From NCBI GenBank assembly GCA_001643675.2, contig LSRY02000008.1, positions 248,001 to 312,000 on the forward strand: 64,000 bases of DNA, given 5' to 3'. The stretch comes from Monocercomonoides exilis PA203. Its lineage: Eukaryota; Protista; Preaxostyla. This document shows positions 1-64,000 of this stretch, one piece after another. The position numbers and the translations under genes are program-made. Each line of letters begins with the position of its first letter. Positions within the stretch are counted from its first letter, which is position 1. The notes beneath the pieces are model-generated. The model was given only the letters and a program-made list of their open reading frames with translations. It was not told where the DNA came from and did no database searches.

Positions 1-1190
1 AATAGGAAATCATTTGTTTTTTCGAATTCCTCCGAAATACAAAATTTATTTTTAAAAAATGAATGAACAAGAATGAAGTATTCTCAGAATGCTTCATTAC
101 TCATATTCACCTTACGATTGATGTTGGAAAAAATCAAAATTCTTCATTCATTAGCTGCTGAGAAAAGGCTACTGTCCTGCCATTAGGAAAGTGGCAACCT
201 ATTATGAAAGTTACAATAACAATAAACTTAATTACGAACAAAATAAACAAAATAGGAAGTGGAAGTTGCTTTTTCTATTGCAAATATGTGATACAATATG
301 TTTCACTTTACTGTTTTTTATCGTGATTTTTTTAATATAAGTTTATGTTAACTTTTCAAAAAGACATTCCCATATTACAATTAATCATATTTTTAGCTTT
401 TTGGATAAAAGTTGATAATTTATGAAATACTTCGTTGAAGAGATGTTTTACATGATAAACTAATTTTTTATAGAAAAAATGAATGCTGAACATCGTGCTT
501 ATGGATTATTTTGTGAAGAAGAACATTCGCAAACAGTTCTTTTTCGAATGGATTGTTCACTTCGTAAATGTCAATCGATCTCGTTTTATCACGGGCGTTG
601 AATATTTCCATATTTTGAAGGAGAAAGGAAAGAAAAGAAATTAACCTTTTGTTGTGAATGCAGTTTCTATTCAGAAAATTGATTGAAAAATATATCATTC
701 CTCATCATCTTACGCTTTTTCCAGTCACATGTGATTATGCTGGTTTTGATGAGTTTTTTCTTTTTGCAGTTTAGATTGTTTTGATTTTTACAATTTCAGA
801 GATTGCGCCCCAATTGCTGGACATTATAAATAGAGAACTTGGAGGAAACGTTATTGAGAAAATTGAGCTGCACGGAATACACCTGGTGCGCAGTACAATC
901 CATTTTTTAAATAAATATTTTGAACTTTGAATTTGTTGTGTTTTCAATTTCAGAAAAGTTTTTGGAAAGGATTAGTTTCGGGGCAGCAAGAGCTTTATGT
1001 TGAATTGATAAGATTGAGAGTGAATTGGCCTTTTTGTTTGTCCTGCGCACAAAATTCAAAGCAAAATGCGGATAGCAAAGAAACGAGCAGCAAAGAAGCA
1101 GACACATCAAAGCAGCAACTGGATGAAGATATCCTCCTGAAGAAAATTGAGAAACTGTTTGACTATTTTTTTACTTTATCTTTTAGATTC

Positions 1191-1252
<62 letters not shown>

Positions 1253-1285
1253 CCAATATTCTTTCTATCCTTCGAGCATTTCAGG

Positions 1286-4200
1286 ATGCAGCGTTATTTG
1301 GACGTGGAGTTATTTTCGGCAGCTGTGATCAACCGGATCGTATTAGATGTGCATTCATTTAAGCCACCCCCGGAAAGAAAGAAGGAGAAAATTGGAATTT
1401 CTATTGTGATTGAGAACTTTCACGTGTGGAGAGGGAAAGAGAAAGAGAAAGGGAAAGAGAAAGAGAAAGAGAAAGAGAAGAAGGAGAAGAAGAAAGAGAA
1501 AGAGAAAGGGAAAGGGAAAGGGAAAAGGAACGAAACAAGAGAAAATCACAGAAATGAGCTGATAAAGAGCGAAAAATGGGTGACGATTGAGGCAGTAAAG
1601 GCAGATCTGGTTGTGTTTGCGAGTCATTGGCTGGTTTGTCCCTGTGATTCAGACAGAAGAGGAGGAGAAAGAGGAAGAGGAAGAGGAGGAGAAAGAGGAG
1701 AAAGAGGAGAAAGAGGAGGAAGTGATCAAGGAAGATATATTCGTTTGCCTTTGTTTTCTTTACTGCCTTCTGCTTCTGCCTCTGCTTCTTCTTCTTCTTC
1801 TTCTTCTCTTTCATTATCTTCTTCCTCTTCCTCTTCCTCTTCTTCTTCTTCTTCATTGAATTTAAGAGATATTTCAAATATTTCTCAGCCACTTCACAAA
1901 ATTCCTCATAATCCTCCAGAAAACAAGAAAGCTTCAAATAAAAAGAAGGAAAAAGAGGAAAAAGAGAAGAAGAAAGAAAATGAAAAAAGAGAAGAAGAAA
2001 GAAAAGAAAAAGAAGAAGAAGAAGAAGAAGAAGAAGAAGAAAAGAAAGAGAAGAAAGAAGAGGAGAAGAAGGGGAAAATGAGTGAATTTGCAGCTACAAA
2101 TGCGATTTCTCTTGTTTTAACGTGTTTTCATAGAGAAAATAGCAGAAATAGATTGAATGACACGAAAAAGAAGAAGAAGAAAGAGAAGAAAGAGAAGAAG
2201 GAAAGAGGAAGAGGAAGAGGAAGAGGAAGAGAAAAGAAGAAAGAAGAAGCTGATGAAGAGAAAGAAGAGAAAGAAGAGAAAGAAGAAGAAGAAAAAGAAA
2301 AAGAAACAAACGAGAAGAAAGAGAGGAAAAACAAGAAAAATAACAGAAAAGGAGAAAAGATAAATAAAGAAAATTTCTGTTTTGTGTCTCTGTCTGAACG
2401 AGGAACGCCAATTTTGAATGGAAAAGAGGAGTTTGAATTGATTCATTGTTCTTCAGTGAAAAGGGAATATCAAATAGGAGAAGAAGGAAGAGAAGAAGAA
2501 GAAGAAAGAGAAAGAAGAGAAGAGAAAGAAGAAAGGAAAGAAGAGAAAGAAGAGAGGGAAAAAGGAAGAGAGAGAAAAGAAAGAGAATTACAAGACATAT
2601 TGCAAAAGTCTATGAATTCTAATAAAAATTCTATTTTTGCATTAAATTCCTCTTCTTCTTCTTCTTCTTCTTCTTCTTCTTCATTTTCCTCTGCTTTTTC
2701 TTCTTTTTCTTCTTCTTCCACATCATCATCATCATCACCTTCTTCTTCTCCTTCATATTTTTCCTCTTTAAATTCTTCTTATTCTTCTTCTTCCTCCTCC
2801 TCCTCCTCTTCTTCCTCTTCTTCTCCCTCTTCCTCTTCTTCCTCTTCCTCTTCTTCTTTCCCTTTCTCTCTTTCTCTCTCTCTTTTCCTGTCTGAATTCA
2901 CTTTCTATTCTTCTTCTCATCATTTTCATTTCCTTCATCATTACTTCCCTTTCAGCCACACACAAAATAGTTCTTCTTCTTCCTCCTCCTCTTCCTCTTC
3001 TCTTTCTTCTTCTCTTTCTTCTTCTCTTTCTTCTTCTCTTTCTTCTTCTCCTTATCCAATTTTAACATCATCATCGTCTTCTTCTTCCTCCTCCTCTTCT
3101 CCCTCATCTTCTCCTTTTTCATCTATTTCTGCTTCTTCTTCTTCTTATCCCTCTTCTTCCTCTTCTTCTTCTCTTTCTTCTTCCTCTTCCTCTTCTCCTT
3201 CATTTTTCTCATCTTTGAATTCTTCTCTTTCTCCTTCTCTTTCTCCTTCTCCTTCGCTTTTCTCTTCCTTAAATTCCTCTTTATCATCATCATCTTCTTC
3301 TTCTTCTTCTCTTTCTTCTTCTTCTCCATTAATTTCTTCTTCCTCTTCCTCTTCTTCATCAAATTCTTCATTATCTTCCTCTTCTTCATTTAATTCTTCT
3401 TCCTCTTCTTCTTCTTCTTCTTCTCTTTCTCCATCTTCTTCTTCTTCTTCTGATGTTCTGAAGCAGAAATTGCTCGAAAGAAGAGCAAAATTCAAAAAAA
3501 AGCGGTTTTTCCCCATTTCAAAAGAGAAATTTGAGAGTTTATCAAAAGAAATAGAAGAAATGAGAGAAGAAGAAGAAGAAGAAGAGAAAGAGAAAGAGGA
3601 AGAAGAAAAGGAAGAGGAAGAGGAAGAAGAAGAAATAAATAAAGAAATTAGAAAAAAGAGGAAAAAAACGAATTTTTTGTCTTCTTCCTCTTCTTCTTCT
3701 CTTTCTTCTTCTTCATCGTCATCATCATCTTCTTCATTTAATTCTTCTTCTTCTTCTCCTTCTCTTTCTCTCTCTTTCTCTCTCTCCCATTTCGTTCTTG
3801 CTCATCATCAAGTTGTTTGTCCTTCTTCTATGAAATATCATACAAAACAAGAGAAAATAGAAAACAATGAAAATTCTTCTTCTTCTTCTCTTTCTTCTTC
3901 TCCATTTAATTCTTCTTCTCTTTCTTCAATTTCTTCTTCTTCTTCCTCTTCCTCTTCCTCCTCTTCTCTTTCTAATTCACAAATATTTTCTTCAATTTCT
4001 TCTTCTTCTTCTTTCTCTTCCTCGACTTCTTCTTCTTCTTCCTCTTCCTCTTCCTCTTCTTCTTCTCTTTCTTCTCCATTAATTTCTTCTTCTCCTCCTC
4101 CTCCTTCTCTTTCTCCTTTATCTCCCTCTTTCATTCCATTTCTTTCTCCATTCGATTCTTTCCCTCTATTTTCTTCTTCTTCTCTTTCTTCTTTTCCTTC

Positions 4201-5323
4201 TTCTCTTTCTTCTCTTTCTCTTTCTCCTTCTCCTTCTCCTTCTCCTCCTCCTTCTCTTTCTCTTTCTCTTTCTTCTTCTTCCTTTTCAAATTCTTCTTCT
4301 TCTTCTTCTCTTTCTCTTCGTCCCCTCTTCTTCTTCTCCTTCTCCAATCTTCTTCTTTCCTCAAAACTATCTGAAATCTCTTTCTCCTCCTCTTCTTCTT
4401 CTTCCTTTTCTTCTTCTTCTTCTTCTTCGCCATTTCTTTCATCTTCTTCTTCACCATCGCTACCATCACCACCATCTTCATCATCATCATCTTCTTCTTC
4501 TTCTCTTTCTTCTTCTTCTTCTTCTTCTTCTTCTTATTCCCTTTCCTTTTCCTTCCTCATCTCCTCCATTTCTGGCTGGACAAACAGAAATCTCTTTGAA
4601 AATCCGCATTTTTCAAATTTTGACCCAAAACTTCCAAAAAAGACGTTGTTTTCTTCATTTTTGAGCGATTCTTTTATTTCTTCTGAAGATTTGGATGGAG
4701 AAATGAAGAAGAAGAAGAAGGAGAAAGAGAAAGAGAAAGAGAAGGAGAAAGAGAAAGAGGAGAAGAAGAAGAATTTGAAGATAAAGGAAGAGAAGGAGAA
4801 GGAGAAAGACAAGAAAGAGAAGAAAGAGAAAAAATGGAAGGAAAATGAAGATATTTGTGATTCTTCTTCTTCTTCTTCTTCTTTTATTTCTCTCAAAACT
4901 TCCATCAACTTCTTATTTTCTAATAATAATAATAATAATCTTCTTCCTCTTCCTCCTCCTCTTTCTCAAACGCAATTTTCCCTTCAAAATTATAAAAAAC
5001 CTTCAAATTCTTCTTCTTCTTCTTCATTTTCTTCTTCTTTTTCTTCTTCTCCTTCATATTTTTCTTCTTTAAATTCTTCTTCTCCTCCTCCTTCGTTTTT
5101 CTCTTCTTTGAATTCATCATCATCTTCTTCTTCCTCCTCCTCCTCTTCCTTTTCTTCTCTTTCTTCTTCTTCTTCTTCTTCTTCTTCTTCAAAATTTAAT
5201 TTTTCTTCTTCACCTTCTCCTTCTTCTCCTTCTTCTTCTTCTCCTTCTTCTTCTAACTTGCTCAAAATGTTTCGTCATCTTCTTCTTCCTCTTTTTTCTC
5301 CATTTCTTTCTTCTTCTTCAAAT

Positions 5324-5355
<32 letters not shown>

Positions 5356-8300
5356 TTCTGAAATTTCATTAGAAAATTCATTTTTTTCTCTTCTTTCTTC
5401 TTCTCTTCCTCCTCCTTCTTCTTCTTTGAAAAATAAAAATAAAAATTCTTCTTCTTCTCTTTCTTCTTCTTCTTTATCTCCAAAGATAAAATTCACTTTA
5501 AATTCTTCTTCTTCCTCTTCTCCTTCTTCTTCTCTTTCTTCTTCTTCTCTTTCTTCTTATTCTTCTTCTCCTTCTCTTTCTTTCTTTCTTCATCTCTTCC
5601 AAATAGCAAATTCCATTTCTTCTTTTTCTTCTTCTTTGCATTTCAATTTTCCTTCTCTCAATATTCATTTGCCTGTCATCAGATCTATTTTATCTTCTCT
5701 TTCTTCTCTTTCTCCTTCTCTTTCTCCTTCTCTTTCTCCTTCTCTTCCTCCTTCTCTTCCTCTTCCTCTTCCTCCTCCTTCTCCTCCTTCTCTTTCCTTT
5801 CCTTCTTCTTCTTCTTCTTCTTCATTGGACATTTCATATTTCCTCTTTTGTATCAACTCCATCAATAATCCTCTTTCTTTTCCTCAAAATATTCTTCATT
5901 CCTTCTCTTCTTCTTCTTCTTCTTTAAATTCTTCTTTTAATTCTTCTTTTAATTCTTCTTTTAATTCTTCCATTTCTTCTATAAATTCTATTAATTCTTC
6001 TTCTTCTCTTTCTTCTTCTTCTTCCTCTTCTTCTTCTTCTTCCTCCTCCTCTTCTTCAAATTCTTCTGATAAAATTGAACCAAAAAATAAAATTAATCCT
6101 TTTTCATCTGTCAATTCTTGTGCCTCATTCCAAACAACCAATAAACATTTATCTTCTTCTTCTCCTTCTCTTTCTTCTTCCTCTTCGTCTTCTTCTTCTT
6201 CCTCCACCTCTTCCCCCTCAACTTCACTTATTTCCTTATTTCTTCCTCTGTTTCTCAATCACATCAATTCCATTTCTCCTTCTTTCTCCTTCTTCTTCAA
6301 CGACTTTTCCATCAATCTCTTTGAAAACCCATCAAATTCTTCATCTTCTTCATCTTCTTCAAATTCTATTTCTCCGAAGACAATTTCTCCGAACCCATTT
6401 ATAAATTCTCTTCTTCATCCCTCAAAATATCCATCGAGCCATCTTTTGCAGTTTGCCGGCAAAAAACCCAGCAATTTTGATCGAATTTCCCATTTTTCGT
6501 CTTCTTTGCCAATTCAAAATGAAATTGATGAACGCAAATTTTATCCTCTTTTCGCAATCAATGTGAAACCTATTTGTATTTCATCTGTTGATTCTTCATC
6601 TTCTCATTTCATTTCTTCTTCTTCTTCTTCAAATTCTTCTTCAAATTTATCTTCTTCTCTTTTTTCTCGTTTGTTTTCAACTTCTTTTGATGGAATTGAC
6701 ATTTTTGTGGGGAAACATAACATTCTATCTATTTCATCACCATCTTCTTCTTCTTCTCTTTCTTCTTCTCTTTCTTCTTCTTTTCGTTCTCCTCAACATA
6801 AAAATGGCTCAATTTTATTTGAAATGAAGAATTTCAATGAAAACAAAAATGTCCTCAAAAATTCAAAAAATTTTGAGGATTTCAAAATTTTGAATGAAAA
6901 ATCAAAATTTTCATCTTCTTCAGAGAAAGAAAGTACTTCTTTTCTGTTTGCTTCAGGTTCTGCCTCTTCTTCTTCTTCTTCTTCTTCTTCTTCTTCTTCA
7001 AATTCTTCTTCATCTTCATCTTCATCTTCAATTTCTTTAAATTCCTCCTCTTTAACAAATTCTTCTTCCTCTTCTTCTTCTTCCTCTTCTTCTCTTTCTT
7101 CTTCACTTCATTCAAAAACAGACCAATTTCATTCACAAAATCAATCTTTGTCCATTTCACCTCCTCTGATTGAATCAGAAATGATGGGCCATTCAAAAAT
7201 ATCATCATCATCTTCTTCTTCCTCTTCTTCTTCTTTTCCTCTTCCTATTCATCCTTCTCTTCCTCTTCCTCCTCCTTCTCTTTCTCTCTCTTCTTCTCTT
7301 TCCTTCATCTTCCCTCAAATGTCTCTCTTTCTCTCTCTTCCCACCGACATCTTCCATTCTTTTGTCAGTTATCTCGTTGATTGGCTTTCGATTTTCTCCG
7401 TTTCTCCGATTTCTCCGAATATTTCTCATTTTCCGGCAGAAACAAATAAAAATGGGGCAAAAAAAGAAGAAATAGAAGATATTTTGGGAAACAGAGAAAA
7501 AAAGGAAAAAAATCAAAAATATCAAAAACAACAGAAAGAACAGAAGAAACATGAGAAACAGAAGAAGATAAGGTTTAATGTGGATGTTGAGGTTCCATTT
7601 GAAGATGTTTCGTTGGATTTGATGTTTCCTGCTATGCCAATGATTGAGAAATATTCTGATTCAAATGAATTCTTATCTAATTCTTCTGCTTCTTCTTCTT
7701 CTTCTTTAAATTCTTCTTCTTCCACAATTTCTTCTTCTGATTCTATTTCTTCAGATTCCAATTCGTCTTCAATTCCATCATCATCTTCTTTCTCATCATC
7801 GTCATCATCATCTTCTTCTTCTCTTTCTTCTTCTTCTTCTTCTGATATTTTGACTCTCTTTTCTTTGAAAGGAGAGGATTTTCATCTTCAAATGAAGTTT
7901 TCGAATGGCTTTTCTGATGAATTGGATTCAAATCATCTTTCAAATTCTTCTTCCTCTTCTTCCTCAAATTTCTCAAATTCCACCTCTTCTTCTTCTTCTC
8001 CATTAAATTCATCATCATCTTCATTTTCATCATCTTCTTCTTCTCCTTCTCCTATTTTTGCTCTTCAGCTTCTTTCTTCTTCTGTTTCACTATCCACAAC
8101 AATTCCAAAAACATCACCAAAAGGCAAAACAACTGAGAATTCTTCGGAAAAATTCGAATCGAAAGAAGAAGGAGAAGAAGAAAGAAATATTGAAGAAGAA
8201 AAATGTTCGGAGAAATTTGAAACCCATAATTGGATTATTTCGGAGGCAAATGCGGAAAATACTCCGTTCCGGATGGTTTTGCGAACTCCCTCTATCCATT

Positions 8301-10135
8301 CGCAAAGGGAAAAAGCAGAAAATATTCTTTTTGGGATTTTTGATCAAAATAATCGCAAAACAGAAGGAAAAAATGAAATTGGAAAAAGAAAGCCGAAACC
8401 CAATATGAAAAAAAAGCAAACGTTTTTTATTTCTGAAAAAGGCAAAACAGAAAATCAACAAGAAAAACTTGAAAAGCCAGAAAAATCTCTCAAATTGCCT
8501 CAAAACTCAGTTTCTTCTTCTTCGTCTTCTCTTCTTCTTTCTTTCTCTCATCTGACAATAATTCCTGCTTTTCACCACATCCAGCCACTTGCGGAATATT
8601 TATTGCCTTTTCCCTTTTCGCTCCCACAAATCTTGTTGGATGCTGATGTTACACTGAAAAATGTGAATATTTTGAAAGAAATGCAAAATTCGTGTCAAAA
8701 TGAAGTGAAAGAAGAAATTGATTTAATAAATAGCCTATTAATTCATCTTCCTCTTTCTTCTTCTCTTTCTTCTCTTTCTTCTCTTTCTTCTCTTTCTTCT
8801 CTTTCTTCTCTTTCTTCTCTTTCTTCTTCTTCTTCTTCTCTCCATTTTTCTTTACCCACAATTAATCATATGCCATTTTCTGTAAATATTCCCTCCGCCG
8901 CCCTTTTTCATCGTTCCCTTTTGCCGGAAACACATCGGACAGCATTTGAAGGAGAAATATCATGTTCAATGAGAAGTGAAGAGGAAGAAGAAGAAGAAAG
9001 AGAAGATGATAATGAAGAAGAAGAAGAATTAATTGAAGAGGAAGAGGAAGAGGAAGAGGAAGAGGAGGAAGAGAAAGATAGAAGAAATTCTAAAGAAAAG
9101 GGGAAAATGGAAGAAGCAGAAACAAGTGAAGAAAGAAAAGATGACAACAAAGATAAGAACAATGATGAAAGAGAAAGAAATGGAGTGTTTGAGACTGTGA
9201 TTGCGGAGAAGCATACCAATGCAGATATTGAGGGGAAGAAGGAGAAGGAGAAGGAGAAGGTGAAGGTGAAGAGGGAGAAGGGGAATATTGGTCGTATTTC
9301 GTCGATTTCTTCTTCTTCTTCTTCTTCTTCTTCTTCTTCTTCTTCTTCTTCTTCTTCTTCTTCTTCCTCTTCCTCTTCCTCTTCCTCTCTTTTCCTTTCT
9401 TCCTCCCACAAAAACAGCCTATTTGATGCGTCTTTCCGCATTTTCGGTGATTTTGCTGTTGTCAATAGAAAACCGTTCTTTTTCAATGGAGAAATCGGTT
9501 TTCTTCCAAATTTGTATTTTGATAGCTATGGAATGAATTCAGGGGAGAAAAAGAATTTATTGTATTCTTCTTCTTCTTCTTCTTCTTCTTCTTCTTCTTC
9601 TTCTTCTTCTTCTTCTTCTTCTCTTTCTTCTTCTCTTTCTTCTTCTTCTTCTTCTTCTTCTTCTTCTTCTTCTCCTCTTCCTTCTCCTTTCCCTCTTCTC
9701 CCTCTCCCTCTCCCTCTCCCTCTCCCTCTCTGTTGCATCACTCTTTCTCATTCACATCTGATGAACATCATCAAAACAATCAAAAGTGACATTTTTTCTC
9801 TTTCAAACATTGCTTTTTCAAAGGAGAAGAACAAAATGAATTCTTCTTTGAATTCTTCTTCCTCCTCTTCCTCTTCCTCTTCCTCTTCTTTCCCCTCCTC
9901 TTCTTCTTCTCAATTAACTTCTTCTTCTTCTTCTTCTTCTCAAAACTCATCTCACAAAAGCTCAAAGCTACCAACTGTTTCTCAGCTGCTTTCTCCAAAG
10001 AATTCTTCTTCTTCTTCTTTATCTTCTTCTTTATCTTCTTCTTTATCATCATCTTCTTCTCCTTCTCCTTCTCTTTCTTTTCCTTCTTCTCTTTCTCCTT
10101 CTTCTTCTCTTTCTCTTTCTTCTTCTTCTTTAAAT

Positions 10136-10167
<32 letters not shown>

Positions 10168-10291
10168 TTCATTCAATCGATTCACAAAAAGAGAGAAGAA
10201 TATCAAAGCAGCTGGGTTTTGTGTGAAAGAAGAGAAAATTGAAGAGTGGGAAAGAAGATGTGGAAGAAAGGGAATTCAAAAAGAAGGAGAA

Positions 10292-10322
<31 letters not shown>

Positions 10323-10432
10323 AAGGAGAAAGAGGAGAAGGAGAAAGAGAAGGAGAAGGAGAAGAATACAGAGATGATGAGTTGGACGATGTTTGCCCAT
10401 TGTTTTTTTCACAACTTAGCTCTGAAAGATAA
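1286..10432 (+). CDS. Giant low-complexity (poly-Ser, Glu/Lys-rich) ORF, probably the main exon of a multi-exon gene; upstream exons (~800-885, ~953-1156) give a possible chorein-N-like (ATG2/VPS13 class) start
   Basis: 9.1-kb uninterrupted frame despite hundreds of triplet runs. Putative upstream exons follow tttcag acceptors and read EIAPQLLDIINRELGGNVIEKIELHGIHL / KSFWKGLVSGQQELYVELIRLRVNW. A possible donor (GAT|gtttgc ~10391) means the 3' end may be spliced. The family assignment is tentative. Confidence 0.6.
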
Positions 10433-11174
10433 AACTTTTCATTTTATTATCATTTTATTGTTGTTCATTTTATTCATTTGAATGCAAGTTTTTTTTTTCC
10501 CCAGAATTCCTTTTTTTTAATGTTTTCTTTGAGAAGTAGAATGATTAATGGGGGAAAATAAAAAATAAAAAAACATAATAAATAAAATATAATAAAAAGC
10601 AAAAATGTTGAAATGATTTGTTATTTGAGATGAACAAGGAAGCAATTATAACTTTCTTTCTTTTCCTTTTCCTTTCTTCTCTTCTCTTCTCTTCTCTTCT
10701 CTTCTCTTTTCTTTTCTTTTTTCTTTTCTTTTTTCTTTTTTCTTTTTTCTTTTTTCTTTTTTCTTTTTTCTTTTTTCTTTTTTCTTTTTTGATAAATTGC
10801 TTAATAAGCAAAGAAGAATTCGTTTTTATCTTTCTCCCTGAAAACGATAAAGCTGAGTAAACCAATAAGAAATTTGAAAGCCAATTTTTTTCTGAATAAT
10901 AACACTTTTGTCTTATAAAAGAAAGCAAATTTGCTTCTTTTCTGAATAAAGGATTGAAAAATTATCAAATGAGATGGGGAGAAAAAAAAGAAATTTCCAT
11001 AAAATTACAGATTTTGATAAAGAAGTCTTTAAAAAAACAGCAAAAAACGACGATTCAAAAATGAAACGAATCGTGTATAATTCCAAAATGAGAAAGCCAT
11101 CTCTTTTACAAATACACAAATTTTGTTTTAATTGAAGATAAATACTCTGAGAAAAGTTATTGCATTAATGAAAT

Positions 11175-11899
11175 TTATTTAACTTTCCATTCTTTCTTTA
11201 ACTTTTTGGCGAAACTTTTGTAGTCATCAGCATCATTGCGTCCGTCATATTCCATCTTTTTGTCATTATAAAAGCTTTTTAAAAAATATTTCGTTGAAAA
11301 AATTAATAACAAAAATAAGATACAAAAATAAAAAAATAAAATAAATATGCAAACAAAATTATTGTTGGAACTTTTCGTATGTTGTATCTTGGACATAACG
11401 CAGTGTCTGTTTTTAGGAGGGGAAAAAAAGATTATAATTACAAAAATGATAAATGATTATATTCCTTCAAACATATTTGTTGCGGGCAATCAACTTCTCC
11501 AATATGAATTGTATTATCATTTAACACTTCTTGGGCAAATTCCAAAAAACGAGGATGAACCGATTTGCACAGTCCACACAATGGGTTTGAACTGAAAATA
11601 TTGAAAGATAATAAAAGAGAAAAATAAAATTGAGCACACAAATAAACCATCCAAAATTCATTGGATTTCTGAATCTGTTCGAGTCGAGATTCATCCAACA
11701 TCTCAACAGAAAAATCTTGCTTGTTATCCTCATGAAGTTCATTTTCTTTATCAATGGAAATACTTTCTCTTTCTTGTCCTTCAAAGGTGAAATTTTCCTC
11801 ATTCGCTTCTCTATCATCTTGAAATCTCATCTCTTTCAGTGTTGTACTGTCCTCATTTTGGGCAAAAAACAACGAAAAGACAACAAGCAAAAATATCAT
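11175..11899 (-). CDS. Secreted single-domain thioredoxin/PDI-like protein, 4 exons, CGLC active site
   Basis: Signal peptide MIFLLVVFSLFFA. Removing three GT-AG introns (first 11639-11592) gives EFWMVYFSNPLCGLCK...IGEVDCPQQIYTALCPRYNIRKVPTIIFFYNDKKMEYDGRNDADDYKSF, matching the PDI a-domain pattern. Confidence 0.8.
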
Positions 11900-13594
11900 A
11901 AATCCTTCACAAATGGGAAAAGCCGTTCATTTTTCAGGAAAGTTAATCTTCAATTATAATGTCGATCAAAAAATCAAACCACTGATAAAATTATGCTTGT
12001 TTTTGTCAAAAACAAGAAATCTTTCTGTGTATGATCAACAGCCATAATAATCAATTAATTTCTTCAAAAAAAGAAAATGGAAAAAGATTAAAAATTAAAA
12101 ATGAAACAGGAAAAGAGGAAAAAGAAAAGGAAACAAATTATTCTTCAAAGAAACATCATCATTCGCCTCCGTTCGAAAATTGAGATCAACGACTCCAATA
12201 AAAAGTGTTTGGTATAACAATAAAGCTGATAATGCCGAGTACAAAAGATGGTTTCCCTCATAACAACATTCAAAATCGTGTCAAATAATGGAACAAACAC
12301 AAATCTCTGCGGAATCACACAACTCAGTCCATGTTAAACAATTGAATTTGCCGTTGTTCGCATAACAGATTTCCAAGACACCTCTCTCACTCTCCTCACC
12401 TCAACATTTGTTCCTTCTCAAACACTCACCTTCAGCGCTGTTGATACAAAAATCACTGGAAATGGTACAACTGCCATCACCAATACCTCCAAAGGCATTC
12501 CTCAACCAAACTCGCAAACACAATCACAATCAACTCATCACTTTCCTCATCATCACTTTCTTATTCTAAGCCATTTCACTCCGTTCTGTTTCTTGACAGA
12601 AAGATGGCAACAACCGCAACCAACCCACAGATAACAACGTCTTCCAATGAAAACGATTTTCACTCCTTCAAAGTATCATTCACAAATGCAGCTGGCAAAA
12701 ACCGCTTGCTCCCAGGCTTCGTGTCCAGCTATGTAGCAAGCAATTGAAGCAGATCTGCCAGCTTTGCTGAAGATGAAGTGGTGGTCCACAAATTATCAAT
12801 ATGAGTGAATGACAACCCTGTGTTTGTGGCTGAATTAAAAAGCAAAGATATTCTTTTTCTTTCTTTTTTTTTGTCTCTTCTTCTTCTTCTTCCAATCCAC
12901 ATTCAAAGAATCTTTTCAAAGCCTTTTTCAAAGATGCATTCAGCTGATCCTCTTCCAACCAAAAAGATATTCAAAAGATTCCGAATGTTCCATCCGTTTA
13001 TCTTTTTTTTAATAGAAATTCCTTCTATTCAACTCAAATCTCTTCATTTCCTAAAAAATTCACAACTTCTTTTGAATGGATAATTCTCTAAAATCTGATC
13101 AAAGGACACTTCTCAAGCCGCATATACATTTTCTATGTGTTTCAAAATGAATAATTTTATGTTTAACAATTTCAGTAGAGTTAATTTTTTAAAATATCAG
13201 AATCTTCAGATTTTATGATTTTTCATTTTTCTGCTTTCAATTTTTTTAAAATTTCGAATTAAATATTTTCAAGCAACTTGAAATACATTTCATTCGAGAA
13301 ATATATTTTGTTGATTATGTGTTGTCTGTTCATTATTATTTATTTTTCAAGGAGAGACAATGAAATAACTCTTCAAGAAAAGATTTCTTTAAATGCACAG
13401 TTTCATTTGAAACCTTTTTGATAAAAAGAATAACGCTTCTCTCTCTTCTTTTCTCATTCCTCAAATTATGTTTCTGATTGCTTTTTTTGACTTTTTTTTG
13501 AAGCTTTAATATTTTTTTTCAATATTGAAAAACAGTTGGAATTCAAAGTTTGAATTTCGAACACATCGAGTGATGAATAAAAGCACACATATCG

Positions 13595-13654
<60 letters not shown>

Positions 13655-14063
13655 AAAAAGCAATATCATGAATGGAAATGTTTTCATATCTTTTGAAATA
13701 TATTTTTAGAAGATTTTTTCAGACAAATAGAAATAACAGGTTTTGAAAGACAGCAAACTTTTAATCATCATGAAGTGATGTCTTTTGTTTGTCATCAAAG
13801 CAAAAACGTTGGAAAATGCTGAAGTGTGTCTCAAATCAACAAGCAATAAAATCAGCAAACAAATACAAATTGAATGCAGAGATACAAAAATGAAAAATAT
13901 CAAGCAATAAAATATCTTTAATTATTATTCTGAAAAAATGAAAAGTTGCACCAAAAAATAAGAAGAAATCAAAAAACATTGACATGACGTTCATTTCAAT
14001 CGTTGCATGGTATTTGTTCAGCCATCCACACAGCAGCCGAACAATCAAAGCAATCACTCAAAC

Positions 14064-15803
14064 TTAGCAATCCCCTTTCATCCATTCCGGAACCTCGCTC
14101 TCAACATAGTTCTTCCAAAATGTCTTCATCGTCCACCCTTCCTTGTTGCTGATATTTGCATCGTGCCTCATCCACTCCGGCGGTTCGCTCTTAACATTCG
14201 CAATCCACAGCATCGCCATCGTCCTCCCGCTCTTGTCCACTTGTGTTGTTCTGTGCCTCATCCACTCTGGCGGAGCTGTCTTCACCCACGTAATCCAGTG
14301 CATGGCCATCGTCATTCCATTCTGGTCAATAAACACTGCCTCGTGTCTCATCCACTCCGGCGGCTCTGTTTGAACATCTCCAATCCAATGCATCGCCATC
14401 GTCCATCCGTTCCCGTCCCCAACCGTAACCTCGTGCCGCATCCACTCCGGTGGTTCTGATTTGACGTGTCTGATCCAGTACATCGCTATCGTCCACCCGT
14501 CCTTGTCCACTTGCATCCCCCTGTGCCTCATCCACTCTGGCGGCTCTGTTTGCACATTCGCAATCCAGCGCATGGCCATCGTTCTCCCATACATGTCTCC
14601 ACGCCCCACATCGTGCCTCATCCATTCCGGCGGATCGCTCTTCACATTCTCTATCCACAGCATCGCCATTGTTCTTCCTTCCTCGTCTCCCTCTGTCGCC
14701 TCGTGCCTCACTTCCTCTGGAGGCTCTGCTTTTTTTTCAACAATCCAGTTCATCGCTTCTGTTCTTCCATTTCTGTCAAAAACTTTCGCTTTATTCTTTC
14801 CTTCTTCACATCTTTCACATTTTCTCTCATTTTCACAGCTTGCTCCCTCTCCTTTCTTTTCTTTCTCCCGAGGTGCTTTGTCCTCCTTCATCCATTCCGG
14901 CGGATTTGTTTTGATGTGCTTTATCCACAGCATATCCATCGTCCATCCATCATTGTTCGCAAGCGTAACGTCGTGTCTCATCCATTCCGGTGGCTCTGTT
15001 TTCACATTTTCAATCCAGATCATCGCCATCGTCCACCCGTCCTTGTTGCGCAGAGTGATGTCATGTCTCATCCATCCCAGAACATTTGTTTTAACTTTAC
15101 TTATCCACAGCATGGCCATCGTCCAGCCATCATTGTCTGCAAGTGCAGGATCGTGCCTCATCCATTCCGGTGGAGTATTTTCTTTCAAAATAATCCAATT
15201 CATTGCTATTGTTCTTCCCAAAATATCTTTAAGAGCATTATCATGCCTCATCCATTCAGGTGGTTCTGTCTTCACAAATTCGATCCAGAACATAGCCATT
15301 GTGCATCCGTTCTTATTGTTAAGTGCAGGATCGTGTCTCATCCATTCAAGTGGTTCTGTCTTCACATATTCAATCCATATCATAGTTATTGTTGCACCAC
15401 AATTGTTGCGAAGTGTGATGTCGTGTCTCATCCATTCAGGTGGTTCTGTTTTGGCATGTGAGATCCATATCATTGCCATTGTCGATCCATAATTGTTGCG
15501 AAGTGAACTTTCATGTCTCATCCATTCTGATGGTTCAGTTTCAGTAAACTGAATCCACTTCATCGCCATTGTCCGTCCTTCTTTATCAGCAAGTGTGTTG
15601 TCGTGTCTCATCCACTCAGGTGGCTCTGTCCTCACATTTTCTATCCAGAGCATGGCCATTGTGTTTCCCCAATTATCTTTAAGTGTAATATCATGTCTCA
15701 TCCATTCTGGAGGCTCTGTTCGATATAACTGGATCCAGTTCATTGCCTTTGTATCTCCCCATTTATCTTTATCAGGATTCATCGCATCAACTTTATTTCC
15801 CAT
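14064..15803 (-). CDS. 30-aa ankyrin-like tandem-repeat protein (WMRH family), 18 units in two blocks (10+8) joined by a charged linker
   Basis: First ATG gives MGNKVDAMNP. Repeat [DN]xxGxTMAMxWIxxVKTEPPEWMRH with 90-bp period and distinct first/last cap units. Confidence 0.85.
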   Translation of the reverse strand: MGNKVDAMNPDKDKWGDTKAMNWIQLYRTEPPEWMRHDITLKDNWGNTMAMLWIENVRTEPPEWMRHDNTLADKEGRTMAMKWIQFTETEPSEWMRHESSLRNNYGSTMAMIWISHAKTEPPEWMRHDITLRNNCGATITMIWIEYVKTEPLEWMRHDPALNNKNGCTMAMFWIEFVKTEPPEWMRHDNALKDILGRTIAMNWIILKENTPPEWMRHDPALADNDGWTMAMLWISKVKTNVLGWMRHDITLRNKDGWTMAMIWIENVKTEPPEWMRHDVTLANNDGWTMDMLWIKHIKTNPPEWMKEDKAPREKEKKGEGASCENERKCERCEEGKNKAKVFDRNGRTEAMNWIVEKKAEPPEEVRHEATEGDEEGRTMAMLWIENVKSDPPEWMRHDVGRGDMYGRTMAMRWIANVQTEPPEWMRHRGMQVDKDGWTIAMYWIRHVKSEPPEWMRHEVTVGDGNGWTMAMHWIGDVQTEPPEWMRHEAVFIDQNGMTMAMHWITWVKTAPPEWMRHRTTQVDKSGRTMAMLWIANVKSEPPEWMRHDANISNKEGWTMKTFWKNYVESEVPEWMKGDC

Positions 15804-16639
15804 TTCCTTGCTATTCTCTACAAAACTGAAAACACTTTTTGCTTGCAAACAAGCGATTCAACAAATATGTTCGATCTTTCAATAACTCTGTTTTGTTATG
15901 GGTCTCTGCAATATTTGAGAAGTTTTTTTATGCTTTATGAATTTTGTTCCTCGCGATGTTTTCTGATATTTTTCTCAATTTTTTGATGTTTCTTTTTTCT
16001 TTCTTTCTTTCTTTCTTTTTTTGCGACTATTCTGAACCAAAAACAATTGAACGAAATTTTAAAAATCAAAAGAAATAAAAGCACATGAATGAAATTTTCT
16101 CTTATGAGAACACGATCGATTGTGAAATGGTTCAGATATGCGGATACTGCTTAAGTTAAATTAATTTTCAACATCAAATTTTGTTAAATTGAGTGAAGCG
16201 AATTCAAGTTATCGAGATCATTGAAGCTGTGATGCATTTGTCAATAAAAACGAAAGGAAAACGATTGAAATGTTTCCAACCACATTTTCAGCCATATTTT
16301 AATCTTCAACAGAAATTTTGAAAGATCTTTGGGTGGACAAAAGAAAGGCCAACAAAAATATGAAAAATGAAGATCGAAGGTAGAATAAGCACTCAAAAAG
16401 AAGAAGTACATTTTCAGAATCGAAGATTCAACATACTTGTGAATTGTCCCTCTTTTTGAGACGCAATAAAGAAGAAGGGCAGAGCAGTTGTAAACACATC
16501 GGTTACTCGATTCCTTTGCATTAATGTTCAAAGATTACATGACAAGAATCAATGAGAAACTGATCGTGTCTGAGAATTGGTGAGAAGATGATAAAACTTG
16601 TTCTCAGCGACTGGCTTTTGCATTCATAACTAAGTTCAA

Positions 16640-18930
16640 TGGTTCCTCCTCCTCCTCCTCCTTCTTCTTCTTCTTCTTCTTCTTCTTCTTCTTCTTCTTC
16701 TTCTTCTTCCTCATCAACATTCACTTCTTCGAATTCCTCATCCTTTTTTTTTTCCATCTTCATCTGTCTTGTCTCTGTTACTATCAGCTCCAACAATTCA
16801 TTTTTCCACCCACATTGAACATGTCCTTCTAAAAGAAGAGCAAATGTTGAGTTGCCTTGTGAACATCGATTTCGTGATGGTGTGTCATAATCTCCTTTTT
16901 CAAGCGCATCAAGCAATGAAACAGAGAAGGACAAAGAAGTAACCACCATCCAGTCAGCAGTGCGGGTTGTGGCTGGAAATGTGTCTGTATCATCGAGAAT
17001 CTCCGAAAGGAAAGGAAGCAACTGTCATTCAAAGAAGGCTAAAGACATTTCAGACAAGACAACTGTTTCATCAGTTATTCGATGAGATTCAAGAAGAGCG
17101 GAAGGGAGATGTGTCTCGAACTGCAGATGAATGTCTATTTTGATTGGAAATCTTCAAACAGAGCGAATGAGTTTCTAATTCACATTCCTTCACTCGGAAG
17201 AGAAGTAACGAATCATCCATTCAATATACACGCACAAGCCTGTTGATGAAAAGCTTGTGAAGAACATTGACATTTCACCGGAGCTTATTTTCTCGATCAT
17301 AACACTCTCAGTCTTTGACAACAGATCCAACAAATCCCTCCATTTCTTCCTCTCCTTCCTCTCCTTCCTCTCCTTCCTCTCCTTCCTCTCCTTCCTCTCC
17401 TTCCTCTCCTTCCTCTCCTTCTTCTTCTTCTTCTTCTTCTTCTTCTTCTTCTTCTTCTTCTTCTCCTCCTCCTCCTCCTCCTCCTCCTCCTTCTCCTTCT
17501 CCTTCTCCTTCTCCTTCTCCTTCTTCTTCTTCTTCTTCTTCTTCACATTTCACCCCTTCAGCTGAAGAAACCCTGCTCCAACTGTTCCCATCGCTCGAGA
17601 ACGGAGAGCTTTCGCAGCTGGTTGATCTTTCTGATCCGAATGTGGATGTTGAACTTGTTTCGCCTGTAGAACAGGAGGCAGACGCGGTGGGGTATCCGAA
17701 AAAGCTTCTTGTTGCTGGGGCAGCACAGAAGTTGTCTCTTCGCTCAGCGCATTAGTATTCTTCATGTTCTTCGTCTTCTTTCTCTTCTTTTTTTTCTTCT
17801 TCTTCCTCTTCTTTTCTTCTTCTTCTTCGTTTTCGTCTTCGTCTTCTTCGTCTTCTTCAACTGGAGCAGCACGCCGACCAACTTCGCCATTCAGGAGGCG
17901 GAGAAGCAAAGAGAAGGAGGCAGCAGGAGATGATAAGCCATCTTCATCTTCATCTTCATCTTCATCTTCATCTTCATCATCAGCGCCTGTGACTGACTCT
18001 TCGGATGCCTCGGTGGTGGCTTCGTTATACACGTCTACAGCAGCGGTGAACTACATAGAGAGAAGGTTGCGGATTGTGGTGCATGACGCGGTTGGAGTAA
18101 ATGTGAAGCACATGTGTCCGCTGTCGATGCTGCTGCGGAGTAATGTTGTGGCTAGGAGAGCGTTGCTGTGTGGGAGTGTTACGTGTGCATGCGATGTGGC
18201 GCTTTCGACGATGCTTTCGGTTCCGCTGGTGGCGCCGCTTCCGTCACTTGCAGTATCGGTGGGCACGAAGTCGGGGGGCAAGTGAATCTTTGCGGCAGCA
18301 GATGTGAATGCGTTCACGTCGATCTACGACCTGTTTGACACGTCGCTGCAGATATGGTGATCGTCTCAATTGAAATATTTGGTGGTGAAGCTGGATGGCG
18401 AAGTGATGGAGAGGGGGGGAGGGGGGGTTGCAGTGTATGAAGTGGGGGAGATTGTGGAGAAGGTACAATCGGTGGAGGGGCTGAGGATGGAGGAGGATGT
18501 GGTTCTGTTGCATGAAGCGATTGCGCTGGTAGTGCTTGAGGAGCGGGAAGAGGCAGAGGAAGGAGAAAGGGGAAGAGGAAGAGGAAGAGGAAGAGGAAGA
18601 GGAAGAGGAAGAAGAGGAAGATAAAGTTTATGAAGTTGATGATAACGAAGAGAAGAGATTCTGAAGAAAATGATCTTTTGATGGCTCTTCTTCATCCAGA
18701 ACGTGCGAATCAGATGAATCGGGGATATTTCTGCCGGCAGGGATGTCTGTTACAAAATTGGATAATAATTATTCTTAAGAATAAAAAGGTGTTTCTGAAA
18801 GGCAATCATAGAATAAAGTCGAGTTTTAATGGTGCTGTTCTTCAACGTACTTTGTTGTTGTTGATTTCCCATTGTTGTTGGCTCACAAGATTTTTTTTCG
18901 GTTTCTTGAAGAAAATCTTTCAGTGACTCT
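16640..18930 (+). pseudogene. Decayed low-complexity gene, partly GC-rich
   Basis: Protein-like frames (e.g. VASLYTSTAAVNYIERRLRIVV..., KYLVVKLDGEVM...) broken by several in-frame stops and microsatellites. Strand and identity are uncertain. Confidence 0.35.
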
Positions 18931-19019
18931 GGTTCCATCATCGTAGTTATCGAAGTTCATGTGTTAGCAGAATTATGTAAAAAAGGTGATATCTGAGGCT
19001 CTCTGAACAGCATCTGCTT

Positions 19020-20430
19020 CTCTTCCACACCAGAAAAGCTATTCTTGTCAAATTTGCTTTTTTTTTTCTTCCTTTCAAATACAAAAGATGGTTAACCTTT
19101 GTTGGATCAGCTTGTAGTTGGATAAAGAATTCTTTGCCAAGGGGGCGTTGAAGAGAAGCTGTGTGTCGGTGCTGAGAGTGTCGTCAGAGACAAACAATGC
19201 CCCATCAAATATGTTTGCCACAATGAAATCGGTGATGGCTGCTGTTGTGTGGCACAGATGGGCAAGCGACACGTTCCACAAGCAGATACTGTCTGCGCTG
19301 TTTCTGTGTCTATTTCTGTTTCTGTTTGCATTGACGCATGCAGCGGTTTCTGTTGAGCTTCCTTGAACACATGCATCCCCAGAGAATGTCAGCAGCATAG
19401 TTCACACTCACAATGCTCCCTTGTTGTGCCTACGGCTGTGTCTGTTCATCTGTTTTGCTGCCAGATGCTAACACGCATTGCGATCAGGTGCAGTTTGGCA
19501 GGGCTAAACATGTAGAAGGGGAATGCACAGAAAGTGCAGATCAGCCGAAGGATAAGCTTGCGCATGCGTTTGTGCAGTTACGGAAAGATGAACAAAAAAT
19601 GCTGTATATTTTGATGCAGCAGTGTTAAGGCAGAGGATTCTGCCCTGCGAAAACGCAAGATGCTCTGCAGCCATGCTGTGTGATGATGCGCTCCTGCATT
19701 GATTGAACTCGAAGGCGCTGACAGACAACAGGATGTGCTGGAGGCTGATAATTGCAATGGAAAGTTGTAAAGCGGAGGAGAGGAGGAAAAGTGTGAGAGC
19801 GAATGTGAGGTGCTGATAAGAAGTTGTTGAAGTTAAGTGGCTACACTTGATGGCGAGAATGGACGAGTTGAGGGGCACTGAGTTAACTGCATGTGAGGCG
19901 CTCACCAGAAATAACAAGCCACCTCCTGCAGTAGTTGAGCAGAAGCACTCAGAAAGAGTTGAAAACGAATAATTAAAATATCCTTATTCGTTCAACATAG
20001 TAAGCATCGCCCTTCCATTAGCATTTCGATCCGTCACATCCTTCATCATTGCGTTACAAACAACCATTTTCAAAGGCTCGTTTTGAATATTCTGGATGAT
20101 GTGAATGGTTTCTGTTGCGTTCTGTATGAATGCTTCGAATGAACTCTACTCAATAACGACATCTTGATCAACTTCATTTTATTTCCTCTTGAACCCTTTG
20201 ATATCCTCAATCCGCTTGCTTCTTCAGGATTTATGAACTTCATTATTGGGATTTAAATGCTCATTGATTCTGTTGGCATTCCGAAATATATTTCCTCTAA
20301 TAATTGGGCTATTCACATAATGGATTATAGGATAAAGTTGCTGTATTGAGAATCTTGCAACTAATAAGTTTATAAAATTTAGTCAAAATAAAATAAAGCA
20401 TGCAAGAAAATACAAATAGCAAACCACATT
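19020..20430 (-). pseudogene. Degenerate Ser/Cys/Gly-rich putative surface protein (beta-helix-like)
   Basis: Signal-like start MWFAICIFLHAL, then fragments such as SECFCSTTAGGGLLFL; many frameshifts. Confidence 0.35.
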
Positions 20431-21758
20431 TTTTATAATAATTCTGTTCATTTTAACTTGCATATGTCATAATTGCTAGCATGAATCGTTGATATTCATT
20501 CTGCGTGTGGAAAAATTCTGATTTATTACAAGTTTGAATAATTATCAAATTCAAAAAATAATAAGAAAGATAATATAAATACACATTAAAAATTTCATGA
20601 AGCAGCAATTGCAGAATAGTTCAAGCATATAAAACTTAATTTCATAATAAAACATATATTTTTAACTTTGATCAAAATGAACGATATATTATTTTTTGTT
20701 TCAAATTTTTTTTCACAAAAAGAAGTTTGCATGAACTGAAAAGCATTTAATTTTTTTTTTTTTCGTTGTAGTAGTAGTTGTTGTTGTTGAAAGGAGAGAC
20801 AAAAAAAATGAAAAAAAAAATGAAACAAAAATTTCTGTTAATAATGTTAAAATTTTGTTTCCTTTTCACTTGAAAAAAAGAAAATTATCTCTCCATTCTC
20901 TTTCCCATAAATTCCCTTCTCATCTCCCGACTGTTGGAACAAAATTTTCTGTTCAATGAATATTGTTCAAAGCAGTTCTTTCAAAGTTTTTTTTTCGTTT
21001 TTTATATTTTTATATTTAAGATTGCACGATAATGTTGGAATAATAATCATTCGATTGCAGAAAATGTTTGAAAGAGATCTTTGAATTTTTCATAAATGAA
21101 AAAAATTTGTCCCAGTTTCTTTTCCAGCTTTCGATATGAAAGAGATTTTTTTTTTTAACAATTTAATTCAATAATTCATTTTTTTTCCAAGTTATTTTAA
21201 CAGATTTTTTGCAAAAAATGGAGAAAAATTCAGAATATCAGGTGAGTGAAAATGCTTTTGAAATGATAATAGAAGTTGTCAAAATTCTCAAAAACAAAGA
21301 GAATTTATTCTCTTTATGAAATTAAAAATAAAATTTGAAATGGATTGACAAAACTGTTGAATAGGATGAATAAAAGTGCACAAATTATTCAAACCAACAG
21401 AGTGAATGGGATTCTCTCAAATGGGAGAAAAAAGTCGGAAAGAATCGTTTTCTCAAATAATAATTGCTCGCTTTCTAAAAGTTATAAAAATCGACAAAAG
21501 TCCTTTCAACAATTTGGTGAGTTATACAGACAAGTGAAGAATAACAGGAAATGGATTGAAATAGACATTCTTTGAAGTGAATCCTTAATTTCCTGTTGAA
21601 GGATATAAAAATCCTTCGAAAAGGACAAAGATCAGCAAATATCATGAGAATTGTTGAACTGTGGTAAAACTGCAGCTCAGATATTCCCATGCCATCTGAT
21701 TCAGATGAAAAAATGATTTCCTTTCTGTCTCAGAAAGCAAACATATGAAATGAAATAA

Positions 21759-22682
21759 TCAACCGTTCATCCAAGATGGTACCTCTGTGTCAGCATGAAT
21801 TCTCCAATGATCCCCTATGGTTTTTCCTTCCTTGTCTCTAATGGCTGCGTTGTGCCTCATCCACTCTGGTGGCTCTGTCTTTGCATGTCTTATCCAATGC
21901 ATTGCCATTGTCCTTCCACTCTTATCATGAAGTTCCGCTCCATGTCTCATCCATTCAGATGGCTCTGCATTAACATAGATAATCCATATCATAGCCATTG
22001 TCCACCCATCCATGTCTGCAAGCACCTTGTCATGCCTCATCCATTTGGGAGGTTCTGTTTTGACATTTGCAATCCATATCATGGCCATTGTCTCTCCACC
22101 TCTATCGCGAAGCGCAATATCATGCCTCATCCATTCTGGTGGCTCTGTTTTTATCTCCATAATCCACAGCATTGCCATTGTTCTTCCCCACTTATCGGCA
22201 AGTGTGTTGTCGTGTCGCATTTGTTCTGGTGGCTCTGTTTTGTTCTCAATAATCCACGTCATTCCCGGTGTTTGTCCATTTTCATCTTTAAATGTTTCAT
22301 CAAATGCCATCCATTCTGGAAATGCAGCTCTTGTATAAAATTTCCAATAATCTGCCATTGTCAACCCATTCTTGTCTTCAAGAGAATTGCGATGCCTCAT
22401 CCATTTCGGTGGCTCTGTTTTGACTTCCCTTATCCACCACATGGCCATTGTCCATCCATCGTTGTCTGTAAGCTCCTTGTCATGCCTCATCCATTCTGGA
22501 GGTTCTGTTTTTATCTCCATAATCCACAGCATTGCCATTGTTCTTCCCCACTTATTCCTTATCGATATATCATGTTTCATATATTTTGGTGGCTCTGTTT
22601 TGTTCTCCACAATCCAATTCATTGCTCTTGTCATTCCACATTCATCTATCTTTGGGTTTAAAGAGCCCGCTTCGTTTCCCAT
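21759..22682 (-). CDS. 30-aa ankyrin-like tandem-repeat protein (WMRH family), 10 units
   Basis: First ATG gives MGNEAGSLNP. Same repeat, with an internal cap-like FPEWMAF-DET..GQTPGM junction. Confidence 0.85.
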   Translation of the reverse strand: MGNEAGSLNPKIDECGMTRAMNWIVENKTEPPKYMKHDISIRNKWGRTMAMLWIMEIKTEPPEWMRHDKELTDNDGWTMAMWWIREVKTEPPKWMRHRNSLEDKNGLTMADYWKFYTRAAFPEWMAFDETFKDENGQTPGMTWIIENKTEPPEQMRHDNTLADKWGRTMAMLWIMEIKTEPPEWMRHDIALRDRGGETMAMIWIANVKTEPPKWMRHDKVLADMDGWTMAMIWIIYVNAEPSEWMRHGAELHDKSGRTMAMHWIRHAKTEPPEWMRHNAAIRDKEGKTIGDHWRIHADTEVPSWMNG

Positions 22683-25172
22683 TCTGTCTGTGTTTTTGAG
22701 CGGATACAATGAAGTGCTGTTTGTTTTTCAATCGAAAAAGAAAAGATCAAAAAATGAAATAATTTGTAAAGGGCGAATAATATTTTAAATAGCGTTTTTT
22801 CAAAATATGACGAACATATTTCACAAAATTGGTAACAAAATATTATTTATGACAACCGATAAAAATAATCAGAGAGAAAGAGAAAACACGGAAAAAGAAT
22901 GAGAAAAATACAACCGAAATGATAATGATACCAATTGCAGCAGATTGTTAGGAACTTTTGAGCAAAATGAATGAGGAAGAAGAAAAAATTGATGATGCAA
23001 CTAATAAGGTTGTTGAAAATGGAAGAGAGAAAAAAGGAGAGCGATGAGGAAGTGATGGAGATAAAGCATGAAAGCAAATGATGAAATCAGACTTTTTCTC
23101 TTTTTTGGATCTTCTTCTTCTTCTTCTTCTTCTGCATCCGCATAACACTCATCCACAGCATTTGCATAGGCACAGGTGTTTGTGCAATGCTGGCAGAATT
23201 CGAAGCACATGAGCTTGATAACAAAACATTCCCAGTGTCTTTTCAAAAGAGGCAGTTGTCTGTTCAATTTGTGTCGTCTCTGCTGCAGAAGAAGAAGAAG
23301 AAGAAGAAGAAGAAGAAGAAGATATCACAAACAAGTTCCGCTTTTCCCTCTTTCTCTCTCTCTCTCTTTCCTTCGGCTTTTGACAAGATTCGCCTTATGT
23401 GCCTTCCAAAACCTTCCAAAAAAATAAAAAAAGAGAATGTCTTCTTCTCTTTTCCTTCTTATTCCATCCATCTTATTCCTCCATGCTCCCCTTCATTTGT
23501 CATGTCCTTGTCTCTTCAGATGCACCCAACATGTTCTCTTTCCTCATTCCTTGTTCATTCATTGCCATTCATCATTCTTGCAAAAAAAAGCCAAGTTTCA
23601 TGAAAAATAACAAAAGATGATGAAAATCATTGAATAAACATGCAAACCTATGACTTTGTTGCAAATAATCTTCACAAACTTTCTTCTTTCTTCTTCTTCT
23701 TCTTCGCAAAATATCGTCCCTTTCTGCCTGCAAATTCCATCTGTCTCGTCTCCTCTTCTTTTCCACCTCTGCTCCTGAAAATAATACCCAAAGCCCAAAC
23801 CTTCGGTTTTGTTTCACGTGGAATAACTTCCATAAGCTCTGTTCGATTGAAATATCAAAATGTGTTCATTCCATCAGAAGAACCCCTTCCCATCCCTTGT
23901 TGCTGCATCGCCTTTTCTTTTTTTTCTCTCTCTCTTCATTTTCCCTCATTGCAAAAACGCACATCTGCCTCACATCCATTATCTCCTCCACAAGCAATGA
24001 TAATATTCTTTTCTCCTTCTCTCTCAATCTCCCCATTCCCCTTCGCTCTTCTCCCAATAAAAAATAAATGCTCCCATCATTTTTCTGTATCGAGTGATCG
24101 AAGCCATCTTGTGGTCAGCCCCTCATCTCGCTCCATCCACGCAGCACATCTGCCTCCACTTCATCAATGCAAAGTGTCAGCGTTAATGTTCCTTCTTCCC
24201 ATCTTCCTCCGCCTCCACCTCCATCCCTTGCGCTGCAAACGCCAGGCGCAACCTAACAGTCCTCCAAATAATATGCGAAAACTCAAAAACTTCCCTCACT
24301 TTCTTCTTCCTCCCTTCCGCACAATTTTCCACCGAAGTTTCATCCCTAACCGCTCATGTACTCGCAATAACCTCCCTTAACCTTCCACATGTGCCTCCTC
24401 TCTCAGTGTATTTTATAAAACCATCTTCTCCCCATATATCTCCATTTCTCATCCAACTTTTATCATTTCCTCCAATAAAAACATTGTCTATTCGCTCCAC
24501 CCATCTTCCGCCTTCCTTTCCTCCATCTCGTCCCATCTCACTGCATCAAATTCCATTTCTCCAGTAATAAACAAGAACCCCGCCCCTCACTCCTGATGAA
24601 TTCAATAAAGGAAAACCTCCTTTCACGTCCACAATCATTCATTACACATCCTTCATCCTCAGAAAATTCATGTTATAACATCTTCTCATTCATTTCAAGC
24701 TTCGATCATTTTTTCTCCTCCAGAATCCTGTTTCACCCACAAATGTCTCAATCCCTCCAAAACATATTTTTAATTATCTCATGCACCTCAATCAAAACCA
24801 CATGCCCTCACAGCTGCGATGCACAAAGTTGTATCACTTTTTCTTTTCATATCCAAATATTTTTATGGATATGATCCACGAATTTGTTCAAAACAAAGAA
24901 ACTTTCTTTCTCTTGAATGGAATTTGAATTCAAATATAGTCATCTGCACCAGACAAATAAATATCAGAATTGATTATGGACTGTATGACACATTTTTAAA
25001 TTATAATTGCTTTCATTTTATTGTTAAAAAATTCAAAAAATGAATATTTTGTGAAAAAATTTTGTTTTCGTTCAAGACATTTCGCTGCAGTGATGATAAT
25101 AGCTTCATCAAGTTCGATCTTCCATTTTGGTTAGGTTATGAAAGTGGGAACGAAAATTTGTTCAAAACGCGT

Positions 25173-25425
25173 GTGTAATTATTTTTGAAATCATAACTTT
25201 TTTCGGTGTATTATTTTTTCAAAGGATGTTTGTCTTTGGGAAGAGTTTTTCATACAAATGAAAATTTCATCAAAACCATTTCAAAAACAAATGTTAAGCT
25301 GAAATAAAGATGAAAATATCTTTTATAAGCCTTTTCACTCTATGCAATTCTTTCGTTAATATTCAAGTGAAATTTTCAAATAGAAATTTTTGAATGAAAT
25401 AATATGATATCAAAAATAATCTCCC
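25173..25425. mobile_element. MITE family B, older copy, 253 bp
   Basis: GCGT[GTGTAATTATTTTTGAA...TCAAAAATAATCTCCC]ACGT. Absent from the matching site (~62055) in the right arm. Confidence 0.7.
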
Positions 25426-26006
25426 ACGTGTTATTTATTTGATTTGAAAAAAAAATAAAAGTGACTTCAAAAAAAATAATATACAACAAATAAATACATT
25501 TCACCTTCATGCAGTCAGGTGCACCTCAACTTCAAAGCTTTCTTTTCACAAATATTATTATTAAACTCAAATTCACAACACTTTCTCCAAAATAAAACTC
25601 CACCATCAAACTGGTCATCGCTTCACTCTTCTCACTGGTTTACTCCATCTGCAACACTTAGCAGTTCCAAAAACCAAAAACAAAAACAACATTCCATTAT
25701 TGGATTAAACACTTTATAATCATCATTCTTCCTGTTCTTTGCACATCTCCTCCAAAATTCTGCTTTCTATTTTTTTCTCAGCTTTCTTCTCATTCTTTCT
25801 CTTGTCCATCTTTACCAAATACTTGTGTGATGTTATCCACATCCTTGAATCAAAAGATTATTCAACAAATATCTAATATTCACCATTGTTTTTTGATATC
25901 CGAATTTTTTCCATGTTCGTTTCTGATTTTTTGCAAAAGAATTCTCTCTCATCATATTTTTTATTATTCAATTTCTTTTGTCCAAACGTTTGAAAATTTC
26001 ACATTT

Positions 26007-26890
26007 GGGTGATTCTTTTTGATAAGCAACAAATTTATTATATCTGGAAAAAATTAAACAAAACCATATTTGATAAGATTTTGATTCAAAACCTTCAAAT
26101 TACTCCACAATAAAAATAATCTCAAATCATATTCCTTTCTTTGATCAAATTTGCAAAATGTTGAAGTTTGACGATTTTATCTTTAATGATTATCAAACAT
26201 GGTTCAATTTTTTAATCAAGATCTTTTATATTTGCATCTCTTCAAGAAAAATACCCCTTTTGTTTAAAAATGAGACTTCATTTAATTTGTTAAACACAAT
26301 CATTTTTTAATGGGTTAAAAGCACTTCATAATAAAATTTCACTTTCAAATAACAAAGAGACCAATTATCACAATCAAAAAAAAGTCTGATTTATTTCATT
26401 TTTGCAATAAAAAAGAATGGAATTGATGCGAAATAACTTCTGAAATGAAAAAAATAATCTGTTTGATGAGACAGAAAATAAAATATGTGCGACTTTTCAA
26501 AAAGAACAACACACATCATGTCCCACAATTGATAAACGTGGATAAAAAAGTTATTCAAGCCAAAAGAAATGCAAATTTCCAATGTCGAAGCAATTTTGAA
26601 TGTGAAACTATTTTGGCAATAAATCAAATAATTGCTTGATGGGAATTATTTTTGATATTCTTTTATTTTTTAAAAAATATTCAATTTTAAAATTTGTTTC
26701 CGATGTTTGTGAATGATCACTGAAAAGTGGAAGCTCCAATTGACGACATGTTTGTCTTTCTTTCGATCAAATGTTATCTTTTGAAACAACTGAAATATTT
26801 GAAACATTTGTAAGAAAATTAATAATCCCAATGGTGAAAAACGTTGAATTGATGAGCCTCGAAACAGTTTTGATTTTGAAAATAATCACA
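26007..26890. mobile_element. Two further degenerate family-B-like MITEs (~26007-26256 and ~26641-26890), apparently predating the duplication
   Basis: TIR-like ends GGGTGATTCTTTTTGA / TCAAGAAAAATACCC and GGGAATTATTTTTGA / GAAAATAATCACAC at ~250-bp spacing; some of these ends are also present in the right arm. Confidence 0.5.
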
Positions 26891-26942
26891 CAAATGTCTA
26901 TGATTATTATATGGGTGCTTTTCTACAAATGCGCAAACATAT

Positions 26943-27209
26943 GGGACAAAATATTTGACTTCAGGCATTTTCATTGAATAATTACTCATGTAAGATTATC
27001 TTTTTGTGATTAAAATTTTTGAAAAAAATGGGTTTATTTTTTGAAATACATGTGATGTCACATAACATAATGTTATTATATCAATGGCGTATGCTTTCAA
27101 AAATGAAAATCAAATTTATTTGAAATCTGGTTGAGTTTAAAAATGTAATAAGTGAAACAAAACTTTCAATGATTGTGCAAAATAAGCTTGAAAGTCCGTA
27201 TTTTCCCCC
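26943..27209. mobile_element. MITE family A, 267 bp, TSD ATAT
   Basis: ATAT[GGGACAAAATA...TATTTTCCCCC]ATAT. The orthologous site in the right arm (~60270) has a single ATAT. Confidence 0.85.
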
Positions 27210-27667
27210 ATATGTTAAAAATCGATATTTTTGGCAAATAATTGAAATTACAAAGACAATATGGTTCTCCTCATACAAATTTTCATTGTCATTCTTTTCA
27301 AAAAAAGTGTCAAAAAACTGTTCAGGATAATTGTTGAATTAACTTAACAAGAAAAAATAATTGAAATTAAGAAATTAAGAAATAAAGCTATATTTTATCA
27401 AATTTGATTAATACAAACCAATCAAATAAATAAAAGCAGTGACAGAATAAACTTTTTTATTTTTAATTGGAACACACTTGATTAATTCAGACGATGTTCG
27501 TATTTGAACCTTTCAGAAAATTATCAACGGCAGAATAATTCCATTTTGTAAAATTCTCTGTTGAAAAAACCACGAAAAGCTCTTCAAAGGATTGCTTTCC
27601 TTTTTGTGAAATGATGAGAAAAGAAAATTCGAACTATTGAAAAATAAAATATAAAGTTATATTTTCT

Positions 27668-29113
27668 CTAAACATTCACAAAATAGTCTGCAATGTCCGA
27701 TGAAAATGAATAATAATAATATTCATAGGAAAGAAAGTCAAGCAGTTTATTTAAGCTTGTGATGATATCTTCGTATCCTTCTTCTTCCATCTTTTCGAAC
27801 ATTTTCATTTTCATCTCTTTCCTTTCCTCCTCTTTCACTTTTTCCTCCTCCTCTTTTTCATCTTCTGTTTTGTACAATCCACTTGAAATAATATCAAAAC
27901 ACTCCAAGAATCCACTTGTTATTTCGTCATTCAACGTTGGTCGTTGAAACTCCTCCAAAACAACATCAACAGCTCCTCCTTTTAACAAGTCTTCAATTTT
28001 CACAACCCTATTATCTGCTATTTCTTTCAATAAATGAATGCATTGAAGGCTCACTTCTCTGTTATTATCCTTAGCTGCCAGAAATACCCGAACAATACTG
28101 TTTAAAAGTCCGACAAATTCTTCATTCCACATTGTGCAATAGAGAAAATAACGTTCCAAGGTATTTAGCCATCTCAATAAAACAAGCTCTTTTTTTGTCT
28201 CTTTTTCCTCTTTCTCCGCTTCTTTCTCTCTCTTCCTATTCACACTTTTCATCAGCTCTTCCAATTCTCTTTCCGCCTCCCTTAAGAAATGCAGCTCATC
28301 AACAATTACTCCTTCAAAGCTTTTGTAGTATGGCAATCCGTTTATCAAAAACTGCCAAGATGATTGACATGCAAGTCGTGTAAGATTGTGATGCTTTTGA
28401 TGATATTGAATGACCTCCTTGATTTCATTGATGAAAAGTTCTTGCTCCACTTCCTAATGAAAAAATAAGGAATGAAAAATCAATAATATAAAATAAGGAA
28501 ACAGAAATGTTCACACTCCATATCCAAATCCACTCAAAGCCAGCAAAACTATTTCCACTTCTTTTTGTGCCTCTTCGTTTTCTTCTTTATTCAGTGCAAC
28601 TTTCAAAAGGCAAGACACGCCAGTTGAAAGCAATTCCTCAGAAGCCCACCTGTTCAACAAAAGATAGCATTCACAAAGATCAATCAGAAGTTTTTCATTC
28701 TTCTCCTCTTTTTTCTTTTCTTCTTCTATTATCATCTTCTCAAATCTTTTGTCCAACGAAGATTCTTTAAAATGATTGTTCCAAATATGTTTCAATACTT
28801 TGCAATGTCCAATATGCTTCAGCACCAAAATTGCATTTTCCAAAGATAATTTCTTTTCTTCAATCATTTCGTGTATTTTGTTGAATAGATCTGTTTTAAA
28901 AAAAGCATATAATTCTTCTTTATTCATTTCATCAATGACTCTTTTCATTTCTTCTATTTTGACTTTCTGCTCAACTTCGGTGCAATCTTCAAGCTCTGAA
29001 AGCAATCCTTCAATAAAAAAGAAAAACAAAGAAAAAAATCATTGCAAACAAGAATTCAAAAGCAACCACGACTGCTTACCATTGAACTTTTTTGTGTTGT
29101 CCATGCCCTGCAT
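27668..29113 (-). CDS. Lineage-specific helical (ARM/HEAT-like) multigene family protein 'ELEDC', 3 exons (29113-29080, 29007-28517, 28453-27668), ~436 aa
   Basis: GT-AG introns restore one frame (1311 nt). Intron positions and phases are the same in all three paralogues. Conserved motifs include SLENAI, KNEKLL.DL, HHNLT and DLLKGGAV. Confidence 0.8.
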
Positions 29114-29165
29114 TTTTTAAAGTTCATTGTGTCCAGAACACAATGCAGTTTTGCCATTCACATTG
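29114..29165 (-). promoter_or_regulatory. Conserved upstream motif of the ELEDC family (aatgtgaa[tc]ggcaaaact...tg[tg]ttctg...aaaaATGCAG)
   Basis: Found at the same distance from the ATG in all three paralogues, including the copy outside the duplication (46789-46840; 58338-58389). Confidence 0.5.
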
Positions 29166-29889
29166 AAAACGAGAATGTTTGGGCAGAAGAAATTTGCGAA
29201 AAATATTAACACAAATGGAAGTCAAAGTGCGTGCACTCACACCGACATCCTTCGTATATTATCTTTGGCAAGTAATTTCGAAGAAAAATAGAAGTTTTGT
29301 GTTCTTTCTTTTATTTGTTATGGATTCACTGATTGAAAAGCATTATTTGAACTGGAATATCAATTTGCAAAATGAAAGTTGACGAATGAATTCATACTGC
29401 GGAATTTAGAAATATTATTTCCAGTAGAAACTGCAGGCAGTGATGGCAGTGCACAAATATTGAAATTCTGTCAGTTGATTTTTGGTAATTGGATGGAAAA
29501 AGGAAATCCAACAATTTAATTCATAACACAAAAGACGTTGTGTATGTGCTTTTTATTGTTCTTTTGATTGTGAAGATATTTTCATCTGTATCCTCTCTAA
29601 AGTCGTGATTCAGACAATTTATTTGAAAAAGTCAGTTTATTCGTTATTTTGGAAAACAGGGAAGAAGAGATCCAAACACAATCTTACAAATATATTAGAG
29701 CCTGGATATTTTTTGTTACGAATGTTTATGTTACTTATTTTTGACTCAACATGCGCGATGCATCGAAAAACGATGAAAAATGAATTTTGATGGAGCAGAA
29801 ATCAACGGGGTTAGAAGATGTTCAAGACTAAAAAGGAAGAATGATCAATCTCTCTGAAAAGGAAGCGATTTTTGAAGAGAAAGGAGATA

Positions 29890-30050
29890 TTTTCAAACTC
29901 ATTTGTTGGAGAGATTGGGGCAGATGACTGAAACAGGAGATTGGCAGCAGCTACAGCAGAACAAGGCACATTTCTTCGTATCGAAAGGAAAGAACATTGC
30001 TTTTATGGACTTAGGAGAGGGATGGAACTGAATTTGATTCCTTGACTTGA
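29890..30050 (+). pseudogene. PROPPIN (ATG18/WIPI-like) WD40 remnant; second copy ~57460-57620 on the minus strand
   Basis: QTH...TETG/RLAAATAEQGTFLRI...FYGLRRG resembles AH...G.LLATASEKGTLIRV...[FL]RRG; flanked by a frameshift and stops. Confidence 0.5.
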
Positions 30051-30699
30051 GAGCCACAAATACGAGTTAATCTGTCATTTTGGCGTTATACAGGCAGCTG
30101 GAGGCAAATGACAGGTTTCATGGATTAGTCATTTTGCTATCGCCGTTGGAATTATATCATTGAAATATTATCCACAAGGGCAAAGAACGAGGTTGCAATG
30201 CTGAGAATATCCTCCAACAGAAGATATCCGATACTTGAGATCTTAAGTGCGTCTTCTTCTTCAACAACGCCATTGTCATCATCTTCTCCTTCTTCACCTT
30301 CTTATTCTTCTTATTCTTCTTCACCTTCTTCACCTTCTTCACCTTCTTCACCTTCTTCACCTTCTTCTTCTTTCCATGTGTTTTGCTCAGATATATATGT
30401 TAAAGAAAGTTATTCTTTTTTTGGGATTGAAGAAATGTTATTTTCATTCGAAAAACTTTTTGAATGAAAATGTGCGCTTTTCGAAATAGGAGCGAGAGAG
30501 AGAAGGGGAAAGAAGATATTGAGGACGAAGAAGTAGAAGAGGAAGAGGAGGAAGAAGAAGAAGAAGATGATGATGAGAAAGAGGAAGAGGAAGAATAAGG
30601 AAAAAAGAAGACTTTTGTGATGAGAAAGACGAAGTTGATGAAAAACTGGGGAGGTGAAACCGAAGAGTCAATCACGCCCAATGCTCACTCAAAGGATAG

Positions 30700-31050
30700 G
30701 AGCATGTTGTTGATCTCCGTCTCTTGTTTTCACTCATAACTTGTTTTTTTTCACTGCGAAGAAGAAGAAGAAGAAGAAGAAGGTAAAGAAGAAGAGGAAG
30801 AAGAAGATGATGATTGTTATGAAACAGATGGCAAGACAGAAATACTTCTCCCTCTCCTTTTCCCCTCGCCATATCCTCGTGAATCTTCTCAACGTTCTGC
30901 CCATCACATTGAGGCAACCGAAAAGCAGATCTCAATTTTTTCATCATTCCTCCAAAACTGCATTGCAACAAGCTCTGCCAGCATCATCGTCATCCAAAAC
31001 ACCATCAGCTGCCCTTCTTTCTTTTGCGCCTTCGGCTGTTCAGCTTCCAC

Positions 31051-31081
<31 letters not shown>

Positions 31082-32548
31082 CAAACAGGCACATATCGCT
31101 TCGCCTCCACCTCTGCCAATACCCTCCCACAGACATCATTAAAAGCATACACACCTGGTTGTCCAGCACCTTCATCAGCAGCTCAAAATGTTGGCGTTTT
31201 CTCTCTTTTCAATCGGATTGTTCTCTGAAGGAAACAGAAGCGCACTCAAATTATCTTCTTTGCACACGCACGCACGCACGCACACACACACACACACACA
31301 TCTGGATGGCTTATGAACAGCATGAAGAAGTCGTGGCAAAGACATGTCTCCAGCACAGATGCGAAGGAAAAGACAGAGAAAACAAAAGCAGCTTGCATTC
31401 ATCACAGAAGATCCTCAACGGCAACACAGGGTGTGTCTGTGGAGTCTACCAATGGAACACACAGAAAAGAATTCGCCTTCGAACACGATGACTCAACCAG
31501 CCGCCAACAATGGCGATGAAGACGATGAAGAGGAAGAAGAGGAAGATGATGAAGACGATGAAGACGATGAAGAAGAAGAAGACGATGAAGACGATGAAGA
31601 AGAAGAAGACGATGAAGACGATGAAGACGATGAAGAAGAAGAAGACGATGAAGACGATGAAGACGATGAAGACGATGAAGACGATGAAGACGATGAAGAC
31701 GATGAAGACGATGAAGACGATGAAGACGATGAAGACGATGAAGACGATGAAGACGAAGAAGCAAATGGATCACCAGAACATGTGGCATCATTCATTGAAT
31801 TTATCTCCATTTTCTGCTTATCTTCTTTTGTCCTGTTATTATTCAGCAGAAACTCCAGAAACACAAACACATCAGCCACTCCCATCTTTGGCTGCATCTT
31901 CTCAGACTCTCCAAATAACATCTTGATTTTCTTCTCCTCTGCCCTTTCAAGCGCCGTGTCGAAGAACAAGAAGAACGAATGCCTCATCTTTTTTGAACTC
32001 CTTCCTCACAAGATACACAAACAGCCACATCTGTGCAAAGTTCAACAAGAAAAGCTTCTCTCCCCTTGTGTATTATCACATTTCAGACTGATTTGCTCTT
32101 CTTCTGCTTCTCGGCCATCTTCTTGAATACCTCCTTCTTCTCGCTTATTGTCTCTTGTTGCACTTTCGACAGCACCATCAGCATCTTCGCTTCCTTCTGC
32201 ATCCTGTTCATCTTCTGCCTCACAGTTCCCTAACCACTCCTCCTTCTCCTTCTTTCTCCTTCATCTCTTTCATCTTCATCATCTCAATTATCTCCACCAT
32301 CTTCATCATCTTCTTCTCCTTCTCCTTCTCCTTCTTCACCTTCTTCTTCTTCTTCTCTTTGTTGTTCTTCTCGCTCAGCTGTGCCATCTTCCTCTGCAAC
32401 ATGAATGTGATCTTCCTCTTCTCCTTCTTCTTCATCTGCTCATCTGACTTGATTGTCTGCTTCGATATAATTTCGTCTTCTTTTAATCTTTTGCATCAGA
32501 ATGTAATCTCCAAACACATCCTTTTCTTCTTCTTTTCTTTGTTCTTCT

Positions 32549-32580
<32 letters not shown>

Positions 32581-32620
32581 TTCCTGTTAATCTGTTTCTT
32601 CTTCTTTTCAGTTGTCCAAG
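30700..32620 (-). pseudogene. Decayed low-complexity gene of unknown family (twin at ~54780-56730 on +)
   Basis: Fragmented Lys-rich/Ser-rich frames, with similar breaks in both arms. Confidence 0.4.
31516..31760. repeat. (GAAGACGAT)n 9-bp minisatellite
   Basis: Direct reading; the twin is longer. Confidence 0.9.
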
Positions 32621-33196
32621 TGAATGAATGAATGAATATTTGTCCCTTCGATGTCTTCTGCCACACCCTCAGACACTCACACACTTAACTGTTGCTGTGG
32701 CTGATACAAATGAATGCATCCCTGAAGAGATTTGAAATGTGAATGAAAAAATAAAAAATAAAAAAGAAATGAGTTGGTGAAAAGAAATGACTGAATTCAA
32801 TTTTTCGAATGTTTCTTAAAATCTTTGTTCAAAAGCAAAAGAGCAGAAAATATAAGACTCAACATAATTTCACAGGTTTGCTATTTTCCACAACTTGGCT
32901 TTTCATTTTCATTCACTTATAATTTGTTAAACGAACGTCAAATGAAATAAAAATATGAATAATCAATATTAAAATTTTTTTCTGTTTTGAAAAAAATGTT
33001 TGAATAACAAAATGCAACACTGCCAAAAATCATGCAATCGCTTTATGCTCATTTTCTTATTTATTTAAAAAATAAGTTTATTTCTAAATATTACAAACAT
33101 TTATGATCATATATATAATATTTATTTCAAATAATATTTTTTAACGATTGAAATTTTTTCTGCTTATATTGCAGGACGAGCAGCAAAACCGAAGTG

Positions 33197-35392
33197 ATGA
33201 GCGGTAAAATAAGATATACAACAGATATGCAAAAATTGGAAAGTTATCCATTGATAAGGGACAAGGATGGAAGAACAGAAGCAATGCGATGGATTGCTGA
33301 GAAGAAGACAGAACCTTTAGAGTGGATAAGACACAACAGCACGCTTTCTGACGAGAATGGTTGGACATTGGCAATGCTGTGGATTGGATATGTTCATACA
33401 GAACCACCACTGTGGATGAGACATGAAATAACGCTTCATGATAAAAAAGGTTTGACAATGGCGATGAATTGGATTTATAATGTTAAAACAGAACCGCCAG
33501 TCTGGATGAGGCACAACATCACCCTTGGTGAAAAGAATGGATTCACAATGGCCATGTTATGGATTATCTGTGTTAAAACAGATCCTCCAGAATGGATGAG
33601 ACATAATATTACACTTAGCAACAAATTTGGGTCAACCATGGCCATGCTATGGATTAATAATGTCAAAACAGAACCACCGGAATGGATGAGACATGATAAT
33701 GCATTTCGCAACAATTATGGTTTAACAATGGCTATGATATGGATTCAAATTGTTCAAACCGATCCACCGAAATGGATGAGGCACCGCAATTCACTTAGAG
33801 ACAAGAAAGGATGGGCAATGGCAGATCATTGGAAAATATATGTTAAAACTGAATTTCCAGAATGGATGGCATTTGATGAAACATTGAAAGATGAAAATGG
33901 ACAAACACCGGGAATGAGGTGGATTATTGAGAACAAAACAGAGCCACCAAATTGGATGAGACATAACATCACACTTGCCGATAAGATTGGACGAACAATG
34001 GCAATGCACTGGATCCAATCTGTAAAATCAGAGCCACCTGAATGGATGAGGCATGATATTGAAGTTGCAGACAAGAGCGGAATAACAATGGCCATGCTGT
34101 GGACTCAATTCGTCCAAACAGAACCGCCTTTATCAATAAGGCATATCATTACACACAAAGACAACAAAGGAGAAACAATGGCAATGAAGTGGATTCAACA
34201 TGTCAAGACAGAACCTCCAGAATGGATGAGACATAACAACGAAATTGCTGATAAAGAAGGACGAACAATGGCAATGCATTGGTTAAAGGAAGTCAAGACA
34301 GAACCTCCCTTATGGATGATAATGGATAACACACAAAGCAAGAAGGATGGGAGGACATTATCGATGAAGTGGATTGAGGAGAAAAAAACAGAACCTCCTG
34401 AGTGGATGAGGCATAGCATTACGCTTGTGGATGATAACGGAATGACGATGGCAATGTACTGGATAAAACATGCAAAAACAGAACCGCCAGAATGGATGAG
34501 ACACGGTATTACACTTGATGATAAGAATGGAGAAACAATGGCCATGAAGTGGATCATTCATATCAGAAAAGAGCCTCTTCAATGGATGAGGCATAATGCC
34601 ACATTTTCTGATAAGAGCGGAAGGACGATGGCCATGCTGTGGATTAAATATGTCAAAACAGAGCCACCAGAATGGATGCGACACGATATAACACTTCGCA
34701 ACAATAACGGATGGACAATGGCTATGATATGGATTCAAGACGTTAAAACAGAGCCGCCAGAATGGATGAGACATGATCCTGTATTTGCTGATAAGGATGG
34801 GTGTACAATGGCCATGCACTGGATAAAGGAAACCAAGACAGAGCCACCAGTCTGGATGAGACATAAAGTTACATTTCCTGATAAAAATGGAAGAACAATG
34901 GCCATGCACTGGATAAAGCTAGTTAAAACAGATGTTCTGAAGTGGATGAGGCACGAGAATACGGTTACAGACAATAATGGAATTACGATGGCCATGCGAT
35001 GGATAGAAAATGTGAAGACAGAGCCACTAGAATGGATGAGACATAGCAATGAAATCACAGATAAAGTTGGACGAACAATGGCGATGAAGTGGATTCAGTT
35101 TACTGAAACAGAACCGCCAGAATGGATGAGACATAAAAATGAATTTAAAGATAAGGATGGAAAAACAGTGGAAGAATATTGGGAAAGATATGTTAAAAGC
35201 GAGGTACCGGAATGGATGAAGTGTGATGAATTAATTTCCACTGATGAAGCTCTTGATGAAATTGATGTTGAAGTTTCAAGTGAAACTGATGATGAAGGGA
35301 TGACAGAGATAATGGATTTGATCAAAGAAATGTTACAAAAGCATCAGAACAGAAGTGGAAAGAAAATTCACTTGAAGATGAAGATCGAATAG
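33197..35392 (+). CDS. 30-aa ankyrin-like tandem-repeat protein (WMRH family), 22 units
   Basis: Intact 2.2-kb ORF. The ATG shared with the inverted twin is at 33227 (MQKLES). A possible acceptor (attgcag) at ~33173 suggests an upstream exon. Confidence 0.85.
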   Translation: MSGKIRYTTDMQKLESYPLIRDKDGRTEAMRWIAEKKTEPLEWIRHNSTLSDENGWTLAMLWIGYVHTEPPLWMRHEITLHDKKGLTMAMNWIYNVKTEPPVWMRHNITLGEKNGFTMAMLWIICVKTDPPEWMRHNITLSNKFGSTMAMLWINNVKTEPPEWMRHDNAFRNNYGLTMAMIWIQIVQTDPPKWMRHRNSLRDKKGWAMADHWKIYVKTEFPEWMAFDETLKDENGQTPGMRWIIENKTEPPNWMRHNITLADKIGRTMAMHWIQSVKSEPPEWMRHDIEVADKSGITMAMLWTQFVQTEPPLSIRHIITHKDNKGETMAMKWIQHVKTEPPEWMRHNNEIADKEGRTMAMHWLKEVKTEPPLWMIMDNTQSKKDGRTLSMKWIEEKKTEPPEWMRHSITLVDDNGMTMAMYWIKHAKTEPPEWMRHGITLDDKNGETMAMKWIIHIRKEPLQWMRHNATFSDKSGRTMAMLWIKYVKTEPPEWMRHDITLRNNNGWTMAMIWIQDVKTEPPEWMRHDPVFADKDGCTMAMHWIKETKTEPPVWMRHKVTFPDKNGRTMAMHWIKLVKTDVLKWMRHENTVTDNNGITMAMRWIENVKTEPLEWMRHSNEITDKVGRTMAMKWIQFTETEPPEWMRHKNEFKDKDGKTVEEYWERYVKSEVPEWMKCDELISTDEALDEIDVEVSSETDDEGMTEIMDLIKEMLQKHQNRSGKKIHLKMKIE

Positions 35393-38300
35393 GAAGGGAA
35401 TAATGAAGATTTATTATTTGAAGCGAGATCCATTGCCATCACGAATGAAACAATGCATTTCAGCTGAAGACGAAGGCGAGAGGGCGAGAGTTGAATTAGA
35501 TGCACCAGAAATGGAAGAAGGCTGATAATACCGCAAGAGTGATTGAATCATTTGCATTGAAGATATTATTTCTGAAGCATTAAACAAACGAACCGACTGA
35601 TTTGCATGTGTGCAAATTAAGGCTGTTTAGCAACATTTCTTAATTCATGACTTTTCTTTCTTTCTTCTCTCTTTCTTTGAAGTTGGTTTTGTTCTATTGG
35701 CAGATGGTTGGACGTGCTTCAAAGATATCTCATTTTGATGTCCTTTCGATTTGCTTTCGATTGTTTTTTCATTTCAGCAGAACAATTGAAGCTGTTCATT
35801 TCAAAGTTTTTATTTTTGCTTATTTTTCAAAATATATCTTTTCAATTTTTATTTGATTTTGTAAATAATGAAAGAAAATCTCAATTCAAATCATCTTGTT
35901 TTCTTTTTATTTTTCTTTTTATTTTTTCTTTTTTCCAATTTGTCAATGTGACCGAAAATTCACTTTGGCATTTTGAAAATGAAATGAGCATTTCTGTGAT
36001 TTTGGAGTTGAGAGAACTGTTGTTTTTGGTTGTTGTGCTTTGACGATTTTGTTGCAGCCATTTTGATCAGATTCAACAGTTGCGATTCAGTTAATTATTG
36101 GCTCAAGTTTGTTCATTTTTTGGAATTGAGAGTGTTTCGTTGCTGTCTTGCAAAATACACAGAATATTCACAAAGACAACATGAACTTTGACGTTCAGAT
36201 GTTTCATTTGATTTCACACGAAGTCACAATTTCTGAGAAAGACATAACAAACATCTGTCAGTGTCACATTAATGATTTATAAAAAAAAAAGCTTCGAAGA
36301 AATATACATTTTTCTATCGCATTGACAAATCACATTACACAATAATATGTGTGGAAAAAATAAAATTGATTATTAAAATAGGAAATTCTTTTGTGAAATA
36401 GACTCCATTGGTGTTGTTGAAAACTCATTTATTGAAGTGTGAGAAATTCTCTTCAAACATATCTGAATGACAAAAATCAGAGTTCGAATCGAATTTTTTC
36501 TCTTTCGAATTGTGGAAGAAGGCAAACAGATGAAGAGAAGAAAACCTCGAGGAGAGAGCGTGAATGATTCCATGAAGAAGACTCGTGAACTGTTTGAGAT
36601 GGAAACTATGGAAATGCCATTGAAGAAAGGAGAAAAATAAATGGATCAATCACAATCATCTGAACATCTTTTCTGCTGAACAATGTTCAGCTGGATGCAT
36701 TTTTAGCCAAATGTTCAGACATGAATCTTTTGATGAGAATTGGAAAAGATTTTCTTTTCCATTCACTTCAACAACAGAAACAGAATCTTCATTTGCCATG
36801 CAGGAGAATTTATATCCAACCACTTCATTCGTGTTGAATCTGATTTTACCAATCACTTGAATGTGGATTTGAGGGGTTCGCTGTTTCTGTTGTTGGGTGG
36901 AAGAAACGAGATGAATGAAACGAAAACAGCTGTTCAATTCCCATTTGTGGTGGGAAATAATATCTTCCATTCATTTCACGAAGACAAAGAATAATCTTCA
37001 ATGACTTATCAATATTCTCACACTTCATAATTCTCTGAGCATGCGATGTATTCATCCATCTCTTCATCAACAGCCATGCCATCCATGAGTGATCATGAGG
37101 AGGAGGACGAAATCCTTCTGCCCTCATCAGTATTTGAGGTGAAAGATGCCAGAGCTGGTGATGGGAATGAAGATGTGAATAACAAAGGAGGATGTGATAT
37201 GCTCAATCTGGACAATCCTTTCAGAGCATTTGATGCTGCTTGTTCACTTTTGTGGGAGAAATGTTGGCAGATACGCTCCATCTTTTATTCGTGTCTGTTC
37301 TGTTGTTGACTTTGGTGCTCAATCTGGCCAACGAATTAATAAACAAGAAATATGGAAAATTATCGTCTGCACAACTGATCCAACCATTTCCTTCTTTTCT
37401 CCTTCAAACGCCTCTTTCTCTTCGCCATGTTTTTTTTCCTTCTTCTTTTGTCTTCTATTTTTTCATCTTTATCTCCTTCGCTTTTTCGGTTCTTCCACAT
37501 ATTCGTTTATGAGTGCATGAATTTCTGTGGTTGCATCTCTGCTGCAATCATTATCTCTCACAGTCCTGACTCCAGTTTCTGCCTCTCTTCATTCCTCTGA
37601 GGAGGCTTCTCTTTCACTTTCATTTTCTACGGCTCATCACCCCTCATTGCAGATGCGATCATTCTTTCCATTCTTCTTCTTCTTCACATCCTTCCTTCTT
37701 CTTCATATCCTTCCTCTGTTTCTAACTTCAATCTTTTCAACTCTCTCTTCTTCTCATTTTGTTTTCTTCCTCCAACAATCCTATTCCAAAGCCATTTCCA
37801 TTCCCTTTCTTTTCCGATTCTCTGGTCGCCTCTCTCACCAAGCACAGCCGCTCTGCAACGGTCTCTTCCAAATATTTTTCATTGAATCATCTGTTCACAA
37901 AAAATATCCTCAATTAAGCAAACAATGCCAAGCTCAGTGTGGCCGAGGCGCTTCTGATGACGTCTCGTTCAATGCCATCATTTTGAAGAAACCTAATTAA
38001 TCAACACAAAAAAATAAAAAAAAATATTGCAATCATCAATTATGAAACAAGTGAAATAGTACATTCTATTTATCAGCGTCACACAACCTCAAAACAGTCC
38101 TTTCCGCTTTTTGACGTTTATTCAAGCTATTTTTCAACAAATTGCAAAGGCAATCATTCAATGAAAAACATCATTCGAAAAGAACAATCAGTGATTTTTC
38201 ATCCTTCTCTTCTTCATCAACAATCATCTTTCCAATTTTTCCACTTACTGAACGATTTACAAAACCATCTATCCTTATCCCATTCAGCTCTTTGCAATAA

Positions 38301-38842
38301 CTCAAATGCTTCAACTGCTGCGCTGAATTTTCCATTGTTGTTTTCTTTTCTCCATTTGAAATTATCCATTTTCGTTTGTAAAGCATTTCAGTAATCAAAA
38401 CAGGCACAAATTGCTCTTCTTCTTCCATTTTCTGTTTCTATTCTTTCTCATCCCCGTGCGCCAGCTCATTTATCTTATCTTCAAAAAAACAAGCAAAGAG
38501 AGACAGAGAGAAATATCATCCCAATCATCACGAATTCGAGGGAAGCAATGTTTCCAAACCGGTGAATGCTTTTAACACGCCCTTCTCCTGCATTTTTGCA
38601 AATCCACAGAAACACAGAAGCCATCCCCAATTTCTCATTCGCATTCAACAAGAACATCCTTCAAAGGCGGAAACAACAAAAAATAGAAAACACAAAATAG
38701 TCATGAAAATATATGCATTCACGTCATCAAACTGAATAATGACATTTTTGGCAAGATATTTCACAGAATAAAACAATGATTTAACTTTTCAAGTTTATTG
38801 TTATGGATGATCTGATCGAGTTTTTTTCTTTGAACGAAATTA

Positions 38843-38992
38843 AGCATTGGAAAGATGATAGATCGGCAAACGTATATTTTCTGCAGGATAGGCGATATTA
38901 TTTTGTGCGTTGGAATGAAACAGCAACGACGGGGAAATGATGATAAAATTGGTGGAGATGTTTCATATGAAACGCATAATTGAAGGAAATTC
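38843..38992 (+). repeat. ~150-bp dispersed direct repeat; second copy ~47034-47182
   Basis: Shared ttggaaagatga..tattttctgcag..ggcgatattattttgtg..gacggggaa.tgatgat..ttgaaggaaat. Confidence 0.75.
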
Positions 38993-40143
38993 ATTTTCCA
39001 AAATAACATATGAAAGGGTTATTGCACTATATACGACAGTTAATAAAAATTTGTGAGGATGATTATAACGTTATTGTTAACTGTTTCGTTAAGTTATTAT
39101 GTCTTTCTTTTGTGCTGAAATTTTTATTTTAATTAAAATGCAGAGCATTTTAATCTTCGAGAAAATTATCAATTCAATTTCTTCTCTTCAAATTTGAGAG
39201 AAGTCACTTTGATGGGGCATGTTTCTTTCGCGATCAAAATGAATAGCGCCTCCCAACCTCCAATAGCTACCAGAATTGCGCTTTTAACTGAACAAGCAAC
39301 ACTTGGAAGTGGGCCAACAATTTCCGCAAGCAATGATATAGCTCCGCCACCAATTGCCCCTTCTATCTTCACGCTGCCTCCGCAAAATGTTGATCAGAGC
39401 CACGAAGGAAGAATAGAAGAGGAAAATGACGGAGAAGGTGCTAAAGAAGAAATAGATACGATGGATGATATTTTAACAGCAATTTGCTTAACAGATCCAA
39501 CAGTTTCCCTCTTTGATTTAAAGTTATCAAGATCTGAATTGGAAGAGGTTGCACCATTTTTCAACGAGCTTGATTTAATCCTGTAATTAGCAAGAGCCAA
39601 CCAGCAGCAGTTAGGTCACAATTCTGGTATCGCGACGCATTGGACAAGGCAGGCGAGCAGTTCGAAAGTAATTAATTTCCAGCTTACAAGTCAATGTTAT
39701 TATCCATTCAGAACATAATGCTGAAACAAGATTTTGCTAGTGAGATGACAAAAGATGCGTTGTTACTAATGACTCAGACAATTCAAGAAGCCAGAAGAGC
39801 TCGGATACAAGGCAGATATTGGTTTTCAGCAGCGAGAAAGATGGAGGCAGATACGACGGGAGGTTTATTAACAAAGAGGCAGCAAGACCTTTTGGAGGAG
39901 GTTCGTATTGAACAGAAGCAAATCCAAAAGGCCACAGAGGCGATTAATTGCAAGAGAACAGATAACGTTGGAAGATCATTATTCAAAACAACGCAGGCTA
40001 AGGGCTCCAGCAGGAAGATGTTTTTTAGAAGTTTGCCCCGGACGCCTCGAAGTCAACTCACTTTTCGAAACTCCTTAAAGAAGGTCAGCGGAGACTTGGA
40101 GCAGGGGAGTTTCAGGGCCTTCCGAGGGAGGAAAGAAATATAA

Positions 40144-41620
40144 AGGAGCACGCAGAAAATAATTGGAGTCCGAGCTGCAATGTATTTGCAGGAATGGGAC
40201 AACATAAAGGGAGGAAGATTAATCAGACCTGGAGCACATGCCTGCTGGAAGGTCAAAAGAGCTGAAGAAAAATAAGAGGAAAGAGACTGGGAAGATGGAG
40301 CAAAGCGAGTGAGCGAGGAACAGCGGAGGGCCTTCAGAAGTGTGCAAAAGGAGCAACTGGATTCAGGCATAATCAGCGTAAGTTCTGTGAATCAGTTCAA
40401 ATTCAGAAACAATGTGTTTTTTGTCAAAAAGAAGTCGGGAGCCTAGTGTCAGATCCTTGATTGTCGTCCCCTAAATGCGGCAATGATGATGTTGCACTTC
40501 AAGTTCAAAAGCGAGAGAACTTTTGAATACCTCATTCAGAAAGATAATTATGCAATAACGTTGGATCTGGCTCAAGCATATTGCCTCATCCCCGTGTCAC
40601 CAGAATTAAAACCGTATCTCAGTTTCAGGTCCGAAGGAACAGATTATTCATTTGAAGGAATATTATATGAATTCATGGATGCTCCGAGGATCTTCACAAA
40701 GATTATGAGGAATGTTACAAGAGCCACAAAGAAAAGATGGAATGTGAGAGCGATTGCATATCTCGACGATATGACAATACTCCACCACGACAAAGCGTAT
40801 TTGGAAATAATCAAAAGCCAAATGATGTTGTTCTTGGGAAGCTTGGGATTAATGAATCACAAAAACAAATGCCAGTTGGAACCAACGAAGAGATTCACAT
40901 ATTTGGGCTTCGACTGGGATACAGAGGAGTTCACAGCGAGATTGGGAAAAGACAAAGCCACTTCTCTTGAAGCGCTCCTCAGTCTCTGGGAGAGAAAATG
41001 TGTCGAAGCCAAACAAGTTCGTATGAAAGATTTCGCTTCACTAATTGGGAAGATAAATGCAGTTCGCTTTATCAGACAAGACGCCTCACTCCGGATGGTG
41101 GCTTTGCATCGTCTGCTCCAGAAGAATGTGAGGACATCAGGATGGAGCGGGATGATGAAGATGAATGCCTCTGTTCTGAAAAAGTTACTGGAATGGAAAT
41201 GGATTCTGAACCTGAACAAGCCTCGACAATTACAAACAGTATTTTCTCCCCAAGCGACACTCACAACGGATGCATCGGAGCTAGCTATGGGAGCGACACT
41301 TCGAAGAAACAACATGATTCTGGACTGGCGTGCAAAGTTTCGCAGAATGCTCACAGCAAATCGTCTTTTAACAGGGAACAGTTGGCTGTGTTATTGGCAC
41401 TCCACCATTTCTCACAAATAATCAGAACCAACAAAATATCTCAACTTCTCTTGAGATCGGACAACAGCTCTGTTGTCTTCAACATCAATCGGTGGAATGC
41501 GGGGAAAAATCTCAGGCCAGTTCTTCGAAAGATATGGAAGTGGAAAGAAGCAATGAAGGTGCAGATGAAAGCTCAACATCTTTCAGGGACACGGAACAGC
41601 AGAGAAGACCATTATCTCGA
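40144..41620 (+). pseudogene. DIRS reverse transcriptase + RNase H (disrupted)
   Basis: YLDD catalytic motif; in-frame TAG at ~40444 and a frameshift near 41340. Confidence 0.85.
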
Positions 41621-42060
41621 CTCGAAAGAGCGGGAGACTACACCAAAAAAGAAGAAACCTTCAAAAAAGTTATATCGCTCATCAAAGTCAGACCGACTCT
41701 CGACGCGTTCGCGGCTCATCACAATCACAAGCTGGAAAGATGGTGTAGTATAGGAAGCCCCATGCACGAAGACGGGCTGTCAGTTCCTTGGAGTCAGGAA
41801 TGTGTTTTTGCTCATCCTCCGATTCCGCTGATTCCGATGGTGATTCGGAAAGCACAGCAGGAGAGAGCTCAAGTTGTTCTTCTTCTGCCGAACTGGAAAG
41901 GCCAGAACTGGGAAGTTCTTTTGCGCCACAGCAACTTCTATAGTTGGGAGCTGAATTTCAATATCCAGGAACTGATGGAACGAACATCAATGAAGAAGAT
42001 AGGAGCATATCTTCCTCCTGGGAAGCTCAGGCTAATTCTTCTGAATCCCTCAAAAGAAAA
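41620..42060 (+). pseudogene. DIRS-associated Dam-like N6-adenine methyltransferase domain
   Basis: RPTLDAFAAHHNHKL...DGLSVPW...FAHPPIPLIPMVIRK...VVLLLPNW..QNW matches the DIRS1 MT domain pattern. Confidence 0.75.
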
Positions 42061-43000
42061 TGTCAACTGTTTTGGAAACAAGCTGTGCAGGAACGAAAGA
42101 TTTCAGAGGAGCTTGGTGAGCAATGCAGAAAAGGCGTTGCACAATCCACATGGGATGGATACCTTTTCGGATTTGCACGTTTTGCTGAACAATGGAAATT
42201 ATGCGGGCACTCAGTAATACCAGACAATCTACCAGAGTGGACTGCAAAATGTGCAGACGTGTTTTAATCCTTTAAGAATAAAGGTGTTAAAGAATCTGTG
42301 CTTCGGATGATCAGAGCAGCGGTTTTCTTTTTCTCATCGCTTGCATTCAACACAACCGAGGGAGAGATCCCAATAATAAGAACACTTTTCCGGTTGTTCA
42401 GAAGGACTAATGCTGCAAGGAAAAAGACAGAGCCTGAGATATGGAATCCAAAAAAAATTGCTTGAATACTATATTGAACTGGGGCCAAATATCGATCTAA
42501 CTTTCAAAGCACTTTCACAGAAAGTTATTTCCCTCACAATGTTTTTTTCTGCCTGTAGGTTCACTGAATTGGAAAGAATGGACATGTCCCAGTTTGGAAT
42601 TACAGAGGATGGTGTATATTTGGATACCTCCTTAAAAACATCAAATACCAGAACAGAGATCGCAGTTCACTTTCTGTCAGAAGAACCTTTCATTTGCCCA
42701 GCTTCAGCAATTTGAACGTTATGGGAAATTGTTCAAACAAAAAATTGTGGTACTTCTCATTTGTTGCTTAACACACAAACTTTTGAGCCTCTCACTGTTT
42801 TTGGAATCAGAAGGCTGGCGAAGGATGCAATGGAAGAAGTGAGCATTTCAAAAACATTCACATATTATTCTCTCAAATCGGTAACTCTGACGCGGTAACA
42901 ATGGCTGATATTCCACAGGCGCAAATTGCAAAATTCGCTCGTCTTTCACCGAGGACTAATAAGTTAGTCAAACTTGACTTCAAGAGTCGATTATCCAAAT
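42060..43000 (+). pseudogene. DIRS tyrosine recombinase (disrupted)
   Basis: STW..Y...F..F N-terminal part, KVISLTMFFSACRFTEL, ICPASAI, YSLKS; several stops and frameshifts. Confidence 0.7.
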
Positions 43001-45371
43001 CAATGGCAAACGTTATTGTTGCAGCAATGAATGAGACAACAATGGAAAGAGAAGGAAGCCACTCAGAAAATGGAGAATTTGAAAACACGAATGCAGAAGT
43101 TACAAAACAAATACATTCAGAGACTAAGTCGGAAGGCGAATCAATGGAAAGAATAGACATAGAAGTTAGGAGAATCACAAAGATCCGCTGTGAAAGACGA
43201 AAAGATCAAAACAGTTCGACTTTTCAAAAAAAAAAATCAAGTAAGATTCAGACTAGAACAACTTCAAAAAGCGAGCAGAAGGACCAGGAATCAGACACAT
43301 TCATAATAAGAACAAGAGCACAGTTACGAAGACTTGAGAAGTCAGAATATACATGAACGGCAGAAACTCAAATGGGTTGTAGAAGTCAAGCTCCAAATAA
43401 ACTATGGTCTCTCAAAAATGAAGAGAAAAAATTGAATATCTATTTTCTTTCTCCATATGAATCAAATTATTTTTTTACTCTAAATTGGCGTAGATCAAAA
43501 AAAATTATTTAACATCAATCATATTCAACAATGAACTAAATAAACAGATTAATATTTTAAATTCGACTGGAATGCACTCAAATATGCTTTGAACATATTC
43601 AATTTAACCTGACATTAATTTGTAAAGAGCATTTTTTGATCAATGAAAAATAATTTTGATATTAAATAAAATTAAGCAATTTATGCAACAGTATTAAACC
43701 CTTACAAGTTGATTTTGGATAAAACCCTAACATTAATACTGTGATAAAAAAAGCGAACAAATAAAAACCCTAAAAAAAAACTCATTTATTTTTTTTAAAA
43801 TTGAACAGGATTTAGAATTTTCAAGATAATTGAAAATAACTTATTATACAGTTTCCGCACATAATAGGCAGAAAAAACTTATGTGCACAATGTGGAATCA
43901 TGATAGCTGTGACATATGACAATTTTGTGACCGGTCGTATCTTGTTCATTAACCGAAAGTGAAGATGGAGAAAGAGAAGAAGAGGAAAAAAAAAAAGTGG
44001 AGGTGGAGGAGGAAGGGTTGGAGACGAGGAAAAAGAGGAAAAAGAGGAAAAAGAGGAAGAAGAAGATGAATGTGATGATTTTGAAGCATTCGGATTGATG
44101 AAACGAGATGAAAACATGTCCATTCTCGAAAGAAAGATAAGATTCTTATTGCAGTTGGAAAATGGCAAGGGAGAAATGAAATCTTTTTTATGTTCTTGTT
44201 TTTCGGATTTGGAGGTTATTATGAGAGAAGATGAAGAAGATTGTGAATTCAACGAATGATTGACAATTGAATGTTATTCAAGAATATTTTTTTCATTCGA
44301 TTTTTCATCATCTTTTCCTTCTCCACCTTCTTTTCCTTTCTCTTCTTCTTCTTCCACTTTATTTCCTTCCTCCAATTCATATTCTCATTATCCTCCTCTT
44401 CCTCGTTCTGAATCAATTCCACAACCTGTGTCTTCCAAGCATTCGACTTCACAAACACATAGCCCCCACAATTTATATGCTAATTTGTTAAGTTCATCTC
44501 CCAATCATCAAATAAACACAACAAAAATTGATGATTCTTTCTCTTCTTCCTCTTCTTTTTTCTCTTCCTCTTCTTTCTCTTTCTCTTTCTCTTCCTCTTC
44601 CTCTTCCTCTTCCTCTTCTTCTTCCTCCTCTTCTTCCTCTTCTTCCTCTTCTTCCTCTTCCTCCTCTTCCTCCTCAAACAACAGCAACTTCAGCAGTCAT
44701 ACCACATTTCGTGCTTCCAAATGCAATTGAGGTGCCAAATTTCCCACAAAACAGTACTTCCTCCTCCTCTTCACCTTCATCATCTTCTTTTATTTCTGCG
44801 TCTCCTTCTTCCCAGTGAGATAATTTGTCAACCTGGTTTTAATCTTAACTGAATCGAATTCTCCGAGTGTTTTTTTTCCATTCATTCTTCAACATTGGAC
44901 AAAAGAAATCATGAACAACCCTTCTCACTCCTCCACTTTTTGAGGGCTTTGATATCAGAATGTATCTCCCAACATCTGTTATTGACAGACGCTCCAAATG
45001 GAAATGATTAGAAAACAGGTAATTGTTACAGAAGATTTATGACAAAGACACCAAATGCGAACGCGAAAAAAGAAGCAAAAGAAGCGAAAGAGAATATAAA
45101 TTTGTGTATCAACTCTGTTTTTTCTTCATTCAATTGCTTGAATAATCTGAATGAAATTGCGTGGTGAGTCGAGGTTGAACCTTGAATAATGCATTTCATT
45201 ATATGATTTTGGAATTCTTCTTTTCTTTCTTTTTTAATTGCTTTGTTTCTTTTCGAAGCTATGAAAAATATTCTTTTTTTTTTTTTTTTAAATGCTCTCT
45301 TGTTTTCTCTTTTGTGAAATGGTAAAAAAATAAAAATAAAAAATTTGTGTCAAAAAATGTGAAGCATTTCC

Positions 45372-46788
45372 TCAAGCCTTTAAAATAAGGTGCAAAACAA
45401 TCACAATTAATTGAGTATAAATTTGTCTGTTTCGATTATTGAATATATCATGAATGCTTATGACAATATCTTCAAATCCTTCTTCTTCTAGTTTTTCAAG
45501 CATTTTCATTTTCGTTGCCTTTCTTTTCGCTTCTTCCATTTCATATCTCTCTTCTTCTTTCAATCGATATGAAACATTCGAAAAGAATTGCAAGCTTTCA
45601 AATGCAATTTTGCCATCCACTGTTCGTCGCTGCATCTCCTCCAAAACAGCATCAACAGCTCCTCCTTTCAACAAATCTTCAACTTTCATAAATCTATTTT
45701 GTGTTGCATTTCTCAAGGAATAAATGCACTTGTCACTAATTTCTATGTGATTATCCTTCGCTGCTCGATATACCTGAACAATTCTGCAAAAAAGGCAAAC
45801 ATATTCTTCATTCTGCAATGAACAATAGCGAAAATAAATCTTCAATGTTTCGACCCATCTCATCAATGTAAGTTCTTCTTTCGCTTCTTCTTTGCTCATT
45901 TCCTCTTCTTTCTTCTTCCAATTCACGCACTTTGTCAGCTCTTCCAGTTCTCTTGTTGCCTCCTTTACAAAATGAATTTCATTCATAACAGCATGGTCAA
46001 TGATATAATTGAACAATAATCGGTCTATAATAAACTGCCAAGCCGACTGATAGGCAAGTTTTGTAAGATTTCTGTGCTTCTGCTGATGTTTGATGATTTC
46101 TGTAATTTCCTTCAAATATAGTTCTTGTTTCACTTTCTAATCAGAAATAAATGGAGGAAAAAGCAAACACAATAAAAATGAAATAGAAGTGCCCATACGC
46201 TACATCCCATTTCGCTCAAAACCAGCAACGCTATTTCCACTTCTTTTTGCGTTTCTTCGCTTTCCTCTTTCTTTGAGACAGCTTTCAGAAGGCAAGGCAC
46301 ACAAATTGATATCAATTCGTCTGAAATAAAGTAGAAATTTAACAAAGAGAAGCATTCGCAAAGATCAACCAAAAGACTTTCGTTCTTTCCCTCTTTTTTC
46401 TCTTCTTCTTCAATGATCATTTTCTTAAATCTTTCGTTCAATAAAGATTCACAAAATGCATGATCATAAATGCGTTTCATCGCACAGCAATATCCAACAT
46501 TCTTCAAAAACAAAATTGCATTTTCCAAAGAAAAGTTCTTTTTTTCAATCATTTTGTCAATTGTGTTGAACATCTCTTTTGTGAAAACTAGTTTTTGTTT
46601 ATTTCTGTCCATTTCATCCATCAATTCATTCAGTTCTTCGATTTTATGTTTTTGCTCTTCCGCATTGCAACATTCCATTTCAGAAAACAATTCTTTAAAA
46701 AAATAAACAAAAAATGTAACCTCCAGCAATTCAAATGCAACAACGAGGACAAACCATTAAATCTTTCAGTTGCACTCGTTGTCTGCAT
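45372..46788 (-). CDS. ELEDC-family paralogue, 3 exons (46788-46755, 46692-46199, 46136-45372), ~430 aa
   Basis: 34-nt first exon (MQTTSATERFN), gtttgt/gtatgg donors, same motifs; 1293 nt in frame. Confidence 0.8.
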
Positions 46789-47950
46789 TTTTGAAGCATA
46801 TTACATTCAGAATACAACGTAGTTTTGCCATTCACATTGAATTCGCATTTGTTTAAAAAGAAGAAATAGATGAAAAATAAAAACTCAAAAGAGTCATATA
46901 AATATGTGTTTATACCGTTTTTTCTTTTGTTGACATTCTGGTCAAGAATTTAAAAGAAATGAAAAGCAATGCTTTATCCTATTTTCTTTATTTATTATGG
47001 ATTAAATGATCATTTTGTTTTATTATCGAAATTTGCTATTGGAAAGATGAGAGACCAGCGAACGAATATTTTCTGCAGAACGGGCGATATTATTTTGTGT
47101 GGTGGTACGAAACAGAGAAGACGGGGAATTGATGATGGAATTGGGCGAGATGATTTTTATGAAAATTATCTTTGAAGGAAATACAGCGATGTGGCCTTAT
47201 CAGAGTGCAAGAATATGACAAAATATATAAATAGTCATTTCTTTGTCTTTTTGAGGAGAACATCAGAAGAGAGCTGGACAGAGAAAGTCAATCATCAGAT
47301 AAGAGTTGCATATTTTTTTTGTATTCAATTGAAATAGGGGTTAAAAAGAATTGAATTGAAAAGCATTTGGATGAGAGTGAAAAGGAATAACAACAATAGG
47401 ATGGCTCTTGAAGAGGAAAAATGAAGAGATATTTTTTCTGACAAAGAAAGTGGAAGACAACATTAAAAGTTGGACATTTATGTGGGAAAAAAGGATTATG
47501 AAGAAAGGAGCTCTGTGAAACAATGGAAAAGGAGATGGAAAGCATCGGCGATTGGACAATCCTATGCATTTGCAATAGGAAGAGCAGGTGTGTTCTTTAG
47601 AAGAATTTTTATAATTTAAGCAAAACTAATTATTTTTATGTATTTTTGAATTCATTTTTATATTCCGACCAACAGCATTTTTTATGTTGAGCGCTATTGC
47701 CAGGAACAATTAATTTTAAGTTGCATTTTTGCTGATTATATGGTTTCTTCTCACTCTCCTTCGTTATCTTCATTGACGAGGTTTTTTTTATTTGGCTAAT
47801 ATGAAGAGCACCTTCTTCGTTATTGAGAACTTATTGACCATCAAATTCTCATGTTGCAACACGGAATAATTCTTCCATTTGTTGTTGCTGATGTTGGCTG
47901 ATATGAAATTCGAATCTGTCCGTTTTGACTTCATTTTCTTCAATTGAGTC

Positions 47951-50650
47951 TTGTTCGCCTTTGTCGCTCAGCTCGTCCAAAGAGCATCGTCGAACTCATT
48001 TCATTCCATTTCTCTTTTTGATTCTGTTTCTTCTTCTTCTTTTTCTTCTTCTTCTTCTTCTCCTCTTTTTCAATCATCTCACACAAATTCCTCTTCACTT
48101 CAGTTTTCATCAGAGCTTCCACATTTACTTTCACAAACACAAACATCTTTTTCTTCTTCTTCTTCTTCAACACAATCACCAATCCAATTTGCATCTACCA
48201 ATCCATTCAATTCAATAGCTTCATCAACTTATTCATCTTCTTCTCCATCTTCTTCCTCTTCCTCCTCTTCCTCCTCTTCCTCCTCTTCCTCCTCTTCCTC
48301 CTCTTCCTCCTCTTCCTCCTCTTCCTCCTCTTCCTCCTCTTCCTCCTCTTCAGCTTCTGGCAGCGCTGACGCTTTCCTCTCAGTCTGACCAGCTCTTCTT
48401 CGACGCCGCCATGTTTGTGAAGGAAGTGCTGAGGGAAATGCGGATGAGGAGAGCGGCGAAGGGGATGCTGAGGAGAAGAGGGAAAGAGGGAGGAAGAGAG
48501 GGAAGAGAAGGAAAAGAGAAAGAGAAAGAGGAGGAGGAAGGAGAGAAGAAGAAGGGGAAGATGAAGTTGGATGAAGAAAGAGGAGGAATTAATATGGAAG
48601 GAGGGCTGTTTGGTGTTCGAACAGAAGAAGAAAATGAAGCTGAAGAGGACAATTTGAGAATGGATGAGGGAAAAAGAGAAAAAGAAGAAAAAGAAGGAAA
48701 GAAGAGAAGAGAAGATGGAATGGAAGAAGATGAAGAAGAAAGCAAAGAAAGCAAAGAAAACAACACAAAAAGAGGAGAAAGTCCTCTTTTTAGGCCGATA
48801 GACGAAAATGTGTTTGAGAATGAAAGCGAAAATGAACATGAAAATGGAATGAATTTTGGGCAGAATGAAGAGAAAACAGGAAAAGCAGGAGAAAGAAGAG
48901 GGGATGAGATGAAAGGGAGGATGGATAAAGAAGAGGAAGAAGATGAAGGTGAAAAGGAGGAAGAGGAAGAGGAAGAAGAAGAAGAAGAAGAAGAAGAAGA
49001 AGCAAAAAGGAGTGAAGAAGAAAGGATCAGAAGAAGAGAGCAGAAGATGGAGAATGAAGGAACGAAGAGCGACGAGCTGCCCACAGAAAAGGCAGTCATC
49101 GAGTGCTGTCTGCAAATACTCGCCAACATCAACGAGAATCCGAACAATAACAAGTTCTTCATCGATCCTGTGCTCCTTGGGCTGGTTGTGGAATTGATGA
49201 GGTTTGCCTTATCTATTTTTCTTTCTATTTATTTGATCAATTTGATTATATTCTTTTTGAACTTTCATTTACATATTCTTCAAATATTAATTATAATATG
49301 AATGACATTTCAAATGAAATGATCATCCCTTTCATTCAAAGTGATTCTGTGTCTGTTCTGCGAGTGATGGCGTTCCGCTTCTTTGTGAACTTCTCGTGTG
49401 GCAGCGACAAAGACATCCAGCGTCTGCTGCTGCAGCCCTCTTTCTTCGACGTCTTCGCCTCGCACTTGTCCTCCTCCTCGTCCTGTCTGCGCCACGAGGC
49501 AGCGCTCCTCGCCTGCAACATCGGCGCCGGCACCTCCTCCCAGGCATGCACCCTCCTCCGGCCGAGGTGTGTCTTCGCCCTCTGCCACATCTCCCAGGCA
49601 GACACACACAGCGCCCAGTGCCACGCGCTGAGGGCACTGAGGAACATGGGGTTGCTGGGGAAGGAGGTGGAGGGGGTGATTGTGGAGGCTGGGTGTGTCG
49701 AGGCAGTCGCGCAGATTCTGAAGAGAGGGAGGTATCGGAGTGTGGTGTGAGAGGCGATGGACCTGTTGTGGGTGCTGCTGGGGCAGTGGGAAAAGAAGGA
49801 TAATGAAGAAGAGAAAGAGGATGGAGAGGAAGAAGGAGAAGAAGGAGAAAAAGAAGATGGATATGACAATTATGCAACAAAAAGTGCGTTCGATGGCAAT
49901 TGGCAAGTGGCAGAGAAGCCGATGGGAATGTTGGGGGCGAGTGGGAAGCAGCCAGATCCTTCGTTTTTTGAGATGATTGAAACATCTTCTTCTTCCATTT
50001 TCTCTCAAAATGTGCCAATTTACCAGACGCTGGATGCATTTCGCTCGACTCTTTCGGAGTCTTCGCATGAAACAAGTGAAAATACAAGTCATTCCTTTTC
50101 ATCATCATCATCATCATCAGTTGGCTCATTGCCTTATCATTACTCTTCGCCATGCAACATGAATGCACGAAATTCTTCATTCACCTCTCCTTCTCCTTCT
50201 CCTCTCCTTCTCCTCCTTCATCATCATCATCTTCTTCTTATCAACATTCAACATCACTCATTTCACCCAACTCATGTTTTCCTTCCTCAGAACCAGTTCT
50301 CTTCACAATCAACCACAATTTCATCTACATCCTATCCAATTGCAAGCCCATCCACAAACACTCTCTTTTCTTCTTCTTCTTCTTCTTCTTCTTCCTCCTC
50401 CTCCTCCTCTCCTTATTTTCCAGCCACTTTATCTCAATCGCAGGGTTTCAGCAGCCAATTTGCCAGCAGCTCTTCCACAGCCACACGGCTGCCTCCATCT
50501 TCCCTTCCAACGCCTCGTGTTTCTGAGCTCCAGTCGCCTTTCAGCTTCGACTCTTCACTCTATCTGAAGCACAAAACTCCTTCAGGGCTGGCTCCGCTTT
50601 CTTCACCACCTTATCCGTCCTTAACAGTTCTTGTGAAACATTCTGTTTGA
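47951..50650 (+). pseudogene. Importin-alpha-like armadillo-repeat gene with low-complexity inserts, interrupted
   Basis: AFRFFVNFSCGSD..IQ.LL, LRHEAALLACNIGAGT..Q and IVEAGCVEAVAQIL match importin-alpha ARM repeats. Intron after ~49201; in-frame TGA at 49748-49750; frame break near 48360. Confidence 0.6.
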
Positions 50651-52362
50651 TGTTGGCATCGTTTGCGATTGCTGTTTTGAGTTTTGGACTGATAATTGAC
50701 TTCTTGTTTGTTGATTTTTTTATGATGTTTTTTTTTCTCCAAACCTTTTGTCAAATGACAATGTTAAAGTGATGAAAAAAAGGTCTATGAAAAAAGAGCT
50801 TCAACGTTGACTTGTGTTCTTTGGTGATGCGTTTGACGAAAAATACTAAAATAATCAACTTGCGTGTAAAAAATAAAAAGCTGTTATTGACAAATCCGAA
50901 TAACCAATTAAATAAAGGAAATAACAAATGCAAATAACTAAAAGAGTCAAATACAAACATTCTGCTTTGCTTTCTTTTATTTTCCAAACAATAATAACAT
51001 AATTTGTGAAAGATTTTTCATTCAAATTGCGATATCCTCTCACTCCGATTGAAAGAATAATGTTTGACTCTCTAAACTTGAATGCATTCGCTGAACCTTC
51101 TTCAGCGGATAAGATGTTCAGAAGATTGTGATTGATCCATTTATTTTTCTCCTTTCTTCAATGGCATTTCCATTGTGACCATCTTAAACAGTTCATGAGT
51201 CTTCTTCATGGAATCATTCACGCTCTCTCCTCGAGGTTTTCTTCTCTTCATCTGTTCGCATTCTTCCGCAATTCGAAAGAGACAGTTTTCAATCGGAACT
51301 CTGATTTTTGTCATTCAGATATGTTTGAAGAGAATTTCTCACACTTCAATAAATGAGTTTTCAACAACACCAATGGAGTCTATTTCACAAAAGGATTTCC
51401 TTTTTATAATAATCAATTTTATTTTTTCCACACATATTATTGTGTAATGTGATTTGTTAATGCGATATAAAAATGAATATTTTTTCAAAGCTTTTTTTTT
51501 TATAAATCATTAATGTGACACTGACAGATGTTTGTTATGTCTTTCTCAGAAATTGTGACTTCGTGTGAAATCAAATGAAACATCTGAACGTCAAAGTTCA
51601 TGTTGTCTTTGTGAATATTCTGTGTATTTTGCAAGACAGCAACGAAACACTCTCAATTCCAAAAAATGAACAAACTTGAGCCAATAATTAACTGAATCGC
51701 AACTGTTGAATCTGATCAAAATGGCTGCAACAAAATCGTCAAAGCACAACAACCGAAAATAACAGTTCTCTCAACTCCAAATCACAGAAATGCTCATTTC
51801 ATTTTCAAAATGCCAAAGTGTGTTTTCGGTCACATTTGCAAATTGGAAAAAAAAGAAAGAAAGAAAATAAGATGATTTGAATTGAGATTTTCTTTCATTG
51901 TTTACAAAATCAAATAAAAATTGAAAAGATATATTTTGAAAAATCAACAAAAATAAAAACTTTGAAGTGAACAGCTTCAATTGTTCTGCTGAAATGAAAA
52001 AACAATCGAAAGCAAATCGAAAGGACATCAAAATGAGATATCTTTGAAGCACGTCCAACCATCTGCCAATAGAACAAAACCAACTTCAAAGAAAGAGAGA
52101 AGAAAGAAAGAAAAGTCATGAATTAAGAAATGTTGCTAAACAGCCTTAATTTGCACACATGCAAATCAGTCGGTTCGTTTGTTTAATGCTTCAGAAATAA
52201 TATCTTCAATGCAAATGATTCAATCACTCTTGCGGTATTATCAGCCTTCTTCCATTTCTGGTGCATCTAATTCAACTCTCGCCCTCTCGCCTTCGTCTTC
52301 AGCTGAAATGCATTGTTTCATTCGTGATGGCAATGGATCTCACTTCAACCAATAAATCTGCA

Positions 52363-54141
52363 TTATTCCGTTCCCGATTCTATCTTCAACTTCAAGTGTA
52401 TTTCCTTTCCACTTTCGTTCTGATGCTTTTGTAACATTTCCTTGAGCCAACGCATTGCATCTGTCGCTCCATCATTATCTGCAACAACAACAACAAATTC
52501 ATCGTATTTCATCCATTCCGGGATCTCTCTTCTCGCATATTCTTCCCAATAGTCAATCATCGTTTTCCCAGCCTTATCCTTAAGTTCATTTTTATGCCTC
52601 ATCCATTCTGGTGGTTCAGTTTCAGTGAACTGAATCCACATCATCGCCATTGTTCGTCCCAGGATATAGGTTCGTTCAATGTCATGTCTCATCCATTCTG
52701 GTGGCACATTCTTCACATTTTCTATCCATTGCATGGCAATTGTCAAACCATAACTGTTACCAAGTATAATATCGTGTTTCATCCATAATGGTGGGTCTTT
52801 CTTCACAAATTGAATCCACTTCATTGCCATCGTATTTCCTTCCTTGTCAGCAAGCGTGGGATCGTGTCTCATCCACACTGGAGGATCAGCTCTTACGAAA
52901 ATAATAAAATATATTGCCATCGTCCATCCATCGTTGTCTGCAAATTCAGCTTCGTGTCTCATCCATTCAAGTGGTTCTTTTCTGTTATGAATGATCCACT
53001 TCATGGCCATTGTTCTTCCATTTTTATCAGAAAATGTCTCTTCATGTCTCATCCATTCCGGCGGTTCTGCCTTCACATATTTTATCCATCCCATAGCCAT
53101 CGTTTCTCCTTTGTTATTTTTTTGTGTTATTTCATGCCTTATTGATAAAGGTGGTTCTGTTTTGACCTCCTTTATCCACAGCATGGCCATTGTTTCTCCT
53201 TTCTTATTTCCAAGTGTAATTTCATGTATCATCCACATTGGTGGTTCTGTCTTCACGTATTCAATCCATAGCATGGCCATTGTTTGTCCGAATATTCCTG
53301 TAATTTCGTTGTCATGTCTCATCCATTCTGGAGGTTCTGTTTTAACTTGCTTTATCCAATGCATAGCCATTGTCCTGCGAAAATTATCTTTAAGTGTTGT
53401 ATCGTGTCTCATCCATTCTGGAGGTTCCGTATGGGTAAATCCAACCCACAGCATTGCCATTGTCCAACCATAATTGTTGCGAAGTGTAATATTATGTCTC
53501 ATCCATAAAGGAGGTTCTGTCTTGACCTCCTTTATCCAGTGCATTGCCATTGTAAATCCTTCCTTATCAGCAAGCGTAATATCGTGTCTCATCCATTCAG
53601 GTGGTTCTGTCTTGGTAAAGAAAATCCAAAACATAGCCATCGTCCATCCGTCGTGATCAGAAAGTGTAATGTCATGCCTCATCCATTCAGGTGGTTCTGT
53701 CTTCACATATTCAATCCAATATATAGCCATTGAGCATCCTTTATGATTTGTATATGCAATATCGTGCCTCATCCACTTCGGCGGTTCTGTATTGATGTAA
53801 ATAATCCAATAAAAGGCCATTATTGATCCAGTTTTATTTGCAAGTTTAATGTCATGTCTCATCCATTCTGGTGGCTCTGTTTTGATGTTTGTGATCCACA
53901 TCATCGCCATTGTTGATCTATTATTATTTCTGAGAGTTATTTTATGTCTCATCCATTGTGGAGGTTCCGTATGGGTAAATCCAATCCACAGCATTGCCAA
54001 TGTCCAACCTTTATTATCATGAAGCGTTGTTTCATGTCTCATTTCCAACGGAGGTTCTGTCTTTTTCTCAACAATCCATCGCATTGCTTCTGTTCTTCCA
54101 TCTTCGTCCCTTTTCAATGGATAACTTTCCAATTCTTGCAT
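52363..54141 (-). CDS. 30-aa ankyrin-like tandem-repeat protein (WMRH family), 18 units; positional twin of 33197-35392
   Basis: Intact ORF (MQELESYPLK...). N- and C-termini match the 33197 gene, but the internal repeat array differs. Confidence 0.85.
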   Translation of the reverse strand: MQELESYPLKRDEDGRTEAMRWIVEKKTEPPLEMRHETTLHDNKGWTLAMLWIGFTHTEPPQWMRHKITLRNNNRSTMAMMWITNIKTEPPEWMRHDIKLANKTGSIMAFYWIIYINTEPPKWMRHDIAYTNHKGCSMAIYWIEYVKTEPPEWMRHDITLSDHDGWTMAMFWIFFTKTEPPEWMRHDITLADKEGFTMAMHWIKEVKTEPPLWMRHNITLRNNYGWTMAMLWVGFTHTEPPEWMRHDTTLKDNFRRTMAMHWIKQVKTEPPEWMRHDNEITGIFGQTMAMLWIEYVKTEPPMWMIHEITLGNKKGETMAMLWIKEVKTEPPLSIRHEITQKNNKGETMAMGWIKYVKAEPPEWMRHEETFSDKNGRTMAMKWIIHNRKEPLEWMRHEAEFADNDGWTMAIYFIIFVRADPPVWMRHDPTLADKEGNTMAMKWIQFVKKDPPLWMKHDIILGNSYGLTIAMQWIENVKNVPPEWMRHDIERTYILGRTMAMMWIQFTETEPPEWMRHKNELKDKAGKTMIDYWEEYARREIPEWMKYDEFVVVVADNDGATDAMRWLKEMLQKHQNESGKEIHLKLKIESGTE

Positions 54142-55610
54142 ATCTGTTGTATATTTTGCTCTACCGCTCAACGCTTCGAATTCCCTGCTCGTCCTGCAAT
54201 ATAGGCAGCAAAAATGTCAATCGTTAAAAAGTATAATTTGAAATAAATATTATATATTTGATCATAAATGTTTGTAATATTTTGAAATAAACTTATTATT
54301 TAAATAAATAAGAAAATGAGCATAAAGTGATTGTATGATATTTTGCAGTGTGGCATTTTGTTATTCAAACATTTTTTTCAAAACAGAAAAAAATTTAATA
54401 TTAATTATTCATATTTTTATTTCTTTTGACGTTCGTTTAACAAATTATAAGTGAATGAAAATGAAAAGCCAAGTTGTGAAAAATATCAAACCTGTGAATT
54501 AATGATGAGTCTTGTATTTTCTGCTCTTTTGCTTTTGCACCAAAACTCTCAGAAACATTCGAAAAATTGAATTCAGTCATTTCTTTAAACCAACTCATTT
54601 CTTTTTTATTTTTCATTTTTTCATTCGCATTTCAAATTTCTTCAGGGATGCATTCATTTGGATCAGACACAGCAACAGTTGAGTGAGTGTGAGTGTGTGT
54701 GTGCGTGTGTGTGTGTCTGAGGGTGTGGCAGAAGGCATCGAAGGGACAAATATTCATTCATTCATTCATTCACTTGGACAACTGAAAAGAAGAAGCAGAT
54801 TAACAGGAGGAAGAGGAAGAAGAGGAAGAAGAAGAAGAAGAAGAATAAAAAGATGTGTTTGGAGATCGACATTCTGATGCAAAAGATTAAAAGAAGACGA
54901 AATTAAATCGAAGCAGACAATCAAGTCAGATGAGCAGAAGAAGAAGAAGAAGAAGAAGAGGAAGATCGCATTCATGTTGCAGAGGAAGATGGCACAGCCG
55001 AGCAAGAAGAACAACAAACAGAAGAAGAAGAAGAAGAAGAAGAAGGAGAAGGAGAAGGAGAAGGAGAAAGTGAAGAAGATAATGAAGATGATGAAGATGA
55101 AAGAGATGAAGGAGAAAGAAGGAGAAGGAGGAGTGGTTAGGGAACTGTGAGGCAGAAGATGAACAGGATGCAGAAGGAAGCGAAGATGCTGATGGCACTA
55201 CCGAAAGTGCAACAAGAGACAACAAGCGAGAAGAAGGAGGTGTTCAAGAAGATGGCTGAGAAGCAGAAGAAGAACAAAGCAGTCTGGAAGGTGATGATCC
55301 ACAAGGGGAAAAAGCTTTTCTTGTTGAGCTTTGCACAGATGTGGCTGTTTGGGAAGATTAAGAGGACGGAGTTCAATAAAAACGATGCATTCGTTCTTCT
55401 TGTTCTTCGACACGGCGCTTGAAAGGGCAGAGGAGAAGAAAATCAAGATGATATTTGGAGAGTCTGAGAAGATGCAGCCAAAGATGGGAGTGGCTGATGT
55501 GTTTGTGTTTCTGGGGTTTCTGCTGAATTATAGCAGGACAAAAGAAGATAAGCAGAAAATGGAGATAAATTCAATGAATGATGCCACATGTTCTGGTGAT
55601 CCATCTGCTT

Positions 55611-55932
55611 CTTCGTCTTCATCGTCTTCATCGTCTTCATCGTCTTCATCGTCTTCTTCTTCTTCATCGTCTTCATCGTCTTCATCGTCTTCTTCTTCTT
55701 CATCGTCTTCATCGTCTTCATCGTCTTCATCGTCTTCATCGTCTTCATCGTCTTCATCGTCTTCATCGTCTTCATCGTCTTCATCGTCTTCATCGTCTTC
55801 ATCGTCTTCATCGTCTTCATCGTCTTCATCGTCTTCATCGTCTTCATCGTCTTCATCGTCTTCATCGTCTTCATCGTCTTCATCGTCTTCATCGTCTTCA
55901 TCATCTTCCTCTTCTTCCTCTTCATCGTCTTC
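55611..55932. repeat. (ATCGTCTTC)n 9-bp minisatellite, expanded twin of 31516-31760
   Basis: Direct reading. Confidence 0.9.
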
Positions 55933-58389
55933 ATTGCTATTGTTGGTGGCTGGTTGAGTCATCGTGTTCGATGAGGCGAATTCTTTTCTGTGTGTTCCAT
56001 TGGCAGACTCCACAGACACATCCTGTGTTGCCGTTGAGGATCTTCTGTGATGAATGCAAGCTGCTTTTGTTTTCTCTGTCTTTTCCTTCGCATCTGTGCT
56101 GGAGACATGTCTTTGCCACGACTTCTTCATGCTGTTCATAAGCCATCCAGATGTGTGTGTGTGTGTGCGTGTGTGTGTGTACAAAGAAGATTATTTGAGT
56201 GCGCTTCTGTTTCCTTCAGAGGACAATCCGATTGAAAAGAGAGAAAACGCCAACATTTTGAGCAACTGACGAAGGTGCTGGACAACCAGGTGTGTATGCT
56301 TTTAATGATGTCTGTGAGAAGGTATTGGCAGAGGTGGAGGTGAAGTGATATGTGTCTGTTTGTCTCTCTCTCTCTCTCTTTCTCTCTCTTTGTGGAAGCT
56401 GAACAGCCGAAGGCGCAAAAGAAAGAAGGGCAGCTGATGGTGTTTTGGATGACGATGATGCTGACAGAGCTTGTTGCAATGCAGTTTTGGAGGAATGATG
56501 AAAAAATAGAGATCTGCTTTTCGGTTGCCTCAATGTGATAAGCAGAACGTTGAGAAGTTTCATGAGGATATGGCGAGGGGAAAAGGAGAGAAAGAAGGAA
56601 TTCTGTCTTGTCATCTGTTTCATAACAATCATCTTCTTCTTCTTCTTCCTCTTCTTCTTTCCCTTCTTCTTCTTCTTCTTCTTCTTCTTCTTCGCAGTGA
56701 AAAAAACAAGTTATGAGTGAAAACAAGAGACGGAGATCAACAGCATGTTCCTATCCTTTGAGTGAGCATTGGGCGTGATTGATTCTTCGGTTTCACCTCC
56801 CCAGTTTTTCATCAACTTCGTCTTTCTCATCACAAAAGTCTTCTTTTTTCCTTATTCTTCCTCTTCCTCTTTCTCATCATCATCTTCTTCTTCTTCCTCC
56901 TCTTCCTCTTCTACTTCTTCGTCCTCAATATCTTCTTTCCCCTTCTCTCTCTCGCTCCTATTTCGAAAAGCGCACATTTTCATTCAAAATATTTTTCGAA
57001 TGAAATGAATATATCTTCAATCCCCAAAAAAGTGTTTCTTTCATTAACATATACATCTGAGCAAAACACATGGAAAGAAGAAGAAAGTGAAGAAAGAGAT
57101 GAATGAGATGAAGGAGATAAAGGAGATGAAGGAGATGAAGGAGATGAAGAAGGTGAAGAAGGTGAAGAAGGTGAAGAAGGTGAAGAAGGTGAAGAAGGTG
57201 AAGAAGGTGAAGAAGGAGAAGATGATGACAATGGCGTTGTTGAAGAAGAAGACGCACTTAAGATCTCAAGTATCGGATATCTTCTGTTGAAGGATATTCT
57301 CAGCATTGCAACCTCGTTCTTTGCCCTTGTGGATAATATTTCAATGTTATAATTCCAACGGCGATTGCAAAATTACTCATATCCATTAAACCTGTCATTT
57401 GCCTCCAGCTGCCTGTATAACGCCAAAATGACAGATTAACTCGTATTTGTGGCTCTCAAGTCAAGGAATCAAATTCAGTTCCATCCCTCTCCTAAGTCCA
57501 TAAAAGCAATGTTCTTTCCTTTCGATACGAAGAAATGTGCCTTGCTCTGCTGTAGCTGCTGCCAATCTCCTGTTTCAGTCATCTGCCCCAATCTCTCCAA
57601 CAAATGAATTTGAAAATATCTCCTTTCTCTTCAAAAATCGCTTCCTTTTCATAGAGATTGGATATTCTTCCTTTTGGCCTTGAATATCTTCCAATTCCGT
57701 TCATATCCACTTCATCAAAATTCATTTTTCATCGTTTTTCGATGCATCTCATGTTGAGTCCATAATAATTGCCATAAACATTCGTAACAAAAAATATCCA
57801 GGCTCTAATATATTTGCAAGATATTATTTGTCTCTCTTCTTCCCTGTTTTCCAAAATAACGAATAAACTGACTTTTTCAAATAAATTGCCTGAATCTCGA
57901 CTTTGGAGAGGATACAGATGAAAATATCTTCACAATCAAAAGAACAATAAAAAACGCATACACAACGTCTTTTGTGTTATGAATTAAATTGTTGGATTTC
58001 CTTTTTCCATCCAATTACCAAAAATCAACTGACAGAATTTCAATATTTGTGCGCTGCCATCACTGCCTGCAGTTTCCACAGGAAATAATATTTCTAAATT
58101 CCGCAGCATGAATTCGCTCGTCAACTTTCATTTTGTCAATTGATATTCCAGTTCAAATAATGCTTTTCAATCATTGAATCCATAACAAATAAAAGAAAGA
58201 ACACAAATCTTCTCTTTTTCTTCGTAATTACTTGCCAAAGATAATATACGAAGGATGCCGGTGTGAGTGCGCGCACTTTGACTTCCATTTGTGTTAATAT
58301 TTTTCGCAAATTTCCTCTGCCCAAACATTCGCGCTTTCAATGTGAACGGCAAAACTGCATTGTGTTCTGGGCACAATGAACTTTAAAAA

Positions 58390-59807
58390 ATGCAGGGCAT
58401 GGACAACTCAAAAAAGTTCAATGGTAAGCAGTTGTGGTTGCTTCTGAATTCTTGTTGATTGTGTTTCTATCTTTTCTTTTTTATTGAAGGATTGCTTTCA
58501 GAGCTTGAAGATTGCACCGAAATTGAGCAGAAAGAGATAGTTGAAGAAATGAAAAGAGTCATTGATGAAATGAGCAACGATGAATTCAGATCTGTTTTCA
58601 CAAAAGAAATATTCAACAAAATTGATAAAATGATCGAAGAAAAGAAAATATCTTTGGAAAATGCTATTTGCTTGTCGAAGCATCTTGGATATTGCAAAGT
58701 GAAGAAAATTTTGTTCATTTTAAGCTTTGAAGGATCTTCGTTGTGTAAAAGATTTGAAAAGATGATGAATAACAAAAATGATAAGAAAGAAGGAAAAAAC
58801 GAAAAGCTGTTGGTTGATCTGAGCGAATCCTATCTTTTGATGAACCCATTACCTTCACCTGAATTGATTTCAATCAGTGTGCCTTGCATTTTGAAGGCTG
58901 CGTCGGACAAAGAAGAAAACGAAGAAGCTAAAAAGAAAGTGGAAATCGCTTTGGTGACATTGGGCTCTATTGATAAGTGGGAGGTAGAAAGAGAATTGTT
59001 TTTGTTGATTTGTTGATTTGTTGATTTCTTTCTCGTTTTTCAAAGTGTGTTGGACAAGAACTATATTTGCATGAAATCAGAGAAATTATCCAATATCATC
59101 AGGAACATCACAATCTGTCGCGATTTGCTTATCATTCTGCTTGGAAGTTTTCGATTCTCCGATTATACAGGAATAGAGAGCTGGAGGAAGTTGTTGTGAA
59201 TGAGCTGCATTTCGGAAGAGAGGCAGCAAGAGAATTGGATGAGCTGGCAAAGTGTGTGGATTGGAAGGGAAGAGAAGAAAGATGGGGAGAAGATGAAGCA
59301 AAAGAAGCATATATGATATGGAAATGGGTTAATGTGATTTTTGATTACTTTTCCATGTGCGAATTGTTGAATAAAGAATTCATCGTTCTTTTAAGCAGTA
59401 TTGTTCGGGTATTTCGAGCAGCAAGGGACAATTACGAAATAATAAGCTTAAGATGCATATTAGCGCTAAAGGAAGCAGAAAACAGAGCAGTAAAAGTTGA
59501 TGACTTGCTGAAAGGAGGAGCTGTTAATGCTGTTTTGGAGAAGATGCAGCTGCAAACATTGAATAAATTTGAAACATATGAATTCTTGTTATTTTTAATT
59601 GAGATTCCAATTCGATTGAAAGAAAAGAAAGATCGCACGGCTGACAAAGCGAAAAGAAAGGCAACAAAAAAAGAGTTTTTGGAAAAGATGGAAGAACTCG
59701 GATATGAAGATACCATCACAAGCTTTTATGGAATATTCAGATTTATTAACATGTCTTATTATCCTCAAATATCGTTGGATGTTTCTGATTATTTTGTGAA
59801 TGTTTAA
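58390..59807 (+). CDS. ELEDC-family paralogue, 3 exons (58390-58423, 58490-58983, 59046-59807), ~429 aa; positional twin of 27668-29113
   Basis: 34-nt first exon (MQGMDNSKKFN), gtaag donor, 1290 nt in frame. Confidence 0.8.
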
Positions 59808-60871
59808 GGAAATGAAATGTTTCGATTTTTTTTTTTTTTTTGACTCAAAAGTTGTTCTTCTTTCTTTTTCCATCATTTCGCAAAATGGAAAACAATCCTT
59901 TAAAAAGTTCTTCGTTGCTTTTTCAACTGATAATTCTGCAAGGAAAAATTCGACCGTTGATAATTTTCTGAAAGGATCAAATAATAACAGCATCTGAATT
60001 AAACAAGTGTGTTTCAATTTTAAAAAAAAGTTTACTGAAAGTGCATTAATTTATTTGATCGGTTTGTGTAATTCAAATTTGATAAACTATATCTTTATTT
60101 CTTTTTTTCTGAATTTCAATAATTTTTCTTGTAATGTTAATTCAACAATTATCTTGAACAGTTTTTTGATACTTTTTTTGTGAAGAATAACATTAAGAAA
60201 TTGAAACAGAAGAACCATATTGACTTTGTTATTTCAATTATTTGTCAAAAACATCAATTTTTTTCAAACATATGTTCATATAAAGAGAAACACCTATGAA
60301 TCATTGATGGACATGTGGTGATTATTTTCGAAATCTCAATTGTTTCGAGATAAAGAGCCCTCAAAAGTTTTTCATCTTTGACTTTTTAATTTTCTTGCAA
60401 ATGTTTCAGGCATTTCAGTTGTTTGTCTTTCTTTAATTGAAAGAAAGACAAATACATCGTGAACTGGAGCATTCACTTTTCAGTGCTCATTCACAAACAT
60501 CAGAAACATATTTTTAAATTGAAATTTTTTTCTGGAAAAAATTGAATATCAAAAATAATTCCCATCAAGCAATTATTTGATTTATTGCCAAAATAGTTTC
60601 ACATTCAAAACTGTTTCCACATTTGAAATTTGCATTTCTTTTGGCTTGAATAGCTTTTATATCCACGTTTATCAATTGTTGGACAATATGTGTATTGTTC
60701 TTTTTGAAAAGTCGCAAATGTTTTATTTCCGATAAATAAAAAAGGCACTTTTTTCGATCATTTTTTACAATTAATCCATCAACCTTTATCTCTTCACTGA
60801 TTAGATAAAATAAACCAATGTGATTTGAGAATATTTTCATAATGGAAAATTTGATGGATTTGAATCAAAAT

Positions 60872-61128
60872 GGGTGATTATTTTTGAAATCATAACTTTT
60901 TTCGGAGTGTTGATTTTTAAAATGTCATATTTCTTTGGAGAGGAATTATATATTCGAAAGAAAAAAATCATGGAAAATTTTAAAAAAATCAATGCTTGAT
61001 ATTTTAATCATGTTGAAATTATTATTGAAAGGAGGAACAACTTTTCAGTGTTCATTTGTCAAAATTCAAAGTGAATTCCCAAACCGAAATTTTTGTAAGA
61101 AAAAATATGTATTCAAAAATAATCACCC
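60872..61128. mobile_element. MITE family B, 257 bp, perfect 17-bp TIR, TSD AAAT
   Basis: AAAT[GGGTGATTATTTTTGAA...TTCAAAAATAATCACCC]AAAT. The empty site is at ~26078 in the left arm. Confidence 0.9.
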
Positions 61129-61343
61129 AAATCTTATCAAAAAATGTTTTGTTTAATTTTTTCCAGATATAATAAATTTGTTGCTTATCAAAAAGAATCA
61201 CCCAAATGTGAAATTTTCAAGCGTTTGGACAAAAGAAATAGAAGTCAATAAAATATGATGGGAGATATCTATTTTGTGAAGAATCAGAAAGGAACATGGA
61301 ATAAAGTTGAATGATAAAAAACAATGATGAATATTAGATATTT

Positions 61344-61610
61344 GGGGGAAAATTTGGACTTTCAAGCTTTTTTTGCACAAGGCATTGAAAAATTGCTTCA
61401 CTCATAACATTTTTAACTTAACCAGATTTCAAAATAAATTTGATTTTCTTATCCGAAAACAGTCATCGTTGAAATCAAAACAGTAAGTTTTGTGATATTT
61501 CACTAATGACAAAAAATGGACACATTTTTAGTGTGCTTTTTGACATAAAAAAGTTTATGAAAAGTACAGAATTTTTCAGTGAAAATGCCTGAGGTGAAAT
61601 ATTTTGTCCC
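61344..61610. mobile_element. MITE family A, 267 bp, TSD ATTT
   Basis: ATTT[GGGGGAAAAT...ATTTTGTCCC]ATTT. The empty site is at ~25867 in the left arm; internally homologous to 26943-27209. Confidence 0.85.
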
Positions 61611-63869
61611 ATTTGTTGAATAATCTATGATTCAAGTATGCGGATAACAACACATAAGTATTTGGTTAAGATGGACAAGAGAAAGAATGAGAAGAAAGCC
61701 GAGAAAAAAATAGAAGGCAGAATTTTGGAGGAGATGTGAAAAGAACAGGAAGAATGATGATTATAAAGTGTTTTATCCAATAATGGAACAATTTATTTTG
61801 ATAAATGTTTTTGGAACTGCTGAGTGTTGCAAAAGGAGTTAACCAGTGAGAAGAGTGAAGCGATGACCAGTTTGATGGTGGAGTTTTATATTGGAGAAAG
61901 TGTTGTGAATTTGAGTTTTATAATCATATTTGTGAAAAGAAAGCTTTGAAGTTTATGTGCATCTGACAGCATGGAGGAATAATGAATTTATTTGTGGTAT
62001 ATTATTTTTTTTTGAAAAATTAATTTCGTTTTTTTTTCAAATCAAATAAATAATTCGAATATTGAACAAATTTTCGTTCCCACTTTCAAAACCTAACCAA
62101 AATGGAAGACCGAACTTGACAAAGCTATTATCCTCACTGCAGCGAAATATCTTGAACGAAAACAATTTTTTTTTCAAATTATGAATATTTTGTTTGTCTT
62201 GAAAAATAAAACAAAAGCAATAATCATTGAAATGTGTCATAAAGGCCATTATAACTTCTGATATTCATTTGTCTGGTGCAGATACCTCTATTTGAATTCA
62301 AATTCCATTCAAGAGAAAGTTTTAAATCACAATTTTGTGAGATATTCGTTGATCATATCCATTAAAAATTTTGGACATTAAAGGAAAAAGTGATACAACT
62401 TTATGCATCGCAGCTGTGAGGGCGTGTGGATTTGATTGAGGTTTAAGATACATTTATAAATACTGTTGGAGAGGGATTGAGACATTTGTGGGTGAAACAG
62501 GATTCTGGAGGAGAAAAAATGATCGAAGCTTGAAATGAATGAGAAGATTTTTCAACAAGAATTTTCTGAGGATGAAGGATGTGTAATGAATGAATGTGGA
62601 TGAGAAAGGAGGTTTTCCTTTTTTGAATTTATCAGGAGTGAGGGGTGGGGGTTCTTGCTTATTATTGGAGAAATGGAATTTGATGTGGAGGAGATGGGAT
62701 GAGATGGAGGAGAGGAAGGAGGAAGATGGGTGGAGCGAATAGAAAATGTTTTTATTGGAGGAAATGATAAAAGTTTGATGAAAAATGGAGATATATATGG
62801 GAGGATATGGTTTTTATAAAATACACTGAGAGAGGAGGCACATGTGGAAGGTTAAGGGGGTTATTGTGAGAACATGAGCGGTTAGGGATGAAACTTCGGT
62901 GGAAAATTGTGTGGAAGAGAGGAAGAAGAAAGTGAGGGAAGTTTTTGAACTTTCACATATTATTTGGAGGACTGTTAGGTTGCGCCTGGCGTTTGCAGCG
63001 CAAGGGATGGAGGCGGAGGCGGAGGAAGATGGGAAGAAGGAACATTAACGCTGACACTTTGCATTGATGAAGTGGAGGCAGATGTGCTGCGTGGATGGAG
63101 CGAGATGAGGAGCTGACCACAAGATGGCTTCGATCACTCGATACAGAAAAATGATGGGAGCATTTATTTTTTATAGGGAGAAGAGCGAAGGGGAATGGGG
63201 AGAATGAGAGTGAAGGAGAAAAGAATATTATCATTGCTTGCGGAGGAGATAAAGGATGTGAGGCAGATGTGCGTTTTTGCAATGAGGGAAAATGAAGAGA
63301 GAGAGAAAAAAAAGAAGGCGATGCAGCAACAAGGGATGGGAAGGGGTTCTTCTGATGGAACGAACACATTTTGATATTTCAATCGAACAGAGCTTGTGGA
63401 AGTTATTCCACATGATACAAATCCGAAGATTTGGGTTTTGGGTATTATTTTTAGGAGCAGAGGTGGAAAAGAAGAGGAGACGAGACAGATGGAATCTGCA
63501 GGCAGAAAGGGACGATATTTTGCGAAGAAGAAGAAGAAGAAAGAAGAAAGTCTGTGAAGATTATTTGCATCAAAGTTATAGGTTTGCATTTTTATTCAAT
63601 GATTTTTATCATCTTTTGTTATTTTTCATGAAATTAGGTTTATTTTGCAAGAATGATGAATGGCAATGGATGAACAAGGAATGAGGAAAGAGAACATGTT
63701 GGGTGCATCTGAAGAGACAAGGACATGACAAATGAAGGGGAGCATGGAGGAATAAGATGGATGGAATAAGAAGGAAAAGAGAAGAAGACATTCTTTTTTT
63801 TTTATTTTTTTTGAAGGTTTTAGAAGGCACATAGGGCGAATCTTGTCAAAAGCCGAAGGAAAGAGAGAG

Positions 63870-63903
<34 letters not shown>

Positions 63904-64000
63904 GGAAAAGAGGAACTTTTCTGTGGTGACTTCTTCTTCTTCTTTTTCTTCTTCTTCTGCAGCAGAGACGACACAAATTGAACAGACAACTGCCTCTTTT

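What the first reader, a model, noticed from the sequence alone, without database searches (positions are those of the whole stretch)
14064..54141. Natural DARPin-like library: 68 units of a 30-aa ankyrin-derived repeat in four genes, variable at the ankyrin binding positions
Seen: the consensus is xxxxx[DN]xxGxTMAMxWIxxVKTEPPEWMRH, with no indels within internal units and almost no identical units. There are dedicated first (TEAM/TKAM/TRAM) and last (D/EYW...EVPEWM) cap units. Established: ankyrin/DARPin repeats are DxxGxTPLHLAAxx, and the randomised binding residues are the x positions around D..G and after helix 1. These are the columns that vary here, often to aromatic or charged residues. 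The second ankyrin helix is replaced by TEPPEWMRH. I see no signal peptide, TM segment or effector domain, so these would be cytosolic pure binders, possibly for intracellular defence (inference).
Basis: partly seen in the sequence, partly recalled or inferred. Interest (0 to 1): 0.8.

Follow-up and report, generated by a model that had tools for sequence, protein, structure and literature searches.

The report
Shortened ankyrin-repeat gene family, reshuffled arrays
Four transcribed-looking genes of the gut protist Monocercomonoides exilis encode 68 copies of a 30-residue, very diverged ankyrin repeat. This is a common protein-binding fold that standard domain models miss, and the repeat arrays are reshuffled between gene copies while the DNA on both sides stays nearly unchanged.

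Summary
Genes A (14064-15803, -), B (21759-22682, -), C (33197-35392, +) and D (52363-54141, -) carry 18+10+22+18 = 68 in-register 30-residue units. No two units are identical, and dedicated first and last cap units are present.

The fold is ankyrin. The AlphaFold model has pLDDT 92, and every top PDB, viral and ESM Atlas match is an ankyrin or DARPin protein (Z up to 15.8). A family profile reaches true ankyrin proteins in 1.8 billion sequences, although Pfam finds nothing in the four proteins themselves.

The six most variable columns map onto the DARPin randomised positions. Their dN/dS is 0.60 (0.45-0.80), against 0.14 for the scaffold columns. That is relaxed constraint, not demonstrated positive selection, so I found no evidence for the "defence library" reading.

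- C and D lie in an inverted duplication. Its flanks are 91-100% identical, but the arrays are only 63-70% identical.
- Nine paralogues on this contig show the same pattern. Single units match different paralogues at 93-100%, so the arrays are mosaics.
- Relatives exist outside this genome, in metagenome contigs. Some form tandem gene arrays and about 1 in 11 are fused to a RING ubiquitin-ligase domain.

The scan had already found this family at least eight times on other DNA of this genome. Verdict: a new variant of a known fold, most likely a set of protein-binding scaffolds.

The parts
14064..15803 (-). Gene A, 579 aa. It has two capped arrays of 10 and 8 units joined by a 30-residue Lys/Glu/Cys-rich linker, and starts Met-Gly-Asn.
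21759..22682 (-). Gene B, 307 aa, 10 units arranged as 4+6 around an internal cap pair. It starts MGNEAGS, a possible N-myristoylation site. This protein was the one modelled.
33197..35392 (+). Gene C, 731 aa, 22 units (7+15), followed by an acidic linker and a C-terminal helix tail. Exact RNA-seq contig pieces cover it.
52363..54141 (-). Gene D, 592 aa, 18 units plus a degenerate tail unit. The upstream ATG used by gene C is TTG here.
32652..33226 (+). Conserved non-coding block of 575 bp directly upstream of gene C. Fourteen copies at 83-100% identity exist, all on this contig and each in front of a family gene.
   Evidence: RNA contigs are almost absent over it.
54142..54707 (-). Copy of the same upstream block in front of gene D, 91% identical to the copy at gene C.
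35393..36650 (+). Conserved non-coding block of 1,258 bp downstream of gene C. At least 12 copies at 83-96% identity lie on this contig. Its first 430-650 bp also follow tail-type family genes on other contigs at 74-81% identity.
51131..52362 (-). Copy of the downstream block after gene D, 96% identical to the copy at gene C.
22683..23300 (-). Upstream block of gene B. Copies at 82-97% identity lie in front of other Met-Gly-Asn-type family genes on the same contig.
28069..36701 (+). Left arm of an inverted segmental duplication. Its partner is 51081-59426. Flanks are 91-100% identical, but the repeat array inside is only 63-70% identical.
51081..59426 (-). Right arm of the inverted segmental duplication. 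It contains gene D.

Best explanation
The four genes belong to a large family of M. exilis proteins. I counted at least about 69 loci and 1,584 units with the exact core motif. The proteins consist almost entirely of a shortened, 30-residue ankyrin repeat. Each unit keeps the ankyrin hairpin (D-x-x-G-x-T) and the first helix. The second helix is cut down to one turn (E-W-M) after a Pro-Pro pair, and Met and Trp side chains probably fill the core in its place. The units stack into a capped solenoid. The six most variable columns lie on the hairpin tip and on the exposed side of helix 1, which form the binding groove in known ankyrin proteins. The proteins therefore most likely act as intracellular protein-binding scaffolds or adaptors, each paralogue with its own partners. 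One subfamily may be membrane-anchored through N-myristoylation. The family diversifies mainly by exchanging whole units in register between paralogues (non-allelic recombination or gene conversion), not by fast point substitution. Shown here: the repeat anatomy, the fold prediction, the link to ankyrin, purifying selection, the mosaic arrays, the conserved flanks, and presence in RNA libraries. Inferred: binding through the concave face, the kind of partners, myristoylation, and the recombination mechanism.
For: Anatomy.

Fold: the AlphaFold model of B has pLDDT 92 and pTM 0.72, with one 9-residue helix and one 3-residue turn per unit. Foldseek against the PDB gives 222 hits at E<=0.001, and all listed ones are ankyrin or DARPin proteins. 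An independent aligner gives Z 15.8 to AnkB over 298 of 307 residues, and all 50 top entries contain ankyrin repeats. BFVD and ESM Atlas matches are also all ankyrin, with TM 0.60-0.69 for the Atlas. The nearest language-model clusters are ankyrin, score 0.96.

Homology: the family profile finds 305 proteins at E<=0.001. They include P0072 (Pfam Ank_2 2e-238; family profile E 5.7e-24), P0126 and P0149, both with a 33-residue period. The close relative P0005 (E 1e-64) passes the Pfam Ank_2 cut-off. Twelve of 134 relatives carry Ank_2.

Register: the HMM alignment to a 33-residue ankyrin places the 3-residue gap after W-M-R-H and matches the G-x-T, helix 1 and L-L positions.

Selection: overall dN/dS is 0.23. 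It is 0.14 at scaffold columns and 0.60 at variable columns.

Expression: exact RNA-seq contig pieces cover gene C in 4 runs of one study, with near-empty flanks.

Mosaicism.

A binding role in relatives: RING-fused homologues.
Against: - Pfam gives no ankyrin hit in any of the four proteins, even at E<=1.
- A genome-wide Ank_2 scan hits none of the family loci I listed.
- A family profile finds no PDB chain.
- hhalign against single M. exilis ankyrin segments aligns only the hairpin motif and is not significant.
- The fold rests on a prediction whose alignment was built from paralogous windows, and I could not read the coordinates. The claim that the variable residues form one face therefore comes from the HMM register and helix periodicity, not from measurement.
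- No binding partner is known.
- The RNA evidence is assembled contigs from a single study, and such libraries can contain DNA.
Confidence: 0.8

Rival explanations
1. One reading: a germline recognition repertoire under selection for diversity. The arrays are kept different from one another because each must recognise a different, changing target, such as viruses, bacteria or mobile elements. The conserved flanks serve shared regulation or act as recombination handles.
For: Non-coding flanks are more conserved than the coding arrays. In 36 paralogue pairs, the 5' flank averages 89% identity and the 3' flank 84%, against 78% for even the best-matching units. Both flanks beat the units in 28 of the 36 pairs. 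The C/D duplication shows a sharp island of divergence exactly over the array. Units are exchanged out of order between paralogues. About 29 of the roughly 69 loci I counted lie in the first 1.05 Mb of one 1.96-Mb contig. The variable columns are rich in aromatic (21%) and charged (31%) residues. Relatives sit in virus-like contigs.
Against: dN/dS at the variable columns is 0.60 and significantly below 1. Units are old: mean DNA identity is 62%, the same within and between genes. No sensor, effector or signalling domain is attached. No expression or infection data bear on this. The flank pattern could also come from recent duplication followed by ordinary gene conversion, without selection for diversity.
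Confidence: 0.12
2. Substrate receptors for ubiquitin ligases. In relatives the array and the RING ligase are one chain. In M. exilis the stand-alone arrays would hand substrates to a separate ligase, or block one.
For: P0001-P0004, P0010 and a neighbouring gene on contig L041 combine the same repeat type with a C-terminal RING (Pfam zf-RING_2 down to 8e-11). Twelve of 134 relatives carry a RING. The canonical ankyrin protein P0072 also ends in a RING.
Against: No RING, F-box, U-box or SOCS-type domain is found in the four window proteins or their tails. The RING of P0003 finds only unrelated RING genes in M. exilis. The C-terminal tail of C and D is predicted as a disordered acidic linker plus one low-confidence helix.
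Confidence: 0.15
3. The genes are of viral origin or are passengers of a mobile element. On this view the family spread as part of a giant-virus insertion or a repeated cassette, and has no host function.
For: Metagenome contigs L041 and L042 are almost entirely tandem, same-strand arrays of family genes. Other contigs with relatives are gene-dense, made mostly of genes with no known family, and carry a deoxynucleoside kinase, T5orf172, helicases and a resolvase. The M. exilis genes come as a cassette with fixed 5' and 3' blocks.
Against: Coding sequence is under purifying selection, with dN/dS 0.23. Almost all copies listed have intact reading frames. RNA contigs cover gene C. A scan of 2.9 million viral contigs found no relative. 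The closest named viral structures share at most 17% identity. One relative, P0005, sits on a clearly eukaryotic contig. I saw no terminal inverted repeats or target-site duplications, though I did not search for them systematically.
Confidence: 0.07
4. A metal-binding solenoid. The invariant Met-x-Met, Trp and His in every unit would form a row of Cu(I)-type sites, as in CusF or the Met motifs of Ctr1. This comparison is from my own knowledge and was not tested.
For: The composition is unusual: Met 9-10% and Trp 6-8%. M12, M14, W16, W27, M28 and H30 are each conserved in 82-98% of 660 units.
Against: In the HMM register these residues take the places of ankyrin core residues (P7, H9, A11 and the L-L of helix 2). 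They are therefore most simply core packing that compensates for the lost helix. No metal-binding family matched.
Confidence: 0.03

Closest known systems
Canonical ankyrin repeat proteins (Pfam clan Ank: PF00023, PF12796), for example AnkB/AnkR membrane-binding domains
   Same: The predicted solenoid matches one repeat to one repeat (298 model residues on AnkB residues 481-818, Z 15.8). Both share the D-x-x-G-x-T hairpin, an amphipathic first helix and terminal caps. Variability is concentrated on the hairpin tip and the exposed side of helix 1. The family profile reaches true ankyrin proteins.
   Different: The period is 30 residues, not 33. Helix 2 is reduced to one turn after Pro-Pro. The core is rich in Met and Trp (T-M-A-M-x-W-I and P-x-W-M-R-H in place of T-P-L-H-x-A-A and the helix-2 Leu pair). 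The family is invisible to all Pfam ankyrin models.
DARPins (designed ankyrin repeat proteins)
   Same: Both are capped arrays of near-consensus units with a fixed scaffold. The variable positions fall in the same register: DARPin 33, 3, 5, 13 and 14 correspond to columns 5, 8, 10, 18 and 19. DARPins are among the best structural matches.
   Different: This family is natural, much longer (10-43 units) and built on a different scaffold. Its diversity arose over long evolutionary time, with dN/dS below 1. No selection for binders has been shown.
Ankyrin multigene families of giant viruses and poxviruses (ankyrin plus PRANC/F-box proteins)
   Same: Both are large paralogous families and form tandem gene arrays. 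Both couple ankyrin-type arrays to ubiquitin-ligase modules; here the module is a RING, in the metagenomic relatives. Giant-virus ankyrin proteins are good structural matches.
   Different: Sequence identity to named viral proteins is at most 17%. No relative was found in the viral contig collection. The M. exilis members have no ligase-recruiting domain.
Clustered repeat-protein families that diversify by recombination, such as the leucine-rich-repeat regions of plant NLR gene clusters (from my own knowledge)
   Same: Both are clustered paralogues that exchange repeat units in register. In both, a solvent-exposed set of positions is variable and the repeat region diverges more than its surroundings.
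   Different: The fold is different. No signalling domain is attached. Positive selection at the exposed sites is not shown here.

Membership tests
Ankyrin repeat superfamily | Stacked helix-loop-helix plus hairpin units forming a curved solenoid | tested here: met
   The AlphaFold model has pLDDT 92. All top matches in the PDB, BFVD and ESM Atlas are ankyrin proteins, with Z up to 15.8 and TM 0.60-0.69 for the Atlas. Helix 2 is only one turn long in the model.
Ankyrin repeat superfamily | Match to curated ankyrin sequence models (Pfam Ank, Ank_2-5) | tested here: not met
   No ankyrin family appears at E<=1 for any of the four proteins. A genome-wide Ank_2 scan gives 34 hits, none at the family loci I listed.
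Ankyrin repeat superfamily | Statistically supported sequence homology to undisputed ankyrin proteins | tested here: met
   The family profile hits P0072 (Ank_2 2e-238) at E 5.7e-24, P0126 at 4.6e-15 and P0149 at 7.3e-12 in 1.84 billion proteins. The close relative P0005 passes the Ank_2 cut-off, 29.8 against 27.3 bits. Comparison with single M. exilis ankyrin segments was not significant.
Ankyrin repeat superfamily | Repeat length of about 33 residues | tested here: not met
   The period is exactly 30 in all 68 units. The 3-residue deficit falls after W-M-R-H in the HMM alignment.
Ankyrin repeat superfamily | Ligand binding through the concave face (hairpin tips plus helix 1) | not testable with these tools
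   Only the position of the variable columns in the ankyrin register is known.
   The six highest-entropy columns are 18, 10, 5, 15, 19 and 8. They map to DARPin 13, 5, 33, 10, 14 and 3. Position 10 is not randomised in DARPins but lies on the same helix face.
Diversifying recognition repertoire (immune-like) | dN/dS above 1 at the contact positions | tested here: not met
   dN/dS is 0.60 (0.45-0.80) against four-fold-site divergence, from 81 reciprocal-best unit pairs. The pooled estimate cannot exclude episodic selection.
Diversifying recognition repertoire (immune-like) | Clustered paralogues that exchange segments, with the variable region diverging faster than the flanks | tested here: met
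   mosaic arrays and conserved flanks; clustering on contig C80.
RING E3 ligases with ankyrin-type substrate-binding arrays | RING domain in the same polypeptide | tested here: not met
   A RING is absent from the four window proteins and from the M. exilis loci examined. It is present only in metagenomic relatives.

The most novel reading that the evidence does not exclude
The family is a germline-encoded combinatorial recognition repertoire. Selection keeps the arrays different from one another while conserved 5' and 3' cassettes provide shared regulation or recombination handles. The same repeat type is used by giant-virus-like elements, there fused to RING ligases, in an arms race over protein degradation.
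Probability: 0.1. Interest if true: 0.8.

Novelty: new variant of a known kind. Interest (0 to 1): 0.42.

Why it matters
The family shows that the ankyrin fold tolerates near-loss of its second helix. It supplies a natural 30-residue scaffold with a Met/Trp core that protein designers could test.

It also explains part of the "unclassified repeat" and "hypothetical protein" content of the M. exilis genome. The genome papers name tyrosine kinases as the largest family and do not mention this one.

The pattern of conserved flanks around reshuffled arrays is a clean, testable case of diversification by unit exchange in a protist.

The RING-fused relatives give a concrete functional lead.

Tried and rejected
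- Pfam on the four proteins: only sub-threshold noise.
- Family profile against PDB sequences: no ankyrin hit, only a chance titin match at E 0.86.
- hhalign of the family alignment against two M. exilis ankyrin segments: only 9-10 columns of the hairpin aligned, not significant.
- Word-based protein search with B: a single outside hit. The exhaustive profile search was needed to see the wider family.
- Viral contig scan: 41 pattern matches, none confirmed.
- Search for a RING next to M. exilis family members: none.
- C-terminal tail of C and D: no Pfam family. The model shows a disordered acidic linker and one helix at pLDDT 54-67, so I claim no fold for it.
- Rfam on the conserved flanks: nothing. 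There are no long ORFs in the 3' block.
- The joints seen in RNA contigs inside gene C (skips of 379-993 bases) are most likely assembly chimeras between similar units. I did not count them as splicing or rearrangement.
- The idea that stops interrupt the tail in paralogues was dropped. The alignment simply runs past the normal stop, because D carries a 4-codon extension.
- Literature: no paper holds the motif strings or links Monocercomonoides with ankyrin families.
- The share of family loci on contig C80 comes from the best 150 rows of two searches. It is a biased lower-bound count, not a census.


Full report
CONTEXT. Earlier notes of this scan identify the genome as Monocercomonoides exilis. 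The window is contig C80, 248001-312000, of an 82.3-Mb assembly in 101 contigs, which agrees with the published long-read assembly (PMC8767320). The scan has already met this repeat family at least eight times on other DNA of the genome, and earlier agents called it a shortened ankyrin repeat. I treated that as a lead and tested it again.

OBSERVATION. Four ORFs carry the repeat: A 14064-15848 (-), B 21759-22709 (-), C 33194-35392 (+) and D 52363-54171 (-).
- Anchoring on G-x-T-x4-W gives 18, 10, 22 and 18 units, each exactly 30 residues from the next.
- No two of the 68 units are identical. Mean identity is 52% (protein) and 62% (DNA). It is the same within genes (0.624) as between genes (0.616), so the arrays are not being homogenised.
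- G9, T11, W16, P24, P25, W27 and M28 are 87-99% conserved. Columns 5, 8, 10, 15, 18 and 19 exceed 3 bits of entropy. The same six columns rank first in 660 units from 30 paralogous ORFs.
- First units have a polar residue in place of M12. Last units replace I17 and carry E-[VI]-P-x-W-M. Internal last/first cap pairs divide B into 4+6 units and C into 7+15 units, and A is two capped arrays joined by a linker.
- The likely true starts are ATG codons. A and B then begin Met-Gly-Asn, while C and D begin MSGK.../MQ[KE]LES.
- No hydrophobic span, signal-like N-terminus or Pfam domain is present.

FOLD AND FAMILY.
- Pfam finds no ankyrin model in these proteins, even at E<=1.
- A genome-wide Ank_2 scan finds 34 places, none at the family loci I listed.
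- A family profile finds no PDB sequence.
- An AlphaFold model of B, using 54 in-register windows from paralogues as the alignment (A1), is confident: pLDDT 92 and pTM 0.72. Each unit has one 9-residue helix (columns 12-20) and one 3-residue turn (E26-W27-M28).
- Foldseek against the PDB gives 222 hits at E<=0.001, and all listed ones are ankyrin or DARPin proteins.
- An aligner that does not depend on Foldseek gives Z 15.8 to AnkB repeats 13-24, with 298 model residues on chain residues 481-818. That is one model repeat per ankyrin repeat. All 50 top entries contain ankyrin repeats.
- Viral and ESM Atlas structure libraries, and language-model features, also return only ankyrin clusters.
- Confidence dips to 73 at the internal cap junction of B. 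Many hits align only units 5-10 or units 1-4, which suggests a kink between two sub-arrays.

SEQUENCE LINK TO ANKYRIN. The exhaustive profile search of 1.84 billion representatives returns 305 proteins at E<=0.001 and 41 at E<=1e-30.
- The hits include proteins that Pfam calls ankyrin without doubt. P0072 has Ank_2 at 2e-238 and the family profile at 5.7e-24. P0126 and P0149 have a 33-residue period.
- The close relative P0005 (E 1e-64) passes the Ank_2 gathering score.
- Of 134 relatives scanned, 12 carry Ank_2, 12 carry a RING domain, and most carry nothing.
- The HMM alignment to P0126 fixes the register. G9, T11, helix 1 and W27-M28 fall on ankyrin G4, T6, helix 1 and the helix-2 Leu pair, and the three missing residues lie after W-M-R-H.
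- Columns 5, 7, 8, 10, 18 and 19 therefore correspond to DARPin positions 33, 2, 3, 5, 13 and 14. Column 15 corresponds to position 10 on the same exposed helix stripe.
I could not read model coordinates, so "one face" remains an inference from register and helix periodicity.

SELECTION. I took 81 reciprocal-best unit pairs (below 99% identity) among 30 paralogous ORFs and pooled Nei-Gojobori counts per column.
- Overall dN/dS is 0.23.
- Against divergence at four-fold sites (0.22), the six variable columns give 0.60 (bootstrap 0.45-0.80; 0.05% of bootstraps reach 1). Columns 1-4 and 7 give 0.52, and the other 19 columns give 0.14.
- The genes are therefore functional. The exposed positions evolve about four times faster than the scaffold, but average positive selection is not shown.
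- Pooled estimates cannot exclude episodic selection.

EXPRESSION. Four RNA-seq runs of one study hold 61-67% of the sampled words of gene C. Exact contig pieces of 133-260 bases tile 33360-35454. The 32936-33069 and 36152-36400 bins are empty in all runs. This supports transcription, with two caveats: these are assembled contigs, and they come from a single study.

- C and D lie in an inverted segmental duplication, 28069-36701 against 59426-51081.
- In 150-bp windows the flanks are 91-100% identical over 3 kb upstream and 1.3 kb downstream. Identity falls to 63-70% exactly over the array.
- The 575 bp upstream of C occur in 14 copies at 83-100% identity, all on C80 and each in front of a family gene.
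- The 1,258 bp downstream occur in at least 12 copies at 83-96% identity on C80. Their first 430-650 bp also follow tail-type genes on other contigs.
- Gene B has its own conserved upstream block.
- In 36 pairs of nine C80 genes, the 5' flank averages 89% identity and the 3' flank 84%. Even the best-matching units average 78%, and only 9% of units find a partner at 90% or more. Both flanks beat the units in 28 pairs. The other 8 pairs all involve a truncated gene whose 3' flank I could not place.
- Painting each unit with its best match elsewhere shows mosaics. C5 is 100% identical to a unit of L006. C11, C13 and C14 are 96% identical to units 19, 21 and 15 of L013, so the order is not preserved. 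D1-D5 follow L003, and D17-D19 follow L031 at 97-99%.
- The simplest reading is recent duplication of a cassette followed by in-register exchange of units with more distant paralogues. The alternative is homogenised flanks around arrays that are kept diverse.
- The flanks contain no long ORF and no Rfam family.

SIZE AND PLACE.
- The DNA pattern for PPxWMRH occurs 1,584 times in the genome, and its reversed control occurs 0 times.
- From the best rows of two protein searches I count about 69 distinct loci. About 29 of them lie in the first 1.05 Mb of C80, which is 1.96 Mb long. This count is biased towards close relatives.

RELATIVES ELSEWHERE.
- The nearest outside proteins, P0001-P0004 (E 1e-108 to 1e-70), use a 29-30-residue version of the same unit and end in a RING finger.
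- Contigs L041 (14 kb) and L042 (9.6 kb) are almost entirely same-strand tandem arrays of family genes. One scores 661 bits and carries the same T-L-A-M-x-W-I...T-E-P-P-E-W-M-R-H consensus, and at least two of the genes on L041 carry a RING.
- Other contigs are dense, made mostly of genes with no known family, and carry a deoxynucleoside kinase, T5orf172, helicases or a resolvase. That looks virus-like but is not proven.
- P0005 sits on a eukaryotic contig of 55% GC.
- No relative was found in the viral contig collection. Named viral ankyrin proteins share at most 17% identity.
- No M. exilis member examined has a RING.

OTHER FEATURES.
- The Met-Gly-Asn start is conserved in six paralogues, and the genome has an N-myristoyltransferase (E 5.6e-52). 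Myristoylation is plausible for B-type proteins and less so for A, which has Asp at the preferred small-residue position.
- The tail of C and D is conserved in nine paralogues. It is predicted only as an acidic disordered linker plus one helix.

LITERATURE. No paper in the library holds the motif strings, and none links Monocercomonoides with an ankyrin family. The genome papers name tyrosine kinases as the largest family.

VERDICT. The proteins are most likely intracellular protein-binding scaffolds. The defence or binder-library idea has no direct support, and the dN/dS test goes against it. The unit reshuffling between conserved flanks and the RING-fused relatives are genuine leads. Overall this is a new variant of a known fold, already seen repeatedly by this scan.

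Noticed in passing
window 40483-42217 (+): Fragmented retroelement. One ORF has a reverse-transcriptase domain (RVT_1, 4.6e-14). A following ORF has a weak Dam-like adenine methyltransferase match (4e-5, below the Pfam cut-off). This domain pair recalls DIRS-type elements (from my own knowledge). The reading frames are broken.
   Followed up: partly
window 31514-31761 and 55608-55934: 9-bp Asp/Glu-coding tandem arrays lie in the two arms of the inverted duplication. They have different copy numbers, 27.9 against 36.7.
   Followed up: no
window 27668-28450 (-) and 45372-46133 (-): Two paralogous ORFs of about 255 aa with similar N-termini and no Pfam family. This is probably another local gene family.
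   Followed up: partly
window 1286-10432 (+): A 3,048-codon open frame built largely of GAA/TTC-type low-complexity repeats, with no significant Pfam match. It may not be a real gene.
   Followed up: no
L041 1-12385 and L042 1-9589 (metagenome contigs): These contigs consist almost entirely of same-strand tandem arrays of genes with the same 30-residue repeat, some ending in a RING finger. The source organism is unknown, either a virus or a protist with a compact genome.
   Followed up: partly
window 33194-33229 and 54141-54171: The first ATG of gene C (MSGK...) is TTG in gene D and in two paralogues, so most members start 10 codons later at MQKL. A conserved TATTGCAG|G, which looks like a 3' splice site, lies about 50 bp upstream of that start.
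   Followed up: partly
window 34006-35000 (RNA contigs): RNA-seq contigs show joints that skip 379-993 bases, or go back, inside the repeat array. These are most likely assembly chimeras between similar units. I did not test them as real isoforms.
   Followed up: no
G000:C80:89500-104800 (L065/L066): Two family genes of 832 aa form a near-identical inverted pair about 10 kb apart, complete with both conserved flank blocks. This is a second inverted duplication of the cassette on the same contig.
   Followed up: partly

Follow-up and report, generated by a model that had tools for sequence, protein, structure and literature searches.

In the 64,000 nucleotides of Monocercomonoides exilis DNA analysed here (the window), an inverted segmental duplication carries two genes that are less conserved than the junk DNA surrounding them. 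We consider this apparent paradox to be accounted for by short-tract ectopic gene conversion that, following duplication of the module, would have diversified the gene bodies and homogenised their flanks, a reading to which we assign a probability of about 0.7. Such conversion is a familiar mode of gene-family evolution, and we see no sign that the cell does it on purpose. The ankyrin-like gene family involved, its conserved flanks and the contrast between flanks and bodies were worked out in the present analysis.

Conserved flanks and divergent bodies in the duplicated module

Self-BLAST and MAFFT alignment of the 64-kb window pair positions 23245-36701 in inverted orientation with 64000-51081, and with 10 kb added past the window the arms extend over 22825-36701 and 64482-51081. 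A third copy of the module is located on the same contig, 450 kb away (C80:729.9-747.6 kb). Arm 1, arm 2 and the third module copy are referred to as A, B and C. The features of the window are the following.

22825-36701, no strand: arm 1 of the inverted segmental duplication (module copy A)
51081-64000, no strand: arm 2 (module copy B), which extends about 480 nt past the window end
27668-29113, minus strand: ELEDC gene of arm 1, exons 29113-29080, 29007-28517 and 28453-27668, 436 aa, mosaic body
58390-59807, plus strand: ELEDC gene of arm 2, exons 58390-58423, 58490-58983 and 59046-59807, 429 aa
45372-46729, minus strand: a further ELEDC paralogue (the third), located in the spacer and sharing about 70% identity with each arm copy
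33197-35392, plus strand: predicted 30-residue ankyrin-like repeat gene of arm 1, 731 aa, 22 units and an acidic tail, mosaic body
52363-54141, minus strand: predicted 30-residue ankyrin-like repeat gene of arm 2, 592 aa from the ATG, 18 units
14064-15848, minus strand: further member of the repeat family, from a subfamily with an N-terminus starting MGN
21759-22709, minus strand: short repeat-family member of 307 aa in which 7 units are recognisable
32600-33196, plus strand: 5' flank of the repeat gene, conserved family-wide (84-92% among 11 genes)
35393-37753, plus strand: 3' flank of the repeat gene, conserved family-wide (88-99% in at least 8 copies)
29116-32600, no strand: non-coding DNA between the genes, exclusive to the three module copies, with a microsatellite at 31515-31760
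39194-43356, plus strand: DIRS-like retrotransposon remnant in the spacer, with reverse transcriptase and Dam-like methyltransferase domains

The three ELEDC exons of each arm were inferred from GT..AG borders and reading phase rather than from RNA. The product of the repeat gene is 731/732 aa long in arm 1, against 592/602 aa in arm 2.

Identity and Jukes-Cantor distance (K) between A and B, calculated per segment, confirmed the earlier note's claim that the non-coding DNA of the arms is conserved while the gene bodies diverge in frame (K 0.037-0.071 versus 0.37-0.43). The left flank (23245-25165) is 93.2% identical (K 0.071), the intergenic DNA (29116-33196, 4035 aligned nt) 94.6% (K 0.056) and the 3' flank of the repeat gene (35393-36700) 96.4% (K 0.037), against 67.3% (K 0.43) for the ELEDC body (27668-28925) and 71.1% (K 0.365) for the repeat-gene body (33277-35270). 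The conservation holds at 93-96% for most flanking segments but not for the ELEDC 3' flank, which is only about 82% identical and leaves 26138-26480 unaligned. The borders between conserved and diverged sequence fall within the coding sequences, so that the first and last codons pattern with the flanks, and the frames are open in both arms. The stretch 29116-32600 serves as a near-neutral clock, with an A-B distance of about 0.056.

The contrast is real but not peculiar to the A/B duplication, since the third module and at least seven repeat genes on the contig behave alike: the latter share flanks of about 0.6 kb on the 5' side and at least 2.3 kb on the 3' side around unlike bodies, and the contrast is thus family-wide. 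In arm 2 the 3' flank ends at the equivalent of position 36701. The RNA data, Illumina contigs from four RNA libraries of one study, contain the sequence of the arm 1 repeat gene; none of these contigs covers the 5' flank, which is therefore the presumed promoter, and in the 3' flank they reach only to about 36055. Both gene families are expanded in the genome, with more than 100 repeat genes elsewhere and roughly 1000 candidate ELEDC copies. A second inverted pair of repeat genes, L005/L006, shows 100% identity both in the flanks and in the body, so gene-targeted hypermutation does not occur.

Mosaic structure of gene bodies and flanks

The comparison of paralogues drew on a sample of about 27 genes of the repeat family and 26 of the ELEDC family; we use the term donor for any paralogue with a matching tract, whichever the direction of transfer. 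None of the internal units of copy A is more than 83% identical to any unit of B or C, while for 13 of its 23 units another paralogue (L008, L015, L018, L005/6, L019 or L013) offers a match of 90-100%, against a unit-to-unit background of 0.668 +/- 0.072 in nucleotides and 0.54-0.66 in amino acids. Each 90-nt unit finds its closest match in a different paralogue. Copy C of the repeat gene is identical to L023 for 356 nt, then to L011 for 368 nt and then to L005/6 for 141 nt; copy A has tracts of 148 and 177 nt identical to L008 and one of 157 nt identical to L015, and these exact tracts meet at repeat-unit boundaries. The ELEDC mosaic is finer: a new best donor takes over every 80-350 nt (C, 94-100%; L029, 94%; L026-28, 93-99%; the median identity is about 0.7), and a triplet runs test gave 185 runs where 292 +/- 10 were expected (P<1e-4). 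The 3' flank of the repeat gene is also mosaic, since its informative sites fall in blocks uniting B and C, then A and B, then A and C (22 runs against 61.5 expected, P<=2e-4), and over 36492-38083 the identity between A and C reaches 99-100%. The synonymous divergence of the bodies (dS 0.67 and 0.84 for ELEDC A versus B) is at least ten times the flank distance. These results bear out the proposal that the bodies are rewritten by segmental conversion from paralogues. The diversifying selection suggested alongside it is not supported, since dN/dS is below 1 in ELEDC (0.36-0.57) as well as in the repeat gene, where crude pairwise NG86 estimates are 0.51-0.71 at hypervariable positions and 0.13-0.15 at scaffold positions, the latter being under purifying selection.

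Under the gene-conversion reading, a segment of about 14 kb with the ELEDC and repeat genes head to head would have been duplicated at least twice to give A, B and C, and all parts of the copies would then exchange short tracts of about 50-370 nt with homologous sequences at other sites through homology-directed repair. The flanks would draw on few, nearly identical homologues and would for this reason stay alike by concerted evolution. The bodies would draw on the more than 100 repeat genes or roughly 1000 ELEDC homologues, which are about 30% diverged, so that each tract would import foreign sequence and the twins would become ancient-looking patchworks. The invariant scaffold-coding stretch that ends every 90-nt unit may provide in-register homology, by which whole units would be swapped with the frame kept. 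The diverged bodies are probably shielded from arm-to-arm homogenisation; this shielding, the order of events and the unprogrammed, germline-type character of the recombination are what we infer from the patterns above.

A rather unlikely alternative is that the duplication is ancient, the bodies being old paralogues and the non-coding DNA being kept young by conversion between arms and between cassettes. It agrees with the demonstrably mosaic flanks, with the 1.6 kb of 99-100% identity between A and C right next to bodies that match at 70%, and with weak collinear unit matches between A and B (78-83%), which could mean that the bodies predate the homogenisation of the flanks. It also agrees with whole-genome searches in which two ELEDC segments of 340-370 nt found no donor above 80%; we attribute this to tracts shorter than the query, although old divergence would look alike. 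Our own reading is further weakened in that about 40% of the repeat units and several ELEDC segments have no donor above 85% among the sampled paralogues. Against an ancient duplication, the intergenic DNA of about 4 kb, exclusive to the modules, gives a coherent sister signal for A and B (192 sites versus 75 and 73 for the alternatives) and a K of 0.056, which fits a single dated duplication. Exact tracts of 150-370 nt come from genes outside the modules, indicating that the bodies are being overwritten, and in the young palindrome L005/L006 the bodies are identical. The mechanism is in any case that of our preferred explanation, and the emphasis alone differs.

Predicted folds of the two proteins

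We predict that the repeat protein folds as a solenoid of ankyrin type with divergent 30-residue repeats. All along the protein the period is exactly 30 residues, compared with approximately 33 in ankyrins, and Pfam ankyrin models (PF00023, PF12796 and relatives) give no match at E<=0.1 for the protein of either arm. The repeat-family profile, in contrast, matches P0107 (E 1.1e-16) and P0129 (E 3.3e-13), both with 9-19 canonical Pfam ankyrin repeats; its matches to true ankyrin proteins span E 1e-13 to 1e-17, and the intermediates P0005, P0056 and P0059 show borderline Ank_2 matches. The AF2 model (pLDDT 90.5) is a curved solenoid of stacked loop/helix/helix units, and its top Foldseek matches in the PDB, including AnkB, ankyrin-1 and DARPins, are all ankyrin proteins or DARPins (E 2.7e-9, probability 1.0, TM 0.3-0.5). 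The D-x-x-G-x-T motif of canonical ankyrin aligns with the 30-residue repeat, which differs in having the second helix cut to one turn (only about 3 residues), TMAM in place of TPLH, an invariant W and the ending TEPPEWMRH.

Each unit combines a fixed scaffold with 6-7 hypervariable surface positions. In our alignment repeat positions 5, 7, 8, 10, 18 and 19 correspond to the randomised DARPin library positions 33, 2, 3, 5, 13 and 14, and the predicted solenoid looks like a variable recognition scaffold whose variable positions match the ankyrin binding face. The variable-recognition idea put forward previously thus gains support for this protein. Among 1.84 billion proteins, 256 cluster representatives match the 30-residue subclass, and in metagenomic relatives the same array is fused to a RING E3 ligase, which makes substrate recognition a testable hypothesis.

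The ELEDC product is tentatively regarded as a putative armadillo-like helical protein. It has no match in Pfam, Arm and HEAT models included, and scores 0.93-0.94 against ARM-like Atlas clusters, under the recognition threshold. The exon-3 model is all-helical (pLDDT 68), and among PDB structures it comes closest to designed armadillo proteins, at E values of only 0.04-0.2.

Relation to programmed systems and significance

The earlier note placed both genes in a mobile block and saw in them a linked variable-recognition system resembling an antigenic-variation or immune-receptor locus. The data do not bear this out. Around either gene unit we found no terminal inverted repeats with target-site duplication, only low-complexity inverted matches, so an origin as cargo of a DNA transposon (Pack-type element) is not supported; position 29603, a shared 5' breakpoint, was rejected as an element end since the break is specific to copy A. 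The spacer reverse transcriptase belongs to the DIRS-like remnant, which is outside the mechanism. The pairing of the two genes in three modules is accounted for by descent from one segment, and most of the approximately 1000 ELEDC candidates and more than 100 repeat genes elsewhere are not listed as neighbours.

A programmed cassette diversification, with the flanks as recombination or expression anchors and somatic swapping of units as in VSG, vlsE or lamprey VLR, we regard as very improbable. Conserved ends around a hypervariable core, in-register swaps, variable positions on the predicted binding face and tracts with zero differences, which must be very recent, are features that it would share with our data. 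However, silent partial cassettes are lacking; full-length genes with open frames serve as donors, and these have conserved 5' and 3' flanks of their own. Neither a recombinase nor a deaminase was seen in association, by eye the proteins showed no signal peptide and no membrane span, and the mosaicism also extends to the unrelated ELEDC family and even to non-coding flanks.

Plasmodium var, Anaplasma msp2, Borrelia vlsE and trypanosome VSG likewise have conserved ends or flanks around a hypervariable core, and mosaic genes formed by segmental conversion among many chromosome-clustered paralogues. The genes described here differ in having no expression site with silent cassettes and in products that lack an evident signal peptide or membrane anchor and are probably intracellular, in a commensal gut protist. 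In the fungal NLR sensors (Podospora HET-E/NWD), highly internally conserved WD40, ANK and TPR repeats are shuffled, and their exchange, also between genes, is attributed to ectopic gene conversion (PMC13449251). The solenoid arrays, the fixed scaffold with few hypervariable binding-face positions, the gain, loss and inter-genic exchange of whole repeats and the (here probable) intracellular location are common to both. Our proteins, however, consist of repeats and short tails, with no NACHT, NB-ARC or other effector domain in Pfam; their units are 54-66% identical in amino acids and 67% in nucleotides versus 80-100% (criterion at least ~0.7-0.8); the hypervariable positions show no positive selection by the crude pairwise estimates; RIP has no part; and the non-coding flanks are common to the whole family. 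Human Y-chromosome ampliconic palindromes also have inverted arms with a spacer, whose non-coding DNA is kept alike by conversion, and L005/L006 is a second local palindrome of this kind. There the genes are homogenised with the arms, whereas in the present duplication they evade this and drift apart, since their recombination partners also include a large pool of diverged paralogues.

An assembly or polishing artefact, either misassembled haplotypes, as the note had allowed, or paralogue sequence pasted in by short-read polishing, is hardly credible. The M. exilis assembly was built from Nanopore reads with Canu and polished with Nanopolish and, in ten rounds, with Pilon (PMC8767320), and multi-copy families are prone to mispolishing. 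Nevertheless, the arms lie in inverted orientation with 14.4 kb between them and show indels and one rearranged segment, the third copy is far off, reads of a 70%-identical paralogue would map too poorly to be pasted in, and the Illumina RNA-library contigs agree exactly with copy A where they span two of the mosaic junctions (33360-33613 over 33572 and 34835-35094 over 34939). Divergence by point mutation since a recent duplication, whether driven by strong diversifying selection or by targeted hypermutation, would suit the intact frames despite about 30% divergence and the variable positions clustered on one repeat face, but is largely refuted by synonymous divergence as inflated as the non-synonymous, by dN/dS below 1 even at hypervariable codons, by diverged segments that retain family-conserved positions and match other paralogues, and by the identical L005/L006 pair.

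Our analysis defines a previously unrecognised 30-residue ankyrin subclass, missed by Pfam, whose fixed scaffold and variable binding face, as predicted, parallel engineered DARPins. It is a long shot that the at least ~100 ankyrin-like genes form a natural 'DARPin library', an intracellular variable-recognition repertoire of this amitochondriate protist, with conserved flanks and scaffold homology selected for frequent mitotic unit exchange; if so, clonal populations would continually yield new binding specificities. Under ectopic gene conversion, one ordinary process would homogenise or diversify according to the diversity of the donor pool. This would help to explain some of the 35% of 'unclassified repeats' in the genome of M. 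exilis, and would make paralogue dating and dN/dS in this genome unreliable unless recombination-aware methods are used.

Inverted arms with conserved flanks and divergent genes

The Nanopore assembly of M. exilis PA203 comprises 82,301,135 bases in 101 contigs (PMC8767320). The window displays eukaryotic traits (~35% G+C, microsatellites, introns and a retrotransposon), and a bacterial character was rejected, the sequence being eukaryotic with no tRNA or Rfam match in the window. Self-comparison, extended 10 kb beyond the window, identified two inverted arms separated by a spacer of 14.4 kb. The main features are as follows:

22825-36701: arm 1
27668-29113 (-): ELEDC gene of arm 1
31641-31756: microsatellite in arm 1
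33197-35392 (+): repeat gene of arm 1
39194-43356: broken DIRS-like retrotransposon in the spacer (PF00078 and PF05869 in overlapping frames)
64482-51081: arm 2
52363-54141 (-): repeat gene of arm 2
58390-59807 (+): ELEDC gene of arm 2

The arms were aligned with MAFFT, profiled in windows of 200 columns and then summarised by segment. The left flank (93.2% identity, Jukes-Cantor distance K 0.071), the 4-kb intergenic DNA (94.6%, K 0.056) and the 3' flank of the repeat gene (96.4%, K 0.037) are conserved, whereas the bodies of the ELEDC gene (67.3%, K 0.43) and of the repeat gene (71.1%, K 0.365) are not. Both reading frames are open in both arms, and the transitions from conserved to diverged sequence fall within coding sequences. 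The contrast described in the earlier note, hypervariable intact genes within conserved non-coding DNA, is thus confirmed (flanks K 0.037-0.071, bodies K 0.365-0.43). A 280-nt segment is displaced between the arms (26936-27213 and 61340-61617, 75% identical) and the adjacent 26138-26480 does not align between them; both look like local rearrangements that followed the duplication.

A third copy of the entire module, at C80:729.9-747.6 kb of the same contig, repeats the profile of conserved flanks and diverged bodies: each of the three pairs of copies shows it. Over the 1.6 kb past the arm boundary, this copy and arm 1 are 99-100% identical. In this copy (L001/L002, C80:735079-743079) an insertion of ~8 kb, missing in both window arms, separates the intergenic block from the 5' flank of the repeat gene.

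The 5' flank (from ~32600) and the 3' flank (to 37753) adjoin many repeat-gene family members on the contig. Seven such genes were compared: identity is 86-92% across the 5' flank, which one copy lacks, and 90-97% across the 3' flank; over the first 90 nt, the six genes with a 5' flank show 92-99% identity. The bodies are 66-74% identical, no higher than the identity between units within one gene (0.668 +/- 0.072). Unlike bodies between conserved flanks are a family-wide pattern. No conserved ORF was found to account for the conservation of the 3' flank. Adjoining its end is a separate 550-nt repeat (37746-38297), probably a fragment of a transposable element, with copies of 88-96% identity on contigs C25, C10, C37 and C80.

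The module had also been regarded as a mobile block, which our analysis did not bear out: around the repeat-gene cassette and the ELEDC gene we found no terminal inverted repeats, only low-complexity matches. The reverse transcriptase of the spacer (PF00078, E 4.6e-14) and the Dam-like methyltransferase domain that follows it (PF05869, E 4e-5) belong to the DIRS-like element, in which no tyrosine recombinase ORF was seen. Just within the spacer, adjoining arm 2, the G+C-rich (~46%) segment 48400-50650 (+) carries open frames, one of which faintly resembles an Armadillo repeat (PF00514, E 0.08), and is possibly an unrelated conserved gene. Elsewhere in the window, the 3048-codon open frame at 1286-10432 (+) has no Pfam match, is nearly all E/K/S/R low-complexity and internally repeated sequence with strongly negative GC skew, and may not be a genuine gene.

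The two protein families and their expression

The families were sampled from 47 genomic loci; literature searches turned up no account of either one in M. exilis. In both arms the repeat gene forms one ORF, with a period of exactly 30 residues (consensus DITLxDxxGxTMAMxWIxxVKTEPPEWMRH). Among 356 distinct units, positions 9, 11-14, 16, 17, 22-25 and 27-30 are near-invariant, while entropy exceeds 3 bits at positions 5, 8, 10, 15, 18 and 19 and reaches 2.6 bits at position 7. The protein has no convincing Pfam match. Eleven units were modelled with AlphaFold on the basis of 13 paralogues (pLDDT 90.5), and the top PDB matches of the model were all ankyrin proteins and DARPins (E ~1e-9). When 1.84 billion representatives were searched with a profile, only 256 proteins matched, among them canonical ankyrins (E 1e-13 to 1e-17) and close relatives that end in a RING finger. 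We conclude that the family is an ankyrin repeat in divergent and shortened form. In our own alignment to the DARPin consensus, the variable positions coincide with the binding-face positions that are randomised in DARPins.

The closest relatives outside the genome, four JGI metagenome proteins (P0001-P0004), combine the same repeats of ~30 residues with a C-terminal RING finger, which hints that in related organisms E3 ligases may use the array to recognise their substrates. A search for RING-bearing family members in the M. exilis genome returned three RING matches, all unrelated proteins. One subfamily (14064-15848 (-) and L019-L023) starts with MGN, and the glycine at position 2 could be part of an N-myristoylation signal, hence of membrane association; other subfamilies show four or five distinct C-terminal tails.

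The ELEDC gene has three exons in both arms, as deduced from GT..AG sites and reading phase, encoding 436 and 429 aa. It matches no Pfam family; Atlas features give a weak indication of ARM/HEAT-like clusters, and a model of exon 3 alone is all-helical (pLDDT 68) with only weak armadillo matches. Both large exon frames are open in 21 of the 26 sampled paralogues. Many paralogues lose homology at ~27600, ~65 nt past the stop codon, and L029, L030, L032, L036 and L044 share upstream homology past the equivalent of 29603, where arm 1 breaks off.

Expression of the arm 1 repeat gene was assessed from contigs of four RNA libraries of one study; the only RNA runs in which the sequence occurs are 2024 metatranscriptomes of a mixed culture. 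These contigs match arm 1 exactly from ~33198 to ~36055 and are essentially absent from 32650-33197 and 36075-36750. That coverage stops at these limits favours transcription over DNA carry-over. It also means that, of the conserved 3' flank, ~660 nt lie within the transcript and the remainder outside it.

Mosaic structure of the gene bodies

The internal units of the arm 1 repeat gene share at most 83% identity with units of arm 2 and of the third copy. Comparison with ~25 other family genes revealed 90-100% matches for 13 of its 23 units, each in a different gene. Tracts were detected as exact matches, which replaced megablast at 94% identity, since the latter misses tracts when alignments run on into unlike DNA. 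Arm 1 shares identical stretches of 148 and 177 nt with L008 and of 157 nt with L015; in the third copy, 356 nt identical to L023 abut 368 nt identical to L011, which abut 141 nt identical to L005/6. The joins lie at unit boundaries, where a scaffold-coding stretch is common to all units. That the junctions are assembly or polishing chimeras is argued against by exact Illumina RNA-library contigs, which bridge two of them in arm 1.

The ELEDC gene is mosaic as well. In a three-way alignment, arm 2 and the third copy are 97-100% identical at 28581-28222, where arm 1 differs by 35%, and arm 1 equals the third copy in other blocks. In an alignment of 26 paralogues, the closest donor switches every 80-350 nt, being in succession the third copy, L029 and L026-28 at 93-99%, against a median of ~0.7. 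Informative sites are clustered (185 runs, 292 +/- 10 expected, P<1e-4). Two segments found donors of at most 80% identity in whole-genome searches for long donors, and tracts of 90-99% in shorter windows. These data support the proposal that the bodies were rewritten by segmental gene conversion. Silent donor cassettes were rejected, as the donors are complete genes.

Diversifying selection, offered as a further cause, is neither needed nor shown. Between the arms, ELEDC exon 2 has a dS of 0.67 and exon 3 one of 0.84, so that synonymous divergence is tenfold the flank distance or more; dN/dS is 0.36-0.57, and selection on the protein is still purifying. In the repeat gene, dN/dS is 0.5-0.7 at hypervariable codons and 0.13-0.15 at scaffold codons.

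Origin of the pattern

In unique intergenic DNA 192 sites unite the two arms as sisters, against 75 and 73 for the other pairings, and the exceptions are clustered. Successive blocks of informative sites in the 3' flank group arm 2 with the third copy, then both arms, then arm 1 with the third copy (22 runs, 61.5 expected, P<=2e-4). Old gene bodies could instead stand beside homogenised flanks, and the collinear unit matches of 78-83%, together with donors that were not detected, leave room for this. We favour a recent duplication whose bodies were overwritten, given the exact tracts from foreign genes and the coherent clock of the intergenic DNA.

The repeat-gene cassette also occurs in another inverted pair, again tail to tail: L005/L006 (C80:89500-96500 and C80:98000-104500, spacer ~1.66 kb). 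Its flanks and its 832-aa gene are 100% identical, so that the palindrome is either very young or kept perfectly homogenised. Gene-targeted hypermutation is ruled out by the identical genes of this young palindrome.

The suggestion that the two families form a linked system was not supported: their head-to-head pairing in the three modules reflects descent. In a comparison by hand of incomplete lists, ~6-7 of the ~55 repeat genes listed lie within 10 kb of an ELEDC copy, which weakly suggests that the genome-wide proximity of the families is no greater than chance would give for ~1000 ELEDC copies in 82 Mb.

Among described systems, the nearest is the exchange of repeats in the sensor arrays of fungal NLRs (PMC13449251), although the M. 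exilis genes lack the nucleotide-binding domain. A single process, short-tract ectopic conversion, probably accounts for both the alike flanks and the unlike bodies: drawing on few and similar donors it homogenises the flanks, and drawing on many unlike donors it diversifies the genes.
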